A DNA stretch of 64,000 nucleotides, taken from Thermoanaerobaculia bacterium (GTDB taxonomy: Bacteria > Acidobacteriota > Thermoanaerobaculia > Multivoradales > Multivoraceae). The stretch lies in the NCBI GenBank assembly GCA_963664405.1, contig OY761158.1, forward strand, positions 4,096,001-4,160,000, read 5' to 3'. Below, piece by piece: positions 1 through 64,000 of this stretch; position 1 is the stretch's first letter; each line of letters begins with the position of its first letter. A program made the translations under genes and the position numbers. The notes beneath the pieces are model-generated. The model was not told the origin of the DNA. It saw only the letters and a program-made list of their open reading frames with translations, and searched no databases.

Positions 1-1375
1 GCTCATCGTCGCGGAAGTGCTGCAGAGCGCCGAGGTGATGAAGGCCGCGGTCTCGCACCTCGAGCCCCATATGGAATCGGCGGAGAGCGCCGTCCGCGGC
101 AAAGTCCTGCTTGCCACCGTGAAGGGGGATGTGCACGACATCGGCAAGAACCTGGTTGACATCATCCTCTCGAACAACGGCTTCAAAGTGATCAACCTCG
201 GCATCAGAGTGCCGAGCGAGCAGCTCATTCAAGCTATCCGCGAGCATCAGCCCGACGTGGTCGGCCTATCCGGGCTGTTGGTCAAGAGCGCCCAGCAGAT
301 GGTCTCGACGGCGGCTGACCTCAAAGCGGTGGGTATCGAGACGGATCTGTTGGTCGGGGGCGCAGCGCTCACACGGCGCTTCACTCACAAGAAGATCGCT
401 GCGAGCTACGGAGGACTCTGCACCTACGCCAAGGACGCGATGACCGGTCTGAGTTTCGTCGAGTCGCTCACCGACGGCAACCGTCGTGGAAAGCTCGAGG
501 CGGAAGTCGCCGAGCTGGTGGCTCGCGATCGGGAAGTGCAGGATGTGGGAAGTGCTCGGGCGGCGACGACTTCGACAGCTCCTTCTGAGGTTCGGCGTGA
601 CCTCGAGTCTCCGCCTCCCCCCGACCTCGATCGGCACACACTCGAGCTCGATCTCGACGAGGTTTGGGCACTTCTTAACCCCCAGATGCTTTACGGGAAG
701 CACCTCGGTCTCAAAGGCTCGGTGCGGAAACTGGCGGAGGCAGGCGATGCGAAATACCTCAAGCTGGAGAGGGTGGTTCGAGAAGTAGAGGAGGAGGCGC
801 GGCCGCTGCTCAGCGCGCGTGCGTTGTGGCGCTTCTATTCCGCACGTTCGGAGCAGAACCGGGTGTCATTGCTCGAGCCGGGTAGCGACAAGGTCGTTGC
901 CAGCTGGGACTTCCCTCGCCAGGCCGGGGGGCAGCGGCTCTGCCTGGCGGACTTCGTGCTTCCCGAGGATCATGTAGCCCTCTTCGTTACCAGCGTCGGG
1001 TCCGAAGTGCGTCGGCTCTCGCTGGAGTGGAAAGAGCAGGGTCAATACCTGAAGAGCCATGTTTTGGCTGTGCTCTCTCTAGAGACCGCGGAGGCAGCCG
1101 CCGAGTGGCTACACCGCAATTTGAGAGCGTCGTGGGGCTTCGCCGATGCTCCAGATCTCGAGCAACAGGACGTCTTCGCGGGCCGCTACCATGGCAAGCG
1201 TTACAGCTTCGGCTATCCCGCTTGCCCGGATCTCGAGGGGCAGCGCCAGCTCTTCGCTCTGCTGGGTCCGGAAAAGATTGGGGTGATTCTCACCGAGGGC
1301 GACATGATGGATCCTGAGGCCTCAGTGTCGGCCATCGTCCTCCACCATCCCGAAGCCCGTTACTTCGGCGTGTAG
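1..1375 (+). CDS. metH: B12-dependent methionine synthase, C-terminal part (truncated by window start)
   Basis: Cobalamin-binding motif ATVKGDVHDIGKNLV, SGLL motif, activation-domain RYSFGYPACPDL and canonical C-terminus HHPEARYF. Confidence 0.95.
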   Translation, partial: LIVAEVLQSAEVMKAAVSHLEPHMESAESAVRGKVLLATVKGDVHDIGKNLVDIILSNNGFKVINLGIRVPSEQLIQAIREHQPDVVGLSGLLVKSAQQMVSTAADLKAVGIETDLLVGGAALTRRFTHKKIAASYGGLCTYAKDAMTGLSFVESLTDGNRRGKLEAEVAELVARDREVQDVGSARAATTSTAPSEVRRDLESPPPPDLDRHTLELDLDEVWALLNPQMLYGKHLGLKGSVRKLAEAGDAKYLKLERVVREVEEEARPLLSARALWRFYSARSEQNRVSLLEPGSDKVVASWDFPRQAGGQRLCLADFVLPEDHVALFVTSVGSEVRRLSLEWKEQGQYLKSHVLAVLSLETAEAAAEWLHRNLRASWGFADAPDLEQQDVFAGRYHGKRYSFGYPACPDLEGQRQLFALLGPEKIGVILTEGDMMDPEASVSAIVLHHPEARYFGV

Positions 1376-1432
1376 TCTGGTGGTTCGCCGAGATCCGTGA
1401 GCTGGGGAGCGGATCGGACGCGAGAGCTTCAA

Positions 1433-1600
1433 CTAGTGGACCGTAACACCCAAACGATTAGCGCCTGAGCGGCCCTCGCGGCCGATCTCCGCGTTACGCT
1501 TCCTCGACATAGTCCCCGCTATGCCTGCGTCAGCGCGCCTTGATCTCGACCACGAATGACTCACTCAGCCACTAAACGTTCGAGTGTTACGGTCCACTAG
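1433..1600. mobile_element. Repeat family A copy 1: 168-bp MITE/ERIC-like element
   Basis: ~37-bp imperfect terminal inverted repeats starting CTAGTGGACCGTAACAC; 3 substitutions versus copy at 18248-18415; terminal CTAG contains the ABC-F stop codon. Confidence 0.9.
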
Positions 1601-3525
1601 CTGTCGACTTCGACTGCTGGCTCATGCCTGGCGAGCTCGTCTTCGAGACTCGCCCACTCCGAGAAAAGCCGATCTAGCTTCTCGGTCGACTGCTTCTGCT
1701 CGGTTTCGAGTCGGTGGACCTCGGTGCGCGGAGTGGACTCGAAGTAGCTGGGATCGCAGAAAGTCTCGTTGATCTCGTGGATGCGCTCTTCAGTCTCCTC
1801 GATCGCCGCGGTCAGCTCCTCTTGGCGACGCCCCAGGTCCTTAGCCGAGCTTGCCCGCGGCGTATTGCCTTTGCGCGCGAGTCGCTCGGCGCGCTTCTCA
1901 CGACGGCGCTGGGCCAGAGCTGTCTCGGCATCCAGATGATCGTCGCCGCAGCGCTCCAGGTACTCGTCGTAGCCTCCCTGGAAATCGTTCAGTCCCTCGG
2001 GTGTGATCTCGACGATTCGAGTCGCCAGCCGAGAGACGAACCATCGGTCATGAGAGACGAAGATGAGGGTGCCTGGGTAGGCTTCGAGACCCTTGGCTAG
2101 AGCGTCGATAGCTTCGAGGTCGAGGTGGTTCGTGGGCTCGTCGAGGAGCATCAGATTCGGCTTCGCGACGATCATTCCGCAGAAAATCAGCCGGGCTGCC
2201 TCTCCGCCGGAGAGGCTACCGATCCTTTTCTCGGCTTCGTCGCCGGAGAAGAGGACGGCTCCGAGGTGGCCGCGGACGAAGCCGATGGGCTCGCCCGGGC
2301 AGACATCCCACAACCATGCTTCGACCGTCTGACGCGGCGTCTCGAGCTGCTCTCGATGATCCTGGGCGAAGTATCCGGGGTGGGTCTCGTAGCCCCACTC
2401 GACACTACCTGAATCCGCCTCGACGTTGGCGGTCACAACCTTGAGCAGGGTCGATTTGCCGATCCCGTTGGGACCAATGATCGCGACGCGGTCGCCGCGT
2501 CTCACTTCGAGGTTGACGTCACTGAGGACCGGACGACCGTCATAGGCCTTGCCGAGGCCGCGGACGCGTAAGACCTCTTTGCCGCTCGGTCGCACCTGGT
2601 CGAAGCGAAAGGCTGGATAACGCCGCGAGCTCTTTGGCAGCTTCTTGATGTCGATCCGGTCGATGAGCTTGAGCTTGCTCTGAGCCTGGCGCGCCTTGGT
2701 CGCTTTTGCGCGAAATCGGTCGACGAAGGCCCTGTGGTCCGCGATCTGCTTCTCTTGTTTGGCGATCTCGGCTTCGCGGCGCTCCTGGTTCTCGACCTTC
2801 TGGCGCACGAAGGCGCTGTAGTTCCCGCGGTAGAGAAGAATGGTCTCGTAGTCGACATCAGCGATCGACGTGCAGACGTTGTCGAGAAAGCGGTGATCAT
2901 GGGAAACCACGACGGCGCAGCCGGAAAAGGAGCTCAAGAACTTCTCGAGCCATCGGATGGAAAGGATGTCGAGGTGATTCGTGGGCTCATCGAGGAGGAG
3001 AACGTCGGGCTCTGATGCCAGCACCTGCGCGAGGAGAACGCGCAGCTTGAAGCCTCCCGAGAGGGTGGAGAGAGGTTCGTGGTGGCGCTCGCTCTCGATC
3101 CCCAGACCTTCGAGAATCTCTCCCGATCGCGCTTCGAGTGCGTAGCCGTCGTGGTTGAGGATGATTTCCTCGAGCTCGGAATAGCGCTCGGCGTCGAAGC
3201 TGGTGTCTGCTCGCTCGAGGATCTTCTCCTTCTCGTCCATCGCCCGCCAGAGGGTCTGGTTGCCCATCATCACGACATGAATGATGGAGACTTCCTCGTA
3301 CTGAAAGTGATCTTGATTGAGCACTCCAAGGCGCGCTTTCTTCGGAATCGAAAGGGTCCCGTCGCTGGCACTCTCTTCGCCCGAGAGGATCTTCAGAAAG
3401 GTCGACTTGCCCGATCCGTTCGCCCCCACCAATCCGAAGCGTTCTCCTGGATTGAGTTGGAGAGAGACTCCTGAGAAGAGAGTCTGATGGCCGTATGACT
3501 TGCCCAGGCCGGACGTAGCGATCAT
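1597..3525 (-). CDS. ABC-F family ATPase (YbiT/Uup-like)
   Basis: Two ABC domains (GANGSGKST, LSGG, LLLDEPTNHLD; GPNGIGKST, LSGGE, DEPTNHLD), no TM segments, C-terminal coiled coil; start placed at MIATSGL. Confidence 0.92.
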   Translation of the reverse strand: MIATSGLGKSYGHQTLFSGVSLQLNPGERFGLVGANGSGKSTFLKILSGEESASDGTLSIPKKARLGVLNQDHFQYEEVSIIHVVMMGNQTLWRAMDEKEKILERADTSFDAERYSELEEIILNHDGYALEARSGEILEGLGIESERHHEPLSTLSGGFKLRVLLAQVLASEPDVLLLDEPTNHLDILSIRWLEKFLSSFSGCAVVVSHDHRFLDNVCTSIADVDYETILLYRGNYSAFVRQKVENQERREAEIAKQEKQIADHRAFVDRFRAKATKARQAQSKLKLIDRIDIKKLPKSSRRYPAFRFDQVRPSGKEVLRVRGLGKAYDGRPVLSDVNLEVRRGDRVAIIGPNGIGKSTLLKVVTANVEADSGSVEWGYETHPGYFAQDHREQLETPRQTVEAWLWDVCPGEPIGFVRGHLGAVLFSGDEAEKRIGSLSGGEAARLIFCGMIVAKPNLMLLDEPTNHLDLEAIDALAKGLEAYPGTLIFVSHDRWFVSRLATRIVEITPEGLNDFQGGYDEYLERCGDDHLDAETALAQRRREKRAERLARKGNTPRASSAKDLGRRQEELTAAIEETEERIHEINETFCDPSYFESTPRTEVHRLETEQKQSTEKLDRLFSEWASLEDELARHEPAVEVDS

Positions 3526-3582
3526 GGGCCCGAGGATATCAGCGAAGGCTGGTTGCGGCCGGCACAGCTTAGAATCATGAGC

Positions 3583-5976
3583 ATGGGCAAATCCGCGCCT
3601 AAGACCAAGCGGCGCCGCCGACCAGGACGGCGCAAAAAGCGAGGAAGATCTCGTTCCAGGTTTTCCGGGCGCAGGCTCGCCCTGGTCTGCTCGTCTCTCT
3701 TCGTTGTCGCCGGATTGATCTGGATTCTCTGGCCCTATTATCGTCTGGCAGGCCACTTCGAATCCGGCTCTGGCGCTGAGGTGTCGAGGGTCTACGGTCG
3801 CGCCCCGGTTCTGGCGCGCGACGCGCTGGCCCCAGGCGGAGATCTCTCTGCGCTGCTGCTGCGGCTCGGTTACAGGCCTGGCGCAGATTCTCGGCCGCTG
3901 CCTGGAGCCTTCCGCACCTTGAAGGATGGCGTGGAGGTTCATCTACGCTCCATCCCCTCCGCTGGCGGTTGGATCAGACCGCGCCTTGTCGAGGTGACGC
4001 TGTCGGGCCAACGAGTGCGGCGGCTCGTCGTTGATGGGGAGGAGAGCGCCAGCGTCTTCCTGGATCCACCGTTGCTCGCGGGGTTCTATGACGACGCCTT
4101 CGAAGACCGAAGTGCAGTGGCCCTCTCGGCTATGCCCCAGCAGCTTCTCCGTGCTGTGTTGGCGGCTGAGGATTCGACTTTCTTCGACCACCCCGGAATC
4201 TCTCTTGTCGGCGTCGTGCGTGCAGCTGTGACCAATCTACGACGCGGCGGAGTCAGTCAAGGCGGCAGCACGATTACTCAGCAGCTGGTGAAGAATCTTT
4301 ATCTGTCGTCTGAACGAACCTGGACGCGCAAGCTTCGCGAAGGCTTTCTCGCACTGCTGGTAGAGATGCGTCATCAGAAGCCGGCAATTCTCGAGGCCTA
4401 TCTGAACGGTATCTACTGGGGTCGCAGCGGCCGCGTCAACCTGATCGGAGTGGGCTCCGCCGCACAGGCCTACTTCGGGCGCGCCGCCGTCGAGCTCGAT
4501 CTGGCCGAGGCTGCGCTCCTGGCCGGAATGATCCGCTCGCCAGGCAGCCTGGACCCTCGGAGGAACCCGGAGGCGGCGCGCTCTCGTCGTGACGAGGTTC
4601 TGCGGAATATGAGGGATCTCGACTGGGTGAGTGACCAAGATCTCGCCGATGCACTTGCCGCTCCGCTTGTCGTTCGACCGGTAGATCCAGGACTTCGTTA
4701 TCGGGGATACTTCGTGGACGCGGTGGCCCATGAGGCCAAGGATAGCTTCGGTGTCGATGTCAGGTCCGGGGGGCACGTGCTGGTGACCACGCTGGCGCCG
4801 GGCGCGCAGGTTGCTGCCGAAGAAGCCGTAGCCGACGGCCTTGCCCGGCTCGAGGAGGGTGGTGCCGATGGAGGACTGCAGGGGATCCTGCTCTCGGTGG
4901 AGCCTGAGACGGGGGCCGTTCTCGCCTATGTCGGCGGTCGGGACTACTCTGTGTCCCAATTTGATCGCATCCGTCAAGGTCGGCGCCAGCCCGGGAGTGC
5001 CTTCAAGCCCGTCATCTTTGCCGCAGCCTTCTTGAGCGGTATCGCAACCCCCGCGACCCTGATCGAGGACGCTCCGATATCCCTCTCCTCCGGTGGCGAG
5101 AATTGGCGTCCGCAGAACTCGGATCGGAGATTTCGTGGTTGGGTCACGGCTCGCCAGGTTCTCGAGCAGAGCATCAACGTCCCCACGGTTCGACTCGGGG
5201 AGGATCTGGGCTGGGATCAGGTAGTAGCTATGGCTCGGGCTCTGGGCATTGCCAGCAGGCTCGAGCCACTGCCCTCACTCGCTCTTGGAGCGTTCGAGGT
5301 GACGCCGGCGGAGCTCGCGACCGTCTTTGCCACCTTCGCTCAGGGTGGCCAGAGACCCCAGGTCCACCTGGTTGAAGGCGTTCTCGGCCAGGATGGCGTT
5401 GCAATAGACAGACGTCGCCCGCTGACCACTTCGAGGATCCTTCCGCCGGAGATCGCCTACCTCGTCAACTACCAGCTGCAGGGCGTTCTGGAGCGGGGTA
5501 CCGGCCGATCTGCCCGATCACTCGCGATCTCCGAGCCGTTGGCCGGCAAGACCGGCACTACAAATGGGGGCCGAGACAACTGGTTTTCAGGTTACTCCCC
5601 CGACCGCGCTACCCTGGTTTGGGTCGGCTACGACGACAACAGCCCGAGCTCTCTATCCGGTGCCCGTGCGGCGCTCCCTATCTGGGCTCGTTTCACCGAC
5701 GAGACGCGCCCGCCGGGCGGGTATAGCGAGTTCCGCGCACCCCCCGGAATCCGCTTCGTCAGCGTCGACCCGCAAAGCGGCGGCCGGATCACAGATCTGT
5801 GCACCGAGGGCCTGTCAGAGGCTTTCCCGGCCGACGCTGTGCCCACTGAGAGCTGCTATCTCCACGGCGGTTCAAGCAAGCAAGCGAGCCCTCACACGGC
5901 GGAGGAGCCAGAGCCTCGGCGTCAACGCAGGTCTTGGTGGAAGAGGATCTTCTCGCCCAGGAGACGATCCGAGTAG
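3583..5976 (+). CDS. mrcB: Class A penicillin-binding protein (PBP1b-like)
   Basis: Basic N-terminus + TM, UB2H-like region, transglycosylase motifs EDSTFFDHPG and QGGSTITQQLVKN, transpeptidase SAFK, SIN and KTGTT. Confidence 0.9.
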   Translation: MGKSAPKTKRRRRPGRRKKRGRSRSRFSGRRLALVCSSLFVVAGLIWILWPYYRLAGHFESGSGAEVSRVYGRAPVLARDALAPGGDLSALLLRLGYRPGADSRPLPGAFRTLKDGVEVHLRSIPSAGGWIRPRLVEVTLSGQRVRRLVVDGEESASVFLDPPLLAGFYDDAFEDRSAVALSAMPQQLLRAVLAAEDSTFFDHPGISLVGVVRAAVTNLRRGGVSQGGSTITQQLVKNLYLSSERTWTRKLREGFLALLVEMRHQKPAILEAYLNGIYWGRSGRVNLIGVGSAAQAYFGRAAVELDLAEAALLAGMIRSPGSLDPRRNPEAARSRRDEVLRNMRDLDWVSDQDLADALAAPLVVRPVDPGLRYRGYFVDAVAHEAKDSFGVDVRSGGHVLVTTLAPGAQVAAEEAVADGLARLEEGGADGGLQGILLSVEPETGAVLAYVGGRDYSVSQFDRIRQGRRQPGSAFKPVIFAAAFLSGIATPATLIEDAPISLSSGGENWRPQNSDRRFRGWVTARQVLEQSINVPTVRLGEDLGWDQVVAMARALGIASRLEPLPSLALGAFEVTPAELATVFATFAQGGQRPQVHLVEGVLGQDGVAIDRRRPLTTSRILPPEIAYLVNYQLQGVLERGTGRSARSLAISEPLAGKTGTTNGGRDNWFSGYSPDRATLVWVGYDDNSPSSLSGARAALPIWARFTDETRPPGGYSEFRAPPGIRFVSVDPQSGGRITDLCTEGLSEAFPADAVPTESCYLHGGSSKQASPHTAEEPEPRRQRRSWWKRIFSPRRRSE

Positions 5977-6044
5977 CTGGTGCGAGCGCTGCGGGTGGGG
6001 CGCCTTGCCAGTGCTCCTTTGGCCCCGGTAGGATGCTCTGGTCG

Positions 6045-7235
6045 ATGTTCGATTCTTCGAGTTTCAGAGTCCGTTACAAGGCGCCGGTCGAGGAGCGGTG
6101 GCTGATTGCGCTTGGACCTGCGCTTATAGCACTCCTACTCGCGGTCACCGCTTGGAGTCGCTTCGTGGCTCCGCTACCGATGTCGGGTTACCTCAGCCCG
6201 GCGTTTTTGAATCTGCTCTTTCCAATCTCGTTGCTAGCGCTACTTGCGGTGCTCGTCGAGCTAGGTTTCGGGGCAGATGAAGGCTACCCTTGGCGCAGAA
6301 GTCTGGCGGCTAGTGGTGCAGGTGTGTTGGGAGGGACACTGCTCGTCGGCGCTTGGGGCAAGATGCTGGATCCCCTCGCTTTTCAGGGGACGATCGAGAG
6401 TGAGGGCCTGGCTACCTTTCTACCTGCCTCTGTCGTCGCTCTCACCGCACTGGGTCTGGAGCTGGGTCTGGGCAGCGCACTCCTGCTCGGTGTACGGAGA
6501 ATCTGGTGTCTGATCTTGACCGGAGCTCTCGTTGTCTTCTTTCTCTTCCTGACCGGACGAGCCTACTGGAGCTACCTGTCCGGAGTAGAAGACGTGGACG
6601 CATCATGCGGCTGCTTTGGAAATCTGCTGGATCGGACTCCCGATCAGGCATTTTGGCAAGATTTCATGTTGCTCGTGCCCGGGTTGTTGTTGGCGATGTT
6701 GGCGGTCGTTGTTCGGCAGTCTATGGTGCTGCGGCTGGTCTTTGTCGCCGTCCTCACTACCGCGGGCGTTACGCTGGCCTTCTTTGCGCCGGATCTTCCG
6801 CTGGATGGGCTGGCGACTCGACTGCGCCCCGGTGTCGAGATCGAAACTTTGTGCTCGGGAAGCGGCGCCGAGAGGCTGTGCCTACCGACTCTGATCCCGG
6901 AGCTTGCCGAAGGCCGCCATTTAGTGGTGATTGCGGATCTCGACGACGCCGCCTTCGGTGCCGAGGTGGAAAATCTGAACGACTATCATCTCGAGGGTGC
7001 CGGTCCCCGACTCTGGGTCCTGTCGGCTGCCACACCCGAGCAAAGCCAGTCTTTCTTTTGGCGGCACGGACCTTCTTTCGAGATCAGAGAGGCCCCTCCG
7101 GGCCTACTTCGTCCGCTCTACCGTAGTCTTCCAAGGTCGTTCATAGTGGCCATGGGCAAAGTCGAGCAGACCTTCAACGGAGTCCCGCCAGGGATCTTAT
7201 CCGGCGCCGCAGACGCGGAACCGTCTGCCCCCTGA
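6045..7235 (+). CDS. MauE/DoxX-family membrane protein with C-terminal thioredoxin-like domain
   Basis: Multiple TM helices, SCGCFG motif, C-terminal RSLP motif; start uncertain. Confidence 0.7.
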   Translation: MFDSSSFRVRYKAPVEERWLIALGPALIALLLAVTAWSRFVAPLPMSGYLSPAFLNLLFPISLLALLAVLVELGFGADEGYPWRRSLAASGAGVLGGTLLVGAWGKMLDPLAFQGTIESEGLATFLPASVVALTALGLELGLGSALLLGVRRIWCLILTGALVVFFLFLTGRAYWSYLSGVEDVDASCGCFGNLLDRTPDQAFWQDFMLLVPGLLLAMLAVVVRQSMVLRLVFVAVLTTAGVTLAFFAPDLPLDGLATRLRPGVEIETLCSGSGAERLCLPTLIPELAEGRHLVVIADLDDAAFGAEVENLNDYHLEGAGPRLWVLSAATPEQSQSFFWRHGPSFEIREAPPGLLRPLYRSLPRSFIVAMGKVEQTFNGVPPGILSGAADAEPSAP

Positions 7236-7250
7236 AGACAGGAGTTTTCG

Positions 7251-8090
7251 ATGTACAACCGAAGAAGAGCCATGCACCCGAACGCGCCTGGGCGTCCTGA
7301 GCTCCGGCCGAACAAACTCCTAGCCATGCTGCTCCTTTCCTCGATTCTCTTACCGGCCACCGTGGCCGGTCAGCTCATGGGTGGCTTTAGCCCCAGCGAG
7401 GACTACGTCGTCGAAGTCGACGGGGCGGTTTCGACGAAGGCGAAGGTGTACTGGTCCCAGTCTGCCCGCTCTTTCCTACTGGTGACGAACGATCTTTCGA
7501 GTCCAGTCCTGGTGCAGCCGGCAAATCGGCTGGTCAGGGGCGTTCCGCTCATGAAGCTCGCGGCCAAGTCGGATGGCTCGATCGATATCCTGGCGGGTGC
7601 TGCGCTCACTCCGAAGGCGACTCTCGCGGTCGATGCGGCGGGTGCGAGCTTCGAAGCTGACGGTCACAAGATACGGATCGCTCAGAAGCCGCCCCTTCTT
7701 GGCTGGCAGGATGCCGACAGCATTGTCGCGTACAGCTCGATGTACGCCACACGCGCCGCGGCCTACGCGCCTCAGCCGCGGGTGGTCGAAGACCTTCTCA
7801 AGCAAACCGAGGAAGTCAAGCTCACGGTGTTTTTCGGCTCCTGGTGCGCGTTCTGTCAACAGAAGGTGCCGATGGCGATGAAGCTGGCCAGCGAGCTGGA
7901 AGGATCGAAGGTCAAGGTCAATTTTTACGGCCTCGATCGCAGCTTCGGTAGCGATGTCGAAGCGAAGAAGCACAACATCAAGTCGGTGCCGACCGGCATC
8001 GTGACTGTTGATGGCAAGGAAGTGGGTCGGATCAATGCCGATGGGTGGAAGAGCGTTGAGGCGACGCTCAACCGGCTGCTGAACCCCTGA
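7251..8090 (+). CDS. Exported thioredoxin-family protein
   Basis: Signal-peptide-like stretch, FGSWCAFC CxxC motif, cis-Pro motif SVPT; GGAG RBS upstream. Confidence 0.8.
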   Translation: MYNRRRAMHPNAPGRPELRPNKLLAMLLLSSILLPATVAGQLMGGFSPSEDYVVEVDGAVSTKAKVYWSQSARSFLLVTNDLSSPVLVQPANRLVRGVPLMKLAAKSDGSIDILAGAALTPKATLAVDAAGASFEADGHKIRIAQKPPLLGWQDADSIVAYSSMYATRAAAYAPQPRVVEDLLKQTEEVKLTVFFGSWCAFCQQKVPMAMKLASELEGSKVKVNFYGLDRSFGSDVEAKKHNIKSVPTGIVTVDGKEVGRINADGWKSVEATLNRLLNP

Positions 8091-9342
8091 GTCTCGCGGA
8101 CAGGGTCCGAACCAGGTCGACCCCGCCGTTGGCCCAGCTCGCCGGAGGAGACTGTAACTTTCCCGGCAGGCAGAAGTGCGAGGCTCCCAGCCGCTCGAGG
8201 CGCGGTCTGAGCTTTTGTGCAGCAGCCCCTAGAAGCACAGCGCCTTGTAGCGATCCGCGCAGCAGCTTCAGCCGCTCAGGGACGATCTCCAGGGTATCGA
8301 CTGGATGAATTCGGATCGTACGCAGACCGGGCGAGGCTAGAAACTGCGGTCTTGGATCGACGATCACGGTGCCTTGGGCAAGAGGTAGCTCGATGAGATC
8401 GAGGCCTTGGAAGTGTGCCTCTTCCCGCGCCAATCGCGCACGAACGAGATCGCTGGATGAGACCGTGCCCGGTGGCAAGTCCACCGCTGCATCGGCGAGT
8501 GCCTGACCCATGGCTTCTGCGAGCGCGCCGATGTTGGTCTGGGCGAAGATCACTTGCAGAGAGAGACAGCCTCTCTGGTCGAAGAGGGCGGTGTCGCGTG
8601 CCAGAGCGCGGGCGGTTCGAGGTAAGTCGTCCGGGTCGGCGTCGCTCAACACGGCGAGGCTTGCGCCTGGGCCGAAGGGGAGGAGCTTTGGGGCCGAGCG
8701 ATCTTGGAGAGCAGAGAGGGTGTCGGCACCGCCGTAAGCCAGGACGTGGTCGACCGCCTCGCAGAGGGGATCTTCGAGGTCTCGCCGGCCCCCTGGCCAG
8801 GTCAGGGCGGCGCTGGCCGCGGCGACTGAAGGCTCGCGGCGCTCCAGGGCGTCGAGAAAGGCGGGAGTGAAGAAGGGTTCGGCCGTCGCCAGCTTGAAGA
8901 TCACGGGCTGACGGAGAGCCAAGCAGGCGAGCAGGGATTGCAGAGCCAGGCCAGGGATATTGGCGGCGAGGATGACGAAGCAGGCGAGCGGCTCTCTACA
9001 CTTCGCTGCGCGGTCGATCACGATCTTGCTCTCCCGTGCTGAGAAGCCCTCGAGCAGCGCGCCGAGACTTTCATTCAAGCACCTCTGAGAGAGGCCGCTA
9101 GCGGGCCCGAGGCGATCGTCGAGCCGGCGACGCTCGGGCGAACGTGGGTCCGCGAAAGCGGAGATCGTGTCGTTCCAGGCGCCGAGGAGCTGTTCGGTGC
9201 CGACGCTTCGCAGAGAGCTGGCGCCGTTGCCTGCGAGCTGGCTCTGGATCTGAAGCAGTGCGGCGGGATCCAGAGGGCACGGGTACATCAACGAGCTGCC
9301 GCGCACAGCCCGTGGTAGCCAACTCGCCCGCGCTTCGCTCAC
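8068..9342 (-). CDS. LuxC-like acyl-CoA/acyl-protein reductase (ALDH superfamily)
   Basis: AANIPG, AYGGADT, PFGPGAS and catalytic-Cys motif FDQRGCLS; start overlaps luxE-like stop. Confidence 0.85.
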   Translation of the reverse strand: MSEARASWLPRAVRGSSLMYPCPLDPAALLQIQSQLAGNGASSLRSVGTEQLLGAWNDTISAFADPRSPERRRLDDRLGPASGLSQRCLNESLGALLEGFSARESKIVIDRAAKCREPLACFVILAANIPGLALQSLLACLALRQPVIFKLATAEPFFTPAFLDALERREPSVAAASAALTWPGGRRDLEDPLCEAVDHVLAYGGADTLSALQDRSAPKLLPFGPGASLAVLSDADPDDLPRTARALARDTALFDQRGCLSLQVIFAQTNIGALAEAMGQALADAAVDLPPGTVSSSDLVRARLAREEAHFQGLDLIELPLAQGTVIVDPRPQFLASPGLRTIRIHPVDTLEIVPERLKLLRGSLQGAVLLGAAAQKLRPRLERLGASHFCLPGKLQSPPASWANGGVDLVRTLSARLRGSAAG

Positions 9343-10403
9343 GGGGCCTGCCGGAGCGGGCCCTGCGCTAGATCTTCAGCGGTGAGCGAGCAGCCTCTGA
9401 GCTCAGCCCCGGTGGCGCGGCCGGTAAGGCGGAAGCCACCTTGCTCTTTGCGCGCGATGTCCTCAGTGAGGAGGTGGAGTGCCGAGCCGATGTTGGCGAG
9501 ATCGAATAGCGCCAGCAGTCCATCGCCGCCTTCGCTCACCTCGTCCAAGGTTGCGGGGTCGAGGATGCGGGCTTTCATCCAAGGTGGGCATACGAATAGC
9601 CCTTCCGCCCCGCCGAGCAGGGTTCTGGTGTATGCCTGGCTGGTGAGCTCGGTCATGCCGTACTCTTCGACCACGTTGGCAACGCTCAGGCCGAGGCGCT
9701 GCTCTACCCGGTCATGGAGATGTGCGCGGTCGAGTTCCTGCGTTCGGGTCTTGAATCCACCGGTCTCGAAAATGGCACTTCCGGGCGGCAGCCTGAACGA
9801 TAGGCCGAGGCGATCGAGAACCTCGAGACATTGGTGCAGGCTGAGGGCGGTGGCGAGGATGAAGCAGGGAGTGCCGGCTCGTTGCCGTGCCCCGAGCCAC
9901 GACCTCAGAGTGGCGGGCTCGATACCGCGAGGACCCACTGCGTTCACACTCGCCTCGGCGCCGAAGGTCTCGAGCACGTGGTCGACCATGAACGAGAGGC
10001 TGGACTCGGGTGCCAGCTCTGCTTTCGGGATCAGGGAGAGCATCGGAGGTCGATCGCCTCGGGGCAGGCAGAAGGCGGGGAAGGAAGAGTCGATGACGGT
10101 TCTGTAGAGCTCGAGGAACGGGTGATGATGCGCGCTCCTTCGATCGCCTTGGGTCGTTCCACTGCTGTCGAAGACAGCTTGTGGAGGGGCTGCAAAGAGG
10201 TCCACCGACTTGAAGATCGAAGCGGGGACCGCCGGGATCTCGGTCCAGGACGCGACGCTGGCAGGTACCGAGCCGCGACGCTCACAGAAACGACGAATCG
10301 GCTCGACGCGGGAGAACTGAAAAGCAAAGGCCTCGAGCGCGACTTCCTCGAAGTGCTCCTCTCGGGGCGACCTGATGAATCGCTCTACGCCTTCGGGGAG
10401 CAT
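9339..10403 (-). CDS. LuxE-like acyl-protein synthetase
   Basis: FDSSGTT, ETGGFK, EEYGMTELTSQAY, DLAN and GRxxGAELRGCS motifs. Confidence 0.9.
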   Translation of the reverse strand: MLPEGVERFIRSPREEHFEEVALEAFAFQFSRVEPIRRFCERRGSVPASVASWTEIPAVPASIFKSVDLFAAPPQAVFDSSGTTQGDRRSAHHHPFLELYRTVIDSSFPAFCLPRGDRPPMLSLIPKAELAPESSLSFMVDHVLETFGAEASVNAVGPRGIEPATLRSWLGARQRAGTPCFILATALSLHQCLEVLDRLGLSFRLPPGSAIFETGGFKTRTQELDRAHLHDRVEQRLGLSVANVVEEYGMTELTSQAYTRTLLGGAEGLFVCPPWMKARILDPATLDEVSEGGDGLLALFDLANIGSALHLLTEDIARKEQGGFRLTGRATGAELRGCSLTAEDLAQGPLRQAP

Positions 10404-10478
10404 GCTTCGATTCTGTCATGAGGTGGGCCGACGAGGCTGATGATCTGGTAGAGTGTCGGCCTACCAAGCGAGGTTCTG

Positions 10479-10853
10479 ATGCCTGCGGAAATCCCCTACG
10501 AACTGAAGGTCGAGGTCGACAAAGCACCGCGCCCGAAGGATCCGAAGCAGCTGGCGGTGATCGATCAGATCGGTTGTACCGGCTGTGAGGCTTGCATCGC
10601 GTTCTGTCCCGTCGATTGCATCGAGATCGTCCCTGGTCCTGAGCACCCTGACTTCATGAAGCTGGTCGAAATAGACCTTGCGAGGTGCATCGGCTGCCAG
10701 CTTTGTGCCCGCTACTGTCCCTGGGAAACGATCGACATGTGGGGCTACGAAGAAGGCCTTGCTCTGGCCCCTGGAAAGACCGTGCGATCCCTCCTTTACG
10801 ACTACGATCCACTGGAGATGCACGAGGCCGCCGAGGCCCGCGCACAAGGGTGA
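10479..10853 (+). CDS. 2x[4Fe-4S] ferredoxin
   Basis: CTGCEACIAFCP and CIGCQLCARYCP. Confidence 0.92.
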   Translation: MPAEIPYELKVEVDKAPRPKDPKQLAVIDQIGCTGCEACIAFCPVDCIEIVPGPEHPDFMKLVEIDLARCIGCQLCARYCPWETIDMWGYEEGLALAPGKTVRSLLYDYDPLEMHEAAEARAQG

Positions 10854-11251
10854 GCGCGGCGGGTCCCGGTTCCGACCCCCAACTCGAGAATGCTCTGAAG
10901 GGGGTGCTCGAGGTCATCTACAAGGACCATCCGCTGAAGGCGAATCAGATTCTCGTTCTCTCGGCGGAGCTGCAGCGGATCGGGGTACATCGGCTCGTCG
11001 AAGAGCACCTCGAGAAGTTCAAGCGACGGATGGAGTAGCCCGTCAGGCGGCTCTCTTAGGGAGCGTCTCGAACAGTTGGTTCGCGAGCTGACCGAGGCGC
11101 AACTGGAGATGGAGAAGGCCCTGGTCGAAACCACTCTGCGTTCACGAGAGCTGCTCGGTCCGGTACAGGAGCGTCGCTATTTGCGTTTCCTGGATTCGTG
11201 GGTGAATGCCCAGAGACCACCCCGCCCAGAGGGCCCCAGACACGGCACTAG
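10850..11251 (+). pseudogene. Probable frameshifted small helical protein gene (weak Spy/CpxP-like resemblance), or two small ORFs
   Basis: GTG at 10850 overlaps the ferredoxin stop; the frame closes at 11038 but coding-like sequence (LRERLEQLVRELTEAQLEMEKALVE...) continues in the +1 frame; 3' end uncertain. Confidence 0.4.
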
Positions 11252-13677
11252 CCCTTTTCTTCGGAGCTCGAGCTCTCACTCGCGAAGAAAGACCGGGCGA
11301 TGGCCGCGGGATCGCCGACCAGTCCCTGAGGCCCCTCCTCGGGGATCCATTCGGCTGGGAGATGGCGCAGATAGGGTTGCTGAAGAAAGCGCTGATCCAT
11401 GAGCGCTATGACTCCGCGATCCAGGTCTGAACGAATGAGCCTGCCTGCCGCCTGGACCACACGCGTTACTCCGGGTACGACGTATGCGTATTCGAAGCCG
11501 CGCCCGAAGCGCTCCTCATAGTGGCGTTGGAGGAGCCGCTGCTCGAGACTGACGGCGGGAAGACAGGGGCTGATGATGACGACCGCTTTCAGCATCTCGC
11601 CAGGGTAGTCGACTCCCTCGGCAAAGACCCCTCCTGCGACCGAAAGGAGGAGAACTCTGCCGAAGAGCGAGCTCTTGAGCTGGTCGAGTATGGCCTCCCT
11701 CTGCTCGGCAGAGTCGCTTCGCTTTTGCACGATGACGTCGTGACCCACGCCCGGAAGAATCTGGGCGACCCGCTCGAGAAAACCGTAGCTCGGAAACAGC
11801 GCCAGACAGTTTCCTGGCACCTCGCGTACGAAATCGGCCAGGCGCTCGGCGATGCGCGGATAGTTCTGCTCGCGTTGGCGCCAAGTCGTCGCGACACTCG
11901 TGTCGATGACGATCCGGCGGTTCTCCCTGGGGAAGGGTCCAGGCACCGAGAGGGTCGAGGCGCGCTCCGGATCGAAGCCGAGGAGCTCGCGGTAGAACTC
12001 CTCCGGCGAGAGTGTTGCCGACAGCGCGATGGTGGCGTGAGCTCGGTTGATGACGGCTCCGAGAAAACGGCTGGCGTCGGAACAGACTATTTTCAGGCTT
12101 GCATCCCCCGCGCTGCGCTTCACCAGCACCGTGAAGGAGGAGTCGGCGGCGGCCGCGGCGTTGAGAAAGCGAACGAAGGCGAAGTAGAGAGAGACGAAGG
12201 GCTCCTCCGTGCTAAAGCTTCGCGTCTCTCGGCGATGCTCGAGGTAGGCAACAAAGGCTTGGTCGAGAGCCGGCCGCAGAGCCCACAGGTCGTCCTCCGG
12301 CAGCTGGATCTCGGCTCCCTCGTCGCGCTCTCCGGCAGGTAGCCACTCCGCCTCCTCGTCGCTGATGAGCTTCGCCAACTGGCCGGCCAGGTCGCGTATC
12401 TGCGCCGCCAGGTCGCCAACCTGGAGCCTCCACTCCTCCAGCACGTCGAGGACCAGCTGTCGGCTGAGCTCGGGGCTGTAGTAGCCGCGACCCCGATCTA
12501 CCAGATTGTGGGCTTCGTCGATGACCAGGATGATGTCGCTGAGGTCGTTTGCAGCCCTAAACTCGTTGAGCGCGACGTAGGGGTCGAAGACATAGTTGTA
12601 GTCGCAGACGATCGCTTGTACTTCACGGACGAGCTCTAAACTGACTTCGAAGGGGCAGATCTCACAGCCTGAAGCGGCATCGAAAACCACGTCGGGCCGG
12701 AGATCCGGGTGCTCGGCGACCAGGCGCTGGACGACGCCGCTCGAGTGCAGCTTGAGAAAGTAGTCGCGGGCGTAGCCGCAGTACTCCTCGTGGCACAAGA
12801 GCTCGTGGTTCGCGCACATTCGAGCCTTCGCTCGCAATTGAAGGGAGCTGAAGGCCGCCTCTGGGTTCAACAGCTCGAGCACTTTGCCAGCCATCTCTTG
12901 CTGTAGGTTCTTGGCGGTGAGCAGGAAGACCCTCTTGTCGTGGAGCTGAGCGAATCGCAGCACCGGATAGAGCACGGCCGCGGTCTTGCCGAGACCGGTG
13001 GGGGCCTCGACGAAGAGATGCTCGGCATCGTGGAGCGCCTGGTCGACGCGCGCGATGATGTCCTCTTGGCCGAGCCTCTTTTCGGCGTACGGAAAGTCCA
13101 TTCGGGCGGCGGCGGTGTGACGTTCTTGGCGTGAGCGTCTTCGCTTCTCGCGGTCGGCGATAAGACGGCCGAGGCGTCGATGGACCGCGACCTCGACGTT
13201 GCGCGACTTCGCCTCGAGACGGAAGCGCTCGATCTGGTTGCTGCCGATCTCGATCAGCACCAGCTCGGCGAGGACGGGCTCGTTCTCGGTTTGTTCGAGC
13301 ATCCAGACGTAGATCGCAGCCTGTCTCTCGTAGGCCTCCCGAAGCGCTGGCGCGAGAACCCCTGAGCGTCGAACCGACTTGATCTCTTCGACGATGAGGC
13401 CGCCGGCCTCATCGCGGCGCAGACCGTCGGCGCGTCCGTTGAGACGCACCTCCCACCCCTTGAAGGTGAGCTCGAGATCGAGCCAAACCTCGCTACGGTA
13501 GGTATCGTCTTCAGCAAGCGCACGGTTCTGATAGGCAGAGTGGATGGCCTGGCCGAGCCACATGCGCTCGAAACCGCCGCGGTTCGAGAAGCCGAGGCTC
13601 CCTCGCTGCTCTCGCTCGAGAAGGTCGGCGACGGAAAGGCGGAGGCTCCTCGCGTCGTCGTCAAAGCGGACGCTCAC
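11248..13677 (-). CDS. DinG/XPD-family Fe-S DNA helicase with N-terminal PD-(D/E)XK nuclease-like domain
   Basis: N-terminal GRADG...EEIKS...Q..IY; EAPTGLGKT, four Fe-S Cys, DEAH, ALSATL, FAEGVD and QAAGRLIR. Confidence 0.9.
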   Translation of the reverse strand: MSVRFDDDARSLRLSVADLLEREQRGSLGFSNRGGFERMWLGQAIHSAYQNRALAEDDTYRSEVWLDLELTFKGWEVRLNGRADGLRRDEAGGLIVEEIKSVRRSGVLAPALREAYERQAAIYVWMLEQTENEPVLAELVLIEIGSNQIERFRLEAKSRNVEVAVHRRLGRLIADREKRRRSRQERHTAAARMDFPYAEKRLGQEDIIARVDQALHDAEHLFVEAPTGLGKTAAVLYPVLRFAQLHDKRVFLLTAKNLQQEMAGKVLELLNPEAAFSSLQLRAKARMCANHELLCHEEYCGYARDYFLKLHSSGVVQRLVAEHPDLRPDVVFDAASGCEICPFEVSLELVREVQAIVCDYNYVFDPYVALNEFRAANDLSDIILVIDEAHNLVDRGRGYYSPELSRQLVLDVLEEWRLQVGDLAAQIRDLAGQLAKLISDEEAEWLPAGERDEGAEIQLPEDDLWALRPALDQAFVAYLEHRRETRSFSTEEPFVSLYFAFVRFLNAAAAADSSFTVLVKRSAGDASLKIVCSDASRFLGAVINRAHATIALSATLSPEEFYRELLGFDPERASTLSVPGPFPRENRRIVIDTSVATTWRQREQNYPRIAERLADFVREVPGNCLALFPSYGFLERVAQILPGVGHDVIVQKRSDSAEQREAILDQLKSSLFGRVLLLSVAGGVFAEGVDYPGEMLKAVVIISPCLPAVSLEQRLLQRHYEERFGRGFEYAYVVPGVTRVVQAAGRLIRSDLDRGVIALMDQRFLQQPYLRHLPAEWIPEEGPQGLVGDPAAIARSFFASESSSSEEKG

Positions 13678-13684
13678 CGGCGCA

Positions 13685-13712
13685 GTATAGGGGCTGCTGT
13701 ATAGGGGCTGCT
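13685..13712. repeat. Perfect 14-bp tandem duplication GTATAGGGGCTGCT x2 in the divergent helicase/hflK promoter region
   Basis: Read directly: 13685-13698 equals 13699-13712. Confidence 0.9.
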
Positions 13713-13740
13713 TGCCTTTCTCGGAGGGGTTGGCTAGCCT
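13712..13740 (+). promoter_or_regulatory. Sigma70-type promoter of hflK (probably leaderless)
   Basis: TTGCCT-N17-TAGCCT; ATG 7 nt downstream of the -10; SD-like GGAGG lies upstream of the predicted TSS. Confidence 0.55.
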
Positions 13741-13747
13741 GGTGGCA

Positions 13748-14773
13748 ATGCCATTCGAAACAAGAGGGCCAGCGGGAGGTCCTAAAATCGAGCTTCCCGA
13801 TTTCTCCCGCCTCACCAAGAACCTGGGCTCGCTGCGATGGATCGTGGTCGTGGTGGTTATCGTCCTGGTGTTGATGACCAGTTTCTACACCGTCGAGCCT
13901 GAGGAGGTCGCCGTCGTTTTGCGCCTCGGCAAATTGGTCCGTGAGGAGTCCCCTGGCTTGCACTTCAAGCTTCCTTTCAATATCGAGCGCCAGATCAAGG
14001 TGCCGATCCAGCGCCAACTCAAGGCGGAGTTCGGATTTCGCACCGTGCGTGCGGCGGTCGACAGTGAGTTCACCACGCGGGGTCTGGGCGTCGAGTCGAG
14101 CATGCTCACCGGCGACCTCAATGCTGCCGTGGTCGAGTGGGTGGTCCAGTACCGCATCGCCGAGGCAGAGAAGTACTTGTTCCGAGTTCGCGAGGTCGAA
14201 GATACCTTCCGCGACATGAGCGAGGCGTCGATGCGAGCTGTCGTGGGCGACCGCACGGTCAACGAGGTCATCACCGTCGGCCGTCAGGAGATCGAAGATC
14301 AGGTCAAAATCGTGCTGCAAGACCTCTGTGACGAGTACCAGACTGGAATCCGGGTCGACCGCGTCGTGCTCCAGAGTGTCAACCCTCCCGATCCGGTCAA
14401 GGCCTCTTTCAACGAGGTCAATCAGGCCGAGCAGGAGAAGGAGAGGCTTATCAACGAAGCTCAAGCGCAGGCGAATCAGATCATCCCGAGAGCGCGAGGT
14501 GAGGCCCAGCGAACCGTTCAGGAGGCCGAGGGCTACGCTCTCGACAGGGTCAACCGGGCGGAGGGTGATGCAAATCGATTCCGTGCCTTCTTCGAGGAAT
14601 ACCGAAAGGCGCCAGAGGTGACGCGGCAGCGTCTCTATCTCGAGACCCTCGGCGAAGTGCTGCCCAAGGCGGGCCGTAAACTAGTGATCGATGATTCGAT
14701 AGACGGGCTCTTGCCCCTACTCAATCTCGACGGCGCGGGCCTATCGGCGGCCCTGCAGGGAGAAGATCGATGA
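13748..14773 (+). CDS. hflK: FtsH modulator HflK
   Basis: SPFH domain with N-terminal TM, MLTGDLN, APEVTRQRLYLET. Confidence 0.95.
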   Translation: MPFETRGPAGGPKIELPDFSRLTKNLGSLRWIVVVVVIVLVLMTSFYTVEPEEVAVVLRLGKLVREESPGLHFKLPFNIERQIKVPIQRQLKAEFGFRTVRAAVDSEFTTRGLGVESSMLTGDLNAAVVEWVVQYRIAEAEKYLFRVREVEDTFRDMSEASMRAVVGDRTVNEVITVGRQEIEDQVKIVLQDLCDEYQTGIRVDRVVLQSVNPPDPVKASFNEVNQAEQEKERLINEAQAQANQIIPRARGEAQRTVQEAEGYALDRVNRAEGDANRFRAFFEEYRKAPEVTRQRLYLETLGEVLPKAGRKLVIDDSIDGLLPLLNLDGAGLSAALQGEDR

Positions 14774-15705
14774 AGCGCGGAATTCTCATAGGCATCGTCC
14801 TCGGTGCTCTTCTTCTCAGTCAAGCGTTGTACGTCGTCAACGAATGGGAGCAGGTGATCCTCACCCAGTTTGGTCGTCCGATTGGCGATCCGGTGGACAC
14901 GCCTGGCCTCAAGTTTCGGATCCCGTTCATTCAGGATGTGCATCGCTTCGACCGGCGCTTTCTAGAGTGGTCGGGCGAGCCTGAAGAGCTTCCTACCAGC
15001 GACAAGGTGTTCATCTGGGTCGACGTCTATGCACGCTGGCGCATTAGCGATCCTCTCAGGTTTCTCGAAAACCTGCGTGGGGAGGAGGATCGGGCTCAGA
15101 CGGTGCTCGACGACATTCTCGATGGTGAGACTCGCAACGCGGTGGCCAAGCACAGACTTCTCGAAGTGATTCGCTCTACCAACCGAGAGGCCGCGATCGA
15201 CCCCACCCAGACCGATATCCAGGTTTCGCTCGAAGCGATCGAGTTGGGCAGAGGCGCCATCAGTCGCGAGATACTCCTGGAAGCCCAGGGCAAGACTTCC
15301 GAGCTCGGCATCGAGATCCTCGATGTGCAGTTTCGCCGCATCAATTATGGTGAGTCGGTGCGTCCGGACGTATACAACCGGATGATCTCCGAGCGGCGGC
15401 GGATCGCCGATCGCTTCCGCTCCGAGGGGCAGGGGGAGCAGGCCAACATTCTCGGCGAGATGGATCGCGACCTCAAGCTCATCCAGTCCGAGGCCTATCG
15501 CGAGGCGCAGACGATCATCGGCGATGCCGATGCCGAGGCTACCGGGATCTTCGCCGATGCCTACGACCAGTCCGCCGACTCTCGCAGCTTCTACGAGTTC
15601 CTCAAGACGATGGAGACTTTTCGGGCCACGGTGGCGAAAGATACGACGTTGATTCTCTCGACCGAAGGCGACTTCTATCGCTTTCTCAAGGGCAGCACGC
15701 CCTAG
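14770..15705 (+). CDS. hflC: FtsH modulator HflC
   Basis: SPFH domain, RMISERRRIADRFRSEG, FYEFLKTME; coupled to hflK. Confidence 0.95.
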   Translation: MKRGILIGIVLGALLLSQALYVVNEWEQVILTQFGRPIGDPVDTPGLKFRIPFIQDVHRFDRRFLEWSGEPEELPTSDKVFIWVDVYARWRISDPLRFLENLRGEEDRAQTVLDDILDGETRNAVAKHRLLEVIRSTNREAAIDPTQTDIQVSLEAIELGRGAISREILLEAQGKTSELGIEILDVQFRRINYGESVRPDVYNRMISERRRIADRFRSEGQGEQANILGEMDRDLKLIQSEAYREAQTIIGDADAEATGIFADAYDQSADSRSFYEFLKTMETFRATVAKDTTLILSTEGDFYRFLKGSTP

Positions 15706-15719
15706 AGACACAGGCTCCA

Positions 15720-16943
15720 TTGGATCGTTTCGTCGGGGTTCTCGGCCTTTTCGTACTGCTGGGCATAGCCTGGTGCCTGTCTACCAACCGCAGTCGCGTG
15801 AACTGGCGGTTGGTGGTCTTCGGCACCCTTTTACAGCTGTTCTTCGCCGTCCTCATTCTCAGAACAGCGATGGGACGGAGCGTCTTCGACGCCGCCGGCC
15901 GAATCGTGACTGCCTTTCTGGACTTTACGGACGAGGGCTCAGCTTTCATCTTCGGGGAGGGGTTTCGCGAGCACTTCATGGCCTTCAAGGTGCTCCCGAC
16001 AATTATCTTCTTCTCCAGTTTCATCACCGTCCTCTACTACCTGGGAGTGCTGCAGGTCCTCGTTCGGGGCTTCGCCTGGGTGATGATGAGGCTACTGCGG
16101 ACCTCGGGTGCGGAGTCACTCTCCGCCTCCGCGAACATCTTTGTCGGCCAGACCGAGGCGCCGCTCTTGATCCGTCCTTACGTCGCTCAGATGACCCAGT
16201 CCGAGCTGATGGCGGTCATGACCGGCGGCTTCGCGACGATTGCGGGCGGAGTTCTGGTGGCCTATGTGGAGCTGCTGCGCGAGAGCTTCCCCGACATCGC
16301 CGGCCACTTGTTGGCGGCGAGTGTGATGTCCGCGCCGGCGGCACTGGTGATGGCCAAGCTGATGATACCGGAGACTGAGGAGAGCCTCACCGCCGGGGAA
16401 GTGAGAGTGGAAGTGGAGCGGCCGTGGGCCAATGTGATCGACGCTGCCGCCGACGGAGCCGGCGCGGGACTGAAGCTCGCGCTGAATGTTGCCGCCATGC
16501 TCCTCGCGTTTCTCGGGCTGTTGGCCCTCATCAACGCGATGCTGGGCTGGGCGGGCGGACTTGTGGGCTTTCCACAGCTGACCTTGGACTGGATCCTCGG
16601 CGTCCTCTTCAGTCCGCTGGCGTGGGTGATGGGAGTACCGTGGTCGGAGGCTCGGGACGTCGGCGCCCTTCTCGGCCTCAAGACCGGGGCGAACGAGTTC
16701 GTCGCCTACACTCGAATGGGAGAGATGTTGGCCGAAGGTGGCCTCTCTGAGCGCTCGCAGGTCATTTCCGCGTACGCGCTCTGCGGTTTCGCCAACTTTT
16801 CATCGATTGCGATCCAGATCGGCGGCATCGGTGGCATCGCGCCTGAGCGAAGGTCGGATATTGCCAAATTGGGAATGAGAGCGATGGTTGCTGGGTCACT
16901 GGCGTGCTTCCAGACCGCCACCATCGCCGGCCTCCTGCTCTAA
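15720..16943 (+). CDS. nupC: Concentrative nucleoside transporter (CNT/NupC family)
   Basis: VLPTIIFFS, NIFVGQTEAPL, GFATIAG, NEFVAY and YALCGFANFSSIAIQIG. Confidence 0.93.
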   Translation: MDRFVGVLGLFVLLGIAWCLSTNRSRVNWRLVVFGTLLQLFFAVLILRTAMGRSVFDAAGRIVTAFLDFTDEGSAFIFGEGFREHFMAFKVLPTIIFFSSFITVLYYLGVLQVLVRGFAWVMMRLLRTSGAESLSASANIFVGQTEAPLLIRPYVAQMTQSELMAVMTGGFATIAGGVLVAYVELLRESFPDIAGHLLAASVMSAPAALVMAKLMIPETEESLTAGEVRVEVERPWANVIDAAADGAGAGLKLALNVAAMLLAFLGLLALINAMLGWAGGLVGFPQLTLDWILGVLFSPLAWVMGVPWSEARDVGALLGLKTGANEFVAYTRMGEMLAEGGLSERSQVISAYALCGFANFSSIAIQIGGIGGIAPERRSDIAKLGMRAMVAGSLACFQTATIAGLLL

Positions 16944-16954
16944 GGCTCAGAGCG

Positions 16955-18184
16955 ATGAGGCAAGCCCCCTCAGGCATATCCTTCAGTGATCTGGTCAAGA
17001 GCGCGGAACGACTGGTCGACACCATACCTCATAGGGATGACCTCTCCCGGCTGGTGTTGGAGCTGAGTGCGGCGATCACCAACGAGCTCGGCGCGCGGCT
17101 GGGGGTCACCGGTGGCCGAGTTTATGAGCGGGTCGAGGGAGGAGGCGCTTACGGGCTGGTTGACTCTTTCGGTCGCGCGAGCTCGCCCGAAGACCCACCC
17201 CTGCTCTTGCGTGACTATCCGCCGGTCGAGACCTGCTGCCTCGAAGGCGTCGTGTACATGGAATCCGACGACCCGAGTCTCGACCGTGAGCTGGAGAATG
17301 CTCTTGGTGTTGGGCGTTTCGCGGCTATCGAGGTCGATGGCGAAGAGTTTCTGCTCGCCTTCGATCTGGACGAAGAGCAGGATCGTGAAGGTTCGCTGCT
17401 CTCTTTGGGCATTCTTCGTTACGCCATCAACCAGAAGATCCGTCGCGAGCGCATGGACGACGTGCTGCGTCAGGCGAGAGATATCCAGTCGTCGATTCTG
17501 CCGCGCCGCGTACCTGCCTACGGGAGCTTCGACGTGGCCGGGCGAAACGACCCGCTCGAAACGGTAGGAGGGGACTTCTACGACTTCATTCCCATCTCCG
17601 ACAAGATTCTGGGTGTGGCGATCGCCGACGTCTGCGGGCATGGACTTCCGGCCGCCTTGCAGGTGCGTGACATCTACGTCGGCATGCGTATGGGTCTGGG
17701 GCGCGACTACAAAATCGTACGCACGGTCGAACGGCTCAACGGGATCATTCACCAGAGCATTCTCACCTCTCGTTTCGTGTCCATGTTCTATGGCGAGCTC
17801 GAGCTGAACGGTAACTTCCTCTATGTCAACGCGGGTCATCCACCGCCCTTTCATCTCAGCGCCGCCGGTGAGGTGAGCTTTCTGGAGTCCGGTGGCGTGG
17901 TGCTTGGCCCGGTCCCCGACGCCACCTATGAACGAGGGTTTGTCGCCCTCTCTCCAGGGGACCTGCTGGTGCTCTACACCGACGGCATCGTCGAGGCCGT
18001 CGGTGCCGCCGAGGAAGAGTACGGTGTCGACAGGATCGTTAGTGTTGCTCGGCGTCATCGACTCGGATCTTCCCAGGAGATCGTCGACAGTGTCTTTAGC
18101 GATGTCGAGAGTTTCAGTACCGACGATCAAGCGTCGGACGATCGCACGGTCGTGGTCGTGCGTTATCCGGAACTGAGCTCGTAA
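16955..18184 (+). CDS. PP2C/SpoIIE-family (RsbU-like) phosphatase with GAF-like N-terminus
   Basis: VGGDFYD, ADVCGHG, NAGHPPP, YTDG and DDRT motifs. Confidence 0.9.
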   Translation: MRQAPSGISFSDLVKSAERLVDTIPHRDDLSRLVLELSAAITNELGARLGVTGGRVYERVEGGGAYGLVDSFGRASSPEDPPLLLRDYPPVETCCLEGVVYMESDDPSLDRELENALGVGRFAAIEVDGEEFLLAFDLDEEQDREGSLLSLGILRYAINQKIRRERMDDVLRQARDIQSSILPRRVPAYGSFDVAGRNDPLETVGGDFYDFIPISDKILGVAIADVCGHGLPAALQVRDIYVGMRMGLGRDYKIVRTVERLNGIIHQSILTSRFVSMFYGELELNGNFLYVNAGHPPPFHLSAAGEVSFLESGGVVLGPVPDATYERGFVALSPGDLLVLYTDGIVEAVGAAEEEYGVDRIVSVARRHRLGSSQEIVDSVFSDVESFSTDDQASDDRTVVVVRYPELSS

Positions 18185-18247
18185 GAGGAGAGTCTCCCCG
18201 CGCGAGGGAGCTGTTCCGCCGCGAGAGCTCGCTGCGGTCAACTAGGA

Positions 18248-18415
18248 CTAGTGGACCGTAACACCCAAACGTTTAGCGCCTGAGCGGCCCTCGCGGCCGA
18301 TCTCTGCGTTACGCTTCCTCGACATAGTCCCCGCTATGCCTGCGTCAGCGCGCCTTGATCTCGACCCCGAATGACTCACTCAGCCACTAAACGTTCGAGT
18401 GTTACGGTCCACTAG
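18248..18415. mobile_element. Repeat family A copy 2 (168 bp)
   Basis: Near-identical to 1433-1600, same orientation, CTAG ends, between convergent genes. Confidence 0.9.
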
Positions 18416-18439
18416 GAGTCCGCGCGGCAGGACTCCGGA

Positions 18440-18505
18440 TGCGCCGTCCTCGGCGCCATGAGCAACTAGGCGGAGCAAATGATACTCATCATTTGTAGAG
18501 CCTAG
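18440..18505. repeat. Repeat family D copy 1: GCGCCG hairpin plus 40-bp CTAG-ended palindrome
   Basis: CTAGGCGGAGCAAATGAT-ACTC-ATCATTTGTAGAGCCTAG at 18466-18505; inverted homologue at 46057-46123. Confidence 0.8.
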
Positions 18506-19194
18506 CCCTTGCGAGCGCTGACTACCAGCTCCTGTCGCAGCTTGACGACAGTATCGGCATCGTAGATCCCCGAGCGCAGCTGAACGAGTGGGTAGATATC
18601 CGTTCGGCGCCCGACGATGACGCCGGGATGCAGAACGCAGTTACATCCCGTATTGACTCCGTCGCCGAGGATGGCTCCAAGCTTGCGCCGACCGGTGGCG
18701 AGCGGGCCGCCGGCGGTCTTGATCGTGACCTCGCCACCATCGTGCCGGAAGTTCGAGAGGACGGTGCCGGCACCAAGGTTGACAGAGGCGCCGAGGATGG
18801 AGTCGCCGACGTAATTGAGGTGGGGCGCTTTGGCACCCGGAAGCAGAATCGAGCGCTTGATCTCGGTATTCGCGCCGATCGTGCAGCCGTCGCCGATCCA
18901 CACACCGGCGCGGAGGTAGGCGCCAGTGCGTATGTCGACGTCTTCTCCGATGAACAGAGGCCCCTCGAGCATGGCTCCAGGGGCGACTCGCGTACCTCGT
19001 CCGATCACGATCCGATCACCGACGAGGTGGGCGTCGGGAGTGAGGCCTACTTCGATTCGCTCGGAAGGCAGGTCGGCGAGGAGAGAGTCGAGGGGTGCTT
19101 CGAGGAGCGCCCAGGGCGCCTCGGGGTCCCACGCCGCGGCGAAGGGTGGAGGGAGCTCGTGGAAGAGATCGGGCAGGGCGAGGCCTGGGCTCAA
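18502..19194 (-). CDS. Hexapeptide-repeat (left-handed beta-helix) transferase, GlmU C-terminal-like
   Basis: Hexapeptide repeats, APHLNYVGDSILG, NLGAGT and TGRRKLGAILGD. Confidence 0.85.
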   Translation of the reverse strand: MSPGLALPDLFHELPPPFAAAWDPEAPWALLEAPLDSLLADLPSERIEVGLTPDAHLVGDRIVIGRGTRVAPGAMLEGPLFIGEDVDIRTGAYLRAGVWIGDGCTIGANTEIKRSILLPGAKAPHLNYVGDSILGASVNLGAGTVLSNFRHDGGEVTIKTAGGPLATGRRKLGAILGDGVNTGCNCVLHPGVIVGRRTDIYPLVQLRSGIYDADTVVKLRQELVVSARKG

Positions 19195-20321
19195 GAGTTC
19201 CCCTGATCGAGCTCGATATGGCCGTTCAGGAGAAGCTTTCGAAACACCAGCTGAGCCTCGAGCGGCGGTAGCGGGCTGATCTTGAGGATCGACTCGATGT
19301 CATAGCTGCCGTCGATCCGCGACAGAACGAAACCCTCTTCGGGAGACAGTCTGAGATGCTCGACCTCCTCGGGTGTGACTGTAACTTTCGGCACGGCGCG
19401 CAGCAGTAGCCCCTCTTCTTTCATCAGGGCCCGCATCCTCTCTTCGGCTTCTCGGATCGCGGTCTCGGTATCTTCTCCGTTGGGATCCAGGCTACGGGCG
19501 GCTCTGAGGTGCCGGAGAGCGCGTGGAAGGTCGGCGCGCTTGATGCAGGCGTTGGCGATGTCGAGCAGGGTCTCCGCCTCGACCGTCGTCAGAGCCTCAC
19601 TCGACGGTTGGATCTCCTCGATCCTGGGCTGCACGATCTTCACCACGCCCTGTTGGAACTTCTCGAAGATGGTCCGGCAGACGAAGAACTCAGAGGAGTG
19701 GGTCTCGACGCAGATCTCTTCTACGGACCGATCGTCGTTGACCATCTCGAGCACGTGCTGCTCGCCGGTGGTGAGGTTCTCGTCGCTTAGGTCGCCGACA
19801 GAGACGACGACGCACTTGATCGAGGGGATGGTGTTGCGGATGCGCCTCCACTCGTCGAGTCTCTCCATGCCCTGCATCACCACCGCCGGCACTTCCAGTG
19901 TCATCGGCACCATCGCGTCGGAGTTGAACTCCTCGTCGAGGAAGCGAAACTCGCCGAGGCTCCAAGAGAACATGTCGAAGATGCTCTCCTGGGCCTTGCG
20001 CCGCAACAGCTCCTGGAGCTCCTCCTCGGAGATTACCCCCTCTGTAACGAGGATCTTGCCAAGGAACATCCCCGTGTCTTGTTGCTGAGTCATCGCCTCT
20101 GCGAGCTTGCTCTCTGCAAGATAGCCTTGACTTACCAGAAAGTGGCCGAGCTGCTCTGTGGGGTTGTCGGACCCGGTTGCGATAATGCGACCCTTGCGGA
20201 AGTAGATCTGCTTTTGGATGTGATCCTGGCTGATTCTCAACATGCCGGTCTTGCCGGACTGAGAGACCCACTGCAGAAGCTCGGCGAGCTCCATGGTTTG
20301 AAGGTTTCCGGAAATGCTCAT
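19191..20321 (-). CDS. DUF4388 (PatA_N-like) domain protein with TPR-like repeat
   Basis: MSISGNLQTMELAELLQW...KTGML, LGKILV and W..GEFRF pattern. Confidence 0.8.
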   Translation of the reverse strand: MSISGNLQTMELAELLQWVSQSGKTGMLRISQDHIQKQIYFRKGRIIATGSDNPTEQLGHFLVSQGYLAESKLAEAMTQQQDTGMFLGKILVTEGVISEEELQELLRRKAQESIFDMFSWSLGEFRFLDEEFNSDAMVPMTLEVPAVVMQGMERLDEWRRIRNTIPSIKCVVVSVGDLSDENLTTGEQHVLEMVNDDRSVEEICVETHSSEFFVCRTIFEKFQQGVVKIVQPRIEEIQPSSEALTTVEAETLLDIANACIKRADLPRALRHLRAARSLDPNGEDTETAIREAEERMRALMKEEGLLLRAVPKVTVTPEEVEHLRLSPEEGFVLSRIDGSYDIESILKISPLPPLEAQLVFRKLLLNGHIELDQGNS

Positions 20322-20379
20322 AAGTGAAGAGAGGGGAGAGAGTCGGCCATTATAGCCGCGACCGGCTCCGGAGTGGCGC

Positions 20380-21354
20380 TCAGAAGAACACCGGAGAGGA
20401 GGTGTCCTCTCGGTGGATGCTATCGACGAAGCGGATGAGCCGTCGTTCCGACGACATCAAGAGAGTGTGGGTGCGGTAGCCCCCTCCGAAGAAGCGAACG
20501 CCCTGCAATAGCTCGCCGGGGGTGACCCCGGTGCAGCTGAACAGTATCTCTTCCCCTGGCGCGAGATCCTCTGTCTCGTAGAGGCGGTCGAGATCGCTGA
20601 TGCCGACCTCCTCGAGGCGCTTGAGATGCTTGTCGGAGAGCGCCACCAGTCGACCTTGTATCTCGCCTCCGAGGCAGCGCATCGCTGCGGCCGTCAGCAC
20701 GCCCTCGGGTGCTCCTCCGGTGCCCATCACTGCATGGACGCCGGTGCCACGCACTGCCGCCGAGATGCCGGCGGATAGGTCGCCGTCAGAGATGAGGCGG
20801 ATGCGTGCGCCCGCCACCCGGATGTCGTGAATGAGTTGGTGGTGTCGTTCTCTTTCCAGAACGACGATGGTGAGATCGGTGACCTCCCGCTCGAAGGCCT
20901 GGGCGATGCTGCGGAGATTCTCGGCAACCGGCGCATCGATATGAACCTTGCCGCGCGCCGTCGGCCCGACGACGATCTTCTGCATGTAGATATCGGGGGC
21001 GTGAAGAAGGCCTCCTCTCTCGGAAGCCGCAAGCACGGCGACCGCGCCGGGAGAACCGGTGGCGCAGAGGTTGGTTCCCTCCAAGGGGTCGACCGCGATA
21101 TCTACCTGAGGAGAGCCGTCCCTTCCCTTACCGAGCTCTTCGCCTACGAAGAGCATCGGGGCCTCGTCCCTTTCGCCTTCTCCGATGACCACTCGGCCGT
21201 CGAAGTCGATTTCGCCGAGACGGATGCGCATGGCTTCGACGGCGACGGCGTCCGCCCGGTGCCGATCGCCGAGACCCATGGTCTGGGCGCAGGCGTGAGC
21301 AGCCTTCTCGGTAACGTCGACGAGGTCTTGCTCGAAGAGTCGCTCCAAGCTCAT
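20380..21354 (-). CDS. glpX: Class II fructose-1,6-bisphosphatase
   Basis: [34 protein letters not shown] and GGAPEGV; ATGA overlap with the upstream gene. Confidence 0.95.
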
Positions 21355-22574
21355 CCAGATACTGCCTTGATCGAAGCCTCTCGTGCGGCAGAGCTTGACA
21401 TTGGGGGCTGAAAGGCGGGAATGCCTGTGATCTCCTGACCGATTACGAGTCCGTGGATATCGTGTGTGCCTTCGTAGGTGTAGACTGATTCGATGTTCAA
21501 CATGTGTCGGATCACCGGGTAGTCGTCGACGATACCGTTGGCGCCGAGGATCTCGCGGGCCAATTTGGCCGACTCGCGGGCAACCCATACGTTGTTGCGC
21601 TTGGCGAGGGAAATGTGTGGAGGCGTGATCTTGCCCCGGTCTTTCAATTGAGCCAGTTGGTAGGCGAGTAACTGACCCTTGGTGATCTCGCTGATCATCC
21701 ACGTCAGTTTCTCTTGAACGAGTTGGTGACAGGCGATGGGCTGCCCGCCGAACTGGACGCGTTCTTTGGCGTACTCGAGAGCGGTATGGTAGCTCTCCAT
21801 CGCAGAGCCGATCCCTCCCCAGGCGATCCCGTAACGTGCATGAGAGAGAGTGTCGAGCGCGCTCTTCAGGCCTCTGCCGCCCGGCAGTACGTTTTCGGCT
21901 GGGATGCGACAGTCGAGAAACCCGAGCTCGGAGGTCACCGACGTCCGCAACGAGAATTTCCCGTGCTGGTCCGAAGTGGTGAAGCCAGGCGTTCCCTTTT
22001 CCACCAAGAATGCCTGGATTCCTTCATCGGTGCGCGCCCAGACAATGGCCACGTCAGCCAGAGAACCGTTGGTGATCCACTGTTTTGCGCCATTGAGAAC
22101 CCAGCTGTCCCCGTCTCGTCGCGCCCTGGTTCGCATCGCCGCCGGGTTGGATCCGAAGTCAGGCTCGGTCAGGCCGAAGCAGCCGATCGCTTTGCCCGAG
22201 GCCAGTGCCGGGATCCAGCGATCCTTCTGCTCCTGGGTGCCCAGGGTGTAGATGGGGTACATGACGAGCGAGCTCTGGACCGAAACCATGCTTCGAATGC
22301 CCGAGTCGCCTCGCTCGAGCTCTTGCATGACCAAACCATAAGCCACTCCGCCTAGTCCGGGCAGGTCGTAGTCGTCGATCCAGGCCCCGAAGAGGCCGAG
22401 ATCAGCGATCTCGGGAACGAGCTCGAGCGGAGCCCGTGCGTCGCGGTGACACTCTTCGATGATGGGTTTGACTCGATCTTCGACAAATGCACGAACCGTG
22501 TCGCGGATGAGACGCTCTTCGTCGGTGAGAAGGGCATCGAAGTCCATGAAGTCGACACCTGTAAATCGGGTCAC
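21351..22574 (-). CDS. Acyl-CoA dehydrogenase, glutaryl-CoA dehydrogenase-like
   Basis: [28 protein letters not shown] and [10 protein letters not shown]; AGGAGG RBS before GTG. Confidence 0.88.
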
Positions 22575-22769
22575 GATCAACCTCCTGTGCGGGTTGTCCG
22601 ATGTTTAGAACAACGATGAAAAGAGCCGATCTCCGGTCTGGGAGGGGGCTTCGCGTACAATCGCCACACCCTGCGCGGCGGGCGGGATGATAGCACGGGC
22701 CTTCGCGGCATTCGCCCCTTTCCTCGGCCCATCGGAGATGCTGTTGTCTCGAGGAAAGGCTGAGACGGT

Positions 22770-23606
22770 ATGGAGTGGTTGAGGCTCGTAGGTCCGCTGG
22801 CGCTCTCTCTTATCGCCGTCCTTTTCGTCGAGGCGCGGATGGAGAAGCGCGGTCTGGTGCCGCCGCGATTTCGCGGGCGAGCCCAGGGTATTCCCGACAT
22901 CGATTCGATCGCTCGGCGGGGTCTTGCTTCCGTTGGCCTTCTTTTGACTTTCTGGGTGGCGATCTTTGCTTCGCTTTCTACCCTTGGGGCTGGCGTGCCG
23001 GTCGATCTCGACGATCTCGAGATCCCGCAGCTCTTCGCTCTCCACGGCCTGCTTGCGCTGATGCTTGCCGGTTGGTATGGATTGGGGTTTCTGCCCCATC
23101 GTGGCGAGGCTACGACCTGGCAGGCACAGTTCGGCCTGCGCGCCCGCAGTGTTCCCTTCGAGCTGGCGATCGGTGCCGCTGCCGGATTTGGGGTGTGGCT
23201 GGTTGCGATCGCGGTCCTGGTCGTCCTGTCTGCTCTGATAGCAGCCTTTGGCGGGGCGGAGGCCCTACCTGATGAACCTTCGGGGATGGTGCTTTGGATC
23301 GTCGGACTACCGCTGCCGGTCCGCATAATGCTGGCTCTGTCTGCGGGGGTTTTTGAAGAGATCTTTTTTCGAGGCTTTTTGCAACCTCGAGTTGGTGTGG
23401 GGCTCTCGACCGCGCTCTTTGTGCTCGCTCACACGAGTTACGAGCAGCCCTTCATGTTGATTGGCGTCGGCGTGCTGTCCCTTCTCTTCGCGCAGCTCGT
23501 GCGCTTGCGACAGAGCATCTGGGCCGCGATTGCAGCGCATGCGATCTTTGACCTCGTTCAGTTGATCTTCGTCATTCCTCTGGCGCAGAGGATGCTCGAG
23601 TCCTAG
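22770..23606 (+). CDS. CPBP (Abi/CAAX) intramembrane glutamic endopeptidase
   Basis: EEIFFRG, FVLAH and AAHAIFD motifs; multiple TMs. Confidence 0.9.
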   Translation: MEWLRLVGPLALSLIAVLFVEARMEKRGLVPPRFRGRAQGIPDIDSIARRGLASVGLLLTFWVAIFASLSTLGAGVPVDLDDLEIPQLFALHGLLALMLAGWYGLGFLPHRGEATTWQAQFGLRARSVPFELAIGAAAGFGVWLVAIAVLVVLSALIAAFGGAEALPDEPSGMVLWIVGLPLPVRIMLALSAGVFEEIFFRGFLQPRVGVGLSTALFVLAHTSYEQPFMLIGVGVLSLLFAQLVRLRQSIWAAIAAHAIFDLVQLIFVIPLAQRMLES

Positions 23607-23680
23607 GAGCGGCTGCGGGTAGGTAGGCTATTTGACGCTCGTTTCTATCTGTTAGACTTCGGTTCCGAGAAAGGCGGGTC

Positions 23681-24142
23681 GTGGCGAGCCCCGATAGCCA
23701 GTTTCATCTAACTCTCGTCAGCAAATTCGAGAACATCGAGCTCGTCCAGGTTGTGGTCGACGAGTCGTTGAGCCGTCTGGCCTGTGATGAGGACACTCGC
23801 TATTGGGTGGGCATTGCGGTTCGCGAGGCGGTTGCGAATGCGATCAAGCACGGCAACCGGCAGGATGAGAGCAAGAAGGTCGATGTCGACCTTCTCGTCG
23901 AGGAGGATGACTTGGTGATTTGTGTGGCTGACGAGGGAGGGGGCTTCGATCCGGATCAGGTAGCTGATCCCCTGGCTGCCGAGAACCTTCTAAAACCCGA
24001 CGGCCGCGGTATCTTCTACATGGGGAAGTTCATGGATGAAATTCGGTACAGTTTCAAGACGGATGGAGGAACCGAGGTAACTCTACGAAAGCGAATTGCT
24101 TTCGAGGGCTCGGAGGAGAGGCACGAGGGACAACAGTCATGA
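23681..24142 (+). CDS. Anti-sigma factor Ser/Thr kinase (RsbW-like)
   Basis: HATPase_c_2 motifs EAVANAIKHGN, DEGGGFD and GRGI. Confidence 0.9.
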   Translation: MASPDSQFHLTLVSKFENIELVQVVVDESLSRLACDEDTRYWVGIAVREAVANAIKHGNRQDESKKVDVDLLVEEDDLVICVADEGGGFDPDQVADPLAAENLLKPDGRGIFYMGKFMDEIRYSFKTDGGTEVTLRKRIAFEGSEERHEGQQS

Positions 24143-24474
24143 AGATCAAAATTCGGCAGAAGCAGGGGATCACAATTCTTCAGCCCAAGGGCAAGATCAC
24201 GATCGGTTCGGGAGACATCGCCCTCCGCGACTCGGTCATCGAGGCGCTGGAGTCTGGGGCACGCGACCTTCTCATCAATCTGACGGACGTTTCCACCATC
24301 GACTCCTCCGGGATCGGTGAGCTGGTCGCCGCCTACACTACTGTGACCAACAGAGGAGGGAAGCTCAAGCTCGTCGGGCTACCTCCGAAGGTGAGCGACA
24401 TTCTCTAGATCACCCAGTTGGTCACGGTGTTCGAGGTCATGGACACCGAAGACGAGGCGCTCGCCACCTTCTGA
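24139..24474 (+). pseudogene. Anti-sigma factor antagonist (STAS, RsbV-like) with in-frame TAG at codon 90
   Basis: IDSSGIGELV phospho-Ser motif; after TAG (24406-24408) the frame continues ITQLVTVFEVMDTEDEALATF-TGA, the expected STAS C-terminus. Confidence 0.85.
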
Positions 24475-24506
24475 GCCGACCTCAGCGCGCGATCTTCGTT
24501 CTCGGC

Positions 24507-25580
24507 TTGGCGCTCCTGGCGAGCGCCGCGGCGCCGCCTCGCCGGGAACAAGATCTGGTGTCTCTGCGCCGAGAGATTTCCGAGCTCGAGACGCGTCTGA
24601 GAGATGCTCGGATGCGGAGCCGTAGCCTGTCGGGTCGTCTTCGCGAGACCGAGCTCGATCTCCAGCTACAAGAGAGCCGCGTGCGAGAAGCGAGTCTGGG
24701 CTTCGAGCTCTCTCTCAGTCGGATCGACGAAAGTGAGAGATCGGTCGAGGATCTCGAATCCCGCCTTCAGGGCTTGCGCGTTTCGCTGCGTAATCATGTC
24801 CTGGTGCTGAGCGGCCTCGGGCGTCAGCGCTACCTTCGCCTGCTTCTCGCCTTGCGTCCCGAAGGCGACGTCGTGGCCGGGGTTCGCCAGCTGCGCTACC
24901 TCGCGCGTCGTGACGCCATGGCGGTCGAGAGGTTCGAGGCCTTGGAGCGCCGAGTCTCCCGCCAACGCGCCGCCCTTGCGGTGGAGCAGGCGAGGCTGAA
25001 GTCCTGGCTCCAGCAGGAAGAGGAGCGTCGTGCGTCTTTGGAGGTGGTGCGAAGCCGGCACCAGAGCCTTGCCCGCGAGGCAAACTCGGTGCGTAGACGA
25101 CTGGAGAGCCGATCGGCCTCGTTGGTCGAGCGGGAGGCGCGTTTGGGGAGAATGATCGAGCTGGTGGCGCAGCAAGACACGGCGACTTTGGACTCGGCTC
25201 CGATACAGGATTTCAAAGGAGTGTTGGATTGGCCGCTCGAAGGCCGGGTGGTCACCGATTTCGGCCCTCGTCTTGACCCGCGGTATCGCACCCAGGTCCC
25301 CCACAACGGGATCGCGATAGCCGCCGCCAAGCAGCTGGTCGTGGTCCCGGTGTACCCGGGCGAAGTTCTCTTTGCCGCTCCCTTTCAGGGCTATGGATTG
25401 ACCGTCGTGATCCAGCACGCCGGGGATGTCCTGACCCTCTATGCGGGCGTCGACAGCTTGGAAGTGGCGAAGGGCGATGTGGTATCTTTGGGTGATGTTC
25501 TGGGAGCCGCAGCCGGAGAAATCTACTTCGAGCTACGCGAGAGGAATCGCGCGGTTGATCCCCTTGACTGGCTCAGATGA
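24507..25580 (+). CDS. envC: Murein hydrolase activator EnvC-like (coiled coil + degenerate M23)
   Basis: Long coiled coil then WPLEG..., HNGIAI, GYGLTVVIQH and IYFELR; Zn ligands degenerate; true start may be ~24471. Confidence 0.8.
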   Translation: MALLASAAAPPRREQDLVSLRREISELETRLRDARMRSRSLSGRLRETELDLQLQESRVREASLGFELSLSRIDESERSVEDLESRLQGLRVSLRNHVLVLSGLGRQRYLRLLLALRPEGDVVAGVRQLRYLARRDAMAVERFEALERRVSRQRAALAVEQARLKSWLQQEEERRASLEVVRSRHQSLAREANSVRRRLESRSASLVEREARLGRMIELVAQQDTATLDSAPIQDFKGVLDWPLEGRVVTDFGPRLDPRYRTQVPHNGIAIAAAKQLVVVPVYPGEVLFAAPFQGYGLTVVIQHAGDVLTLYAGVDSLEVAKGDVVSLGDVLGAAAGEIYFELRERNRAVDPLDWLR

Positions 25581-25592
25581 CGAGGGTCGAGC

Positions 25593-26765
25593 ATGAGTCA
25601 TAGTCGGCTGGTCTTCGTGGCGGTCTCGGGCGTCTTGGTGCTGTCGATTCTTTCGGGCACCCTCTTTGGTGCGTCGGCGCTCGACGGCGAGGCTGAGGAA
25701 GGATCGATCTACAAGTATCTCTCTGTTTTCACGGAGGTGTTGCGGTTGGTTCGTCAGGCCTATGTCGACGAGACCGATGTGCGCACGCTCATGCACGGAG
25801 CCTTCGAGGGAGCTCCGGACGCGCTCGATCCGTTTTCGATGTACGTCCCCGAGGAAGGAATCGAGTCCTTCGTTGCGGCCCGAGAGGTGGGCTCGCGCCG
25901 GAGCGGTATTCGTATTGTGAAGGAGCGAGGGGTGGCTTATGTCGTTGCGGTCCAGGACGAGGGACCGGCGGCGGAGATCGGTATTCAGCGTGGCGACATC
26001 GTTGCGGAGATGGATGGCCTTTCGACTCGCGGACTCCCGCTGTGGCGGATTGAAGAGCAATTGGCGGCGGAGGTCGGCACCGAGATCGAGCTGGAGATTC
26101 TTCGCGCGGGGGAAACTCGAGACCTGGTCCTCGAGCTCTCCGATTTCAGCCCACCGCTGGCTTCGCTGGAGCAGGTCGAAGGTACGCCGCTGCTGCGCAT
26201 CGCCAGCTTCGCGCCCGAGGCTGTTGCCAAGATACGGGGCCTGCTCGAGGGTGTAGTTGGGTCCAAGATGCTCATCGACGTTCGTGGTGTCGCGTGGGGA
26301 GATACGGAGTCGGCTTACGATGTTGCGAAGCTCTTCGCCTCAGGCGAGCTCGGGTCCCTGGTCAATCGGCACGGTCGCCTTCAGACCTTCAAGGCCGACG
26401 GCGCGGCAACCTGGCTCGGAAGCCTTGTGCTTCTGGTGGATCGTGGTGCTCAGGGCCCGGCCGAAGTTTTCGCTAAAGTGCTCCAGCAGAGCTCCGGTGC
26501 CAAGTTGGTCGGCCAGCCTACTTTCGGTCATGCAGGCCGCTCGCGGGTGGTGGAGCTGAACGCCGGCGGCTCTCTGGTGATCACTGAAGCGTTCTATACC
26601 GGTCCCGATGGAGAGCCGCTCAACGAAGCGGTGGAGCCCGATCTAATGGTCGGAAACCGCTCGCGAAGCTTCAAGGAGCTAGACGAGTCGCTCGAGGACC
26701 TCACCCTCCAGCGCGGTCTCGAGCTGCTCCTCTCCGATCAGTCCGAAGTGAAGAAAGCGGCCTGA
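25593..26765 (+). CDS. S41/CtpA-like PDZ protease homologue lacking canonical catalytic residues
   Basis: LDPFSMY, PDZ (GPAAEIGIQRGD) and S41 architecture; SASASE replaced by AQGPAE, TFGKG replaced by TFGHA. Confidence 0.8.
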   Translation: MSHSRLVFVAVSGVLVLSILSGTLFGASALDGEAEEGSIYKYLSVFTEVLRLVRQAYVDETDVRTLMHGAFEGAPDALDPFSMYVPEEGIESFVAAREVGSRRSGIRIVKERGVAYVVAVQDEGPAAEIGIQRGDIVAEMDGLSTRGLPLWRIEEQLAAEVGTEIELEILRAGETRDLVLELSDFSPPLASLEQVEGTPLLRIASFAPEAVAKIRGLLEGVVGSKMLIDVRGVAWGDTESAYDVAKLFASGELGSLVNRHGRLQTFKADGAATWLGSLVLLVDRGAQGPAEVFAKVLQQSSGAKLVGQPTFGHAGRSRVVELNAGGSLVITEAFYTGPDGEPLNEAVEPDLMVGNRSRSFKELDESLEDLTLQRGLELLLSDQSEVKKAA

Positions 26766-26832
26766 GCGCCGTCTTCCTTTTCGCGGTGGCCAGTGCGGCC
26801 GGCGGGGGCACTCCGCCCCCCCCCCCCGAGTC

Positions 26833-29367
26833 TCAGTTGTGGCGCAGGCTTTCGATGGGGCGTCGTTGTAGGGCTCCCCAGCTGGCTCCGACACCGGCGA
26901 TCGTGCTGAGGGCGACACTCCAGGCGACCGCTCGAGCGTAGGCGGCAGGGGCGAAGGTCCATTGCAGCTCCATGCCGCGGGTCAGCGCGATCCAGGCTAC
27001 GACTCCGCCACCGGCGGCTCCGATGAGCCCGGCGACAAGGCCGAGAAGGGCGTACTCGGTGGCGAAGAGAGCCATGACTCCTCGTCGTTGCATGCCCAGG
27101 GTCTTGAGCAGAGCCACTTCGCGACCGCGTCGGCTCGACTCGACAGCGACAGTCGCGGCGAGGATGACTAAGCCGCAGATCAGCGTGAAGCCGCCGAGGA
27201 AGGAGATCCCCCAACCGAGCCGCTCGAGGAGTGCGACGATCTTTTCTAAAATCTCTCGCACATTGACCACGGTGATGTTGGGAAAGGCGCTGACGATCAG
27301 GTCCTGGGTCTGCTGCTCACTGCCCCGGGGGAGCTGAGCTGTGGCGAGCCTGAGCTGGGGCGCCTCTTCGAGGGCGCCAGGCTCGGCGATGAGGAAGAAG
27401 TTGATCGCGAAGCTCTCCCACTCGACCGAGCGCAGGCTGGTGACCGTAAAGCTCATCGGCAAGCCTTGGATGTCGAGCTCCAACTCGCTGCCGAGCTCAA
27501 CGCCTAGATCTTGCGCGAACTCTTCTTCGACACTGATCTCGAGGCGCTCTGGATCTCCCCACAGGCTGCCTGAGATGAGGGTATTGCCCTCTGGAAGCGT
27601 GTCCAAGTAGGTGAGACGCTGCTCTCGGGTCATCGCCCACTTCCTGCCGCCGCGGCCGCTCTCTTCGACCAGCTCTGTCGTGCTCCGACCGTCGATGGCG
27701 CGGAGACGGGCCATGACCATCGGCACCGATTGGACCTGATCGGCGCCCTGGCTTTCGAGTAGCTCTTGTAGAGGAGCCCATTGGCCCGGTTGCACGTCGA
27801 TGAAGAAGACGGAGGGCGCATTCTCGGGCAGCTCGGATTGAATTTGCTCCCGAAGTTGTGACTGCACCTGAGAGGTGGCGAAGACGACGAGGAGCCCGAG
27901 TCCCAACGCGACGATGGCGCCTAGGGTTGCCGCTCCTGGCCGCGCGAGCGACGCCAGGCCGTGTCGGAGCCACACCCGACCTAGCTCACGGGGAAGCCGA
28001 CGGACCCCGGCAGTGAGCGCGCTGGCGGCGATAGCCAGGGCGACCGCAGTGGCGAGTAGGCCGCCGGTGAATTGCGCACCGAGGACGGCAGAACCGGCCT
28101 GCGCACTCGCCAAGAGGCCAACGCCGAGAATCAGTGTCACACCGGTGGCTAGGGCCATAGAGCGAGTCCCCGAAAGCGGCTCGGCGTCCTGGCGGAGGAC
28201 ACGAGCTGGAGGGACTCGCAGAACCCGAGTCAGAGGGGGGAGGCTGAAGAGCGCAGTAACGCCGAGGCCCAAGGCCATTCCACGTACCATCACGATGGGC
28301 TGCCAGGAGTGGAGTAACTCGCTTGGAACGAGGTCGCGCAGGAAGAGCGGTAGGATCGTGAGCAGGGCCATGCCTGCGAGGCAGCCGGCGGCGCTGCCGA
28401 CGCCGCCGAGGAGAAAGGCCTGTCCGAGGTAGAGACAGAATGCCTCACGGGGTCTGACGCCTAGGCACTTGAGCACCGCAATGGCGTCCATCCGGCTCGC
28501 TACCCAGGTGCGGACCGCCTGGCCGACGCCTACGCCGCCGATCAGAAGTGACAAGAGCGCGATCAGACCCAGATAGTGCTCGAGCCGGGCCAGCCCGCGC
28601 CTGAGAGCCGGCTGGGCCTCCTCGTAGGTCTCGACGCGGAAGCCTTGGTCGCGCGGCGCAACGGACTCCAGCGCTGCCGCCAGGGAGTGGAGGCGCGAGA
28701 GGGGAGTGGCTGCGGGCAGTTGGATCAGAAGACGGTGTTCCACCCGACTCCCCGTGCTCTCCAGAGGCGTGAGGGCCAGCCCTTCCTCCGAGAGGAAGAT
28801 CCGGGGACCGAGTGTGAAGGCTCCGCCAATACGATCGGGCTCGTTCAGAACCGTGCCCTTGACCTCGAAAGAGTGGCCGCCGATGAGCAGCCTGTCTCCG
28901 ACGTCGATGTCGAGTCTAGCGAGCAGGTCTGGAGCCACCACGACTCCGTCCGGCACTAGCAGGCTCGCCAGGGAGCGACTTGGCTCGATCTCTAGATCTC
29001 CATAGAAGGGGTAGGCCTCATCCACTACTTTGAGCTCGACGAGCTGGCTTCTCGCGATACCCGTGGAGCGAGCGGCCGCAACGATCGTGACCATCTCGCG
29101 CACCCGCGAATGAGCGCTGCCGGGAGCCTGGTCGATCAAGAGGTCCAAGGCCTCTCGGGGGATTGGCTGTCCACCCCTGATCGAAAGATCTGCGGCTAGG
29201 AGGTCCTTGGCTTCTCCCCGGATGCCGCTGTCCAGACCGCGGGAGAGACCTGCGACCACGACCACCGCCGCGACTCCGATAGCCAGGCAGACTACGAAGA
29301 AGAGGAGCTGGTGGAGGGCACCGCGCAGCTCCCGCACGGTATAGCGGAGGAGGAAGCCGGAAGTCAC
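26833..29367 (-). CDS. ybbP: YbbP-like ABC permease (duplicated FtsX/MacB-type)
   Basis: AADL, IAVLKCLG, APSVFFIDVQP, R.VEWESF.INF and EVALLKTLG. Confidence 0.85.
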   Translation of the reverse strand: MTSGFLLRYTVRELRGALHQLLFFVVCLAIGVAAVVVVAGLSRGLDSGIRGEAKDLLAADLSIRGGQPIPREALDLLIDQAPGSAHSRVREMVTIVAAARSTGIARSQLVELKVVDEAYPFYGDLEIEPSRSLASLLVPDGVVVAPDLLARLDIDVGDRLLIGGHSFEVKGTVLNEPDRIGGAFTLGPRIFLSEEGLALTPLESTGSRVEHRLLIQLPAATPLSRLHSLAAALESVAPRDQGFRVETYEEAQPALRRGLARLEHYLGLIALLSLLIGGVGVGQAVRTWVASRMDAIAVLKCLGVRPREAFCLYLGQAFLLGGVGSAAGCLAGMALLTILPLFLRDLVPSELLHSWQPIVMVRGMALGLGVTALFSLPPLTRVLRVPPARVLRQDAEPLSGTRSMALATGVTLILGVGLLASAQAGSAVLGAQFTGGLLATAVALAIAASALTAGVRRLPRELGRVWLRHGLASLARPGAATLGAIVALGLGLLVVFATSQVQSQLREQIQSELPENAPSVFFIDVQPGQWAPLQELLESQGADQVQSVPMVMARLRAIDGRSTTELVEESGRGGRKWAMTREQRLTYLDTLPEGNTLISGSLWGDPERLEISVEEEFAQDLGVELGSELELDIQGLPMSFTVTSLRSVEWESFAINFFLIAEPGALEEAPQLRLATAQLPRGSEQQTQDLIVSAFPNITVVNVREILEKIVALLERLGWGISFLGGFTLICGLVILAATVAVESSRRGREVALLKTLGMQRRGVMALFATEYALLGLVAGLIGAAGGGVVAWIALTRGMELQWTFAPAAYARAVAWSVALSTIAGVGASWGALQRRPIESLRHN

Positions 29368-29386
29368 TTGGGCACTCGCTCGGTTC

Positions 29387-30073
29387 CTAGCCGACCCGAT
29401 CCTTCGGCACGACCCGACCGTCAGACAGGTGGATGAGTCGCCGGGCGAGCGCGGCCGCCGCGGGGTCGTGGGTGACCATGACCAGGGTGGTTGCGTCGAG
29501 CCGGTGGAGACTCGACAGCATGTTGAGAACCGCCCTGCCGGTCTTGGAGTCGAGATTTCCTGTGGGCTCGTCGGCGAGGAGGAGAGCGGGCTTGGCGGCG
29601 AAGGCCCTTGCTACGGCGACCCGTTGCTGCTCGCCGCCGGACAACTGGCTGGGGTAGTGGTGACCGCGCTCGGCGAGCCCAACCCGATCCAGAAGCTCGT
29701 CTGCACTCTCCAAAGCACCAGCCTCGCCCTTGAGCTCGAGGGGTAGAAGAATGTTCTCTTTGGCGGTGAGGTGCTGAAGGAGCTGGAAGGCTTGAAAGAC
29801 AAATCCGACCTCTTGCCGACGCCATAGCGCCAGCTCGTCTTCGCTCTTGTCCTGGATCTCGTAGCCATTGAAGATCACTTTGCCGCGAGTGGGGCGGTCG
29901 AGGCCGGCCATCAGCGCGAGCAGAGTCGACTTGCCACTGCCCGAGGGGCCAAGAATGGCCACGAATTCGCCGCTCTCGATCGCTAAATCGATTTCATCCA
30001 ACACTACTAGGGGGCGACCGCCTGAGCTCAGGATTTTGGTCAGCTTGCGGACTTCGAGGCAGGGCACCGGCAT
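29387..30073 (-). CDS. ybbA: YbbA/LolD-like ABC ATP-binding protein
   Basis: GPSGSGKST, LSGGEQQRVAVAR and ADEPTGNLD; ybbAP-tesA context. Confidence 0.88.
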   Translation of the reverse strand: MPVPCLEVRKLTKILSSGGRPLVVLDEIDLAIESGEFVAILGPSGSGKSTLLALMAGLDRPTRGKVIFNGYEIQDKSEDELALWRRQEVGFVFQAFQLLQHLTAKENILLPLELKGEAGALESADELLDRVGLAERGHHYPSQLSGGEQQRVAVARAFAAKPALLLADEPTGNLDSKTGRAVLNMLSSLHRLDATTLVMVTHDPAAAALARRLIHLSDGRVVPKDRVG

Positions 30074-30195
30074 TGGTTGGTACGGCTTGGGCCGCTAGAG
30101 AGGGCTTAGGTGAGCGGAGCCAAAGCTTAGCATTGCCCGCTTCGCGCTCCGCTACACTGCCTGGCGTGTGCGTGTGCCTCCGTTTCCGTGCCGCA

Positions 30196-30843
30196 ATGCT
30201 TCTTCTCGCGCTGGCGAGTGTCCGGGTTGTCTTTGCATCTCCCCAGGTCGTCGAGCTTGCGGAGGAGCCTTCGCCGGTTCGGTTGGTCTTCCTTGGCGAC
30301 AGTTTGACGGCGGGTTACGGCGTAGGGGAGCTCGAGGCCTTTCCGCACCTCCTCGAGCGGGCCTTGAGTGAGCGAGGGCATGAAGTGCAGGTCGTCAATG
30401 CCGGCGTCAGTGGTGACACCACCGCCGGCGGCCTGAGTCGACTCGCCTGGTCGCTTCGCCAGGAGCCCGACATTTTGGTGGTCGAACTGGGTGGAAATGA
30501 TGGTCTCCGTGGTCTTCCACTCGAAATGACGGAGAACAACCTACGCCAGATCGTCTCAGCGGCCGAGGAGGCGGGGAGTCGGATTCTCTTGCTTGGCATG
30601 TTGATGCCCCCGAACTACGGCCCTGACTACACGCAGGGCTTTGCCGCAATCTTCCCGCGCCTATCGGAAGAGCTCGGTGTCGCTCTCGTACCCTTCCTTC
30701 TCGAGGGTGTGGGGGGGCAGCCCGAGTTGAACCAGCCCGACGGAATCCATCCCACCGCCGCCGGCCATCTTATTCTCGCGAACAATGTGTACCCCTACCT
30801 CGAACGCATGATCCTCGACCTCGGGCCCCCTTCGCAACGCTGA
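30196..30843 (+). CDS. tesA: SGNH arylesterase/thioesterase
   Basis: GDSLTAGYG, NAGVSGDTT, ELGGNDGLRG and DGIHP; divergent from ybbA; start uncertain. Confidence 0.9.
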   Translation: MLLLALASVRVVFASPQVVELAEEPSPVRLVFLGDSLTAGYGVGELEAFPHLLERALSERGHEVQVVNAGVSGDTTAGGLSRLAWSLRQEPDILVVELGGNDGLRGLPLEMTENNLRQIVSAAEEAGSRILLLGMLMPPNYGPDYTQGFAAIFPRLSEELGVALVPFLLEGVGGQPELNQPDGIHPTAAGHLILANNVYPYLERMILDLGPPSQR

Positions 30844-30866
30844 CCCGACCTAGAACACGAAGCCTA

Positions 30867-31032
30867 AAAGACCAGCGTTTCCAAGGTTCGTGCTGCATAG
30901 CCCGAGCTCATTCTGTTCGCTGGCCAGGCGCGCCGACGCAGGCATATTGGGCAATATGTCGAGGAGGCGAAACGCCGGCAGCGGGCAGAAGGGGCCGAGA
31001 TATGTGCGCGAACTTTGGAAACGCTGGTCTAG
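30867..31032. mobile_element. Repeat family B copy 1: 166-bp MITE/ERIC-like element
   Basis: TIR (CT)AGACCAGCGTTTCCAA(G/A)GTTCG, left CTAG degenerate; right CTAG contains the mazG stop; homologue at 35251-35494. Confidence 0.88.
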
Positions 31033-31859
31033 TGTCCCGCACGGGGCACTATCGACGCTTTTTCTTCTTCTCTCTTGGCTTGCTCCCAGAGGCTCTCGAG
31101 GGCTTCCGAAGAGACCTCTGTGAGTCGCTGACCGCTTTCTTCGAGGCGTTTTTCGATATGGCTGAATCGAGTACGGAATCTGAGGTTGGTGCGGGCCAAG
31201 GCGGCTTCTGGATCGACATCCAGGTGCCTGGCGAGATTGGAGACGGTGAAGAGAAGGTCGCCGATCTCGTCCGCGACGCGACTCTTGTCCTCTTCGGTCA
31301 TGGCCTCCTGGAGCTCTCCCAGTTCTTCGACCACTTTGGCCATCACCTGTTCCGACGTTGACCAGTCGAAACCGACACCGCCGACCTTTTGGCCCATCCG
31401 GTAAGCAGCGAGAAGGCTCGGCAGCGAGTCGGTCATCCCCTCCAGCACAGAGGAGCCGGGGGCTCTCGTTTCGAGCTTCCTTCGCTCCCACGCACGCGCT
31501 ACCGAGGCAGAGTCCGCGGCAACCTCGTCACCGAAAACATGGGGGTGCCGCTCGATCATTTTGCGGTGAACTTCCGTTATGGACTCTGCCAATCCCGCTC
31601 GCCCCTGCTCTTCGCTCAACCTGCCCAGAAAGGCGAGCTGGAACAAGAGATCTCCCATCTCCCCACGAAGACCTGCCCAATCTCTTCGATCGAGGGCGGC
31701 TGCTACCTCGTGGGCCTCTTCGAGGAGGTAGGCGCGAAGGTCGTCGAATCCCTGCTCACGGTCCCATGGGCAGCCATCAGGAGCTCTTAGCTGCTTCACG
31801 AGGTCGTCGAGGATCTCAAGACTCAGATCTGGGCGATCGCTCACGTTCACCTCCACCAA
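31029..31859 (-). CDS. mazG: Nucleoside triphosphate pyrophosphohydrolase
   Basis: LRAPDGCPWDREQ, EEAHEV, EMGDLLF, RHPHVFG, GFDW and EIGDLLF. Confidence 0.95.
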   Translation of the reverse strand: MVEVNVSDRPDLSLEILDDLVKQLRAPDGCPWDREQGFDDLRAYLLEEAHEVAAALDRRDWAGLRGEMGDLLFQLAFLGRLSEEQGRAGLAESITEVHRKMIERHPHVFGDEVAADSASVARAWERRKLETRAPGSSVLEGMTDSLPSLLAAYRMGQKVGGVGFDWSTSEQVMAKVVEELGELQEAMTEEDKSRVADEIGDLLFTVSNLARHLDVDPEAALARTNLRFRTRFSHIEKRLEESGQRLTEVSSEALESLWEQAKREEEKASIVPRAGH

Positions 31860-32166
31860 ATCGGGAGCCCTAGCCTAATTTCCGGGGCCGAGAAGAGGTC
31901 CCCCGAGCCGGCAATCGCATACATCTTCAGCCGGGCTCGCCGAAGAAGAAATTGCCGTTGTTGCCGCACCCGTTTTCGCCTTGCTACGATAACCTAGGAT
32001 ATTACTGTGGTTGGGGTCTTGGGAGGTGCTGAGTTGGGTTACCGATTCCCTCGTGTCGGCGTCCTCTGAGGCAGAGGTCCTGAGGATGGATCGCGAGGAT
32101 ACTGTCAGCGCACTCATCGTGCCGAGCAGCCAGAACCACATACTACGACCCCCGGCTGGGCAGACG

Positions 32167-33921
32167 ATGCGCACTTTTGCGCGGGGCGGCCGCTGCATGA
32201 CGACGGCTACCTTTCTGTTGCTCGTGCTTCTCGTCGGCGCAAGTGCGAGCTTTGCGCAGCAGGCGACGCCGATCCTGGAGTCAATGCCGCTCACGGTGCC
32301 GGTCAAGAACACCCTCGCGTCCTTGCAGGAGAATTGGCTGCAGTGGGACAGCTCGTTTCTCCGCGGAGACGAGGAAGGCGCGCGAATGGCGACCGAGGAC
32401 CTTCTCCGAGTGGCTTCGGAGCTCGGAATGTCGCGTCTACCCGACCTCTGTTTTGCGATCTTGGCGCGGGCCTCTGAGGCGGCAGCGGGAGGCCAGACCC
32501 AGCGTGCGCGGTGGGCCTTGGAGATGGCGGAGAGTCTCGATCCGGGCCGCCCGGAAACTTCGATGGCGGTAGCGTCGGTGGCTCGCAGACAGGGCCACTA
32601 CATCGAAATGACCTTGGAACAGATGCGTGGCTATCTACGCCTGGCGGGGGAGCCGGTGCTGCTGCGACTCTCGCTCGAGAACCTCCTGGTTTGGCTTCTC
32701 GCCTCCGTGATTCTCTGTGGCGTCCTCTTTGTTTCGCTCCAGTTGGCAGCGTACGGCTCGTCTCTGATCGAGGATCTGGCGGAGCTCGGCTGTCGCGTCA
32801 TGCCGGTGCCTTCGGCCTACCTCGTCGCCCTCGTCGTGGTGATTCTTCCGATCCTCGTTCCATCGGCATGGATCGCGATTCCTTTCTACTGGGCTGTGCT
32901 TCTGGCGCGATACTCCTGGCCTCGCGAGCGCTTTGTGCTCGCCGGTGTCCTAGCGGTCTTGGTGGCCACGCCCTTCTTGCTCGAGGCTCAAGCTCGCCGC
33001 GTTCGGGTGGAGATCTCGGGGCCCCTGCGAGCGGTTCGCAGCCTGCATCAAGGAAGGCTTTACGGAGCCCTGTTCAAGGACATAGAGAGCCTTAGGGAGA
33101 AGCTCGGTGACCAGCCAGCTGTGCTCGAGCTCGTTGGTGATTTGCAGCAGCATCTAGGACAGGCCGAGTATGCGAGGTTGCTCTACGAGGATCTGCTTCG
33201 TAGCGAGGCCGTGAACATCGGAGCTCACAACAATCTTGGCGTCTACTATCTGCAGCGGCACGAGATGGCGAAGGCAATCGAGCACTTCGAGCGAGCGGCA
33301 TCCTTCGATCCAGATCGACTCGAGCCTCCCCACAACCTCTATCTTCTCTACCGGGACTATCTGGCCTTCGAGGAGGCGGAAGGTATTCTGGCTCACATAC
33401 GGAGCTTGGCGCCGGACCAGGTCGCTGCATGGGTTCGGGACGGTGGCCCCGACGCGCCCCTGTTGATGCGTGAGGGCTCCGGTCGGCTGCCTGAGATTCG
33501 CGCCGGGCTTCTGGCCGCCGAGGCGGCTAGCTCCGATGAGGGAGCTATGGCGGCACGATCCTCTCGAATCTCGCCGCTCATCATCTTTGCGGTTCTGGCT
33601 ATCGCACTATTTCTTCTTCTCCTCCGCTATGGATCCGGACGACTGTTCCGAGTAACCGGGGCGGATGGCTTGCAGCGAGTCGCGCCTTGGATCCCCGGTC
33701 TCTCGTCTCTTCTCGCCGGCCATAGCGTTCGCGCCTTCGCGGCATTGTTTGTTCCCGTCTCTATCATCCTCCTTCCGCAGATGACGGATCTTGGCTATCG
33801 GCTGCCCTGGGGGTTCGATCCCGGCGTTTCAGCGGCGTGGCTCGTCTGCGTCTTGCTGCTCGTTCTCTACGTCGCAGCGCGGTGGCTGGTCAAACGGACA
33901 AGGAGCATGAATGTGGTCTAG
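32167..33921 (+). CDS. Multi-pass membrane protein with TPR repeats
   Basis: Signal-like N-terminus, TM clusters, TPR motif AHNNLGVYY...AIEHFERA; start uncertain. Confidence 0.7.
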   Translation: MRTFARGGRCMTTATFLLLVLLVGASASFAQQATPILESMPLTVPVKNTLASLQENWLQWDSSFLRGDEEGARMATEDLLRVASELGMSRLPDLCFAILARASEAAAGGQTQRARWALEMAESLDPGRPETSMAVASVARRQGHYIEMTLEQMRGYLRLAGEPVLLRLSLENLLVWLLASVILCGVLFVSLQLAAYGSSLIEDLAELGCRVMPVPSAYLVALVVVILPILVPSAWIAIPFYWAVLLARYSWPRERFVLAGVLAVLVATPFLLEAQARRVRVEISGPLRAVRSLHQGRLYGALFKDIESLREKLGDQPAVLELVGDLQQHLGQAEYARLLYEDLLRSEAVNIGAHNNLGVYYLQRHEMAKAIEHFERAASFDPDRLEPPHNLYLLYRDYLAFEEAEGILAHIRSLAPDQVAAWVRDGGPDAPLLMREGSGRLPEIRAGLLAAEAASSDEGAMAARSSRISPLIIFAVLAIALFLLLLRYGSGRLFRVTGADGLQRVAPWIPGLSSLLAGHSVRAFAALFVPVSIILLPQMTDLGYRLPWGFDPGVSAAWLVCVLLLVLYVAARWLVKRTRSMNVV

Positions 33922-35254
33922 AGGGACTATCTCGGGCGATGCCGTTCTGCGAGTGCTGGTCCAGGTCTCTGCCCAAAGCTCGACCGGCACCCTCACGGTC
34001 CAGGGGGCCGAGGATGTTCTCGCAGTGCGCTTTCGCCAGGGCGAAGTCGTCGGGGCGGATGCGTTGAAGGAGTCTTTCGAGCGCGGTTTCGGTGCTGTGC
34101 TCGTCGAAGAAGAATTGATCAGCCCGCGTCAAGTGGTCGAGGTTGCCGAAGCTGATGTCCAGGGCACCGTTTACGATCATCTGCTCAACACGGGTCTGGT
34201 CGCGTCCGATGATCTCTATCGCTGCCTTCGTGAGCACAGCTATCGTCTCCTTCTCCGCCTTCTTGTTTGGTCGAGTGGCGAGTTTCAGTTCTACGAAGGC
34301 GAAGTGTCATGGAACAGATCCGTCCAGCCTCTCTCGGTTGAGGAGATTCTGGTTAGAGCGTCGCCGAAGATCGAAAGCTTGGTCGGAGGCAGAATAGGTC
34401 CTCTGACCGACGAGGTCTTGCGCCCCGTTCTACAGGGAAGAGCCCCGCGTGTATTGAGCTGGGATGAATCATCGAGCGTCAATGTGGGCGAGGGTGAGTG
34501 GCTCACGCCGCTGGAGGACGCCCTGCTGCGCTCCCTGGATGGGCTGACGCCCGCTTTGGACTTCAAGGACACTCTCGGCATTGACGAGTTCCGTCTGCGC
34601 TTCGCGCTTCACCGGCTACGTTCTGCCGGTCTTGTCGAGCGGGTTGATGATCTGGCACATGGTCTCGACACCGAGACCTCCGCGCCAGACCAGGCCGAAG
34701 CGGCAGCGGAGGGTGTCGATCCAGGCTCGAGTGGTTCTGGCTCAGCGAAGTTTTCCCAGCGCCTCGCTCGCGTCAAGGAGCTCAGTTCGCTTCTCAGCGA
34801 TCTGAGTCGCGGTTTCTCCTACATCTTGGCGGCCGGGCTTGCCGTACTGCTGCTTGTGATGGTTCTTTGGGGTGGCAGCTCCTCCTACCTCCATCATCCC
34901 TTTCCTTGGCAGGAATCTTCTCGTCAGAGCCTCGACAATCTCCGGGCGACGGCCTCCTATCGCGATATCAGTGGCAAGCTGCAGACGTATCACGTTCTCT
35001 TCGGCACCTTCCCTCTCGACTTCGACCCTTTGATGGAGACCGGTCTGGTTTCGGAGAGAACTTTGCGCGATGCTCGCGGACGAGAGATTGCCTTCGAGAG
35101 CCTGGAGCAGGGCTATGTTCTGGAGCTGAGGGTGCTGGGGGAAGCCACTGGCACCAACCGCCTACGCTTCGACGCCAAGGGCGACTTCCTCCTCGACCCG
35201 GAGCGCACTCGGGTTGAAGATGAGAATGAGCAGCCCCTGTTCGTAATCGACTAG
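33911..35254 (+). CDS. DUF4388-domain membrane protein with pseudopilin-like C-terminus
   Basis: N-terminal DUF4388 pattern (TGTLTV, W..GEFQF), one TM, C-terminal G.FP..F..L...G motif. Confidence 0.7.
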   Translation: MWSRGTISGDAVLRVLVQVSAQSSTGTLTVQGAEDVLAVRFRQGEVVGADALKESFERGFGAVLVEEELISPRQVVEVAEADVQGTVYDHLLNTGLVASDDLYRCLREHSYRLLLRLLVWSSGEFQFYEGEVSWNRSVQPLSVEEILVRASPKIESLVGGRIGPLTDEVLRPVLQGRAPRVLSWDESSSVNVGEGEWLTPLEDALLRSLDGLTPALDFKDTLGIDEFRLRFALHRLRSAGLVERVDDLAHGLDTETSAPDQAEAAAEGVDPGSSGSGSAKFSQRLARVKELSSLLSDLSRGFSYILAAGLAVLLLVMVLWGGSSSYLHHPFPWQESSRQSLDNLRATASYRDISGKLQTYHVLFGTFPLDFDPLMETGLVSERTLRDARGREIAFESLEQGYVLELRVLGEATGTNRLRFDAKGDFLLDPERTRVEDENEQPLFVID

Positions 35255-35494
35255 ACCAGCGTTTCCGAAGTTCGAGTCGCATAGCTCGAGGTCATTCTGT
35301 TCGCTGGCTAGGAGCCTGCAAGGCAGGCGAGTAGTTCTCAGGCGGGGATGGGCCGGAGAACGGGCCGCAGGTCCGTTTTCCGGGGCGAGGCGCGCCGAGG
35401 CAGGCATATTGGGAATCTGTCGAGGAGGTGCAACGCTGCCAGCGGGCAGAAGGGGCCGAGATAGGTGGCGCGAACTTTGGAAACGCTGGTCTAG
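35251..35494. mobile_element. Repeat family B copy 2 (244 bp, carrying a 78-bp insertion)
   Basis: CTAGACCAGCGTTTCC...GGAAACGCTGGTCTAG; colinear with 30867-31032 apart from the insert; left CTAG contains the upstream stop codon. Confidence 0.9.
35308..35389. mobile_element. Repeat family C copy 1, nested in B copy 2
   Basis: Bounded by CTAG and CGAG where B copy 1 has a single CCAG; 60/66 identical to the reverse complement of 46185-46250. Confidence 0.8.
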
Positions 35495-35677
35495 GGGTCA
35501 AGAGGTCGGGGCTCCTCTCCTCCGGGACTCTCCTCGAGCTTCTCCCTCCGCCAAGAACCTCCTCGCCCGCCGCTCGAAAGCGCCTCTTCTAGGACGCTGC
35601 AGCGATCTCGCCCTTTTCCTTCCCACAGGATGGGAATAAATCTTAGCTATTTATTGTCATATATAGTGATGGTAGGA

Positions 35678-35707
35678 CTTGACATGAAAGCACTGAGGTT
35701 CTAGTGT
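35678..35707 (+). promoter_or_regulatory. dnaK sigma70 promoter overlapped by HAIR-like HspR operator
   Basis: TTGACA(35679)-N17-TAGTGT(35702); CTTGACA-N7-ACTGAGG versus HAIR CTTGAGT-N7-ACTCAAG; hspR follows dnaK. Confidence 0.6.
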
Positions 35708-35739
35708 CTGCTTCCTGGAACCCAAGGAGGAGTAACCCT

Positions 35740-37653
35740 GTGAGCAAGATTATCGGTATCGATCTAGGCACGACGAACAGCGTGGTGTCGGTTATGGAGG
35801 GAGGGGAGGCCAAGGTCATTCCCAACGCTGAGGGTAGTCGTACGACTGCCTCGGTGGTCGCCTTTACCAAGAGCGGAGAACGACTGGCGGGCCAAGTTGC
35901 CAAGCGTCAGTCGATCACCAACCCGCAGAACACGGTCTTCTCGATCAAGCGCTTCATGGGGCGGCGCTTCGATGAGGTAAGTGAGGAGTCGAAGATGGTG
36001 CCCTACCAGCTTCATCGTGCGGAAAACGGCGATGTGCGAGTGGTGGCCGAGGGCAAGCATTACTCGCCGCCCGAAATCTCGGCGATGATCCTGCAAAAGC
36101 TCAAGAGTGCGGCGGAAGACTATCTCGGCGACAAGGTCGAGCGAGCGGTCATCACCGTGCCCGCGTACTTTAATGACGCCCAGCGGCAGGCCACAAAGGA
36201 CGCTGGTCGTATTGCCGGCCTCGAGGTCGAGAGACTCGTCAACGAGCCCACGGCGGCTGCACTCGCCTATGGCCTGGACAAGAAATCGGATCAGACCATC
36301 GCGGTCTACGACTTCGGTGGCGGTACTTTCGACATCTCGATTCTGGAGGTGGGTGAGGGTGTTGTCGAGGTGAAGGCCACTAATGGCGATACCCATCTTG
36401 GCGGCGACAATCTGGATCAGCGCATCATCGAGTGGCTCCTGGATGAGTTCAAGAAGGACCAGGGGATCGACCTGGGGCAGGATCCGATGGCCATGCAGCG
36501 GCTCAAAGAGGCGGCGGAGAAGGCGAAGATCGAGCTCTCGACAGCCCAGCAGAGCGAAATCAATCTGCCCTTCGTCACCGCCGATGCCTCCGGCCCCAAG
36601 CATCTGACCCTGAGCCTTTCTCGCGCCAAGCTCGAGCAGTTGGTCGAGGACATCGTCAAGAGGTCGGTTGCACCCTGCCGGCAGGCCTTGAAAGATGCCG
36701 GAATGCAGCCTGGCGATGTCGACGAGGTCGTTCTTGTCGGTGGCCAGACTCGGATGCCGATCGTTCAGAAGGTGGTCGAGGACATCTTCGGCAAGCCGCC
36801 TCACAAAGGCGTCAATCCGGACGAGGTCGTGGCGATCGGGGCCGCAATTCAAGGTGGCGTTCTCGCCGGCGACGTCAAGGACGTACTACTTCTCGACGTG
36901 ACGCCTCTGTCGCTCGGGATCGAGACGCTCGGCGGGGTTTTCACCCGTCTGATCGATCGCAATACGACCATCCCAACGCGCAAGAGCGAGACCTTTTCGA
37001 CTGCGGCTGACAGCCAGACCTCGGTAGAGGTCCACGTTCTCCAGGGAGAGCGCGAGATGGCGCCCGATAATCGTACGCTGGGTCGCTTCCACCTGGTGGG
37101 TATAACGGCGGCTCCTCGCGGTGTGCCGCAGATCGAAGTCGCGTTCGATATCGATGCGAACGGCATCGTCAATGTTTCCGCAAAGGATCTCGGGACCGGC
37201 AAAGAGCAGCGGATCACGATCAGTGGTTCCAGTGGTCTCGAGGAGGACGACATCCAGCGGATGGTGAAGGACGCCGATGAGCATGGCGAGGAGGATCTCG
37301 CCAAGCGTCAGGTGGTCGAGAGCCGGAATCGGCTCGACAGCCTGGTCTACAACAGCGACAAGTCCTTTGGAGAGCACAAGGACAAGCTCTCCGCCGAGGA
37401 CCAGGGGAAGATGCAAGAAGCTCTCAGCGAGGCTAAGAAGGCCCTCGAGGGCGACGACGCGGCCGTGATGGACGCAGCTATGCAAAGTCTCGAACAGGCA
37501 TCGCACAAACTGGCTGAGCACATGTATCAGCAGGCTCCTGGGGGTGGGCCTGAAGGTGCCCCTCCGGGTCCCGGCGGCGAGGGCGAGCCGGCTTCCGGTT
37601 CCGATGATGAGGTCATAGACGCCGAGTTTGTCGACGTCGACGAGTCGAAGTGA
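35740..37653 (+). CDS. dnaK: Chaperone DnaK (Hsp70)
   Basis: [30 protein letters not shown] and C-terminal VIDAEF; AGGAGG RBS before GTG. Confidence 0.98.
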
Positions 37654-37712
37654 CGAAGGCGGTAGGCGCCGGTGAGCCGGCGCCTACCAGCCCGATCGTG
37701 AGGGCAAGTGTC

Positions 37713-38081
37713 ATGGCGAAGAGAGAACGCAAGTACGTGATGATCAGCACGGTGGCGGAGCGCTTCGACATTCATCCGCAGACCCTCCGCCTTTACGAGA
37801 GGGAAGGCCTTCTTGAACCCACTCGAAGTGCCGGCAACACGCGGCTCTACGACTCGGCAACGTTGGATCGGCTTGAGTTGATTCTTACCTTGACCCGGGA
37901 TATGGGTGTGAACCTCGCCGGAGTGGAGGTCATTCTCCGACTCCGAGAGCAGCTTGATGAGCTGCGGCGGCGAGTCGAGGCACTAGAGGGTCGGCTCCAG
38001 GAGGACGGAGAAGGCTCGGTGACTGTGCGCCGCAACTTCTCGTTGGTTCGCGTTGAAGGCGGCCCGTTGGTAAAGCCGTAG
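37713..38081 (+). CDS. hspR: MerR-family heat-shock repressor HspR
   Basis: ISTVAERFDIHPQTLRLYEREGLL.P.RS.GNTRLY and GVNLAGV. Confidence 0.92.
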   Translation: MAKRERKYVMISTVAERFDIHPQTLRLYEREGLLEPTRSAGNTRLYDSATLDRLELILTLTRDMGVNLAGVEVILRLREQLDELRRRVEALEGRLQEDGEGSVTVRRNFSLVRVEGGPLVKP

Positions 38082-38155
38082 CTCTTGGAGCGGAGGGCCT
38101 TCAATTTCGATCGCGAGCGCCTTCTCCGAAGGCGACCCCGTGCTACGATCCGAGC

Positions 38156-38962
38156 GTGGTTGTTCCCGTCGAGTCGACGGACGTATGTGCCGACTGTGGC
38201 GGTCAGGGCTGGGTCTCCAGCGACGAAGAGCTCGGTCTCGTTCGACGTTGTAGGTGCCGCACCACTCGGGACGTGGGGCGCCTTCTAAGACACGCCCAGA
38301 TTCCTCCACGCTATCGGAATTGTCGGCTGGCGGGCTTTCAGGCATCCGATCACCGTAGCGCCGGGAGAGCGCAGCTGGTGCGAGCGAAGAGTCTCTGCCG
38401 TCGGTACGTGGATGACTTTCTTCGTGACGAGGACGGGCGGCGCTTTTGCGACACCGGGCTGCTTTTTGCTGGGCCGCCGGGTGTCGGAAAGACCCATCTC
38501 GCGGCTGCCGTCCTCGCTGAGCTGATCGAGACTTACCGTGTCCGGGGCCGTTTCGTCGACCTCACCGCTCTCACCCATGAGTTGCAGGCCTTGATGGATC
38601 CGGAATCCGATCGGTCCCGCGGCTCCATACTCCGTCCCATCGAGAGTGCCGAGATTCTGGTTCTCGACGAGCTGGGGTCGCAGAAGTCGACGCCGTGGTC
38701 GAGAGACGTACTCTACAATCTCATCAATCGGCGCTACGCAAAGCGGCTACCGACGCTTTTTACGACTAACTTTCGTCTCGACCAGGGAGCTTCGGAGGAC
38801 GAGTCTCTTGATCGTACTCTTGACACTGGTCGCGCGGAGCTCCTCTCCTATCGGATCCCAGCGGTGTTGGTGAGCCGTCTGCACGAGATGGCGCAGCCCA
38901 TCTCTCTCGATGCGGTCAGTGACTATCGTCGAGAGGTTCGATCCCACCAGCACCAGGGCTAG
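38156..38962 (+). CDS. DnaC/IstB-like AAA+ ATPase with N-terminal Cys4 module
   Basis: CADC...RCRC, IPPRY, GPPGVGKTHLA, LVLDELG and TTN. Confidence 0.85.
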   Translation: MVVPVESTDVCADCGGQGWVSSDEELGLVRRCRCRTTRDVGRLLRHAQIPPRYRNCRLAGFQASDHRSAGRAQLVRAKSLCRRYVDDFLRDEDGRRFCDTGLLFAGPPGVGKTHLAAAVLAELIETYRVRGRFVDLTALTHELQALMDPESDRSRGSILRPIESAEILVLDELGSQKSTPWSRDVLYNLINRRYAKRLPTLFTTNFRLDQGASEDESLDRTLDTGRAELLSYRIPAVLVSRLHEMAQPISLDAVSDYRREVRSHQHQG

Positions 38963-38968
38963 CGGTAG

Positions 38969-41023
38969 ATGGCTAGGGTCGCCGTCACTTTCGCCTGTCT
39001 GCTGCTTTGCGCCGCCGTGGACGCAGCCGAGGTTGCTCGTGGCGATCTGGCAGCTTATCCCTATGATGACGGTGTCCTGGTCCGAGTGGGGCTGAGAACA
39101 GACCTCGCAGAGCTCGCTCTGCCCTGTTGCCTCGAGGATGGCGTGATGGTCGTAGGCACGACGCGAGAAGCGCTTCACGGCTCACTGCGAGTGCAACCCG
39201 GTGCGGTCGGCGGCAAGCAGGTTTTTCGGGTGCAGGTTGCCGCGTTGAAAGACGAGGCGCAGGCCGTCGCCTTGGCCGAACGTGCCGACGAGCTGACCGG
39301 GGTCTCCTCGGACACGGTTTTTGACATTGCCTCATCCTTCTATCGAGTCCGCATCGGGCGTTTCGAGAGCCGCGAGCTCGCCGAGAGCCAGCGCGACCTC
39401 TTCGCTGAGCGCGGTCTCACAGGCGGTTGGGTCGTGACCGAGGGGGCGGCCTTCGAGCGCCCTTTGTTACGACTGACTCTTGCTAACGAGCAGCGCGTTG
39501 TCGAAGGAAGGTGGATTGGGCTGGAAGCGCGCCGAGGAGAGCAGGTACGACTCGGCAGCGGCAGCTTTCGGGGTCGGATCTTGATCTATCTGAACGATCG
39601 AGGCCTGCTCAATCTGATCAACGAAGTTCCCCTGGAAGACTACCTTCGAGGAGTAGTCCCTCTCGAGATGGGGCCGGAGCTGTACCGAAATCTCGAGTCG
39701 TTGAAGGCTCAGGCTGTAGCGGCGAGAACCTTCGCCATGCACAACGCCGGCGGTTTTTTCGCCGAGGGCTACGACATCTGCGCTTCGCCGCGCTGTCAGG
39801 TGTACGGCGGCGCGGATGTCGAGCACCCTCTTTCCGATCGTGCCATTGCCGCCACCGCCGGAGAAGTCGTGATTCACGAGGGCCAGATCGCTGAAGCGCT
39901 CTATAGCGCCTCGTGCGGAGGGTTCACCGAGAATGTCGAGACCGTGTTTCCCCACAAGAGAGCTCGCTATCTGCGAGGTGTGCCGTGCCCGGAAGCGGGA
40001 GCGACGTCGCTACGGGGCGCTGTGGCCGAGGGTACTCCGATGGCCGCGGGCGTAATGCGGGCGCTGATTCCCCAGACTGGCGGCGGCGGGCCGGCGGAGT
40101 ACGAGGGCCGACTAAAGGAGGTGGCTCGACTTGCCTCGTTACCCGTTCCTCGAGACTCTCTTTCCTCGCTCGATCGGGACGAAGTGAGGCGCTACCTTGC
40201 GTCCCTCTTTGATCTGGTCCTGGATGCCCGCTTGCTACGTGCCCAAGCGGCGCCCTCCAACGTGCAGTGGAGCTCAGTCGAGCGCAGGCTCCACCAGCGC
40301 TTCGCGAGGGGAGAGGGCGCTTTGAACCGGCCCATGACGGACACTCAGCTCGAAGAGGTTCTTCTGGATCTGACCCGACTCCTCGGGCTCACGAGGGAGG
40401 AGCTTGCTTACTTTCTTCACCTCGGTTCCGGTGGTCTCGAAGTGCGGGCTCGCGGCGAGAAACGCCTCCTTTCTTTGACCCCGCAGCTCGGCACCTTTCG
40501 TTTGCGGGACGGGAGGTTCGTGGCGGGAAGCCTGAAGCTAGCAGCCGGGGATCGACTGCGCCTGGTGTGGAGTGCTGATCGGCTTCTCGGTGTGGCTCAG
40601 GAGCGCTCGGTCGCAGCTTTAGCGCCTGGAAAGACTGCCTGGAGGCGCTTTCGTAGCGATCGCGATCTGGGACGGTCGCTGCAGGTCGTCTATCCCGGTT
40701 TTGCCTTGGCGGATCTCGAGGTCGTATCTCGAGGTGTCTCGGGCCGGGTTGGCCAGCTTCGCCTCCATGACGCTTCGGGCGAGACAGTGCTGGTCGAAGG
40801 GCTGGCGGTGCGCTGGACGCTGGATACGCCGGACACTTGGTTCGATCTGCGACGAGGGACCCAGGATGGCCACTCCGGTTGGGTCTTTGACGGACGGGGT
40901 CGTGGGCACGGGGTCGGAATGTGCCAGCTCGGTGCCTTTGCCATGGGCCAGCGCGGACACACCTATCGCGAGATCCTGGCTCATTACTACACCGGTGCGA
41001 AGCTCGGCCGCCTGAGCGGTTGA
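38969..41023 (+). CDS. SpoIID/LytB lytic transglycosylase with SPOR domain
   Basis: SPOR-like RVQVAAL/YRVRIG; LEDYLRGVVPLEM, LKAQAVAARTFA, CQVYGG and GHGVGMCQ. Confidence 0.9.
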   Translation: MARVAVTFACLLLCAAVDAAEVARGDLAAYPYDDGVLVRVGLRTDLAELALPCCLEDGVMVVGTTREALHGSLRVQPGAVGGKQVFRVQVAALKDEAQAVALAERADELTGVSSDTVFDIASSFYRVRIGRFESRELAESQRDLFAERGLTGGWVVTEGAAFERPLLRLTLANEQRVVEGRWIGLEARRGEQVRLGSGSFRGRILIYLNDRGLLNLINEVPLEDYLRGVVPLEMGPELYRNLESLKAQAVAARTFAMHNAGGFFAEGYDICASPRCQVYGGADVEHPLSDRAIAATAGEVVIHEGQIAEALYSASCGGFTENVETVFPHKRARYLRGVPCPEAGATSLRGAVAEGTPMAAGVMRALIPQTGGGGPAEYEGRLKEVARLASLPVPRDSLSSLDRDEVRRYLASLFDLVLDARLLRAQAAPSNVQWSSVERRLHQRFARGEGALNRPMTDTQLEEVLLDLTRLLGLTREELAYFLHLGSGGLEVRARGEKRLLSLTPQLGTFRLRDGRFVAGSLKLAAGDRLRLVWSADRLLGVAQERSVAALAPGKTAWRRFRSDRDLGRSLQVVYPGFALADLEVVSRGVSGRVGQLRLHDASGETVLVEGLAVRWTLDTPDTWFDLRRGTQDGHSGWVFDGRGRGHGVGMCQLGAFAMGQRGHTYREILAHYYTGAKLGRLSG

Positions 41024-41038
41024 GCTACCCGAGGTCGA

Positions 41039-42016
41039 ATGACAGCTCCTAACGAGATGGCCGCGGATCTTCTCGCCGGGGTCCTGGCGCGAAATCGACG
41101 AGCTTTGGGTCGGGCTCTGTCCGTTCTCGAAGACAGGACGAAGGAAGCCTCTTGGTTGCTTGGCCAGCTCTATGCACTGAGCGGGAATGCCCGCGTGGTG
41201 GGGATCACTGGACCCCCCGGCTGCGGCAAGAGCACTCTGGTGGAGGCGCTGACGAAGAGCTACCGAGGCCTCGGGCTGAGTGTGGGCATCCTGGCAGTTG
41301 ATCCGACCAGCCCATACACCGGCGGCGCTTTGCTGGGCGACCGAGTGAGAATGCAGGCTCTCGCCACGGACTCCGGCGTCTTCATCCGTTCGATGGCCAC
41401 TCGCGGCGCTATGGGAGGCTTAGCGCTTGCCACTCGCGACTCGGTCGACCTGCTTGACGCGGCGGGCTACGATCGGATCTTGGTCGAAACGGTGGGAGTT
41501 GGGCAGGACGAAGTCGATGTCATTCGCACCGTAGACGAGGTCATCGTGGTCACTGTTCCGGGGCTAGGTGACGAGATTCAAGCGATTAAGGCTGGAATCA
41601 TGGAGATTGCCGACATCTTCGTCGTTAACAAAGCGGACCGGCCTGGCGCCGAGCTTGCCGTGCGGGACCTTCGTGCTGCCCTCGAGATGGCAGAGGCTGA
41701 GGGTGTGAAGCCGCCCATTCTCACCACTGTTGCAAGCGAAGGCGATGGCGTCGACGATCTACGCGAGAATATCGAGCAGCGCTACGATGCGATGGAATCG
41801 AACGGCGACCTCCTTAGACGGCGCTTTCTTCATCTCCGCTTGCGAGTAGAGAATATTTTGCAGCGGAGGATCCTCGCAGCTGCGGCCGATCTGCTGGATC
41901 TGGAGGCCGAGCTGGTTATTGCGTGGGAGCAACGGACCGATCCCTACACGCTTGCCGATCGCCTCTTCGCTGGCGTCCTGTCGCACTACGGCGAGCCAGG
42001 TCGCCCGCGGGGATGA
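41039..42016 (+). CDS. meaB: Methylmalonyl-CoA mutase GTPase chaperone MeaB/ArgK
   Basis: GITGPPGCGKST, AVDPTSP..GGALLGDRVRM, ETVGVGQ and VNKAD. Confidence 0.95.
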   Translation: MTAPNEMAADLLAGVLARNRRALGRALSVLEDRTKEASWLLGQLYALSGNARVVGITGPPGCGKSTLVEALTKSYRGLGLSVGILAVDPTSPYTGGALLGDRVRMQALATDSGVFIRSMATRGAMGGLALATRDSVDLLDAAGYDRILVETVGVGQDEVDVIRTVDEVIVVTVPGLGDEIQAIKAGIMEIADIFVVNKADRPGAELAVRDLRAALEMAEAEGVKPPILTTVASEGDGVDDLRENIEQRYDAMESNGDLLRRRFLHLRLRVENILQRRILAAAADLLDLEAELVIAWEQRTDPYTLADRLFAGVLSHYGEPGRPRG

Positions 42017-42113
42017 TGGTTCGAGGGCCGGCGGCGGCCGCGCCAGATGTTAGGGTCATGCTCCGCTCCAATTGGCAGGAGACTGAGCGGATCCATCTTC
42101 GAGGGGAGCAGAG

Positions 42114-42545
42114 TTGATTCGGGGAATCGAGCACATCGGTATTGCAGTGCGATCCATTGAGGAGGCGCGCACCTTCTATGAGTCCCTCGGCCTGGTAGTG
42201 GAAGAGATCGAAGAGGTGCCTCAGGAGGGAGTGCGAGTCGCGATGATCCCCTGTGGCGAGTCGCGAATTGAGCTGCTCGAGCCTACCCGGGACGATTCGC
42301 CGGTGGCGAAATTTCTGGACAAGCGTGGGCCGGGTCTCCACCACTTGTGTCTCGCCAGCGATGGAGTCGAAGAGGACGACCGCCGACTTCGTGAAGAGGG
42401 TGTGCAGCTCTTGCGCCCTGAGCCCTCTCCGGGGGCCGGCGGTGCCACGGTGCAGTTCGTTCATCCGCGAAGTAGTCGCGGAGTCCTAGTTGAGCTGTCA
42501 GAGCTGGCGCTGCCCGGCAGCGACGGGGTTCGAAGCGATGATTGA
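42114..42545 (+). CDS. mce: Methylmalonyl-CoA epimerase
   Basis: EHIGIAV, QGV-like EGVRVA, IELLEP, GPGLHH and GVLVEL; next to meaB. Confidence 0.92.
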   Translation: MIRGIEHIGIAVRSIEEARTFYESLGLVVEEIEEVPQEGVRVAMIPCGESRIELLEPTRDDSPVAKFLDKRGPGLHHLCLASDGVEEDDRRLREEGVQLLRPEPSPGAGGATVQFVHPRSSRGVLVELSELALPGSDGVRSDD

Positions 42546-42879
42546 CGTCGGCAGTGTCGTCATCGTGCATCTCGCGAACCCTCCAGAGCAGTATTGGGGG
42601 TTGCTGGAGGCTCTTTCACCTGCCGGGATCGGCTTCCGAGGGCTCAATGTCGCCAGTTTCGAGGACTTCCTGGCGCAGGCGGTGCTGGCGGAGGAGCAAA
42701 GCCTGGGCTTTGCGACCATGTTCGTGCCCATGTTCAGGGTGGAGAGAATCTTCCTCGACCAGCAGGTAGGAGTGGTCAAGAGCTACCGCCAGCGCTTCGA
42801 GGAGCGGGTGGGGCACCCACTCGAGCTCTATATCGGTGGTGAGGAATCTCTCAGCAACGACGAAACGATGCCCTCGTGA
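42538..42879 (+). CDS. Hypothetical protein
   Basis: Coding-like composition; start overlaps mce; motif FVPMFRVERIFLD. Confidence 0.7.
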   Translation: MIDVGSVVIVHLANPPEQYWGLLEALSPAGIGFRGLNVASFEDFLAQAVLAEEQSLGFATMFVPMFRVERIFLDQQVGVVKSYRQRFEERVGHPLELYIGGEESLSNDETMPS

Positions 42880-42900
42880 GGCTGCGATCGTCGACTCGGC

Positions 42901-43671
42901 TCAGAAGAGCACGTTGGAAAAGAAGTAGGCTGGCGCCTCTATGCTCCCCTCAGCAAGTCCGATTGCATCTTGCGGACTCACTACGAATTGGCCGGCCCTC
43001 GATCGTTGGGCGCTGTGTAGGACGAGCTCCATCGCCTCCAGCTCGGGGAAACTCTCAACCGCTTCGACGAAAGCGCCCGCGCACATTCTCAGGGTCTCGA
43101 ACACCTCGCCACGATTCTGGACAGAGAACTCGACCAGTATGCGGTCTGACTGGCTACCCTGCAGAACCCTCGAAGTGGCCAGCCCTTGCTGCCTTAGCAG
43201 AGACACGATCGCTCGAGCGTCAGCTTCCGGCTCGAAAGGTAGCCTGGGCAGCGACGACAGGTCCAGATTTCCCGCGGGAGAAAAGCGCAGAGAGGCGTCG
43301 GTCTTGGTAGTCTTGGGTTGCCGCTTTGGTGCTCCGTTTTTGGCCCGCTCGATGAGGAGGTCGCGCAGTGTTGCGGTGCTACTTTGCAGGGCTTCGAACG
43401 GACGACTGTCGCCCCCCTCTAGCACGATCGCGGCGCCGATCTCGATTAGGTTCGTCTCCTCCGTTTTCTGGACGTCAATGTCTTCGAGCCTGTAGTAGGT
43501 ATCGGTACCACTGAGTAATGTCACGTAGGCTTGCCCGTCTTCGACGCGGTACTTCTCTCTCGTGACTATGGTTGAGCCATCCTTGAATACGATCGTATAA
43601 GCGCTTGCAGAGAAGCTGCCAAGCAAGAGCAGCACTCCACAAAAGGCAAACGTTCGGATGAGTGCTGACAT
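42901..43671 (-). CDS. Exported hypothetical protein
   Basis: GAGGAG RBS, signal peptide ending ASA, N-terminal IVFKDGS beta motif. Confidence 0.75.
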   Translation of the reverse strand: MSALIRTFAFCGVLLLLGSFSASAYTIVFKDGSTIVTREKYRVEDGQAYVTLLSGTDTYYRLEDIDVQKTEETNLIEIGAAIVLEGGDSRPFEALQSSTATLRDLLIERAKNGAPKRQPKTTKTDASLRFSPAGNLDLSSLPRLPFEPEADARAIVSLLRQQGLATSRVLQGSQSDRILVEFSVQNRGEVFETLRMCAGAFVEAVESFPELEAMELVLHSAQRSRAGQFVVSPQDAIGLAEGSIEAPAYFFSNVLF

Positions 43672-43745
43672 GTTGACTCCTCGTAAACAATTGCGAATAT
43701 GGCACTGCTAGTATATCGCGGGCGCTTCGAACGGAGAACTGAAGG

Positions 43746-44858
43746 ATGATCTCAAGCCACGCCAAGGGGTTGCTGGTTCTCGAGGACGGGACCGTGTTGG
43801 AGGGGGTTGCGGCTTCCGCCGGTACACGCTTCGGAGAGGTCGTTTTCAATACCTCGATGACCGGCTATCAGGAGATCCTGACCGATCCGTCCTACCGCGG
43901 CCAGATTGTGGTCATGACGCTACCCCACATCGGCAATTACGGCACAGCAGCCGGAGTCGAAGAGTCGCGCCAGCCATGGGTGGAAGGGTTTGTTGCCCAT
44001 CAGTTCACGGCGCGTCACTCTGGCAGTGGGCAAGGCGGCTTGCTTGCATATCTGCAGGAACATGGAATCCCGGCGTTGCATGAGGTCGATACCAGGGCGC
44101 TGGTGAGGCGGTTGAGAGAGAGGGGCTCGCTGCGGGGAGTGTTGACCGACGAGCGCTCCGACGTGTCAGGTCTCCTGCGCGAGCTCGAAGAGTTTCCGAT
44201 CATGGAGGGCCGAGCCCTCGTCGACGAAGTAACTTGTTCCGAGCGCTACAGTCTTGCTCCTACCGGAGAGCCGATCTGTCGATTAGCGGTCTATGACTAT
44301 GGTGTCAAGGCAAATATCTTGCGCTCCCTTTTGGACCTCGGGGTGGCTCTTGAAGTGTTGCCGGCGCGCACCGGAGCGTCGGACTGTCTGAAGCTCGGCG
44401 TCGACGGTGTCGTGCTCTCCAATGGACCGGGAGACCCTGAGCCGCTGCGCGAGATCATCGGCAACGTGCGAGAGCTGGTCGAGTCAGGCCTTCCGGTGCT
44501 CGGGATCTGCCTCGGTCACCAGCTCCTTGGACTGGCCCTGGGCGGCCGCACCCACAAGCTCAAGTTCGGCCATCACGGCGGCAATCAGCCGGTCAAGAAT
44601 CTCGACTCGGGCGCAGTGTTGATTACCAGTCAGAATCACGGCTTCGCCGTCGATGGAGACTCCCTACCCGCCGGATGCAGGGTTACCGAGATCAATCTGA
44701 ACGACCAAACGGTTGAGGCGATCACGGTCGAGGGTCAGCCGATCTTTTCGGCGCAGTACCACCCGGAAGCGGCTCCCGGGCCGCACGATGCTTCGCCGCT
44801 CTTCCGGAGCTTCCTGGACGCTGTTTCTCCAGGCCTCGCGGTCGGCGGCGATCGTTGA
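43746..44858 (+). CDS. carA: Carbamoyl-phosphate synthase small subunit
   Basis: GEVVFNTSMTGYQE, LSNGPGDP, GICLGHQ and QYHPEA. Confidence 0.97.
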   Translation: MISSHAKGLLVLEDGTVLEGVAASAGTRFGEVVFNTSMTGYQEILTDPSYRGQIVVMTLPHIGNYGTAAGVEESRQPWVEGFVAHQFTARHSGSGQGGLLAYLQEHGIPALHEVDTRALVRRLRERGSLRGVLTDERSDVSGLLRELEEFPIMEGRALVDEVTCSERYSLAPTGEPICRLAVYDYGVKANILRSLLDLGVALEVLPARTGASDCLKLGVDGVVLSNGPGDPEPLREIIGNVRELVESGLPVLGICLGHQLLGLALGGRTHKLKFGHHGGNQPVKNLDSGAVLITSQNHGFAVDGDSLPAGCRVTEINLNDQTVEAITVEGQPIFSAQYHPEAAPGPHDASPLFRSFLDAVSPGLAVGGDR

Positions 44859-46051
44859 ACCCTTCGCTCGTCGGGTCTCTCGCCTGGCGCTACGTGCGCG
44901 GCAGACGGAGCTTTCAGCTGCGCGGAGTCGCCCGCGCTGCGCTGGTCTCGAGCTCGCTGGGGGTGGCGACGATGGTGGTTGCCATGGCGCTCATGTCGGG
45001 TTACTCGGAGGACCTTCAAGACAAGCTGATCGGAGGAAGCGCGGCGATCGTCGCGTATCCGATCTCCGGGGACCTGGAGAGAGTGGCGTTAGGGATGACA
45101 GAGCTTGCTTCCCTGCCGGGGGTCGTGTCGGTCGCCGAGGTGGCCTATGGTCAGGGCTCTGTCTCGCGCGTGGAGCAACCCAAGGGTTACGAGGTCACCC
45201 TGCGTGGTGTTGATCTCGAGGCTGTAACTCCGGGTCGTCTCGATACGCGGGCGTTGATCGGCGGGGGCGACGTCCCTGGCGCGTTGCTTGGCGCTGAGTT
45301 GGTGCGTCGGCTCGGAGTGGAGAAGGGCGAGGTGTTGCGGCTAGTCTCCGTCGATCTCGAGGATCTGCGCTTCCGTTACCGGCGCATTCGTTACGTGGAA
45401 AGCTTCGAGACAGGCTTTGCAGAAGCGGACTCAGGCTGGGTTGTGCTCGAGCGCGTGGTGGTCGAAGAGTTGGGCGGAAAGTCGAGCTTGCTCGAGATCA
45501 GTCTGGAGGATCCGAGCGATACGGAAGCCACCGCGGCGCAGGTGAGGACCCTCCTCGGTGACGACTTTCTGGTCACCGACTGGCGTCAGTACAATCGCGA
45601 GCTGTTCACGGCCCTGCGGCTGCAGAAACTGGCTCTCTTCCTGGTCCTTGGCCTCATCGTAGTGGTGGCGACTTTCAACGTCGCGTCGACTCTTGTGGTG
45701 TTGACCCGAGAGCGGAGGCGGGAGATCGGTGTATTGACGGCGATGGGTCTCGACAGAGGGCGCCTCCAGGCGGTTTTCGTGAGCTGCGGTGTCCTGATTG
45801 GTGGTGTCGGTAGTCTGATCGGGGTCTCGCTGGGCTGGTCGGTGGCTTGGCTACTTACGACCTTCGAGCTGGTCCGCTTCGATCCGGGGGTGGCTGCGAT
45901 CTACTTCATCAATTCGGTTCCATTTCGCGTCCATACCGATGATGTATTGGCGATTCTCGGCTTCTCGCTAGCCACGACTCTGGTGGCTTGCTGGCTGCCG
46001 GCTCGCCGCGCTTCCCGGCTCGACCCGACTGAGGCGCTCCGCTACGACTAG
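44855..46051 (+). CDS. LolC/E-family ABC permease
   Basis: LAWRY, GVATMVVAMALMSG, TDWRQYN..LF.AL and REIGVL.AMG. Confidence 0.85.
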   Translation: MNPSLVGSLAWRYVRGRRSFQLRGVARAALVSSSLGVATMVVAMALMSGYSEDLQDKLIGGSAAIVAYPISGDLERVALGMTELASLPGVVSVAEVAYGQGSVSRVEQPKGYEVTLRGVDLEAVTPGRLDTRALIGGGDVPGALLGAELVRRLGVEKGEVLRLVSVDLEDLRFRYRRIRYVESFETGFAEADSGWVVLERVVVEELGGKSSLLEISLEDPSDTEATAAQVRTLLGDDFLVTDWRQYNRELFTALRLQKLALFLVLGLIVVVATFNVASTLVVLTRERRREIGVLTAMGLDRGRLQAVFVSCGVLIGGVGSLIGVSLGWSVAWLLTTFELVRFDPGVAAIYFINSVPFRVHTDDVLAILGFSLATTLVACWLPARRASRLDPTEALRYD

Positions 46052-46056
46052 CCGGG

Positions 46057-46123
46057 CTAGGCTCCAGAAATGATGGCTATCATTTCCTCCGCCTAGTTGT
46101 CTTTTGGCGCCGAGGACGGCGCA
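46057..46123. repeat. Repeat family D copy 2 (inverted relative to copy 1)
   Basis: CTAGGCTCCAGAAATGAT-GGCT-ATCATTTCCTCCGCCTAG plus GCGCCG-AGGA-CGGCGC hairpin; starts 6 bp after the permease TAG. Confidence 0.8.
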
Positions 46124-46165
46124 CTTGGGCGTTGCTTCCTATTCGCTCACGGAAACGGCTCAGGA

Positions 46166-46276
46166 CGAATACTCGGACACGCTCCTAGCCCCGGGAAACG
46201 GGCCTACGGCCCGTTCTCCGGCCCATCCCCCCCTAAGAACTACTCGCCTGTCCGAATTCTCGGACACGCTCCTAGC
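46166..46276. mobile_element. Repeat family C copy 2 (46185-46275) with 24-bp direct repeats
   Basis: CGAAT(A/T)CTCGGACACGCTCCTAGC at 46166-46189 and 46253-46276; body matches 35308-35389 in reverse complement. Confidence 0.8.
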
Positions 46277-46335
46277 TCGTCGGCTGCTGAGCACGGCTCC
46301 GGACTGGCTCGTTTCGGGTAGGCCTTCGTCACCAC

Positions 46336-46372
46336 AAAAGGAACGAGGGAGCCGGTTTCCCGACTCCCTCGT
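46336..46372 (-). terminator. Rho-independent terminator
   Basis: ACGAGGGAGUCGG-GAAA-CCGGCUCCCUCGU followed by UCCUUUU; the single stem mismatch is a G-U pair only on the minus strand. Confidence 0.75.
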
Positions 46373-46525
46373 GGGGGCTCGCGCGACTTTGGAGGTCGCG
46401 GGATTAGGAGGAGATGGCAAGAGCGGGGCGGTTGACCGCCGCGCCACTGGGATCCCCAAAAGCCAACTTGCGAATGCCAATCGGGGGGACCCCGGGAGGT
46501 GAGGGCCTCATTGTCTGCCCTCATC
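46336..46525 (-). ncRNA. Candidate ~190-nt sRNA with CCUCC motifs
   Basis: ECF-like promoter upstream, four hairpins, intrinsic terminator; no convincing ORF. Confidence 0.55.
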
Positions 46526-46531
46526 TATACA

Positions 46532-46558
46532 TACGAACAAAGGGGGCCCATCGTTTTA
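46532..46558 (-). promoter_or_regulatory. Putative ECF-sigma promoter
   Basis: TAAAAC-N17-CGTA on the minus strand, resembling SigW/SigM-type TGAAAC-N16/17-CGTA. Confidence 0.45.
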
Positions 46559-46687
46559 TTCCGTGCGGTTTTTCTCGATAAACGCCCATCTTTCTGTGGC
46601 GATCCCGGGGCTCGCCGATGCCGTGGAGGCGGGCGCGGAAGATACGACTTTTCGCCGCGCTTGGCTGACTGTAGACTCCGGGCCGTA

Positions 46688-49903
<3,216 letters not shown>

Positions 49904-49938
49904 TCCCGGCGCCGCAATCCGAGGGCTCGGGCGTCGGC

Positions 49939-50313
49939 TTACCTCTCGCGTAGGCGGTCGATTTCTCTTCGCTCCTGCTTCGTTGGCCGGCCCAGGCCCT
50001 TCTCGCGGCGCACCGGCGCTCCTCTCAGGGCCCGCTCGAGAGGGTCAGGGCGTGGTCGGGGCTCGCTCAGATCCTCGAAGACTCGAGCCGCTTCACTTTT
50101 TGGTAGCGGCCGGTCGCGCAGCTCGAGCACGATCAGGACGCGTTGCCAGTCGCCGAACTCAACCTCCAAGCGATCGTCGATCTTGAGCAGGCGGTGAGGT
50201 TTGATGCGGGCACCGTTGATGCGGACCCGGCCCAGAGTGCAGGCGCGAGTAGCCTGGGAACGGGTCTTGAAGACCCTCGCAACTTGCAACCATTTGTCGA
50301 CTCGGACCGACAT
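49939..50313 (-). CDS. hslR: S4-domain ribosome-associated heat shock protein Hsp15
   Basis: RVDKWL..AR.FKTRSQA and GRPTKQERR. Confidence 0.9.
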   Translation of the reverse strand: MSVRVDKWLQVARVFKTRSQATRACTLGRVRINGARIKPHRLLKIDDRLEVEFGDWQRVLIVLELRDRPLPKSEAARVFEDLSEPRPRPDPLERALRGAPVRREKGLGRPTKQERREIDRLRER

Positions 50314-50321
50314 TTCGGAGG

Positions 50322-50627
50322 CTAGCCGTCTCGTAGCTTCTCGATGTCGCGATCACGGCGCGACTCGATGCGTTCACACTCGGCGCGATACTCTCGCTCC
50401 TCGAGGTCTGCTGCGCCCGGATCGACGATCTCGAAAAGCCTTTTGCGGTATAGGATCTCGAGCTCGGCGAGCTTGGCTTGGGCCTTTCGGCGCGCGTCAT
50501 CCATGCTGGCGAGTACCTCGGCCGAGTAGGCTTGGTCTCTGGGTCTGTCTATGCCTACACTTTCCATGCGCTCGAGGGCCAATTCATAGGCACTCTTGAT
50601 GGGCTTAGGGCCACTCGCATCTTTCAT
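50322..50627 (-). CDS. Hypothetical coiled-coil protein
   Basis: KSAYELALERM motif, charged helical composition; extended -10 6 nt upstream of ATG. Confidence 0.75.
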   Translation of the reverse strand: MKDASGPKPIKSAYELALERMESVGIDRPRDQAYSAEVLASMDDARRKAQAKLAELEILYRKRLFEIVDPGAADLEEREYRAECERIESRRDRDIEKLRDG

Positions 50628-50691
50628 GTCTGGAGAATAGCATCGGCCGCACCGCCGAGCGGCACACACTCGAGCGATTCGCAGGGTACTG

Positions 50692-51606
50692 ATGGGCGTT
50701 TCCGACTCTTCCGTTCTGATTTTTTTCATCGATGGCATTGGACTGGGGCCGAACCATCGAATGAACCCCTTCGTCTCCGCGAGGATGCCGGTTCTTAGGG
50801 AGATCTTGGGTGGCCCCCTGGTCGCCGATCGGCCGCTCTCTCGGCCCGGACTTTGTTTTGTCGAGGCCGACGCAACGCTCGGAGTCGCCGGCTTGCCCCA
50901 GAGTGCGACGGGTCAGACCACGCTCTTCACCGGGGTCAATGCAGCGCGCCGCCTCGAGCGGCACGTTGCCGCCTTTCCCGGACCCCGCCTGAAGGCGATC
51001 CTGGAGAGCGACTGCATTCTCGGCCGGGCGCGGCGGCAGGGGTGCGAGGTTGCCTTCGCCAACACCTTCAGCCACGAGACCCTGGCGGCGCTGAAGGTCG
51101 GTAAGAGGCGCATATCCGCTACCGTATTCTTGGCGATGGCGGCGGGGGCTCGTCTGCGAACGGTGTCGGATCTGGTGTCGGGTAAGAGCGTGAGCTGGGA
51201 CCTCGAGCGTGATGTCTTCGCGACCTATGCCCGCGAAGACATACCTCCTATCGATGCCTCGGAGGCCGGAGGGCATCTGGCCGATCTCGCGGCTGCGCAC
51301 GATTTGACTCTGTTCGAGACCTTTCTCACCGACCTGAGCGGCCACAGGCGCGGCAATCTTGCACCGGAGGCGGTGCTTGCCAGGCTCGACTCCTTTCTTG
51401 GTGGCCTGATCGCTCGACTTCCTCCCACGGTCACCCTGGTGCTCTGTAGCGACCATGGAAACATTGAAGAGACGGATCATCGCCGGCACACTCGGAACCC
51501 CGTGCCGGTGGTGGCCCTCGGCCCGTCGGCGCCATGCTTCGCGGATGTTTGTTCGTTGAAGGACGTGACGCCGGCTGTACTTGCGGCTTTGGGGGTGTCA
51601 ATGTGA
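50692..51606 (+). CDS. Alkaline-phosphatase-superfamily metalloenzyme (iPGM/phosphopentomutase-like)
   Basis: FIDGIG, PQSATGQT, TDLSGH, SDHGN and HTRNPVP. Confidence 0.85.
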   Translation: MGVSDSSVLIFFIDGIGLGPNHRMNPFVSARMPVLREILGGPLVADRPLSRPGLCFVEADATLGVAGLPQSATGQTTLFTGVNAARRLERHVAAFPGPRLKAILESDCILGRARRQGCEVAFANTFSHETLAALKVGKRRISATVFLAMAAGARLRTVSDLVSGKSVSWDLERDVFATYAREDIPPIDASEAGGHLADLAAAHDLTLFETFLTDLSGHRRGNLAPEAVLARLDSFLGGLIARLPPTVTLVLCSDHGNIEETDHRRHTRNPVPVVALGPSAPCFADVCSLKDVTPAVLAALGVSM

Positions 51607-51745
51607 AGTGGCAGCGGGGCAGATTCGCGCCGATCGGTGTCGGTCGGCGAGCGCAGACCTGGGTTGGGACCGCGCCGCGGCTGGTCCGGATGTTGCTCGC
51701 CTGCGAGGGCAATCCGGCCGGTGTACGGCGGTATCGGAGAAGTGG

Positions 51746-52741
51746 ATGATCGAGGTACGTAACCTGACCCGCGACTACGGCGACTTCACCGCCGTCGACG
51801 ACATCAGCTTCTCGGTCGAAGCCGGCGAGATTCTCGGCATGCTCGGGCCCAATGGTGCCGGCAAGACAACCACGATTCGCATGATTACCGGTTTTCTTCC
51901 TCCCACTCGCGGATCGGTCACCGTGGCCGGTCACGACTTGCTTCGCGATCCGGTCAGGGCCCGCCGCCAGATCGGTTACGTGCCTGAGAATATTGCCCTC
52001 TACCCGGAGATGAGAGTGGAGGAATATCTCTCATATCGCGCACGACTCGAAGGAATGTCGCGAGGCGAGGCGCACTCTGGCATCCACCAGTCGATGGAGC
52101 GCTGCCTTCTCGAAGACGTCAGCCACCAGATCATAGGCACGCTGTCCAAGGGGTACCGCCAGAGAGTCGGGCTCGCCATCGCGATCCTTCACGACCCTGA
52201 GGTCTTGATCCTGGACGAGCCCACGGTGGGCCTCGATCCCAAGCAGATCATCGCCATCCGCGATCTCATCCGGGAGCTGGGATCGCAGCACACCCTTCTG
52301 CTCTCAACCCACATTCTGCCCGAGGTGGAGCTGCTCTGCGACCGAGTGCAGATCATCGACCGCGGGCGTATCGTCGCCCAGGGGACTGCGGAGGGGCTGC
52401 GCCGCGAGTGGTTGGGCCAGCGTCAGCTGCGGGTGTGTTTCAAGGAAGCTCACGCGGACGCGGCGACGGCCTTGGCGGCGCTCGCCGGGGTCGAGAAAGT
52501 GACCCCGGATTCTCCCTCGGGGGCCGAGTTCGGGGTCGAGTGCGAAGGTGCGTCCGACCCGAGGGAATCGATCTTTCGCCTCGCGGTGGAGCGCGGCTGG
52601 GTTCTTCTGGAGCTCGTCGAGGTGAAAGCGTCGCTGGAGGATATCTTCGTCCGTCTCACGACTCGTGAGGACGAGGAAGGGAGCGGGGAGGATTCCGCGG
52701 CGGAGCGAGACCCGACGGCGGCTGCGGAGATCGATCGATGA
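51746..52741 (+). CDS. ABC ATP-binding protein (GldA-like)
   Basis: GPNGAGKTT, LSKGYRQRVGLA and DEPTVGLDP. Confidence 0.92.
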   Translation: MIEVRNLTRDYGDFTAVDDISFSVEAGEILGMLGPNGAGKTTTIRMITGFLPPTRGSVTVAGHDLLRDPVRARRQIGYVPENIALYPEMRVEEYLSYRARLEGMSRGEAHSGIHQSMERCLLEDVSHQIIGTLSKGYRQRVGLAIAILHDPEVLILDEPTVGLDPKQIIAIRDLIRELGSQHTLLLSTHILPEVELLCDRVQIIDRGRIVAQGTAEGLRREWLGQRQLRVCFKEAHADAATALAALAGVEKVTPDSPSGAEFGVECEGASDPRESIFRLAVERGWVLLELVEVKASLEDIFVRLTTREDEEGSGEDSAAERDPTAAAEIDR

Positions 52742-53478
52742 ACGGAATCTACGCGATTTTCACACGCGAGCTGAGAGCCTACTTCTTCTCGCCTCTCGCC
52801 TATGCTGTTCTCACCTGCTTTCTTTTCATCAATGGTGTGTCGTTCGCCACTCTGATCGGGTATCTCAATGACGTCCCTTCGGCGGTGGGAGCGCCGATGG
52901 AGTACTTCTTCGGCGGTACGATTCTGTTCTGGCTCGCTCTAGCCTTTGTTGGCCCGATCTTGCCGATGCGATTGCTCAGTGAGGAGCGGCGCAGCGGCAG
53001 CCTCGAGATTCTCATGACAGCACCCGTGACAGAGACTCAGGTGGTGCTTGGTAAGTACCTGGCCTCGCTTGCCTTCTACCTCTCTCTCTGGCTGCCCACT
53101 CTTGTTTACAGCGCGATTGTCGCCCGTTACAGCGAGCTGGACTGGGGGCCCGTGGCTTCGGCTTATCTCGGCATCTTCGGTATCGGTTCGCTCTTTTTGG
53201 CGGTAGGGATATTCGCGTCCGCGGTGAGTCGGAACCAGGTTGTCGCCGCCCTGATCGGTTTCGCTCTCGTTTTCGGGCTCTTTGTCGTTGGGCTCCTGGA
53301 ACTGATGGTGAATGACGAAGGGCTGCGAGAGGCCATTGGATACCTCAACCTGATTCAGCACATGGAAGACTTCGCCAAGGGCATCGTCGACACACGCCGC
53401 CTCGTTTATTACATATCGGGCGTGGGCTTCTTCCTCTTCCTCTCCAGCCGGGCCTTGGCGGTCAACAAATGGAGGTAA
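52738..53478 (+). CDS. ABC-2 permease (GldF-like)
   Basis: RELRAYFFSPLAY, MRLLSEERRSGSLEILMTAP and NQVVAA. Confidence 0.9.
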   Translation: MNGIYAIFTRELRAYFFSPLAYAVLTCFLFINGVSFATLIGYLNDVPSAVGAPMEYFFGGTILFWLALAFVGPILPMRLLSEERRSGSLEILMTAPVTETQVVLGKYLASLAFYLSLWLPTLVYSAIVARYSELDWGPVASAYLGIFGIGSLFLAVGIFASAVSRNQVVAALIGFALVFGLFVVGLLELMVNDEGLREAIGYLNLIQHMEDFAKGIVDTRRLVYYISGVGFFLFLSSRALAVNKWR

Positions 53479-53485
53479 GAGAGGC

Positions 53486-55084
53486 ATGAGCGGAGGAGAC
53501 TCGGCTCGTGGGGGGCTTGTGGCGTCCACCTTTCTCGGTGTGGGCGTGCTGCTGGTCGCCGCCCTCGTTGGCATGGTCAATTACTTCGGCTTCAAATATC
53601 ACTCTCGTTTCGACTGGACTTCGAGTCGCTTCTACTCGCTCTCCGAGAAGAGCCTGAATGTCGTAGAGAGTCTCGATCAAGACCTTCGTGTCGTGGTCTT
53701 CATGACCCCGGGGTCTCAGCTCTACGCTCCTGTCACGGAGATCTTGGCTCGCTACGAAGCAGCTTCGCCGCGGGTGTCGCTTCGCATTGTCGATCCCGAG
53801 AGGAACATCGCCGAGGCCAGGCAACTCCTCGACGAGTTCCAGGTGACCAGCCTCAATTCCATCGTGCTCGAGTCCGAGGGTGATCGACGGGTGATCGAAG
53901 AGGCGGACCTCGCCGAGTACGACTATTCGGGGATGCAGTACGGCCAGGGGGCGCAGATCCGGGAGTTTCTCGGAGAGCAGATGATTACGGGTGCCATCCT
54001 GGAGCTGGTAGAGGACCGCAAGCCCAGGATCTTGTTCACCGCCGGTCATGGAGAGACGACGGTGGACGACGTCTCACCTCGCGGCCTCAGCCAGGCTCGC
54101 GAGCTCCTGGGCCGCGACAACTTTGCTATGGAAGATTGGGCCTCTTTGGGCGAGGACTCGGTCCCCGAGGGCACAGACCTCCTGGTGATCGCCGGACCCA
54201 CGGTCGCCTTCCTCGCTCCCGAGCTCGAGGCGCTGTGCCACTACCTCCTCCATGAGGGGCGGGCCCTGTTGATGCTCGACCCGACGCTCACCGACGAGGG
54301 AGTAGCGGCGACCGGGTTCGAGGAGTGGCTGCTTAGTTTTGGAGTAGAGCTCGATAGCGTCCTGGTCGTCGATCCGGTCAACCCGCTGCCGTTCTACAGT
54401 GCCGAGACTTTCTTCGCCAATGACTACCCCGGCCACCCGATCACTGAGGCTCTGGAAGATGCCACCTACCCGGTCATCTTCTCGCTAGCCCGCTCGGTCC
54501 GCCGATCGGAGGGGTCCACGGACGAGGGCATTGACACTCGTGAGATCGTGCGCACCTCGGCCGACGCCTGGGGCGAGGTCGATTTAAGTGACCTCGGAGC
54601 CGTCGAGCGGGGCGTGCAGGACCTGTCTGGCCCGCTCGCAATCGGTGTGGCGGTCGAGATCGACCTGCCCGACCCCGAACCTGAGGGCACGGTGGTGCTG
54701 ATCGAGGACGACGACGGAGACGGCGGTGCTCTGAGCAAGGGGGAGAGCGATGACACAGTCGGTGACGGGGAGTCAGCTGAGGTCTCGATGGATGGTGAGA
54801 GTGCGGAGAGCTCGAAATCGGGGAGGCTGGTTGTCTTCGGCGACTCCGACTTCGCCAGCAATGCTCAGCTGTCGAGTGCCGGAAATCCAACCCTCCTTCT
54901 GAACACCATCAACTGGTTGGTCGAGAGGGAGAACCTGCTGGCTATCCCGCCGCGCAAGGCCGAGCAGATCCAGCTCGGCTTGAGCCGGTCCGAGCTGAGC
55001 TCTATCTACCTCCTGGTGCTCTTGGTTCTGCCGCTTGCCAGCCTGGCTGCGGGGATCGGCGTGTACCTGCGGAGACGGCGGTAG
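53486..55084 (+). CDS. GldG-like ABC auxiliary protein
   Basis: RFDWT....YSLS, FTAGHGE, LLVIAGP, VVFGDSDF, N.INWL and C-terminal TM + RRRR. Confidence 0.9.
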   Translation: MSGGDSARGGLVASTFLGVGVLLVAALVGMVNYFGFKYHSRFDWTSSRFYSLSEKSLNVVESLDQDLRVVVFMTPGSQLYAPVTEILARYEAASPRVSLRIVDPERNIAEARQLLDEFQVTSLNSIVLESEGDRRVIEEADLAEYDYSGMQYGQGAQIREFLGEQMITGAILELVEDRKPRILFTAGHGETTVDDVSPRGLSQARELLGRDNFAMEDWASLGEDSVPEGTDLLVIAGPTVAFLAPELEALCHYLLHEGRALLMLDPTLTDEGVAATGFEEWLLSFGVELDSVLVVDPVNPLPFYSAETFFANDYPGHPITEALEDATYPVIFSLARSVRRSEGSTDEGIDTREIVRTSADAWGEVDLSDLGAVERGVQDLSGPLAIGVAVEIDLPDPEPEGTVVLIEDDDGDGGALSKGESDDTVGDGESAEVSMDGESAESSKSGRLVVFGDSDFASNAQLSSAGNPTLLLNTINWLVERENLLAIPPRKAEQIQLGLSRSELSSIYLLVLLVLPLASLAAGIGVYLRRRR

Positions 55085-55094
55085 TGTCCAGCCA

Positions 55095-56495
55095 ATGAGC
55101 GAGAAAGCTCTCGCCATGTTAGCGGCCGTCGTGCTTGCGCTCGCAGGGTTCCTCTGGTTCTTCGAGCGCGATCGGGCTTCCACCGACGAGCGCGAGGCAC
55201 AGAGCCGAATGCTGCTGAGGGTCGACCCGGATGAAGTCGCCGGCGTGGACCTAGTCTCCGTCGATCGCGAGATCTCCTTCGAGCGGGGCAGCCGCCTGAG
55301 GGCAGGAGAAGAGATCCGGCAGGACGCTGCGCAAGACGAAGAGAGTGGCGTCACGACTCGGGATAGATGGCGCTTGACGAGCCCACTGCAGGGTCCTGCC
55401 GACCATTTTGCGGTTGACGGACTGGTGAGGAGCCTGGCCGAGCTCGAGAAATCCCGGACACTGGATGATTTTCTGGCTCAGGACGTCGGCCTCGAGCCGC
55501 CACGCGCCACCGTGACGCTCCATTTTGCTGAGGGTGAGAGCGTCGGCGTCGAGGTGGGAGCTGAGGTTCCGGCTTCGCCTCAAATGGTCGTGCGCGTCGT
55601 GGGTAGAGGTGAGGCCCATGTTGTGTCGTCTTCGCTTTGGGCAAGCCTCGAAAAGGAGGTCGGAGATTGGCGGTCCAAGGAAGTCTTCGACGGCACTCGG
55701 GAGGACATTCGAACTGTTCGTCTCAGTCGGGACGGTGGCTCGGTTCTGCTGGAGCAACGAGAGAGTGGATTCTGGGTGGTCGAGCCCTTCGAGGACAGAG
55801 CCGACTCGGACAAGGTCGATTCTCTACTGCGAGAGATAACAGGAATGCGGGTAACCGATTTTCTCGACCCTTCGGCGGGCTTGAGCGAGCTGGGGTTGGA
55901 CCCACCTCGGGCCAGGGTCGAGGTGAGCGGTTACGGGATCGACGGCTTCTCCGTCGCCTGGGGAGATCAGGCTGCCGCGGGCGGCGCGAACAATGCTCGC
56001 GTCGACGATCTGGTATTTACGACGGTGGCGAATCTCGATGAGGCGCTCACCTACGAGAGTGAAGCCTGGAGATCGAAGAAGCTGAGCGCGTTCCCGGTAT
56101 ACCAGGTGGACGGAGTCGAAATAGAAGAAGCGGGAGAGCTCCTGGAGCTGACCCGTGACGAAGGATCCTGGCTTCGGGGCGACGACAGAATCGATTTCGC
56201 TGCAGTCAGCGACCTTCTGTACCAGATCAGCGAGGCAGTTGCCGAGCGCCTGGTGCCGGCGCCTCCGGCGGCGGAGCTGGGGATGGCGAGGCTGGTGATC
56301 CGTTACCGGTCGAGCTCAGGGGCGAGCGAGCGACTGGAGATCTTTGAAGAGACCTCCGCCGGTCTGACGCCCGCCCTGGTGGAGGGGCGCCCGATGCTAC
56401 TGCTGCTACCCTCTGGCGTCCTAAAAGAAATCGAAGGGAGGCTCATGGCGGTTCGCGAGGCGGAGGCCGTCGCCGATGAGCTCGAGCAGGGCTAG
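55095..56495 (+). CDS. DUF4340-domain protein
   Basis: N-terminal TM; repeated W.L..P....AD...V and GL.PP motifs; follows gldG-like gene. Confidence 0.8.
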   Translation: MSEKALAMLAAVVLALAGFLWFFERDRASTDEREAQSRMLLRVDPDEVAGVDLVSVDREISFERGSRLRAGEEIRQDAAQDEESGVTTRDRWRLTSPLQGPADHFAVDGLVRSLAELEKSRTLDDFLAQDVGLEPPRATVTLHFAEGESVGVEVGAEVPASPQMVVRVVGRGEAHVVSSSLWASLEKEVGDWRSKEVFDGTREDIRTVRLSRDGGSVLLEQRESGFWVVEPFEDRADSDKVDSLLREITGMRVTDFLDPSAGLSELGLDPPRARVEVSGYGIDGFSVAWGDQAAAGGANNARVDDLVFTTVANLDEALTYESEAWRSKKLSAFPVYQVDGVEIEEAGELLELTRDEGSWLRGDDRIDFAAVSDLLYQISEAVAERLVPAPPAAELGMARLVIRYRSSSGASERLEIFEETSAGLTPALVEGRPMLLLLPSGVLKEIEGRLMAVREAEAVADELEQG

Positions 56496-56527
56496 AATAG
56501 GCCGTCATTTCAGGGAGGGCTTCAGGC

Positions 56528-57442
56528 ATGAAAAATTTGAAGGTTGTCCAACTCTCCGGCTCCCTCGGCGCCGAAGTCAGGGGAATCTCTCTGAAAGATG
56601 TGGGCGAGGATGAGGCCGAGGTCCTGCGCTCGCTGCTGATGGAGCACCTGGTCCTCTTCTTTCCGGAGCAGCATCTCGACGTCGATGATCACATCGCGTT
56701 CGGGCGACACTTTGGGCGGCTCGAAGCCCACCCGAACCTCGAGAATCCGTTCTCCGATCGTGCCGAGATCTTTGAGCTGGTAGCGAGCCGCGGCGGTGTG
56801 GCCGAGGAGTGGCACAGCGATATCACCTTCCAGGAAGAGCCCTCGATCTTCGCCGTCCTGCGGATGGTCAAGTGCCCCGTGGTTGGAGGCGACACGATGT
56901 GGGCGAATATGTACAAGGCCTTCGACGAGCTGTCACCGCCGTTGCAGGATCTGTGTCTCGGTCTCAGCGCTCTCCATGACGCAACCGCCCACGACATGCC
57001 GGAGAAGATGGCGATACATCCGGTGGTACGTGTGCATCCGGTGACCGGGCGCAAGTCTCTATTCGTGAACGAGCATTTCACCCGGCGCATTGTCGAGCTC
57101 AGTCATGAAGAGAGTAAGCACTTACTCGACTATCTGACGCGATGGGTGACCGATGCGCGTTTCACTGTGAGGTATCGCTGGAGCGAAGGCGACGTTGCCA
57201 TGTGGGACAATCGCTGTACTCAGCACTGCGTGCTCAACGACTTCGACGAAGAGCGGGCGATTCAACGAGTCACGGTGATGGGCGACCGACCCGAGCGGGC
57301 GAGCCCTCTGCGTTGGGAGCCCTATGTACGGGGCCGGAACCCGGGCGCGACCAGCCGCTACGACCGCCAGCTCAACGAGTTTCTTGGCCGCCAGGAGGCG
57401 AGCCTGGAGTCGAACCCGAGGTCCACAAAAACAGCGAGCTAA
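56528..57442 (+). CDS. TauD/TfdA-family Fe(II)/2-oxoglutarate dioxygenase
   Basis: [21 protein letters not shown] and WDNRCTQH. Confidence 0.93.
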
Positions 57443-59037
57443 ACGAAGACGCGCTCGTCGTGTTCGCCGTAGACCTGTCGAAGAACGTTGGAGATCTCTC
57501 CCAAGGTCACCTCGGCTCTGACACAGTCGAGGATTGGGGGTAGCAGGTTGACATCCTCGACGACGCCTCGGCGCAGAGCGCCGAGAGCTTCCTCCACCCG
57601 ATCGGAGCTCCGGCCGGCACGTAGCGCGGCGAGCCGCTCGACTTGCTCCTTTTCTGCTGCAGGGTCGATGGCCAGGATGTCGGGCAGCGTGCTCTCGTCC
57701 ACCGTATATTTGTTGACCCCGACGATGATCTGTTGCTCTTGCTCGATGGCCCGCTGAGTCTGATAGGCCGCCTCTGCGATCTCTCGCTGCTGAAATCCCT
57801 GTTCGATGGCTACTCGGGCACCCCCCATGTCGTCGATCTTGGCGATGTATGCGGCCGCTTCTCGGACGATGCGGTCGGTTGCCGCCTCTAGCGCCCAGGA
57901 TCCACCAAGGGGGTCGGTGGTGTCTGTTATTCCGCTCTCATGAGCCAGAATCTGCTGTGTTCGTAGAGCGATCAGGGCCGATTCTTCGGTGGGTAGGCCC
58001 AGAGCCTCGTCGCGGCCGTTGGTGTGTAGCGACTGGGTGCCTCCACAGACGGCCGCGAGCGCCTGAATGGCGACGCGTGCGATGTTGTTGTCCGACTGCT
58101 GCGCGGTGAGAGTCGAGCCGCCGGTCTGAGTGTGGAAGCGCAGCCAGCTCGATCGCGGGTTGGATGGGGAGTAGCGCTCTTCGATCGTTTCCGCCCATAG
58201 CCGCCTAGCGGCCCGGAACTTCGCTACTTCTTCGAGGAAGTCGTTGTGCGCGTTGAAGAAGAAGGAAAGGCGTGGCGCGAACTCATCGATAGTGAGCCCG
58301 CGTTCCAGTGCGGCCTCGACATAGCAGAGGCCATTGGCCAGGGTGAAGGCTACTTCTTGAGTGGCGGTACAGCCCGCTTCCCGCATGTGGTAGCCGGAGA
58401 TGGAGACCGGGTTCCACCGTGGCAGGCGCTCGGCGCAGAAGGCGATGACATCTGTGACCAGCTTCAGCGATGGGCCCGGAGGATATATGTAAGTGCCGCG
58501 TGCGGCGTACTCCTTGAGGATGTCGTTCTGCACCGTGCCGCCAAGCTTGCTGAGCTCGACGCCTTGTTCTTCCGCTACCGCGACATAGAGAGCCAGCAGA
58601 ATCGGCGCCGTCGAGTTGATGGTCATCGACGTGGTTACTCGGTCGAGCGGAATGCCGTCGAAAAGGGTTCGCATGTCGTGAATCGAGTCGATAGCGACAC
58701 CTACCCTCCCGACCTCACCCCTTGCTTCGGCGGCGTCTGAGTCGTACCCGATCTGGGTCGGGAGATCGAACGCTACCGACAAACCGCTAGTGCCCTGTTC
58801 CAAGAGGTATCGGTAGCGGCGATTCGACTCGGTTGCACTGGAGTAGCCGGCATATTGACGCATCGTCCAGAGCCGCCGCCGGTACATCTCCTCGTAGAGG
58901 CCGCGGGTAAAGGGATGCGCACCGGGGTCACCGATGGTGCTCTCATAGTTCAGCAGACGCTCGGGTCCGGGACGGTGGAACGGCGGATCGACGACGACGT
59001 CGTCGGTCGGTGTAGAGGAGGTTTTTTTCTCGGACAT
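57439..59037 (-). CDS. Methylmalonyl-CoA mutase large (substrate-binding) subunit, split type
   Basis: WTMRQYAG (Tyr of MCM type), [26 protein letters not shown] and QSLHTN; no DxHxxG B12 domain. Confidence 0.92.
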
Positions 59038-59153
59038 CGAAGCCGGAGTATACAGCGGGAACAGGCCTCGAATCGTGCTCGAGGAGAGGTCCCTGGGGCC
59101 GAGAGAGCCCTCCATTACTGGCCTTTTCTAGGTACTCCTCACTTTGAGCCCTC

Positions 59154-59201
59154 CAACTATCTGTAGGGGGTGTGTGGCGCGAATACCCCAATATCTAGTA
59201 T
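59154..59201 (+). promoter_or_regulatory. Tandem NrdR boxes
   Basis: caaCTATCTGTAGggg (59154-59169) and cccCAATATCTAGtat (59186-59201), 32 bp apart, versus consensus acaCwAtATaTwGtgt; upstream of nrdJ. Confidence 0.75.
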
Positions 59202-59209
59202 GAGAGTCC

Positions 59210-59238
59210 TTGACTTCGCTCTTTTATGAAGGTACTTT
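59210..59238 (+). promoter_or_regulatory. Sigma70-type promoter of nrdJ
   Basis: TTGACT-N17-TACTTT. Confidence 0.6.
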
Positions 59239-59328
59239 AGGAGAATCCGTCGAACGAGCAAGCAGGGACGGAGCTCGAGGCTCCTCAGCCCCTCCCTGCC
59301 GCCGAACTGAAGAGGTTACTGGGAGATT

Positions 59329-62127
59329 ATGGCCGAACCTATTGTCCCTTCTCACCCCGCACAAGCCGAAGCTAGAACAGAGTCAGAGGCATCACGATCC
59401 CAGGTCGTGAGTGCCGACAGCAACCGCGAGGGCGTTCGGGTCGAACGCCTCTTCACCGAAGTAGGTGTCGATCCCTTCGATGCGGTTGGCTGGGAGCGGA
59501 GAGATGCGCTCATCGTCAATGAGAAGGGCGAGGTGGTCTTCGAGCAGAAGGACGTCGAGGTGCCGGAGTTCTGGTCTCAGACTGCCACTAATGTGGTCGT
59601 CAGCAAGTACTTCCGTGGGCATCTCGGTGCCCCGGATCGAGAGACGAGCGTTCGGCAATTGATCTCTCGTGTGTCCGACACCATCACCGATTGGGGCATC
59701 AAGTGTGGTTACTTCGCCACTGCCGAAGATGGCGAGATCTTTCGACACGAGCTCAGCCACATCTTGTTGAACCAGAAGGCCTGTTTCAACTCACCGGTAT
59801 GGTTCAACGTCGGAGCCGAGGCGGAGCCGCAGTGTTCGGCGTGTTTCATCAACTCGGTCGAGGACACCATGCAGTCGATTCTCGAGTTGGCGAAGACCGA
59901 GGGCATGCTCTTCAAGTTCGGCTCGGGTGCGGGGAGCAATCTGTCCCCGATTCGTTCGTCGAGGGAGTTGCTCGCCGGCGGTGGTACCGCTTCGGGTCCG
60001 GTCTCCTTCATGAAGGGCTTCGATGCCTTTGCCGGCGTGATCAAGAGCGGTGGAAAGACCCGGCGGGCGGCGAAGATGGTGATGCTCGATGTCGATCACC
60101 CCGACATCGTCGAGTTCATTCGTTGCAAGGAGCTCGAAGAACGTAAGGCATGGGCGTTGATCGATGCCGGCTTCGACGGTGGTTTCAACGTACCTGGCGG
60201 GGCTTACGATTCGGTTGCCTACCAGAACGCCAACCACTCGGTGCGAGTGAGTGACGAGTTCATGGCCGCATCTGCCGAGGGCGCAGAGTGGCATACACGG
60301 GCAGTGACCGACGGAGAGGTGATCGACACTTATGCTGCGGATGAACTGTCGACGATGATCGCCGAGTCGGCGTGGGCGTGCGGCGACCCTGGGATTCAGT
60401 TCGATACCACCATCAACGACTGGCACACTTGCGCCAACACCGATCGCATTCACGCCTCGAATCCGTGCAGCGAGTACATGTTCCTGAACGATTCGGCTTG
60501 CAACCTGGCCTCTCTGAATCTCATGCGTTTCTACGACGCGGAGAGCGGTTTCGATGTGGCCAGCTTCGGCCACGCCTGTGAGGTGATCATCACTGCGCAG
60601 GAGATCATGGTTGACAACGCGTCCTACCCGACTCCGGCGATCGCTCGCAACTCTCACAGTTTTCGACCCTTAGGCTTGGGGTACGCCAATCTCGGAGCGC
60701 TGTTGATGGCTCGGGGCCTGCCCTACGACTCGGATGCGGGTCGAGGTTACGCGGCGGCGATCACCGCGCTGATGTCGGGAGTCGCCTACGCGCAGTCGGC
60801 GCGCATCGCCGAGGCGATGGGACCGTTTGCCGGCTTCCACGAGAATCGCGAGCCGATGATGCGGGTCATGCGCAAGCATCGCGACGCTCTGAAGCGCGTT
60901 GATGCGGCGCATGCCCCGCTCGCCATGTTGCAGGCGGCACGCGCGTCTTGGGACGAGGTGGTCGAGAGAGGCGATCGCTCGGGCCTGCGCAATAGTCAGA
61001 TCTCGGTGCTCGCCCCCACCGGAACGATTGCCTTCATGATGGATTGCGACACCACGGGAGTCGAGCCAGACATCGCGCTCGTCAAGTACAAGAAGCTCGT
61101 CGGTGGCGGTTTGATCAAGATCGTAAACAACACCGTGCCGTCGGCGCTCGCACGGCTCGGCTACGACAAGGAAGAGGTCCGCAACATCGTCGAGTACATC
61201 GACGAGAACGAGACCATCGAGGGTGCGGATGATCTCGCCGACGAGCATCTTCCGGTCTTCGACTGTGCCTTCAAGCCTGCCAACGGCTCCCGGTCTATCC
61301 ACTATGGCGGCCACCTGAAGATGCTCGGAGCTGTTCAGCCCTTCATTTCCGGCGCCATCTCCAAGACGATCAACATGCCGGAGACCTCCACCGTCGACGA
61401 CATCTTGAGTGCTTACAGGGAAGGGTGGCAGATGGGTCTCAAGGCGGTCGCGATTTATCGCGACGGCTGCAAGCGCAGCCAGCCTCTCTCGACCAAGAAG
61501 GAGGAGATCGGGGCTGGGCTCGAGGCGGTTGTTGATGCTCGCGCTCGAGATGGGGTCAGTCGGGTCAAGTTGCCGGATGAGCGCGCGGCGATCACCCACA
61601 AGTTCTCGATCAATGGGCACGAGGGGTACCTGACCGTCGGCCTCTACGAGAACGGACAGCCCGGCGAGATCTTCCTCACCATGGCGAAGCAGGGCTCGAC
61701 CGTATCGGGGTTGGTCGATGCATTCGCCATCTTGATCTCGATCGCCTTGCAGTATGGCGTTCCGCTGAAGACCCTTGTCGACAAGTTCAGCCACACTCGC
61801 TTCGAACCATCCGGCTTCACCAAGAATCCCGAGATACCGATGGCGAAGTCGATCACCGACTACGTTTTCCGGTGGTTGGCCTCGAAGTTCCTCAGCAGTG
61901 TCGAGCAGCAGCAGGTCGGCGTGATCATGCGCGACCCGCCGGTCGTGTCTGGTAGCGAAGGCGAAGCTGCTGATGTGGGGCCGCGATCCATTCCGGATGC
62001 GGCTATGCAAGCCACCTTTTTGAACTCGCAGGATGCTCCCAGTTGTCACGCCTGTGGCTCGATCATGGTGCGCAACGGCAGCTGCTACAAATGTCTCGAT
62101 TGTGGGGAGACCAGCGGCTGTTCTTGA
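59329..62127 (+). CDS. nrdJ: Class II (AdoCbl-dependent) ribonucleotide reductase with C-terminal TSCPD and Zn-ribbon domains
   Basis: FNSPVWFN, QCSACFI, SGGKTRRAAKM, ASNPCSE, APTGTI, ISKTIN and terminal C..C...C..C...GCS. Confidence 0.96.
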   Translation: MAEPIVPSHPAQAEARTESEASRSQVVSADSNREGVRVERLFTEVGVDPFDAVGWERRDALIVNEKGEVVFEQKDVEVPEFWSQTATNVVVSKYFRGHLGAPDRETSVRQLISRVSDTITDWGIKCGYFATAEDGEIFRHELSHILLNQKACFNSPVWFNVGAEAEPQCSACFINSVEDTMQSILELAKTEGMLFKFGSGAGSNLSPIRSSRELLAGGGTASGPVSFMKGFDAFAGVIKSGGKTRRAAKMVMLDVDHPDIVEFIRCKELEERKAWALIDAGFDGGFNVPGGAYDSVAYQNANHSVRVSDEFMAASAEGAEWHTRAVTDGEVIDTYAADELSTMIAESAWACGDPGIQFDTTINDWHTCANTDRIHASNPCSEYMFLNDSACNLASLNLMRFYDAESGFDVASFGHACEVIITAQEIMVDNASYPTPAIARNSHSFRPLGLGYANLGALLMARGLPYDSDAGRGYAAAITALMSGVAYAQSARIAEAMGPFAGFHENREPMMRVMRKHRDALKRVDAAHAPLAMLQAARASWDEVVERGDRSGLRNSQISVLAPTGTIAFMMDCDTTGVEPDIALVKYKKLVGGGLIKIVNNTVPSALARLGYDKEEVRNIVEYIDENETIEGADDLADEHLPVFDCAFKPANGSRSIHYGGHLKMLGAVQPFISGAISKTINMPETSTVDDILSAYREGWQMGLKAVAIYRDGCKRSQPLSTKKEEIGAGLEAVVDARARDGVSRVKLPDERAAITHKFSINGHEGYLTVGLYENGQPGEIFLTMAKQGSTVSGLVDAFAILISIALQYGVPLKTLVDKFSHTRFEPSGFTKNPEIPMAKSITDYVFRWLASKFLSSVEQQQVGVIMRDPPVVSGSEGEAADVGPRSIPDAAMQATFLNSQDAPSCHACGSIMVRNGSCYKCLDCGETSGCS

Positions 62128-62163
62128 GCCTGATGGCGCTGTTCATCCCCGGCTTGATGGCAT

Positions 62164-62730
62164 ATGCTGACGGGTGTGAATGGGTCTGCTGAGAGGCGCT
62201 CCTCTCTCTGGTTACCGCTGGTTGCGGGTGCCCTGCTGAGTGCGCTGGCCGCGTATGCAGGGTGGACGCTCGGCTCTGTCAACGTGAGGGCAGCATCGCC
62301 TCCGAGCACGGATGAGTGGCCCGCAATTCTCACCGACTTTCGGCTTCCGACCCTGGACGGAAACGAAGTGGGGCCGTCGGATTTCGAGGGTCAGGTCTTG
62401 GTGGTCGACTTCTGGGCCACCTGGTGTGCCCCTTGTCGGGTTCAGGCCAGGATCCTCGAGCCGCTCTGGGAGGAGTGGCGTGGCGACGGTGTCCAGTTTC
62501 TGGCGATCAGCCTCGGCGAAGAGAGAGAGACTGTGGCCACTTACGTGGAGAAGTTCCCCTTTCCTTATCCGGTGCTCTACGACACCCGTGACAACGTAGC
62601 CACCGAGGCTGACATCTACGCTCTACCGACGATGATGATTATCGACAAGGCGGGTGAGGTAGCGTACTTGCAGTCAGGGCTCTCGGACGCCAACACCATT
62701 CGCGGGGCGGTCGAAAGTGCGCGACTCTGA
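62164..62730 (+). CDS. TlpA-family thiol-disulfide oxidoreductase
   Basis: N-terminal TM, DFWATWCAPC and LPT. Confidence 0.92.
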   Translation: MLTGVNGSAERRSSLWLPLVAGALLSALAAYAGWTLGSVNVRAASPPSTDEWPAILTDFRLPTLDGNEVGPSDFEGQVLVVDFWATWCAPCRVQARILEPLWEEWRGDGVQFLAISLGEERETVATYVEKFPFPYPVLYDTRDNVATEADIYALPTMMIIDKAGEVAYLQSGLSDANTIRGAVESARL

Positions 62731-63016
62731 GGGTCGGAAAATCGACCTCGAGGGCTACTCCGGGGTCAATGTCAGGAACATTTCCGTAAAGTGTGGGCAG
62801 TGCAAGAGTTATCAGACTCTCTCCGGCTTTGAGCAGGGAGAAGATTGGAACGTCTACACCTACGAATGTGAGGATGGACTCTGTGACCCTGCCCTCACCC
62901 GCACGTTGATTGAAGTGCCGCGAGAGCTGGACGAGTTTGCGAGGCGCGATCCGACTTGGCGCGGTGGCAAGCAACATGCCGGCTCCGACCACGACTCCGA
63001 AGCTCCGAGCGGATAG
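62717..63016 (+). CDS. Small Cys4 (putative metal-binding) hypothetical protein
   Basis: CGQC...CEDGLC; overlaps the tlpA stop. Confidence 0.6.
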   Translation: MRDSEGRKIDLEGYSGVNVRNISVKCGQCKSYQTLSGFEQGEDWNVYTYECEDGLCDPALTRTLIEVPRELDEFARRDPTWRGGKQHAGSDHDSEAPSG

Positions 63017-63050
63017 ATAACCGCTATTTCCCTTCAGCGAGGAAAGAAGT

Positions 63051-64000
63051 ATGGCGACGATAGTTCATATCGTGGGGACCGGTACGATCGGGGAGCCTTT
63101 GATCGGGCTCTTTGCGGATCTTGGCGAGCGAATGGGCGTGGACGAAGTTACGTTCCACAAGCGCACTCCCTTGGTGTCGGATCGAGCGAAGCTCAACCAC
63201 TTGATCCAGCGCGGTGCCAAGCTCGCGGTCAGTCCTGGTGTTAACAAAGACTTCGAGGATCTTGGGCACAAGGTCACATTCGAGTCAGAAGAGGCTCTCG
63301 ACCGGGCCACGGTCGTGATCGACTGCACTCCGGCAGGCAATCAGAACAAAGGGCGCTTGTATCAACACTCCAGCGGGCCCAACGGCTTTCTTGCGCAGGG
63401 CAGCGAGTTTGGGTTCGGCAAGCCCTACGCACGCGGCATCAACGAGGAGGTCCTCGATAGCCAGGAAGATCGTTTCGTTCAGATCGTTTCCTGCAACACC
63501 CACAACATCGTCACCTTGATCAAGACCCTGTGCTTCGATGGTGTAGGGGGTTATGGGCTGGAGCGTTCCAACTTCGTTTGCATTCGCCGTGCCAACGACG
63601 TGAGTCAGGCGGAGAGCTTCGTGCCTTCCCCCAGGGTGGGTCTCCATGACGATCCGGAGTTCGGTACCCACCACGCTCGGGATGCTCATCATCTGTTTCA
63701 GACCCTTGGCAAGGACCTCGATATCTTCTCGAGCACTCTCAAGGTGAACACTCAGTACATGCACTCGATCTGGTTCCACATCACTGTCGACAGGCCGACC
63801 AGTCTCGAGGAAGTGGTGGCGAAGCTCCATGCCAATCCCAGGGTGGCGATGACGGAGAAGCGCGACGCCAATCTCATTTTCAGTTTTGGCAGGGACCACG
63901 GTTACTACGGGCGGATCCTCTCTCAGACGGTGGTGGTTGTGCCCACGCTGGCCGTTCGACGGGAGCGTGAGATCTACGGTTTCTGCTTTACGCCGCAGGA
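63051..64000 (+). CDS. Archaeal-type (class II) glyceraldehyde-3-phosphate dehydrogenase-like protein, truncated by window end
   Basis: Manual translation (absent from ORF track): VHIVGTGTIGEP, VIDCTP, AQGSE, IVSCNTHN, IRRAND and GTHHARDA. Confidence 0.85.
   Translation, partial: MATIVHIVGTGTIGEPLIGLFADLGERMGVDEVTFHKRTPLVSDRAKLNHLIQRGAKLAVSPGVNKDFEDLGHKVTFESEEALDRATVVIDCTPAGNQNKGRLYQHSSGPNGFLAQGSEFGFGKPYARGINEEVLDSQEDRFVQIVSCNTHNIVTLIKTLCFDGVGGYGLERSNFVCIRRANDVSQAESFVPSPRVGLHDDPEFGTHHARDAHHLFQTLGKDLDIFSSTLKVNTQYMHSIWFHITVDRPTSLEEVVAKLHANPRVAMTEKRDANLIFSFGRDHGYYGRILSQTVVVVPTLAVRREREIYGFCFTPQ

Follow-up and report, generated by a model that had tools for sequence, protein, structure and literature searches.

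Families A and B, two sets of repeats in the 64,000-nucleotide stretch of DNA analysed here (the window), probably belong to an ERIC-like superfamily of IS630-type MITEs that carry a conserved single-strand module. All four copies were found where the preliminary description had placed them and were real imperfect palindromes of about 166 bp (Table 1). The left boundary of B1 had to be corrected to 30865, where the degenerate end is not CTAG but TA followed by three additional A and the inverted repeat. In self-blastn of the window, A1 and A2 were 98.2% identical over 169 nt, and B1 and B2 were 91.1% identical over 112 nt and 85.7% over another 63 nt. B2 was longer than B1 because a copy of a third family, C, is nested within it; this insert matched 46180-46250 in reverse at 90.1% identity over 71 nt. 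Delimited copies measured 144 to 203 bp (median 165), within the size range of MITEs (under about 300 bp); the window contained four copies, and MAGs had several each. The reading frame opening at the apex ATG stopped differently in A, B and cluster 0, and no conserved ORF was seen by reading. The A1 apex was topped by a variable apical hairpin.

Table 1. Repeat elements of the window, their parts and one associated stop codon.
Feature	Position	Strand	Description
Family A copy 1 (A1)	1433..1600	-	168-bp imperfect palindrome; TA at 1434-1435 and 1598-1599; G.U-pairing (favoured) strand is minus
A1 conserved central module	1479..1551	-	covariance model R1: 53.9 bits, E 1.8e-10
A1 apex	1501-1528		closing C-G pair, GCA/GA internal loop, then GGCAUA/UAUGUC stem with G.U pair
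ABC-F gene stop TAG	1597..1599	-	made of the flanking TA and the first base (G) of the A1 inverted repeat
Family A copy 2 (A2)	18248..18415	-	98% identity to A1; central module 18294-18366; R1 51.1 bits
Family D	18440..18508	.	40-bp CTAG...CTAG mini-palindrome (18466-18505) and adjoining GC hairpin
Family B copy 1 (B1)	30865..31032	+	favoured strand plus; central module 30916-30987; R1 64.1 bits
Family B copy 2 (B2)	35251..35494	+	nested insertion inside; central module 35378-35448; R1 52.4 bits
Family C, nested insertion	35308..35394	.	about 87 bp, third CTAG-bounded family, within the CCAGG box of B2 (B1 vs B2 alignment)
Family D, second copy	46054-46123	reverse	88.6% identity, 70 nt
Family C, free-standing copy	46185..46275	.	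CTAG at either end

The inner 100 nt or so were homologous between A and B, with the 28-nt apex identical in register. The A core matched the reverse complement of B at 86% over 50 nt (E 7e-9, window self-blastn), and a separate comparison of the cores gave 78% over 68 nt. Allowing up to three mismatches, the apex pattern occurred three times in the window against 0.03 expected, a count reached by none of 100 shuffles; a loop shorter by 1 nt was all that kept B2 out of this search. Similarity between the families ran past the 52-bp core, the 38 nt to its left scoring better than 1000 of 1000 shuffles and the 38 nt to its right better than 954 of 1000, while the scores of the outer 30 nt were reached by 332 and 270 of 1000 shuffles. 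The ends, previously described as unrelated, were thus so for the outer 30 nt or so and not for the arm next to the core. Within families, the terminal 12 nt or so and the centre were conserved and the mid-arms variable, as expected if family-specific transposases bind at the termini. The ends may simply evolve faster and need not be truly interchangeable.

The fold of these elements was strand-specific. The favoured strand, defined as the one reading GCAGGCATA..TGTCGAGGA, was the more stable in RNAfold for A1 (-109.8 vs -73.7 kcal/mol), A2 (-111.5 vs -76.7), B1 (-106.9 vs -83.1) and B2 (-148.5 vs -105.2). Wobble pairs in the arms were distributed likewise, 9 on the favoured strand against 0 on the other and 7 against 0 in the A copies, 6 against 1 and 5 against 0 in the B copies. 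The inner 108 nt gave fold z-scores of -5.16 and -5.08 on the favoured strand, where none of 200 shuffles folded as well, and of -1.46 and -1.89 on the other. Energies and wobble counts agreed on a bias towards the same strand relative to the core in both families; together with the core alignment and the shuffles, they bore out the earlier claim of a shared, structured, strand-specific core beneath differing ends. Over the wider set of copies, folding was stronger on the favoured strand in 95 of 100, with a mean difference of 15.5 kcal/mol. G.U pairs numbered 408 on the favoured strand and 223 on the other, being more frequent on the favoured strand in 14 of 18 families, less frequent in two and equal in two (Wilcoxon p 0.0026). 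The bias was lacking or reversed in cluster 0 (30 copies, 61 vs 71) and in a Myxococcota cluster (17 vs 31). Such a wobble bias suggests that selection acts on a single strand, which is unusual for a cut-and-paste DNA element.

Paired positions of the core changed by compensation. Among 101 distinct rows of 111 aligned cores, pair 39-50 was CG in 45, GC in 37, UA in four and AU in three; pair 41-49 of the same alignment was UA in 45, CG in 25 and UG in nine. The covariation score was 0.267, against 0.103 in shuffled alignments (0 of 500 reached 0.267) and at most 0.168 with partners slid, so that covariation across copies, named beforehand as a test of the module, was present. In one diverged copy (L079), an A-U pair of the otherwise fixed stem had become G-C. 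Any palindromic DNA element would show covariation along its long arms, and this is alone no proof of RNA structure.

The module was spread across phyla. Scanning genomes for TCCTCGACA-N8-12-TATGCCTGC returned at least 113 loci, among which the 18 apex bases are invariant by construction since the pattern sets them; apex conservation was judged only from the flanking columns and from covariance-model matches. By record title, the matches listed comprised 67 Desulfobacterota or 'delta', 28 Acidobacteriota, six Myxococcota, two Planctomycetota, two Bacillota, one each of Nitrospiraceae, Eisenbacteria and Bacteroides, and five without a taxon name. MAG labels are fallible (the Bacteroides label, for instance, belongs to a 1.4-kb contig, L093); several of the listed loci lay on contigs of 0.1 to 5.8 Mb. 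Together with the window copies, the listed loci (118 copies) fell into 20 blastn clusters with little in common beyond the apex. Many copies per genome were seen at unrelated places, with tandem copies in L070 (matches listed).

Rfam 15 gave no match at gathering score in the window, and only chance-level matches to eukaryotic miRNA or lncRNA across 12 loci (E up to 1) and in window positions 30500-35800 (E up to 5). No description of the apex was found in Rfam or by literature text search. Bacterial MITEs are regarded as lineage-specific, and the available part of a census of 183,232 genomes reports no bacterial MITE cluster across phyla at 95% identity (PMC11602168). In contrast, the exact 18-base apex pattern and a covarying hairpin recurred here in about 20 otherwise dissimilar families from several phyla, and the GCA/GA loop with its G.U stem offers a small, concrete target for questions of function and binding.

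Automatic delimitation found TA at either end beside a 10-nt inverted repeat (complementary with at most three mismatches) in 50 of 105 evaluable copies. Every delimited family ended TA-R...Y-TA with a variable outer base, as in TA-GTGGACC, TA-GACCAGC, TA-GAAGCC and TA-GCCCGC. The base after TA was a purine in 46 of the 50 copies; the left outer flank had a pyrimidine (C or T) in 41, the right outer flank a purine (G or A) in 46, and CTAG/CTAG was the commonest pair of ends (14 of 50). End 4-mers were unlike in 28 of 50, which argues for a duplication of 2 bp, not 4; the TA duplication itself was deduced from TA at both ends beside varying outer bases. TA ends, an apparent 2-bp duplication and preferred CTAG are the marks of IS630/Tc1-mariner insertion. 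ISY100 and IS630 duplicate TA (PMC2170065, available part), and a title cited in that part gives the preference of IS630 for TA within CTAG. None of the 54 ORFs scanned in the window was a transposase, in agreement with the preliminary description. No partner protein was found, and the common protein proposed to recognise the core is putative; a plasmid collection looked at with regard to IS630-type MITE ends contained no relatives.

Stop codons overlapped three of the four A/B copies in the window. A1 was neighboured by a metH-like gene (plus strand, ending at 1375) and an ABC-F ATPase gene (minus, 3942..1597). The neighbours of A2 were a SpoIIE-type phosphatase gene (plus, ending at 18184) and a hexapeptide transferase gene (minus, 19194..18502), the stop codon of the latter lying inside the family D CTAG (18502-18505). 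B1 was neighboured by a GDSL lipase gene (plus, ending at 30843) and mazG (minus, 31859..31029), whose TAG stop (31029-31031) lay inside the right CTAG of B1, and the DUF4388 gene upstream of B2 stopped at a TAG (35252-35254) inside the left CTAG of that copy. Outside the window, 7 of 34 Pfam-verified genes ending towards an element showed such overlap (matches listed). The favoured strand was sense to nine and antisense to 25 of these abutting gene 3' ends, and sense to four and antisense to three inside the window; a simple role as sense-strand 3'-UTR RNA had no backing from the counts outside the window.

The elements would go into TA, with CTAG/YTAR sites preferred, and duplicate these 2 bp in the fashion of IS630/Tc1-mariner. 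Each family may have an IS630-type transposase of its own that binds the terminal 12 to 30 nt and is provided in trans by another part of the genome. With TA-flanked inverted repeats and the CTAG/YTAR preference, ordinary IS630-type cut-and-paste in trans would explain mobility, and no new mechanism is called for. With a purine after TA, insertion into the TA of a TAG or TAA stop codon would rebuild the stop, and copies could for that reason sit harmlessly at gene ends; for annotation, this would account for clusters of CTAG-bounded hairpins at gene ends in these genomes and for the survival of stop codons. Superfamily members in several phyla share a central module of about 60 to 100 nt, in which the boxes CAAGGCG and CAACGC (favoured strand) flank a hairpin composed of a GCA/GA internal loop that looks invariant, a stem (GGCAUA/UAUGUC) containing a G.U pair, and a covarying apical stem-loop. 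Selection on one strand may keep this module as a single-stranded hairpin (RNA or ssDNA), most likely because a putative conserved factor has its site there.

Another possibility, on the unlikely side, is host exaptation of the central module as a cis-acting RNA element (mRNA stabiliser, RNase target or terminator-like hairpin) kept by selection on host gene expression, with the MITE as carrier, a view that overlaps with the superfamily reading. Close upstream of each of the four window copies is a gene on the favoured strand, the fold is strand-specific, and for ERIC and Correia the available parts of PMC3184786 and PMC2229807 report co-transcription and altered mRNA stability via RNase E and RNase III. 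However, for 25 of the 34 genes ending at an element (matches listed) the favoured strand is the antisense one, no U-tract followed the hairpins of the window copies (by reading), no Rfam family matched, and a purely host-level function leaves unexplained why master copies of many families and phyla have the same apex. The conserved apex over differing arms, the one-sided wobble pairs of 14 of 18 families, the one-stranded fold of the inner 108 nt, and the presence in one genome of two families with unrelated outer ends and no transposase in 64 kb would also suit an enzyme that, on a single folded strand of DNA, recognises the apex and cleaves the base of the hairpin. The arms would then need only to pair, without an end-specific transposase, as in a 'hairpin transposon' like REPIN/RAYT or IS200/IS605. 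Such structure-specific mobilisation seems unlikely, as the termini are conserved within families above the level of the mid-arms, TA duplication with YTAR preference is the exact IS630 signature, and known single-strand transposons (IS200/IS605) have asymmetric ends and no duplication. The literature gives points on both sides: in the available part of a 2007 review, inverted repeats resembling IS ends were found among bacterial repeats only for RUP (PMC2229807), whereas ISfinder, as quoted in the available part of PMC11602168, places ERIC in IS630 as MITEEc1. That the apex is the handle of strand-specific machinery common to many phyla, either an enzyme that mobilises ssDNA or a factor that binds or processes RNA, is quite doubtful. 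If true, the GCA/GA loop and G.U-closed stem would be recognised on one folded strand, which would leave arms and ends unconstrained; ERIC and Correia would count as degenerate offshoots of one ancient lineage, and the matter would bear on how such bacterial repeats are mobilised.

GC skew was positive across the whole window, yet the favoured strand was minus for A and plus for B, so that a replication bias cannot account for both. It is highly improbable that the wobble asymmetry arose as a mutational side effect of deamination during transcription or replication, not from selection, and that the shared core is a matter of recent horizontal spread only, even though two families lack or reverse the bias and copies within a family are not independent. 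Coding-strand C-to-T change would moreover be expected to put G.U pairs on the sense strand, opposite to the majority, and the apex persisted and changed by compensation where the arms had diverged beyond recognition. Dispersed small structured RNA genes that are not mobile would have a conserved, covarying centre and a strong fold z-score such as those seen here; they would hardly be flanked by TA and terminal inverted repeats, occur in many copies per genome at unrelated loci and in tandem (L070), insert into stop codons or harbour another repeat as B2 does, and, with no Rfam match either, this explanation has next to no credibility.

The superfamily shares with REP/REPIN (RAYT transposases) the character of intergenic hairpin repeats in which structure outweighs most of the sequence. 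REP units are 20 to 40 bp, one end carrying a GTAG or CGTC tag (PMC3733652, available part), whereas those of the superfamily are about 165 bp with TA and family-specific inverted repeats at their ends, so that they do not belong to REP/REPIN, and, unlike in REP, the conserved part is the centre, not the arms. Nor are they PATEs of the IS200/IS605 type, which have asymmetric ends with subterminal hairpins and no duplication; in the superfamily, TA flanks symmetric inverted repeats on either side. Chunjie, a MITE from Geobacter uraniireducens, is similar in its size (178-235 bp), very stable fold and related host group. It is A+T-rich, and its inverted repeats measure 21 bp and its direct repeats 9 bp (PMC3184786, available part), the latter differing from the 2-bp TA duplication of the superfamily. 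RUP of Streptococcus pneumoniae, like A and B, has a TA target and duplication. In the available part of PMC2229807, it is the only bacterial repeat for which a transposase is proposed, with mobilisation in trans by one of the IS630 family. It was a resemblance between ends that linked RUP to IS630-Spn1, while no such partner is known for the superfamily, and, unlike the latter, RUP has no reported cross-phylum core.

ERIC (IRU, RU-1; Enterobacteriaceae, Vibrio) is also a TA-flanked imperfect palindrome folding as a single long hairpin. In the 127-nt E. coli consensus, CTGCGTTGG occupies 27-35 and CCGCCTTG occupies 94-101, separated by 58 nt (PMC2759123 Table 1a, by eye), and both words stood on the same strand, 56 nt apart, in locus L048 and the cluster-0 consensus (by eye). 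The likeness proposed in the preliminary description was thus seen by eye in printed ERIC sequences, in the two boxes, their near-equal spacing and the G.U-closed apical stem. The central stem of ERIC (GCUUAC-AUAA-GUAAGU) differs from that of the superfamily (GCAUAC-loop-GUAUGU) by one swapped pair, and both have the closing G.U on the same strand and a GA loop beside the stem (by eye). E. coli ERIC copies had AAGGCG in six of seven and AACGC in six of seven (PMC2267715 supplement, by eye). ERIC lacks the apex words, the four 9-mers being absent from the 92 families of that supplement, and three 50-kb E. coli stretches held no ERIC. Described only from Gammaproteobacteria, it is about 20-40 bp shorter than superfamily elements, with other termini and a stem (CCCCAG/CUGGGG) absent from them.

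Correia/NEMIS of Neisseria is another TA-flanked hairpin MITE, and its conserved 26-bp terminal repeat presumably resembles that of family A. It belongs to Betaproteobacteria, is AT-richer and, instead of the apex module, has a reported internal IHF site. NEMIS copies read ..CAAGGCGAGGCAACGCC.. in the 34- to 46-nt fragments of the PMC2267715 supplement, where AGG links the superfamily boxes CAAGGCG and CAACGC, as though no central hairpin stood between them. If these links with ERIC and Correia, drawn by eye, hold, two classic repeat families would be joined in one old superfamily.

The repeats proved to be genuine MITEs that target TA and look ordinary in all but one respect: the strand-specific hairpin module at their centre (the conserved hairpin tip, or apex, with its flanking boxes) was conserved across phyla, and their ends differed. 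The two copies of family A and the two of family B lay in the window where the preliminary description had placed them. Window self-blastn gave 98.2% identity between A1 and A2 over 169 nt, and 91.1% over 112 nt plus 85.7% over 63 nt between B1 and B2. The likeness described between the A core and the reverse-complemented B core was recovered, at 86% over 50 nt (E 7e-9) in the same blastn and at 78% over 68 nt in a separate repeat search. The claim that the ends of the two families are unrelated held for the outer 30 nt only, which were dissimilar (332/1000 and 270/1000 shuffles reached the score). In the 38 nt adjoining the core, the arms were similar on the left (0/1000 shuffles) and on the right (46/1000), so that about 100 central nucleotides were homologous and unrelatedness was confined to the outer ends. 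The left end of B1 was degenerate, the apex loop of B2 was 1 nt shorter, and B2 was long because a CTAG-bounded repeat of about 87 bp (family C) was nested in it. The apex pattern, with up to 3 mismatches, occurred three times in the window versus 0.03 expected, and R1, a covariance model of the module, found only the four known copies there (51-64 bits).

Family C was a third CTAG-bounded repeat family of about 90 bp, whose two ends shared little beyond CTAG, and the two copies of family D were 88.6% identical. CTAG was about two-fold depleted over the whole window (81 sites vs 149.75 +/- 11.5 in shuffles), and the ends of the four repeat families made up 14 of the 81 sites.

Coordinates of repeats and associated gene features in the window
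Feature	Position	Remark
Family A, copy A1	1433-1600
Stop codon TAG, ABC-F gene	1597-1599	flanking TA + first G of the element
LuxC-like and LuxE-like genes	8071-10403	adjacent
Family A, copy A2	18248-18415
Family D, copy	18440-18508	40-bp CTAG...CTAG mini-palindrome + adjacent GC-rich hairpin
Stop codon, hexapeptide transferase gene	18502-18504	supplied by the family D copy
Family B, copy B1	30865-31032
Stop codon TAG, mazG	31029-31031	flanking TA + first G of the element
Family B, copy B2	35251-35494
Stop codon TAG, DUF4388 gene	35252-35254	flanking TA + first G of the element
Family C, nested copy	35308-35394	in B2 at the CCAGG box; right junction CGAG, not CTAG
DnaC/IstB-like AAA ATPase gene	38156-38959	directly after dnaK-hspR
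Family D, copy	46054-46123	40-bp CTAG...CTAG mini-palindrome + adjacent GC-rich hairpin
Family C, free copy	46185-46275

Relatives of the module were found far beyond the window. A genome scan with two apex 9-mers, 8-12 nt apart, returned at least 113 loci, for a chance expectation of about 87 matches in the whole collection (uniform-composition arithmetic). The matches were not due to chance, because they lay within hairpins, kept the closing C-G pair that is outside the search pattern (97 of the 101 distinct rows among the matches listed), shared long flanks at many loci and, in several of the genomes listed, occurred in 3-7 copies each. As labelled, the loci belonged to Desulfobacterota or 'delta' (at least 67), Acidobacteriota (at least 28), Myxococcota (at least 6), Planctomycetota and Bacillota (at least 2 each), and Nitrospiraceae, Eisenbacteria and Bacteroides (at least 1 each). 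The Bacteroides sp. label was carried by a 1,456-bp contig with a copy of a Desulfobacterota family (cluster 2), and probably reflects a binning error rather than the true host. Acidobacteriota, Myxococcota and Desulfobacterales MAGs carried copies on large contigs, and one of the carriers, Geobacter argillaceus ATCC BAA-1139 (L056), is culturable.

The matches listed and the four window copies (118 copies) formed 20 blastn clusters. Among the matches listed, family A clustered mostly with copies from Thermoanaerobaculia and other Acidobacteriota MAGs, and with two from a Geobacteraceae MAG, which makes Thermoanaerobaculia the probable class of the window; family B had no cluster-mates outside the window. 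Automatic calling of family boundaries from column identity succeeded for clusters 6 and 7 only. R1 added two diverged copies in the listed loci. One (L079:468-645), which lay some 330 bp away from another element at that locus and had ends of the cluster 3 type, showed G-C for the A-U pair of an otherwise fixed stem, kept the G.U pair, and displayed CCC in place of GGA, pairing with GGG. A Myxococcota MAG held a tandem pair 178 bp apart (L070:501-706), and one Desulfocapsa contig two copies 1.5 kb apart (L112 and L113). A plasmid collection gave one marginal 34-nt match for A1 and none for the relatives L017 or L048.

Read on the favoured (G.U-pairing) strand, the module consisted of a CAAGGCG box, a stem, a closing C, a GCA loop and a GGCAUA stem half, followed by a variable stem-loop, the UAUGUC stem half, a GA loop, a closing G(G), an unpaired A, a stem and a CAACGC box. 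Since 18 apex bases were set by the search pattern, their constancy across loci proves nothing and the evidence lies in the flanking pairs. In the aligned cores of the matches listed, pair 39-50 was CG in 45, GC in 37, UA in 4, AU in 3 and other in 12, and pair 41-49 was UA in 45, CG in 25, UG in 9 and other in 20; 80.6% of the cells were paired (68.9% in shuffles). The covariation score was 0.267, vs 0.103 in shuffles (0/500 reaching it) and at most 0.168 when partners were slid. RNAalifold on a MAFFT alignment predicted only 6 pairs, because the outer stems were out of register between families, and was set aside. In 100 kb of E. coli sequence, R1 had no significant match. By eye, the elements displayed no IHF site (WATCAANNNNTTR), sigma-54 promoter or conserved peptide.

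The module was strand-specific. The strand reading GCAGGCATA..TGTCGAGGA gave the better full-element fold in all four window copies, and it did so in 95 of 100 copies among the matches listed. For the inner 108 nt, the fold z values were -5.2 and -5.1 on the favoured strand, compared with -1.5 and -1.9 for its complement. Scoring the two transition types equally gave 408 G.U pairs on the favoured strand against 223 on the opposite one (matches listed). The wobble bias was also found by family, with an excess on the favoured strand in 14 families, a deficit in 2 and equal numbers in 2 (Wilcoxon p 0.0026); the exceptions were the Myxococcota family (17 v 31) and the largest of all (61 v 71). Two earlier counting procedures were rejected: a proximal-to-distal walk along the arms did not get past the mismatched, conserved boxes, and a local alignment of the arms under lenient settings (631 v 517 G.U) extended into the flanks and was replaced by a stricter one. 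Replication bias, as a cause of the asymmetry, cannot explain the window, since GC skew was positive all along it, whereas the strand favoured by A is the opposite of that favoured by B.

The orientation of the elements relative to genes bears on how the favoured strand may be used. In the window it was sense to the gene on its own 5' side at 4/4 copies, and convergent genes flanked three of the four. For the relatives, a longest-ORF test proved too noisy, and orientation was counted on 61 Pfam-verified flanking ORFs out of 233 tested (flanks of L001-L080, matches listed), leaving out a DUF2802 match at L021 that scored under Pfam's cut-off and overlapped the element. Genes starting at an element were split 14 v 13. 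Where the 3' end of a gene abutted an element, 25 cases had the favoured strand antisense to the gene and 9 had it sense, a count partly confounded by family. This speaks against a simple hairpin in a sense 3' UTR. The bias may instead reflect an antisense RNA, a role of ssDNA, or selection against the very stable orientation.

The surroundings were those of an ordinary chromosomal stretch (54 ORFs scanned against Pfam and NCBIfam), with genes including metH-like, ABC-F, PBP1, hflKC, dnaK-hspR, carAB, methylmalonyl-CoA mutase and nrdJ, and without any transposase among the 54 ORFs, as previously noted. The DnaC/IstB-like gene had no IstA-type transposase adjoining, and its best NCBIfam match (PRK08116) was under the curated cut-off; the LuxC-like and LuxE-like homologues (acyl-CoA reductase, acyl-protein synthetase) were far under equivalog cut-offs. 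Each of the four copies lay just beyond the end of a gene. Among the 34 Pfam-verified genes ending towards a listed element, the stop codon overlapped the terminal TA in 7 and fell within 30 nt in 7 more. Insertion into a stop codon restores it, because on both strands TA and a following purine make TAG or TAA; the first element base was a purine in 46 of 50 delimited copies.

Ends were delimited by script (TA on both sides and a 10-nt inverted repeat) in 50 of the 105 evaluable copies among the matches listed, to which the following counts apply. The end 4-mers were unequal in 28/50, which implies that TA alone, rather than a 4-bp site, is duplicated. The base outside the TA was a pyrimidine (C or T) at the left end in 41/50 and a purine (G or A) at the right end in 46/50, CTAG/CTAG being the most frequent end pair (14/50). 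Within the families listed, termini and centre were conserved and the mid-arms variable. PMC2170065 describes duplication of TA by ISY100, and a title that it cites reports a preference of IS630 for TA within CTAG. The insertion behaviour of IS630/Tc1-mariner fits the TA ends and CTAG preference seen here, and by analogy the elements would be moved by a transposase of this type.

No relevant Rfam family matched the window or the loci, the apex 9-mers were absent from the 92 stem-loop repeat families in the PMC2267715 supplement, and a full-text search for the apex words matched 47 papers, of which the 15 listed were primer lists and other irrelevant work. The ERIC2 primer, with up to 3 mismatches, had 0 matches in three 50-kb E. 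coli stretches (150 kb). In PMC11602168, a census of 183,232 genomes reports no bacterial MITE cluster across phyla at 95% identity, and ERIC is given as MITEEc1 under IS630 in ISfinder. By eye, the ERIC consensus (PMC2759123) contains CTGCGTTGG and CCGCCTTG separated by 58 nt, and L048 has both of these words separated by 56 nt; a rough estimate, reasoned rather than computed, puts such sharing at that spacing by chance below 1e-3, the families compared being allowed for. The central stem of ERIC differed by eye from that of the present elements by one swapped pair, with the same G.U kept, and NEMIS copies in the PMC2267715 supplement read CAAGGCGAGGCAACGCC, again by eye. Sequence likeness of this kind may reflect a kinship of the elements with ERIC and Correia.
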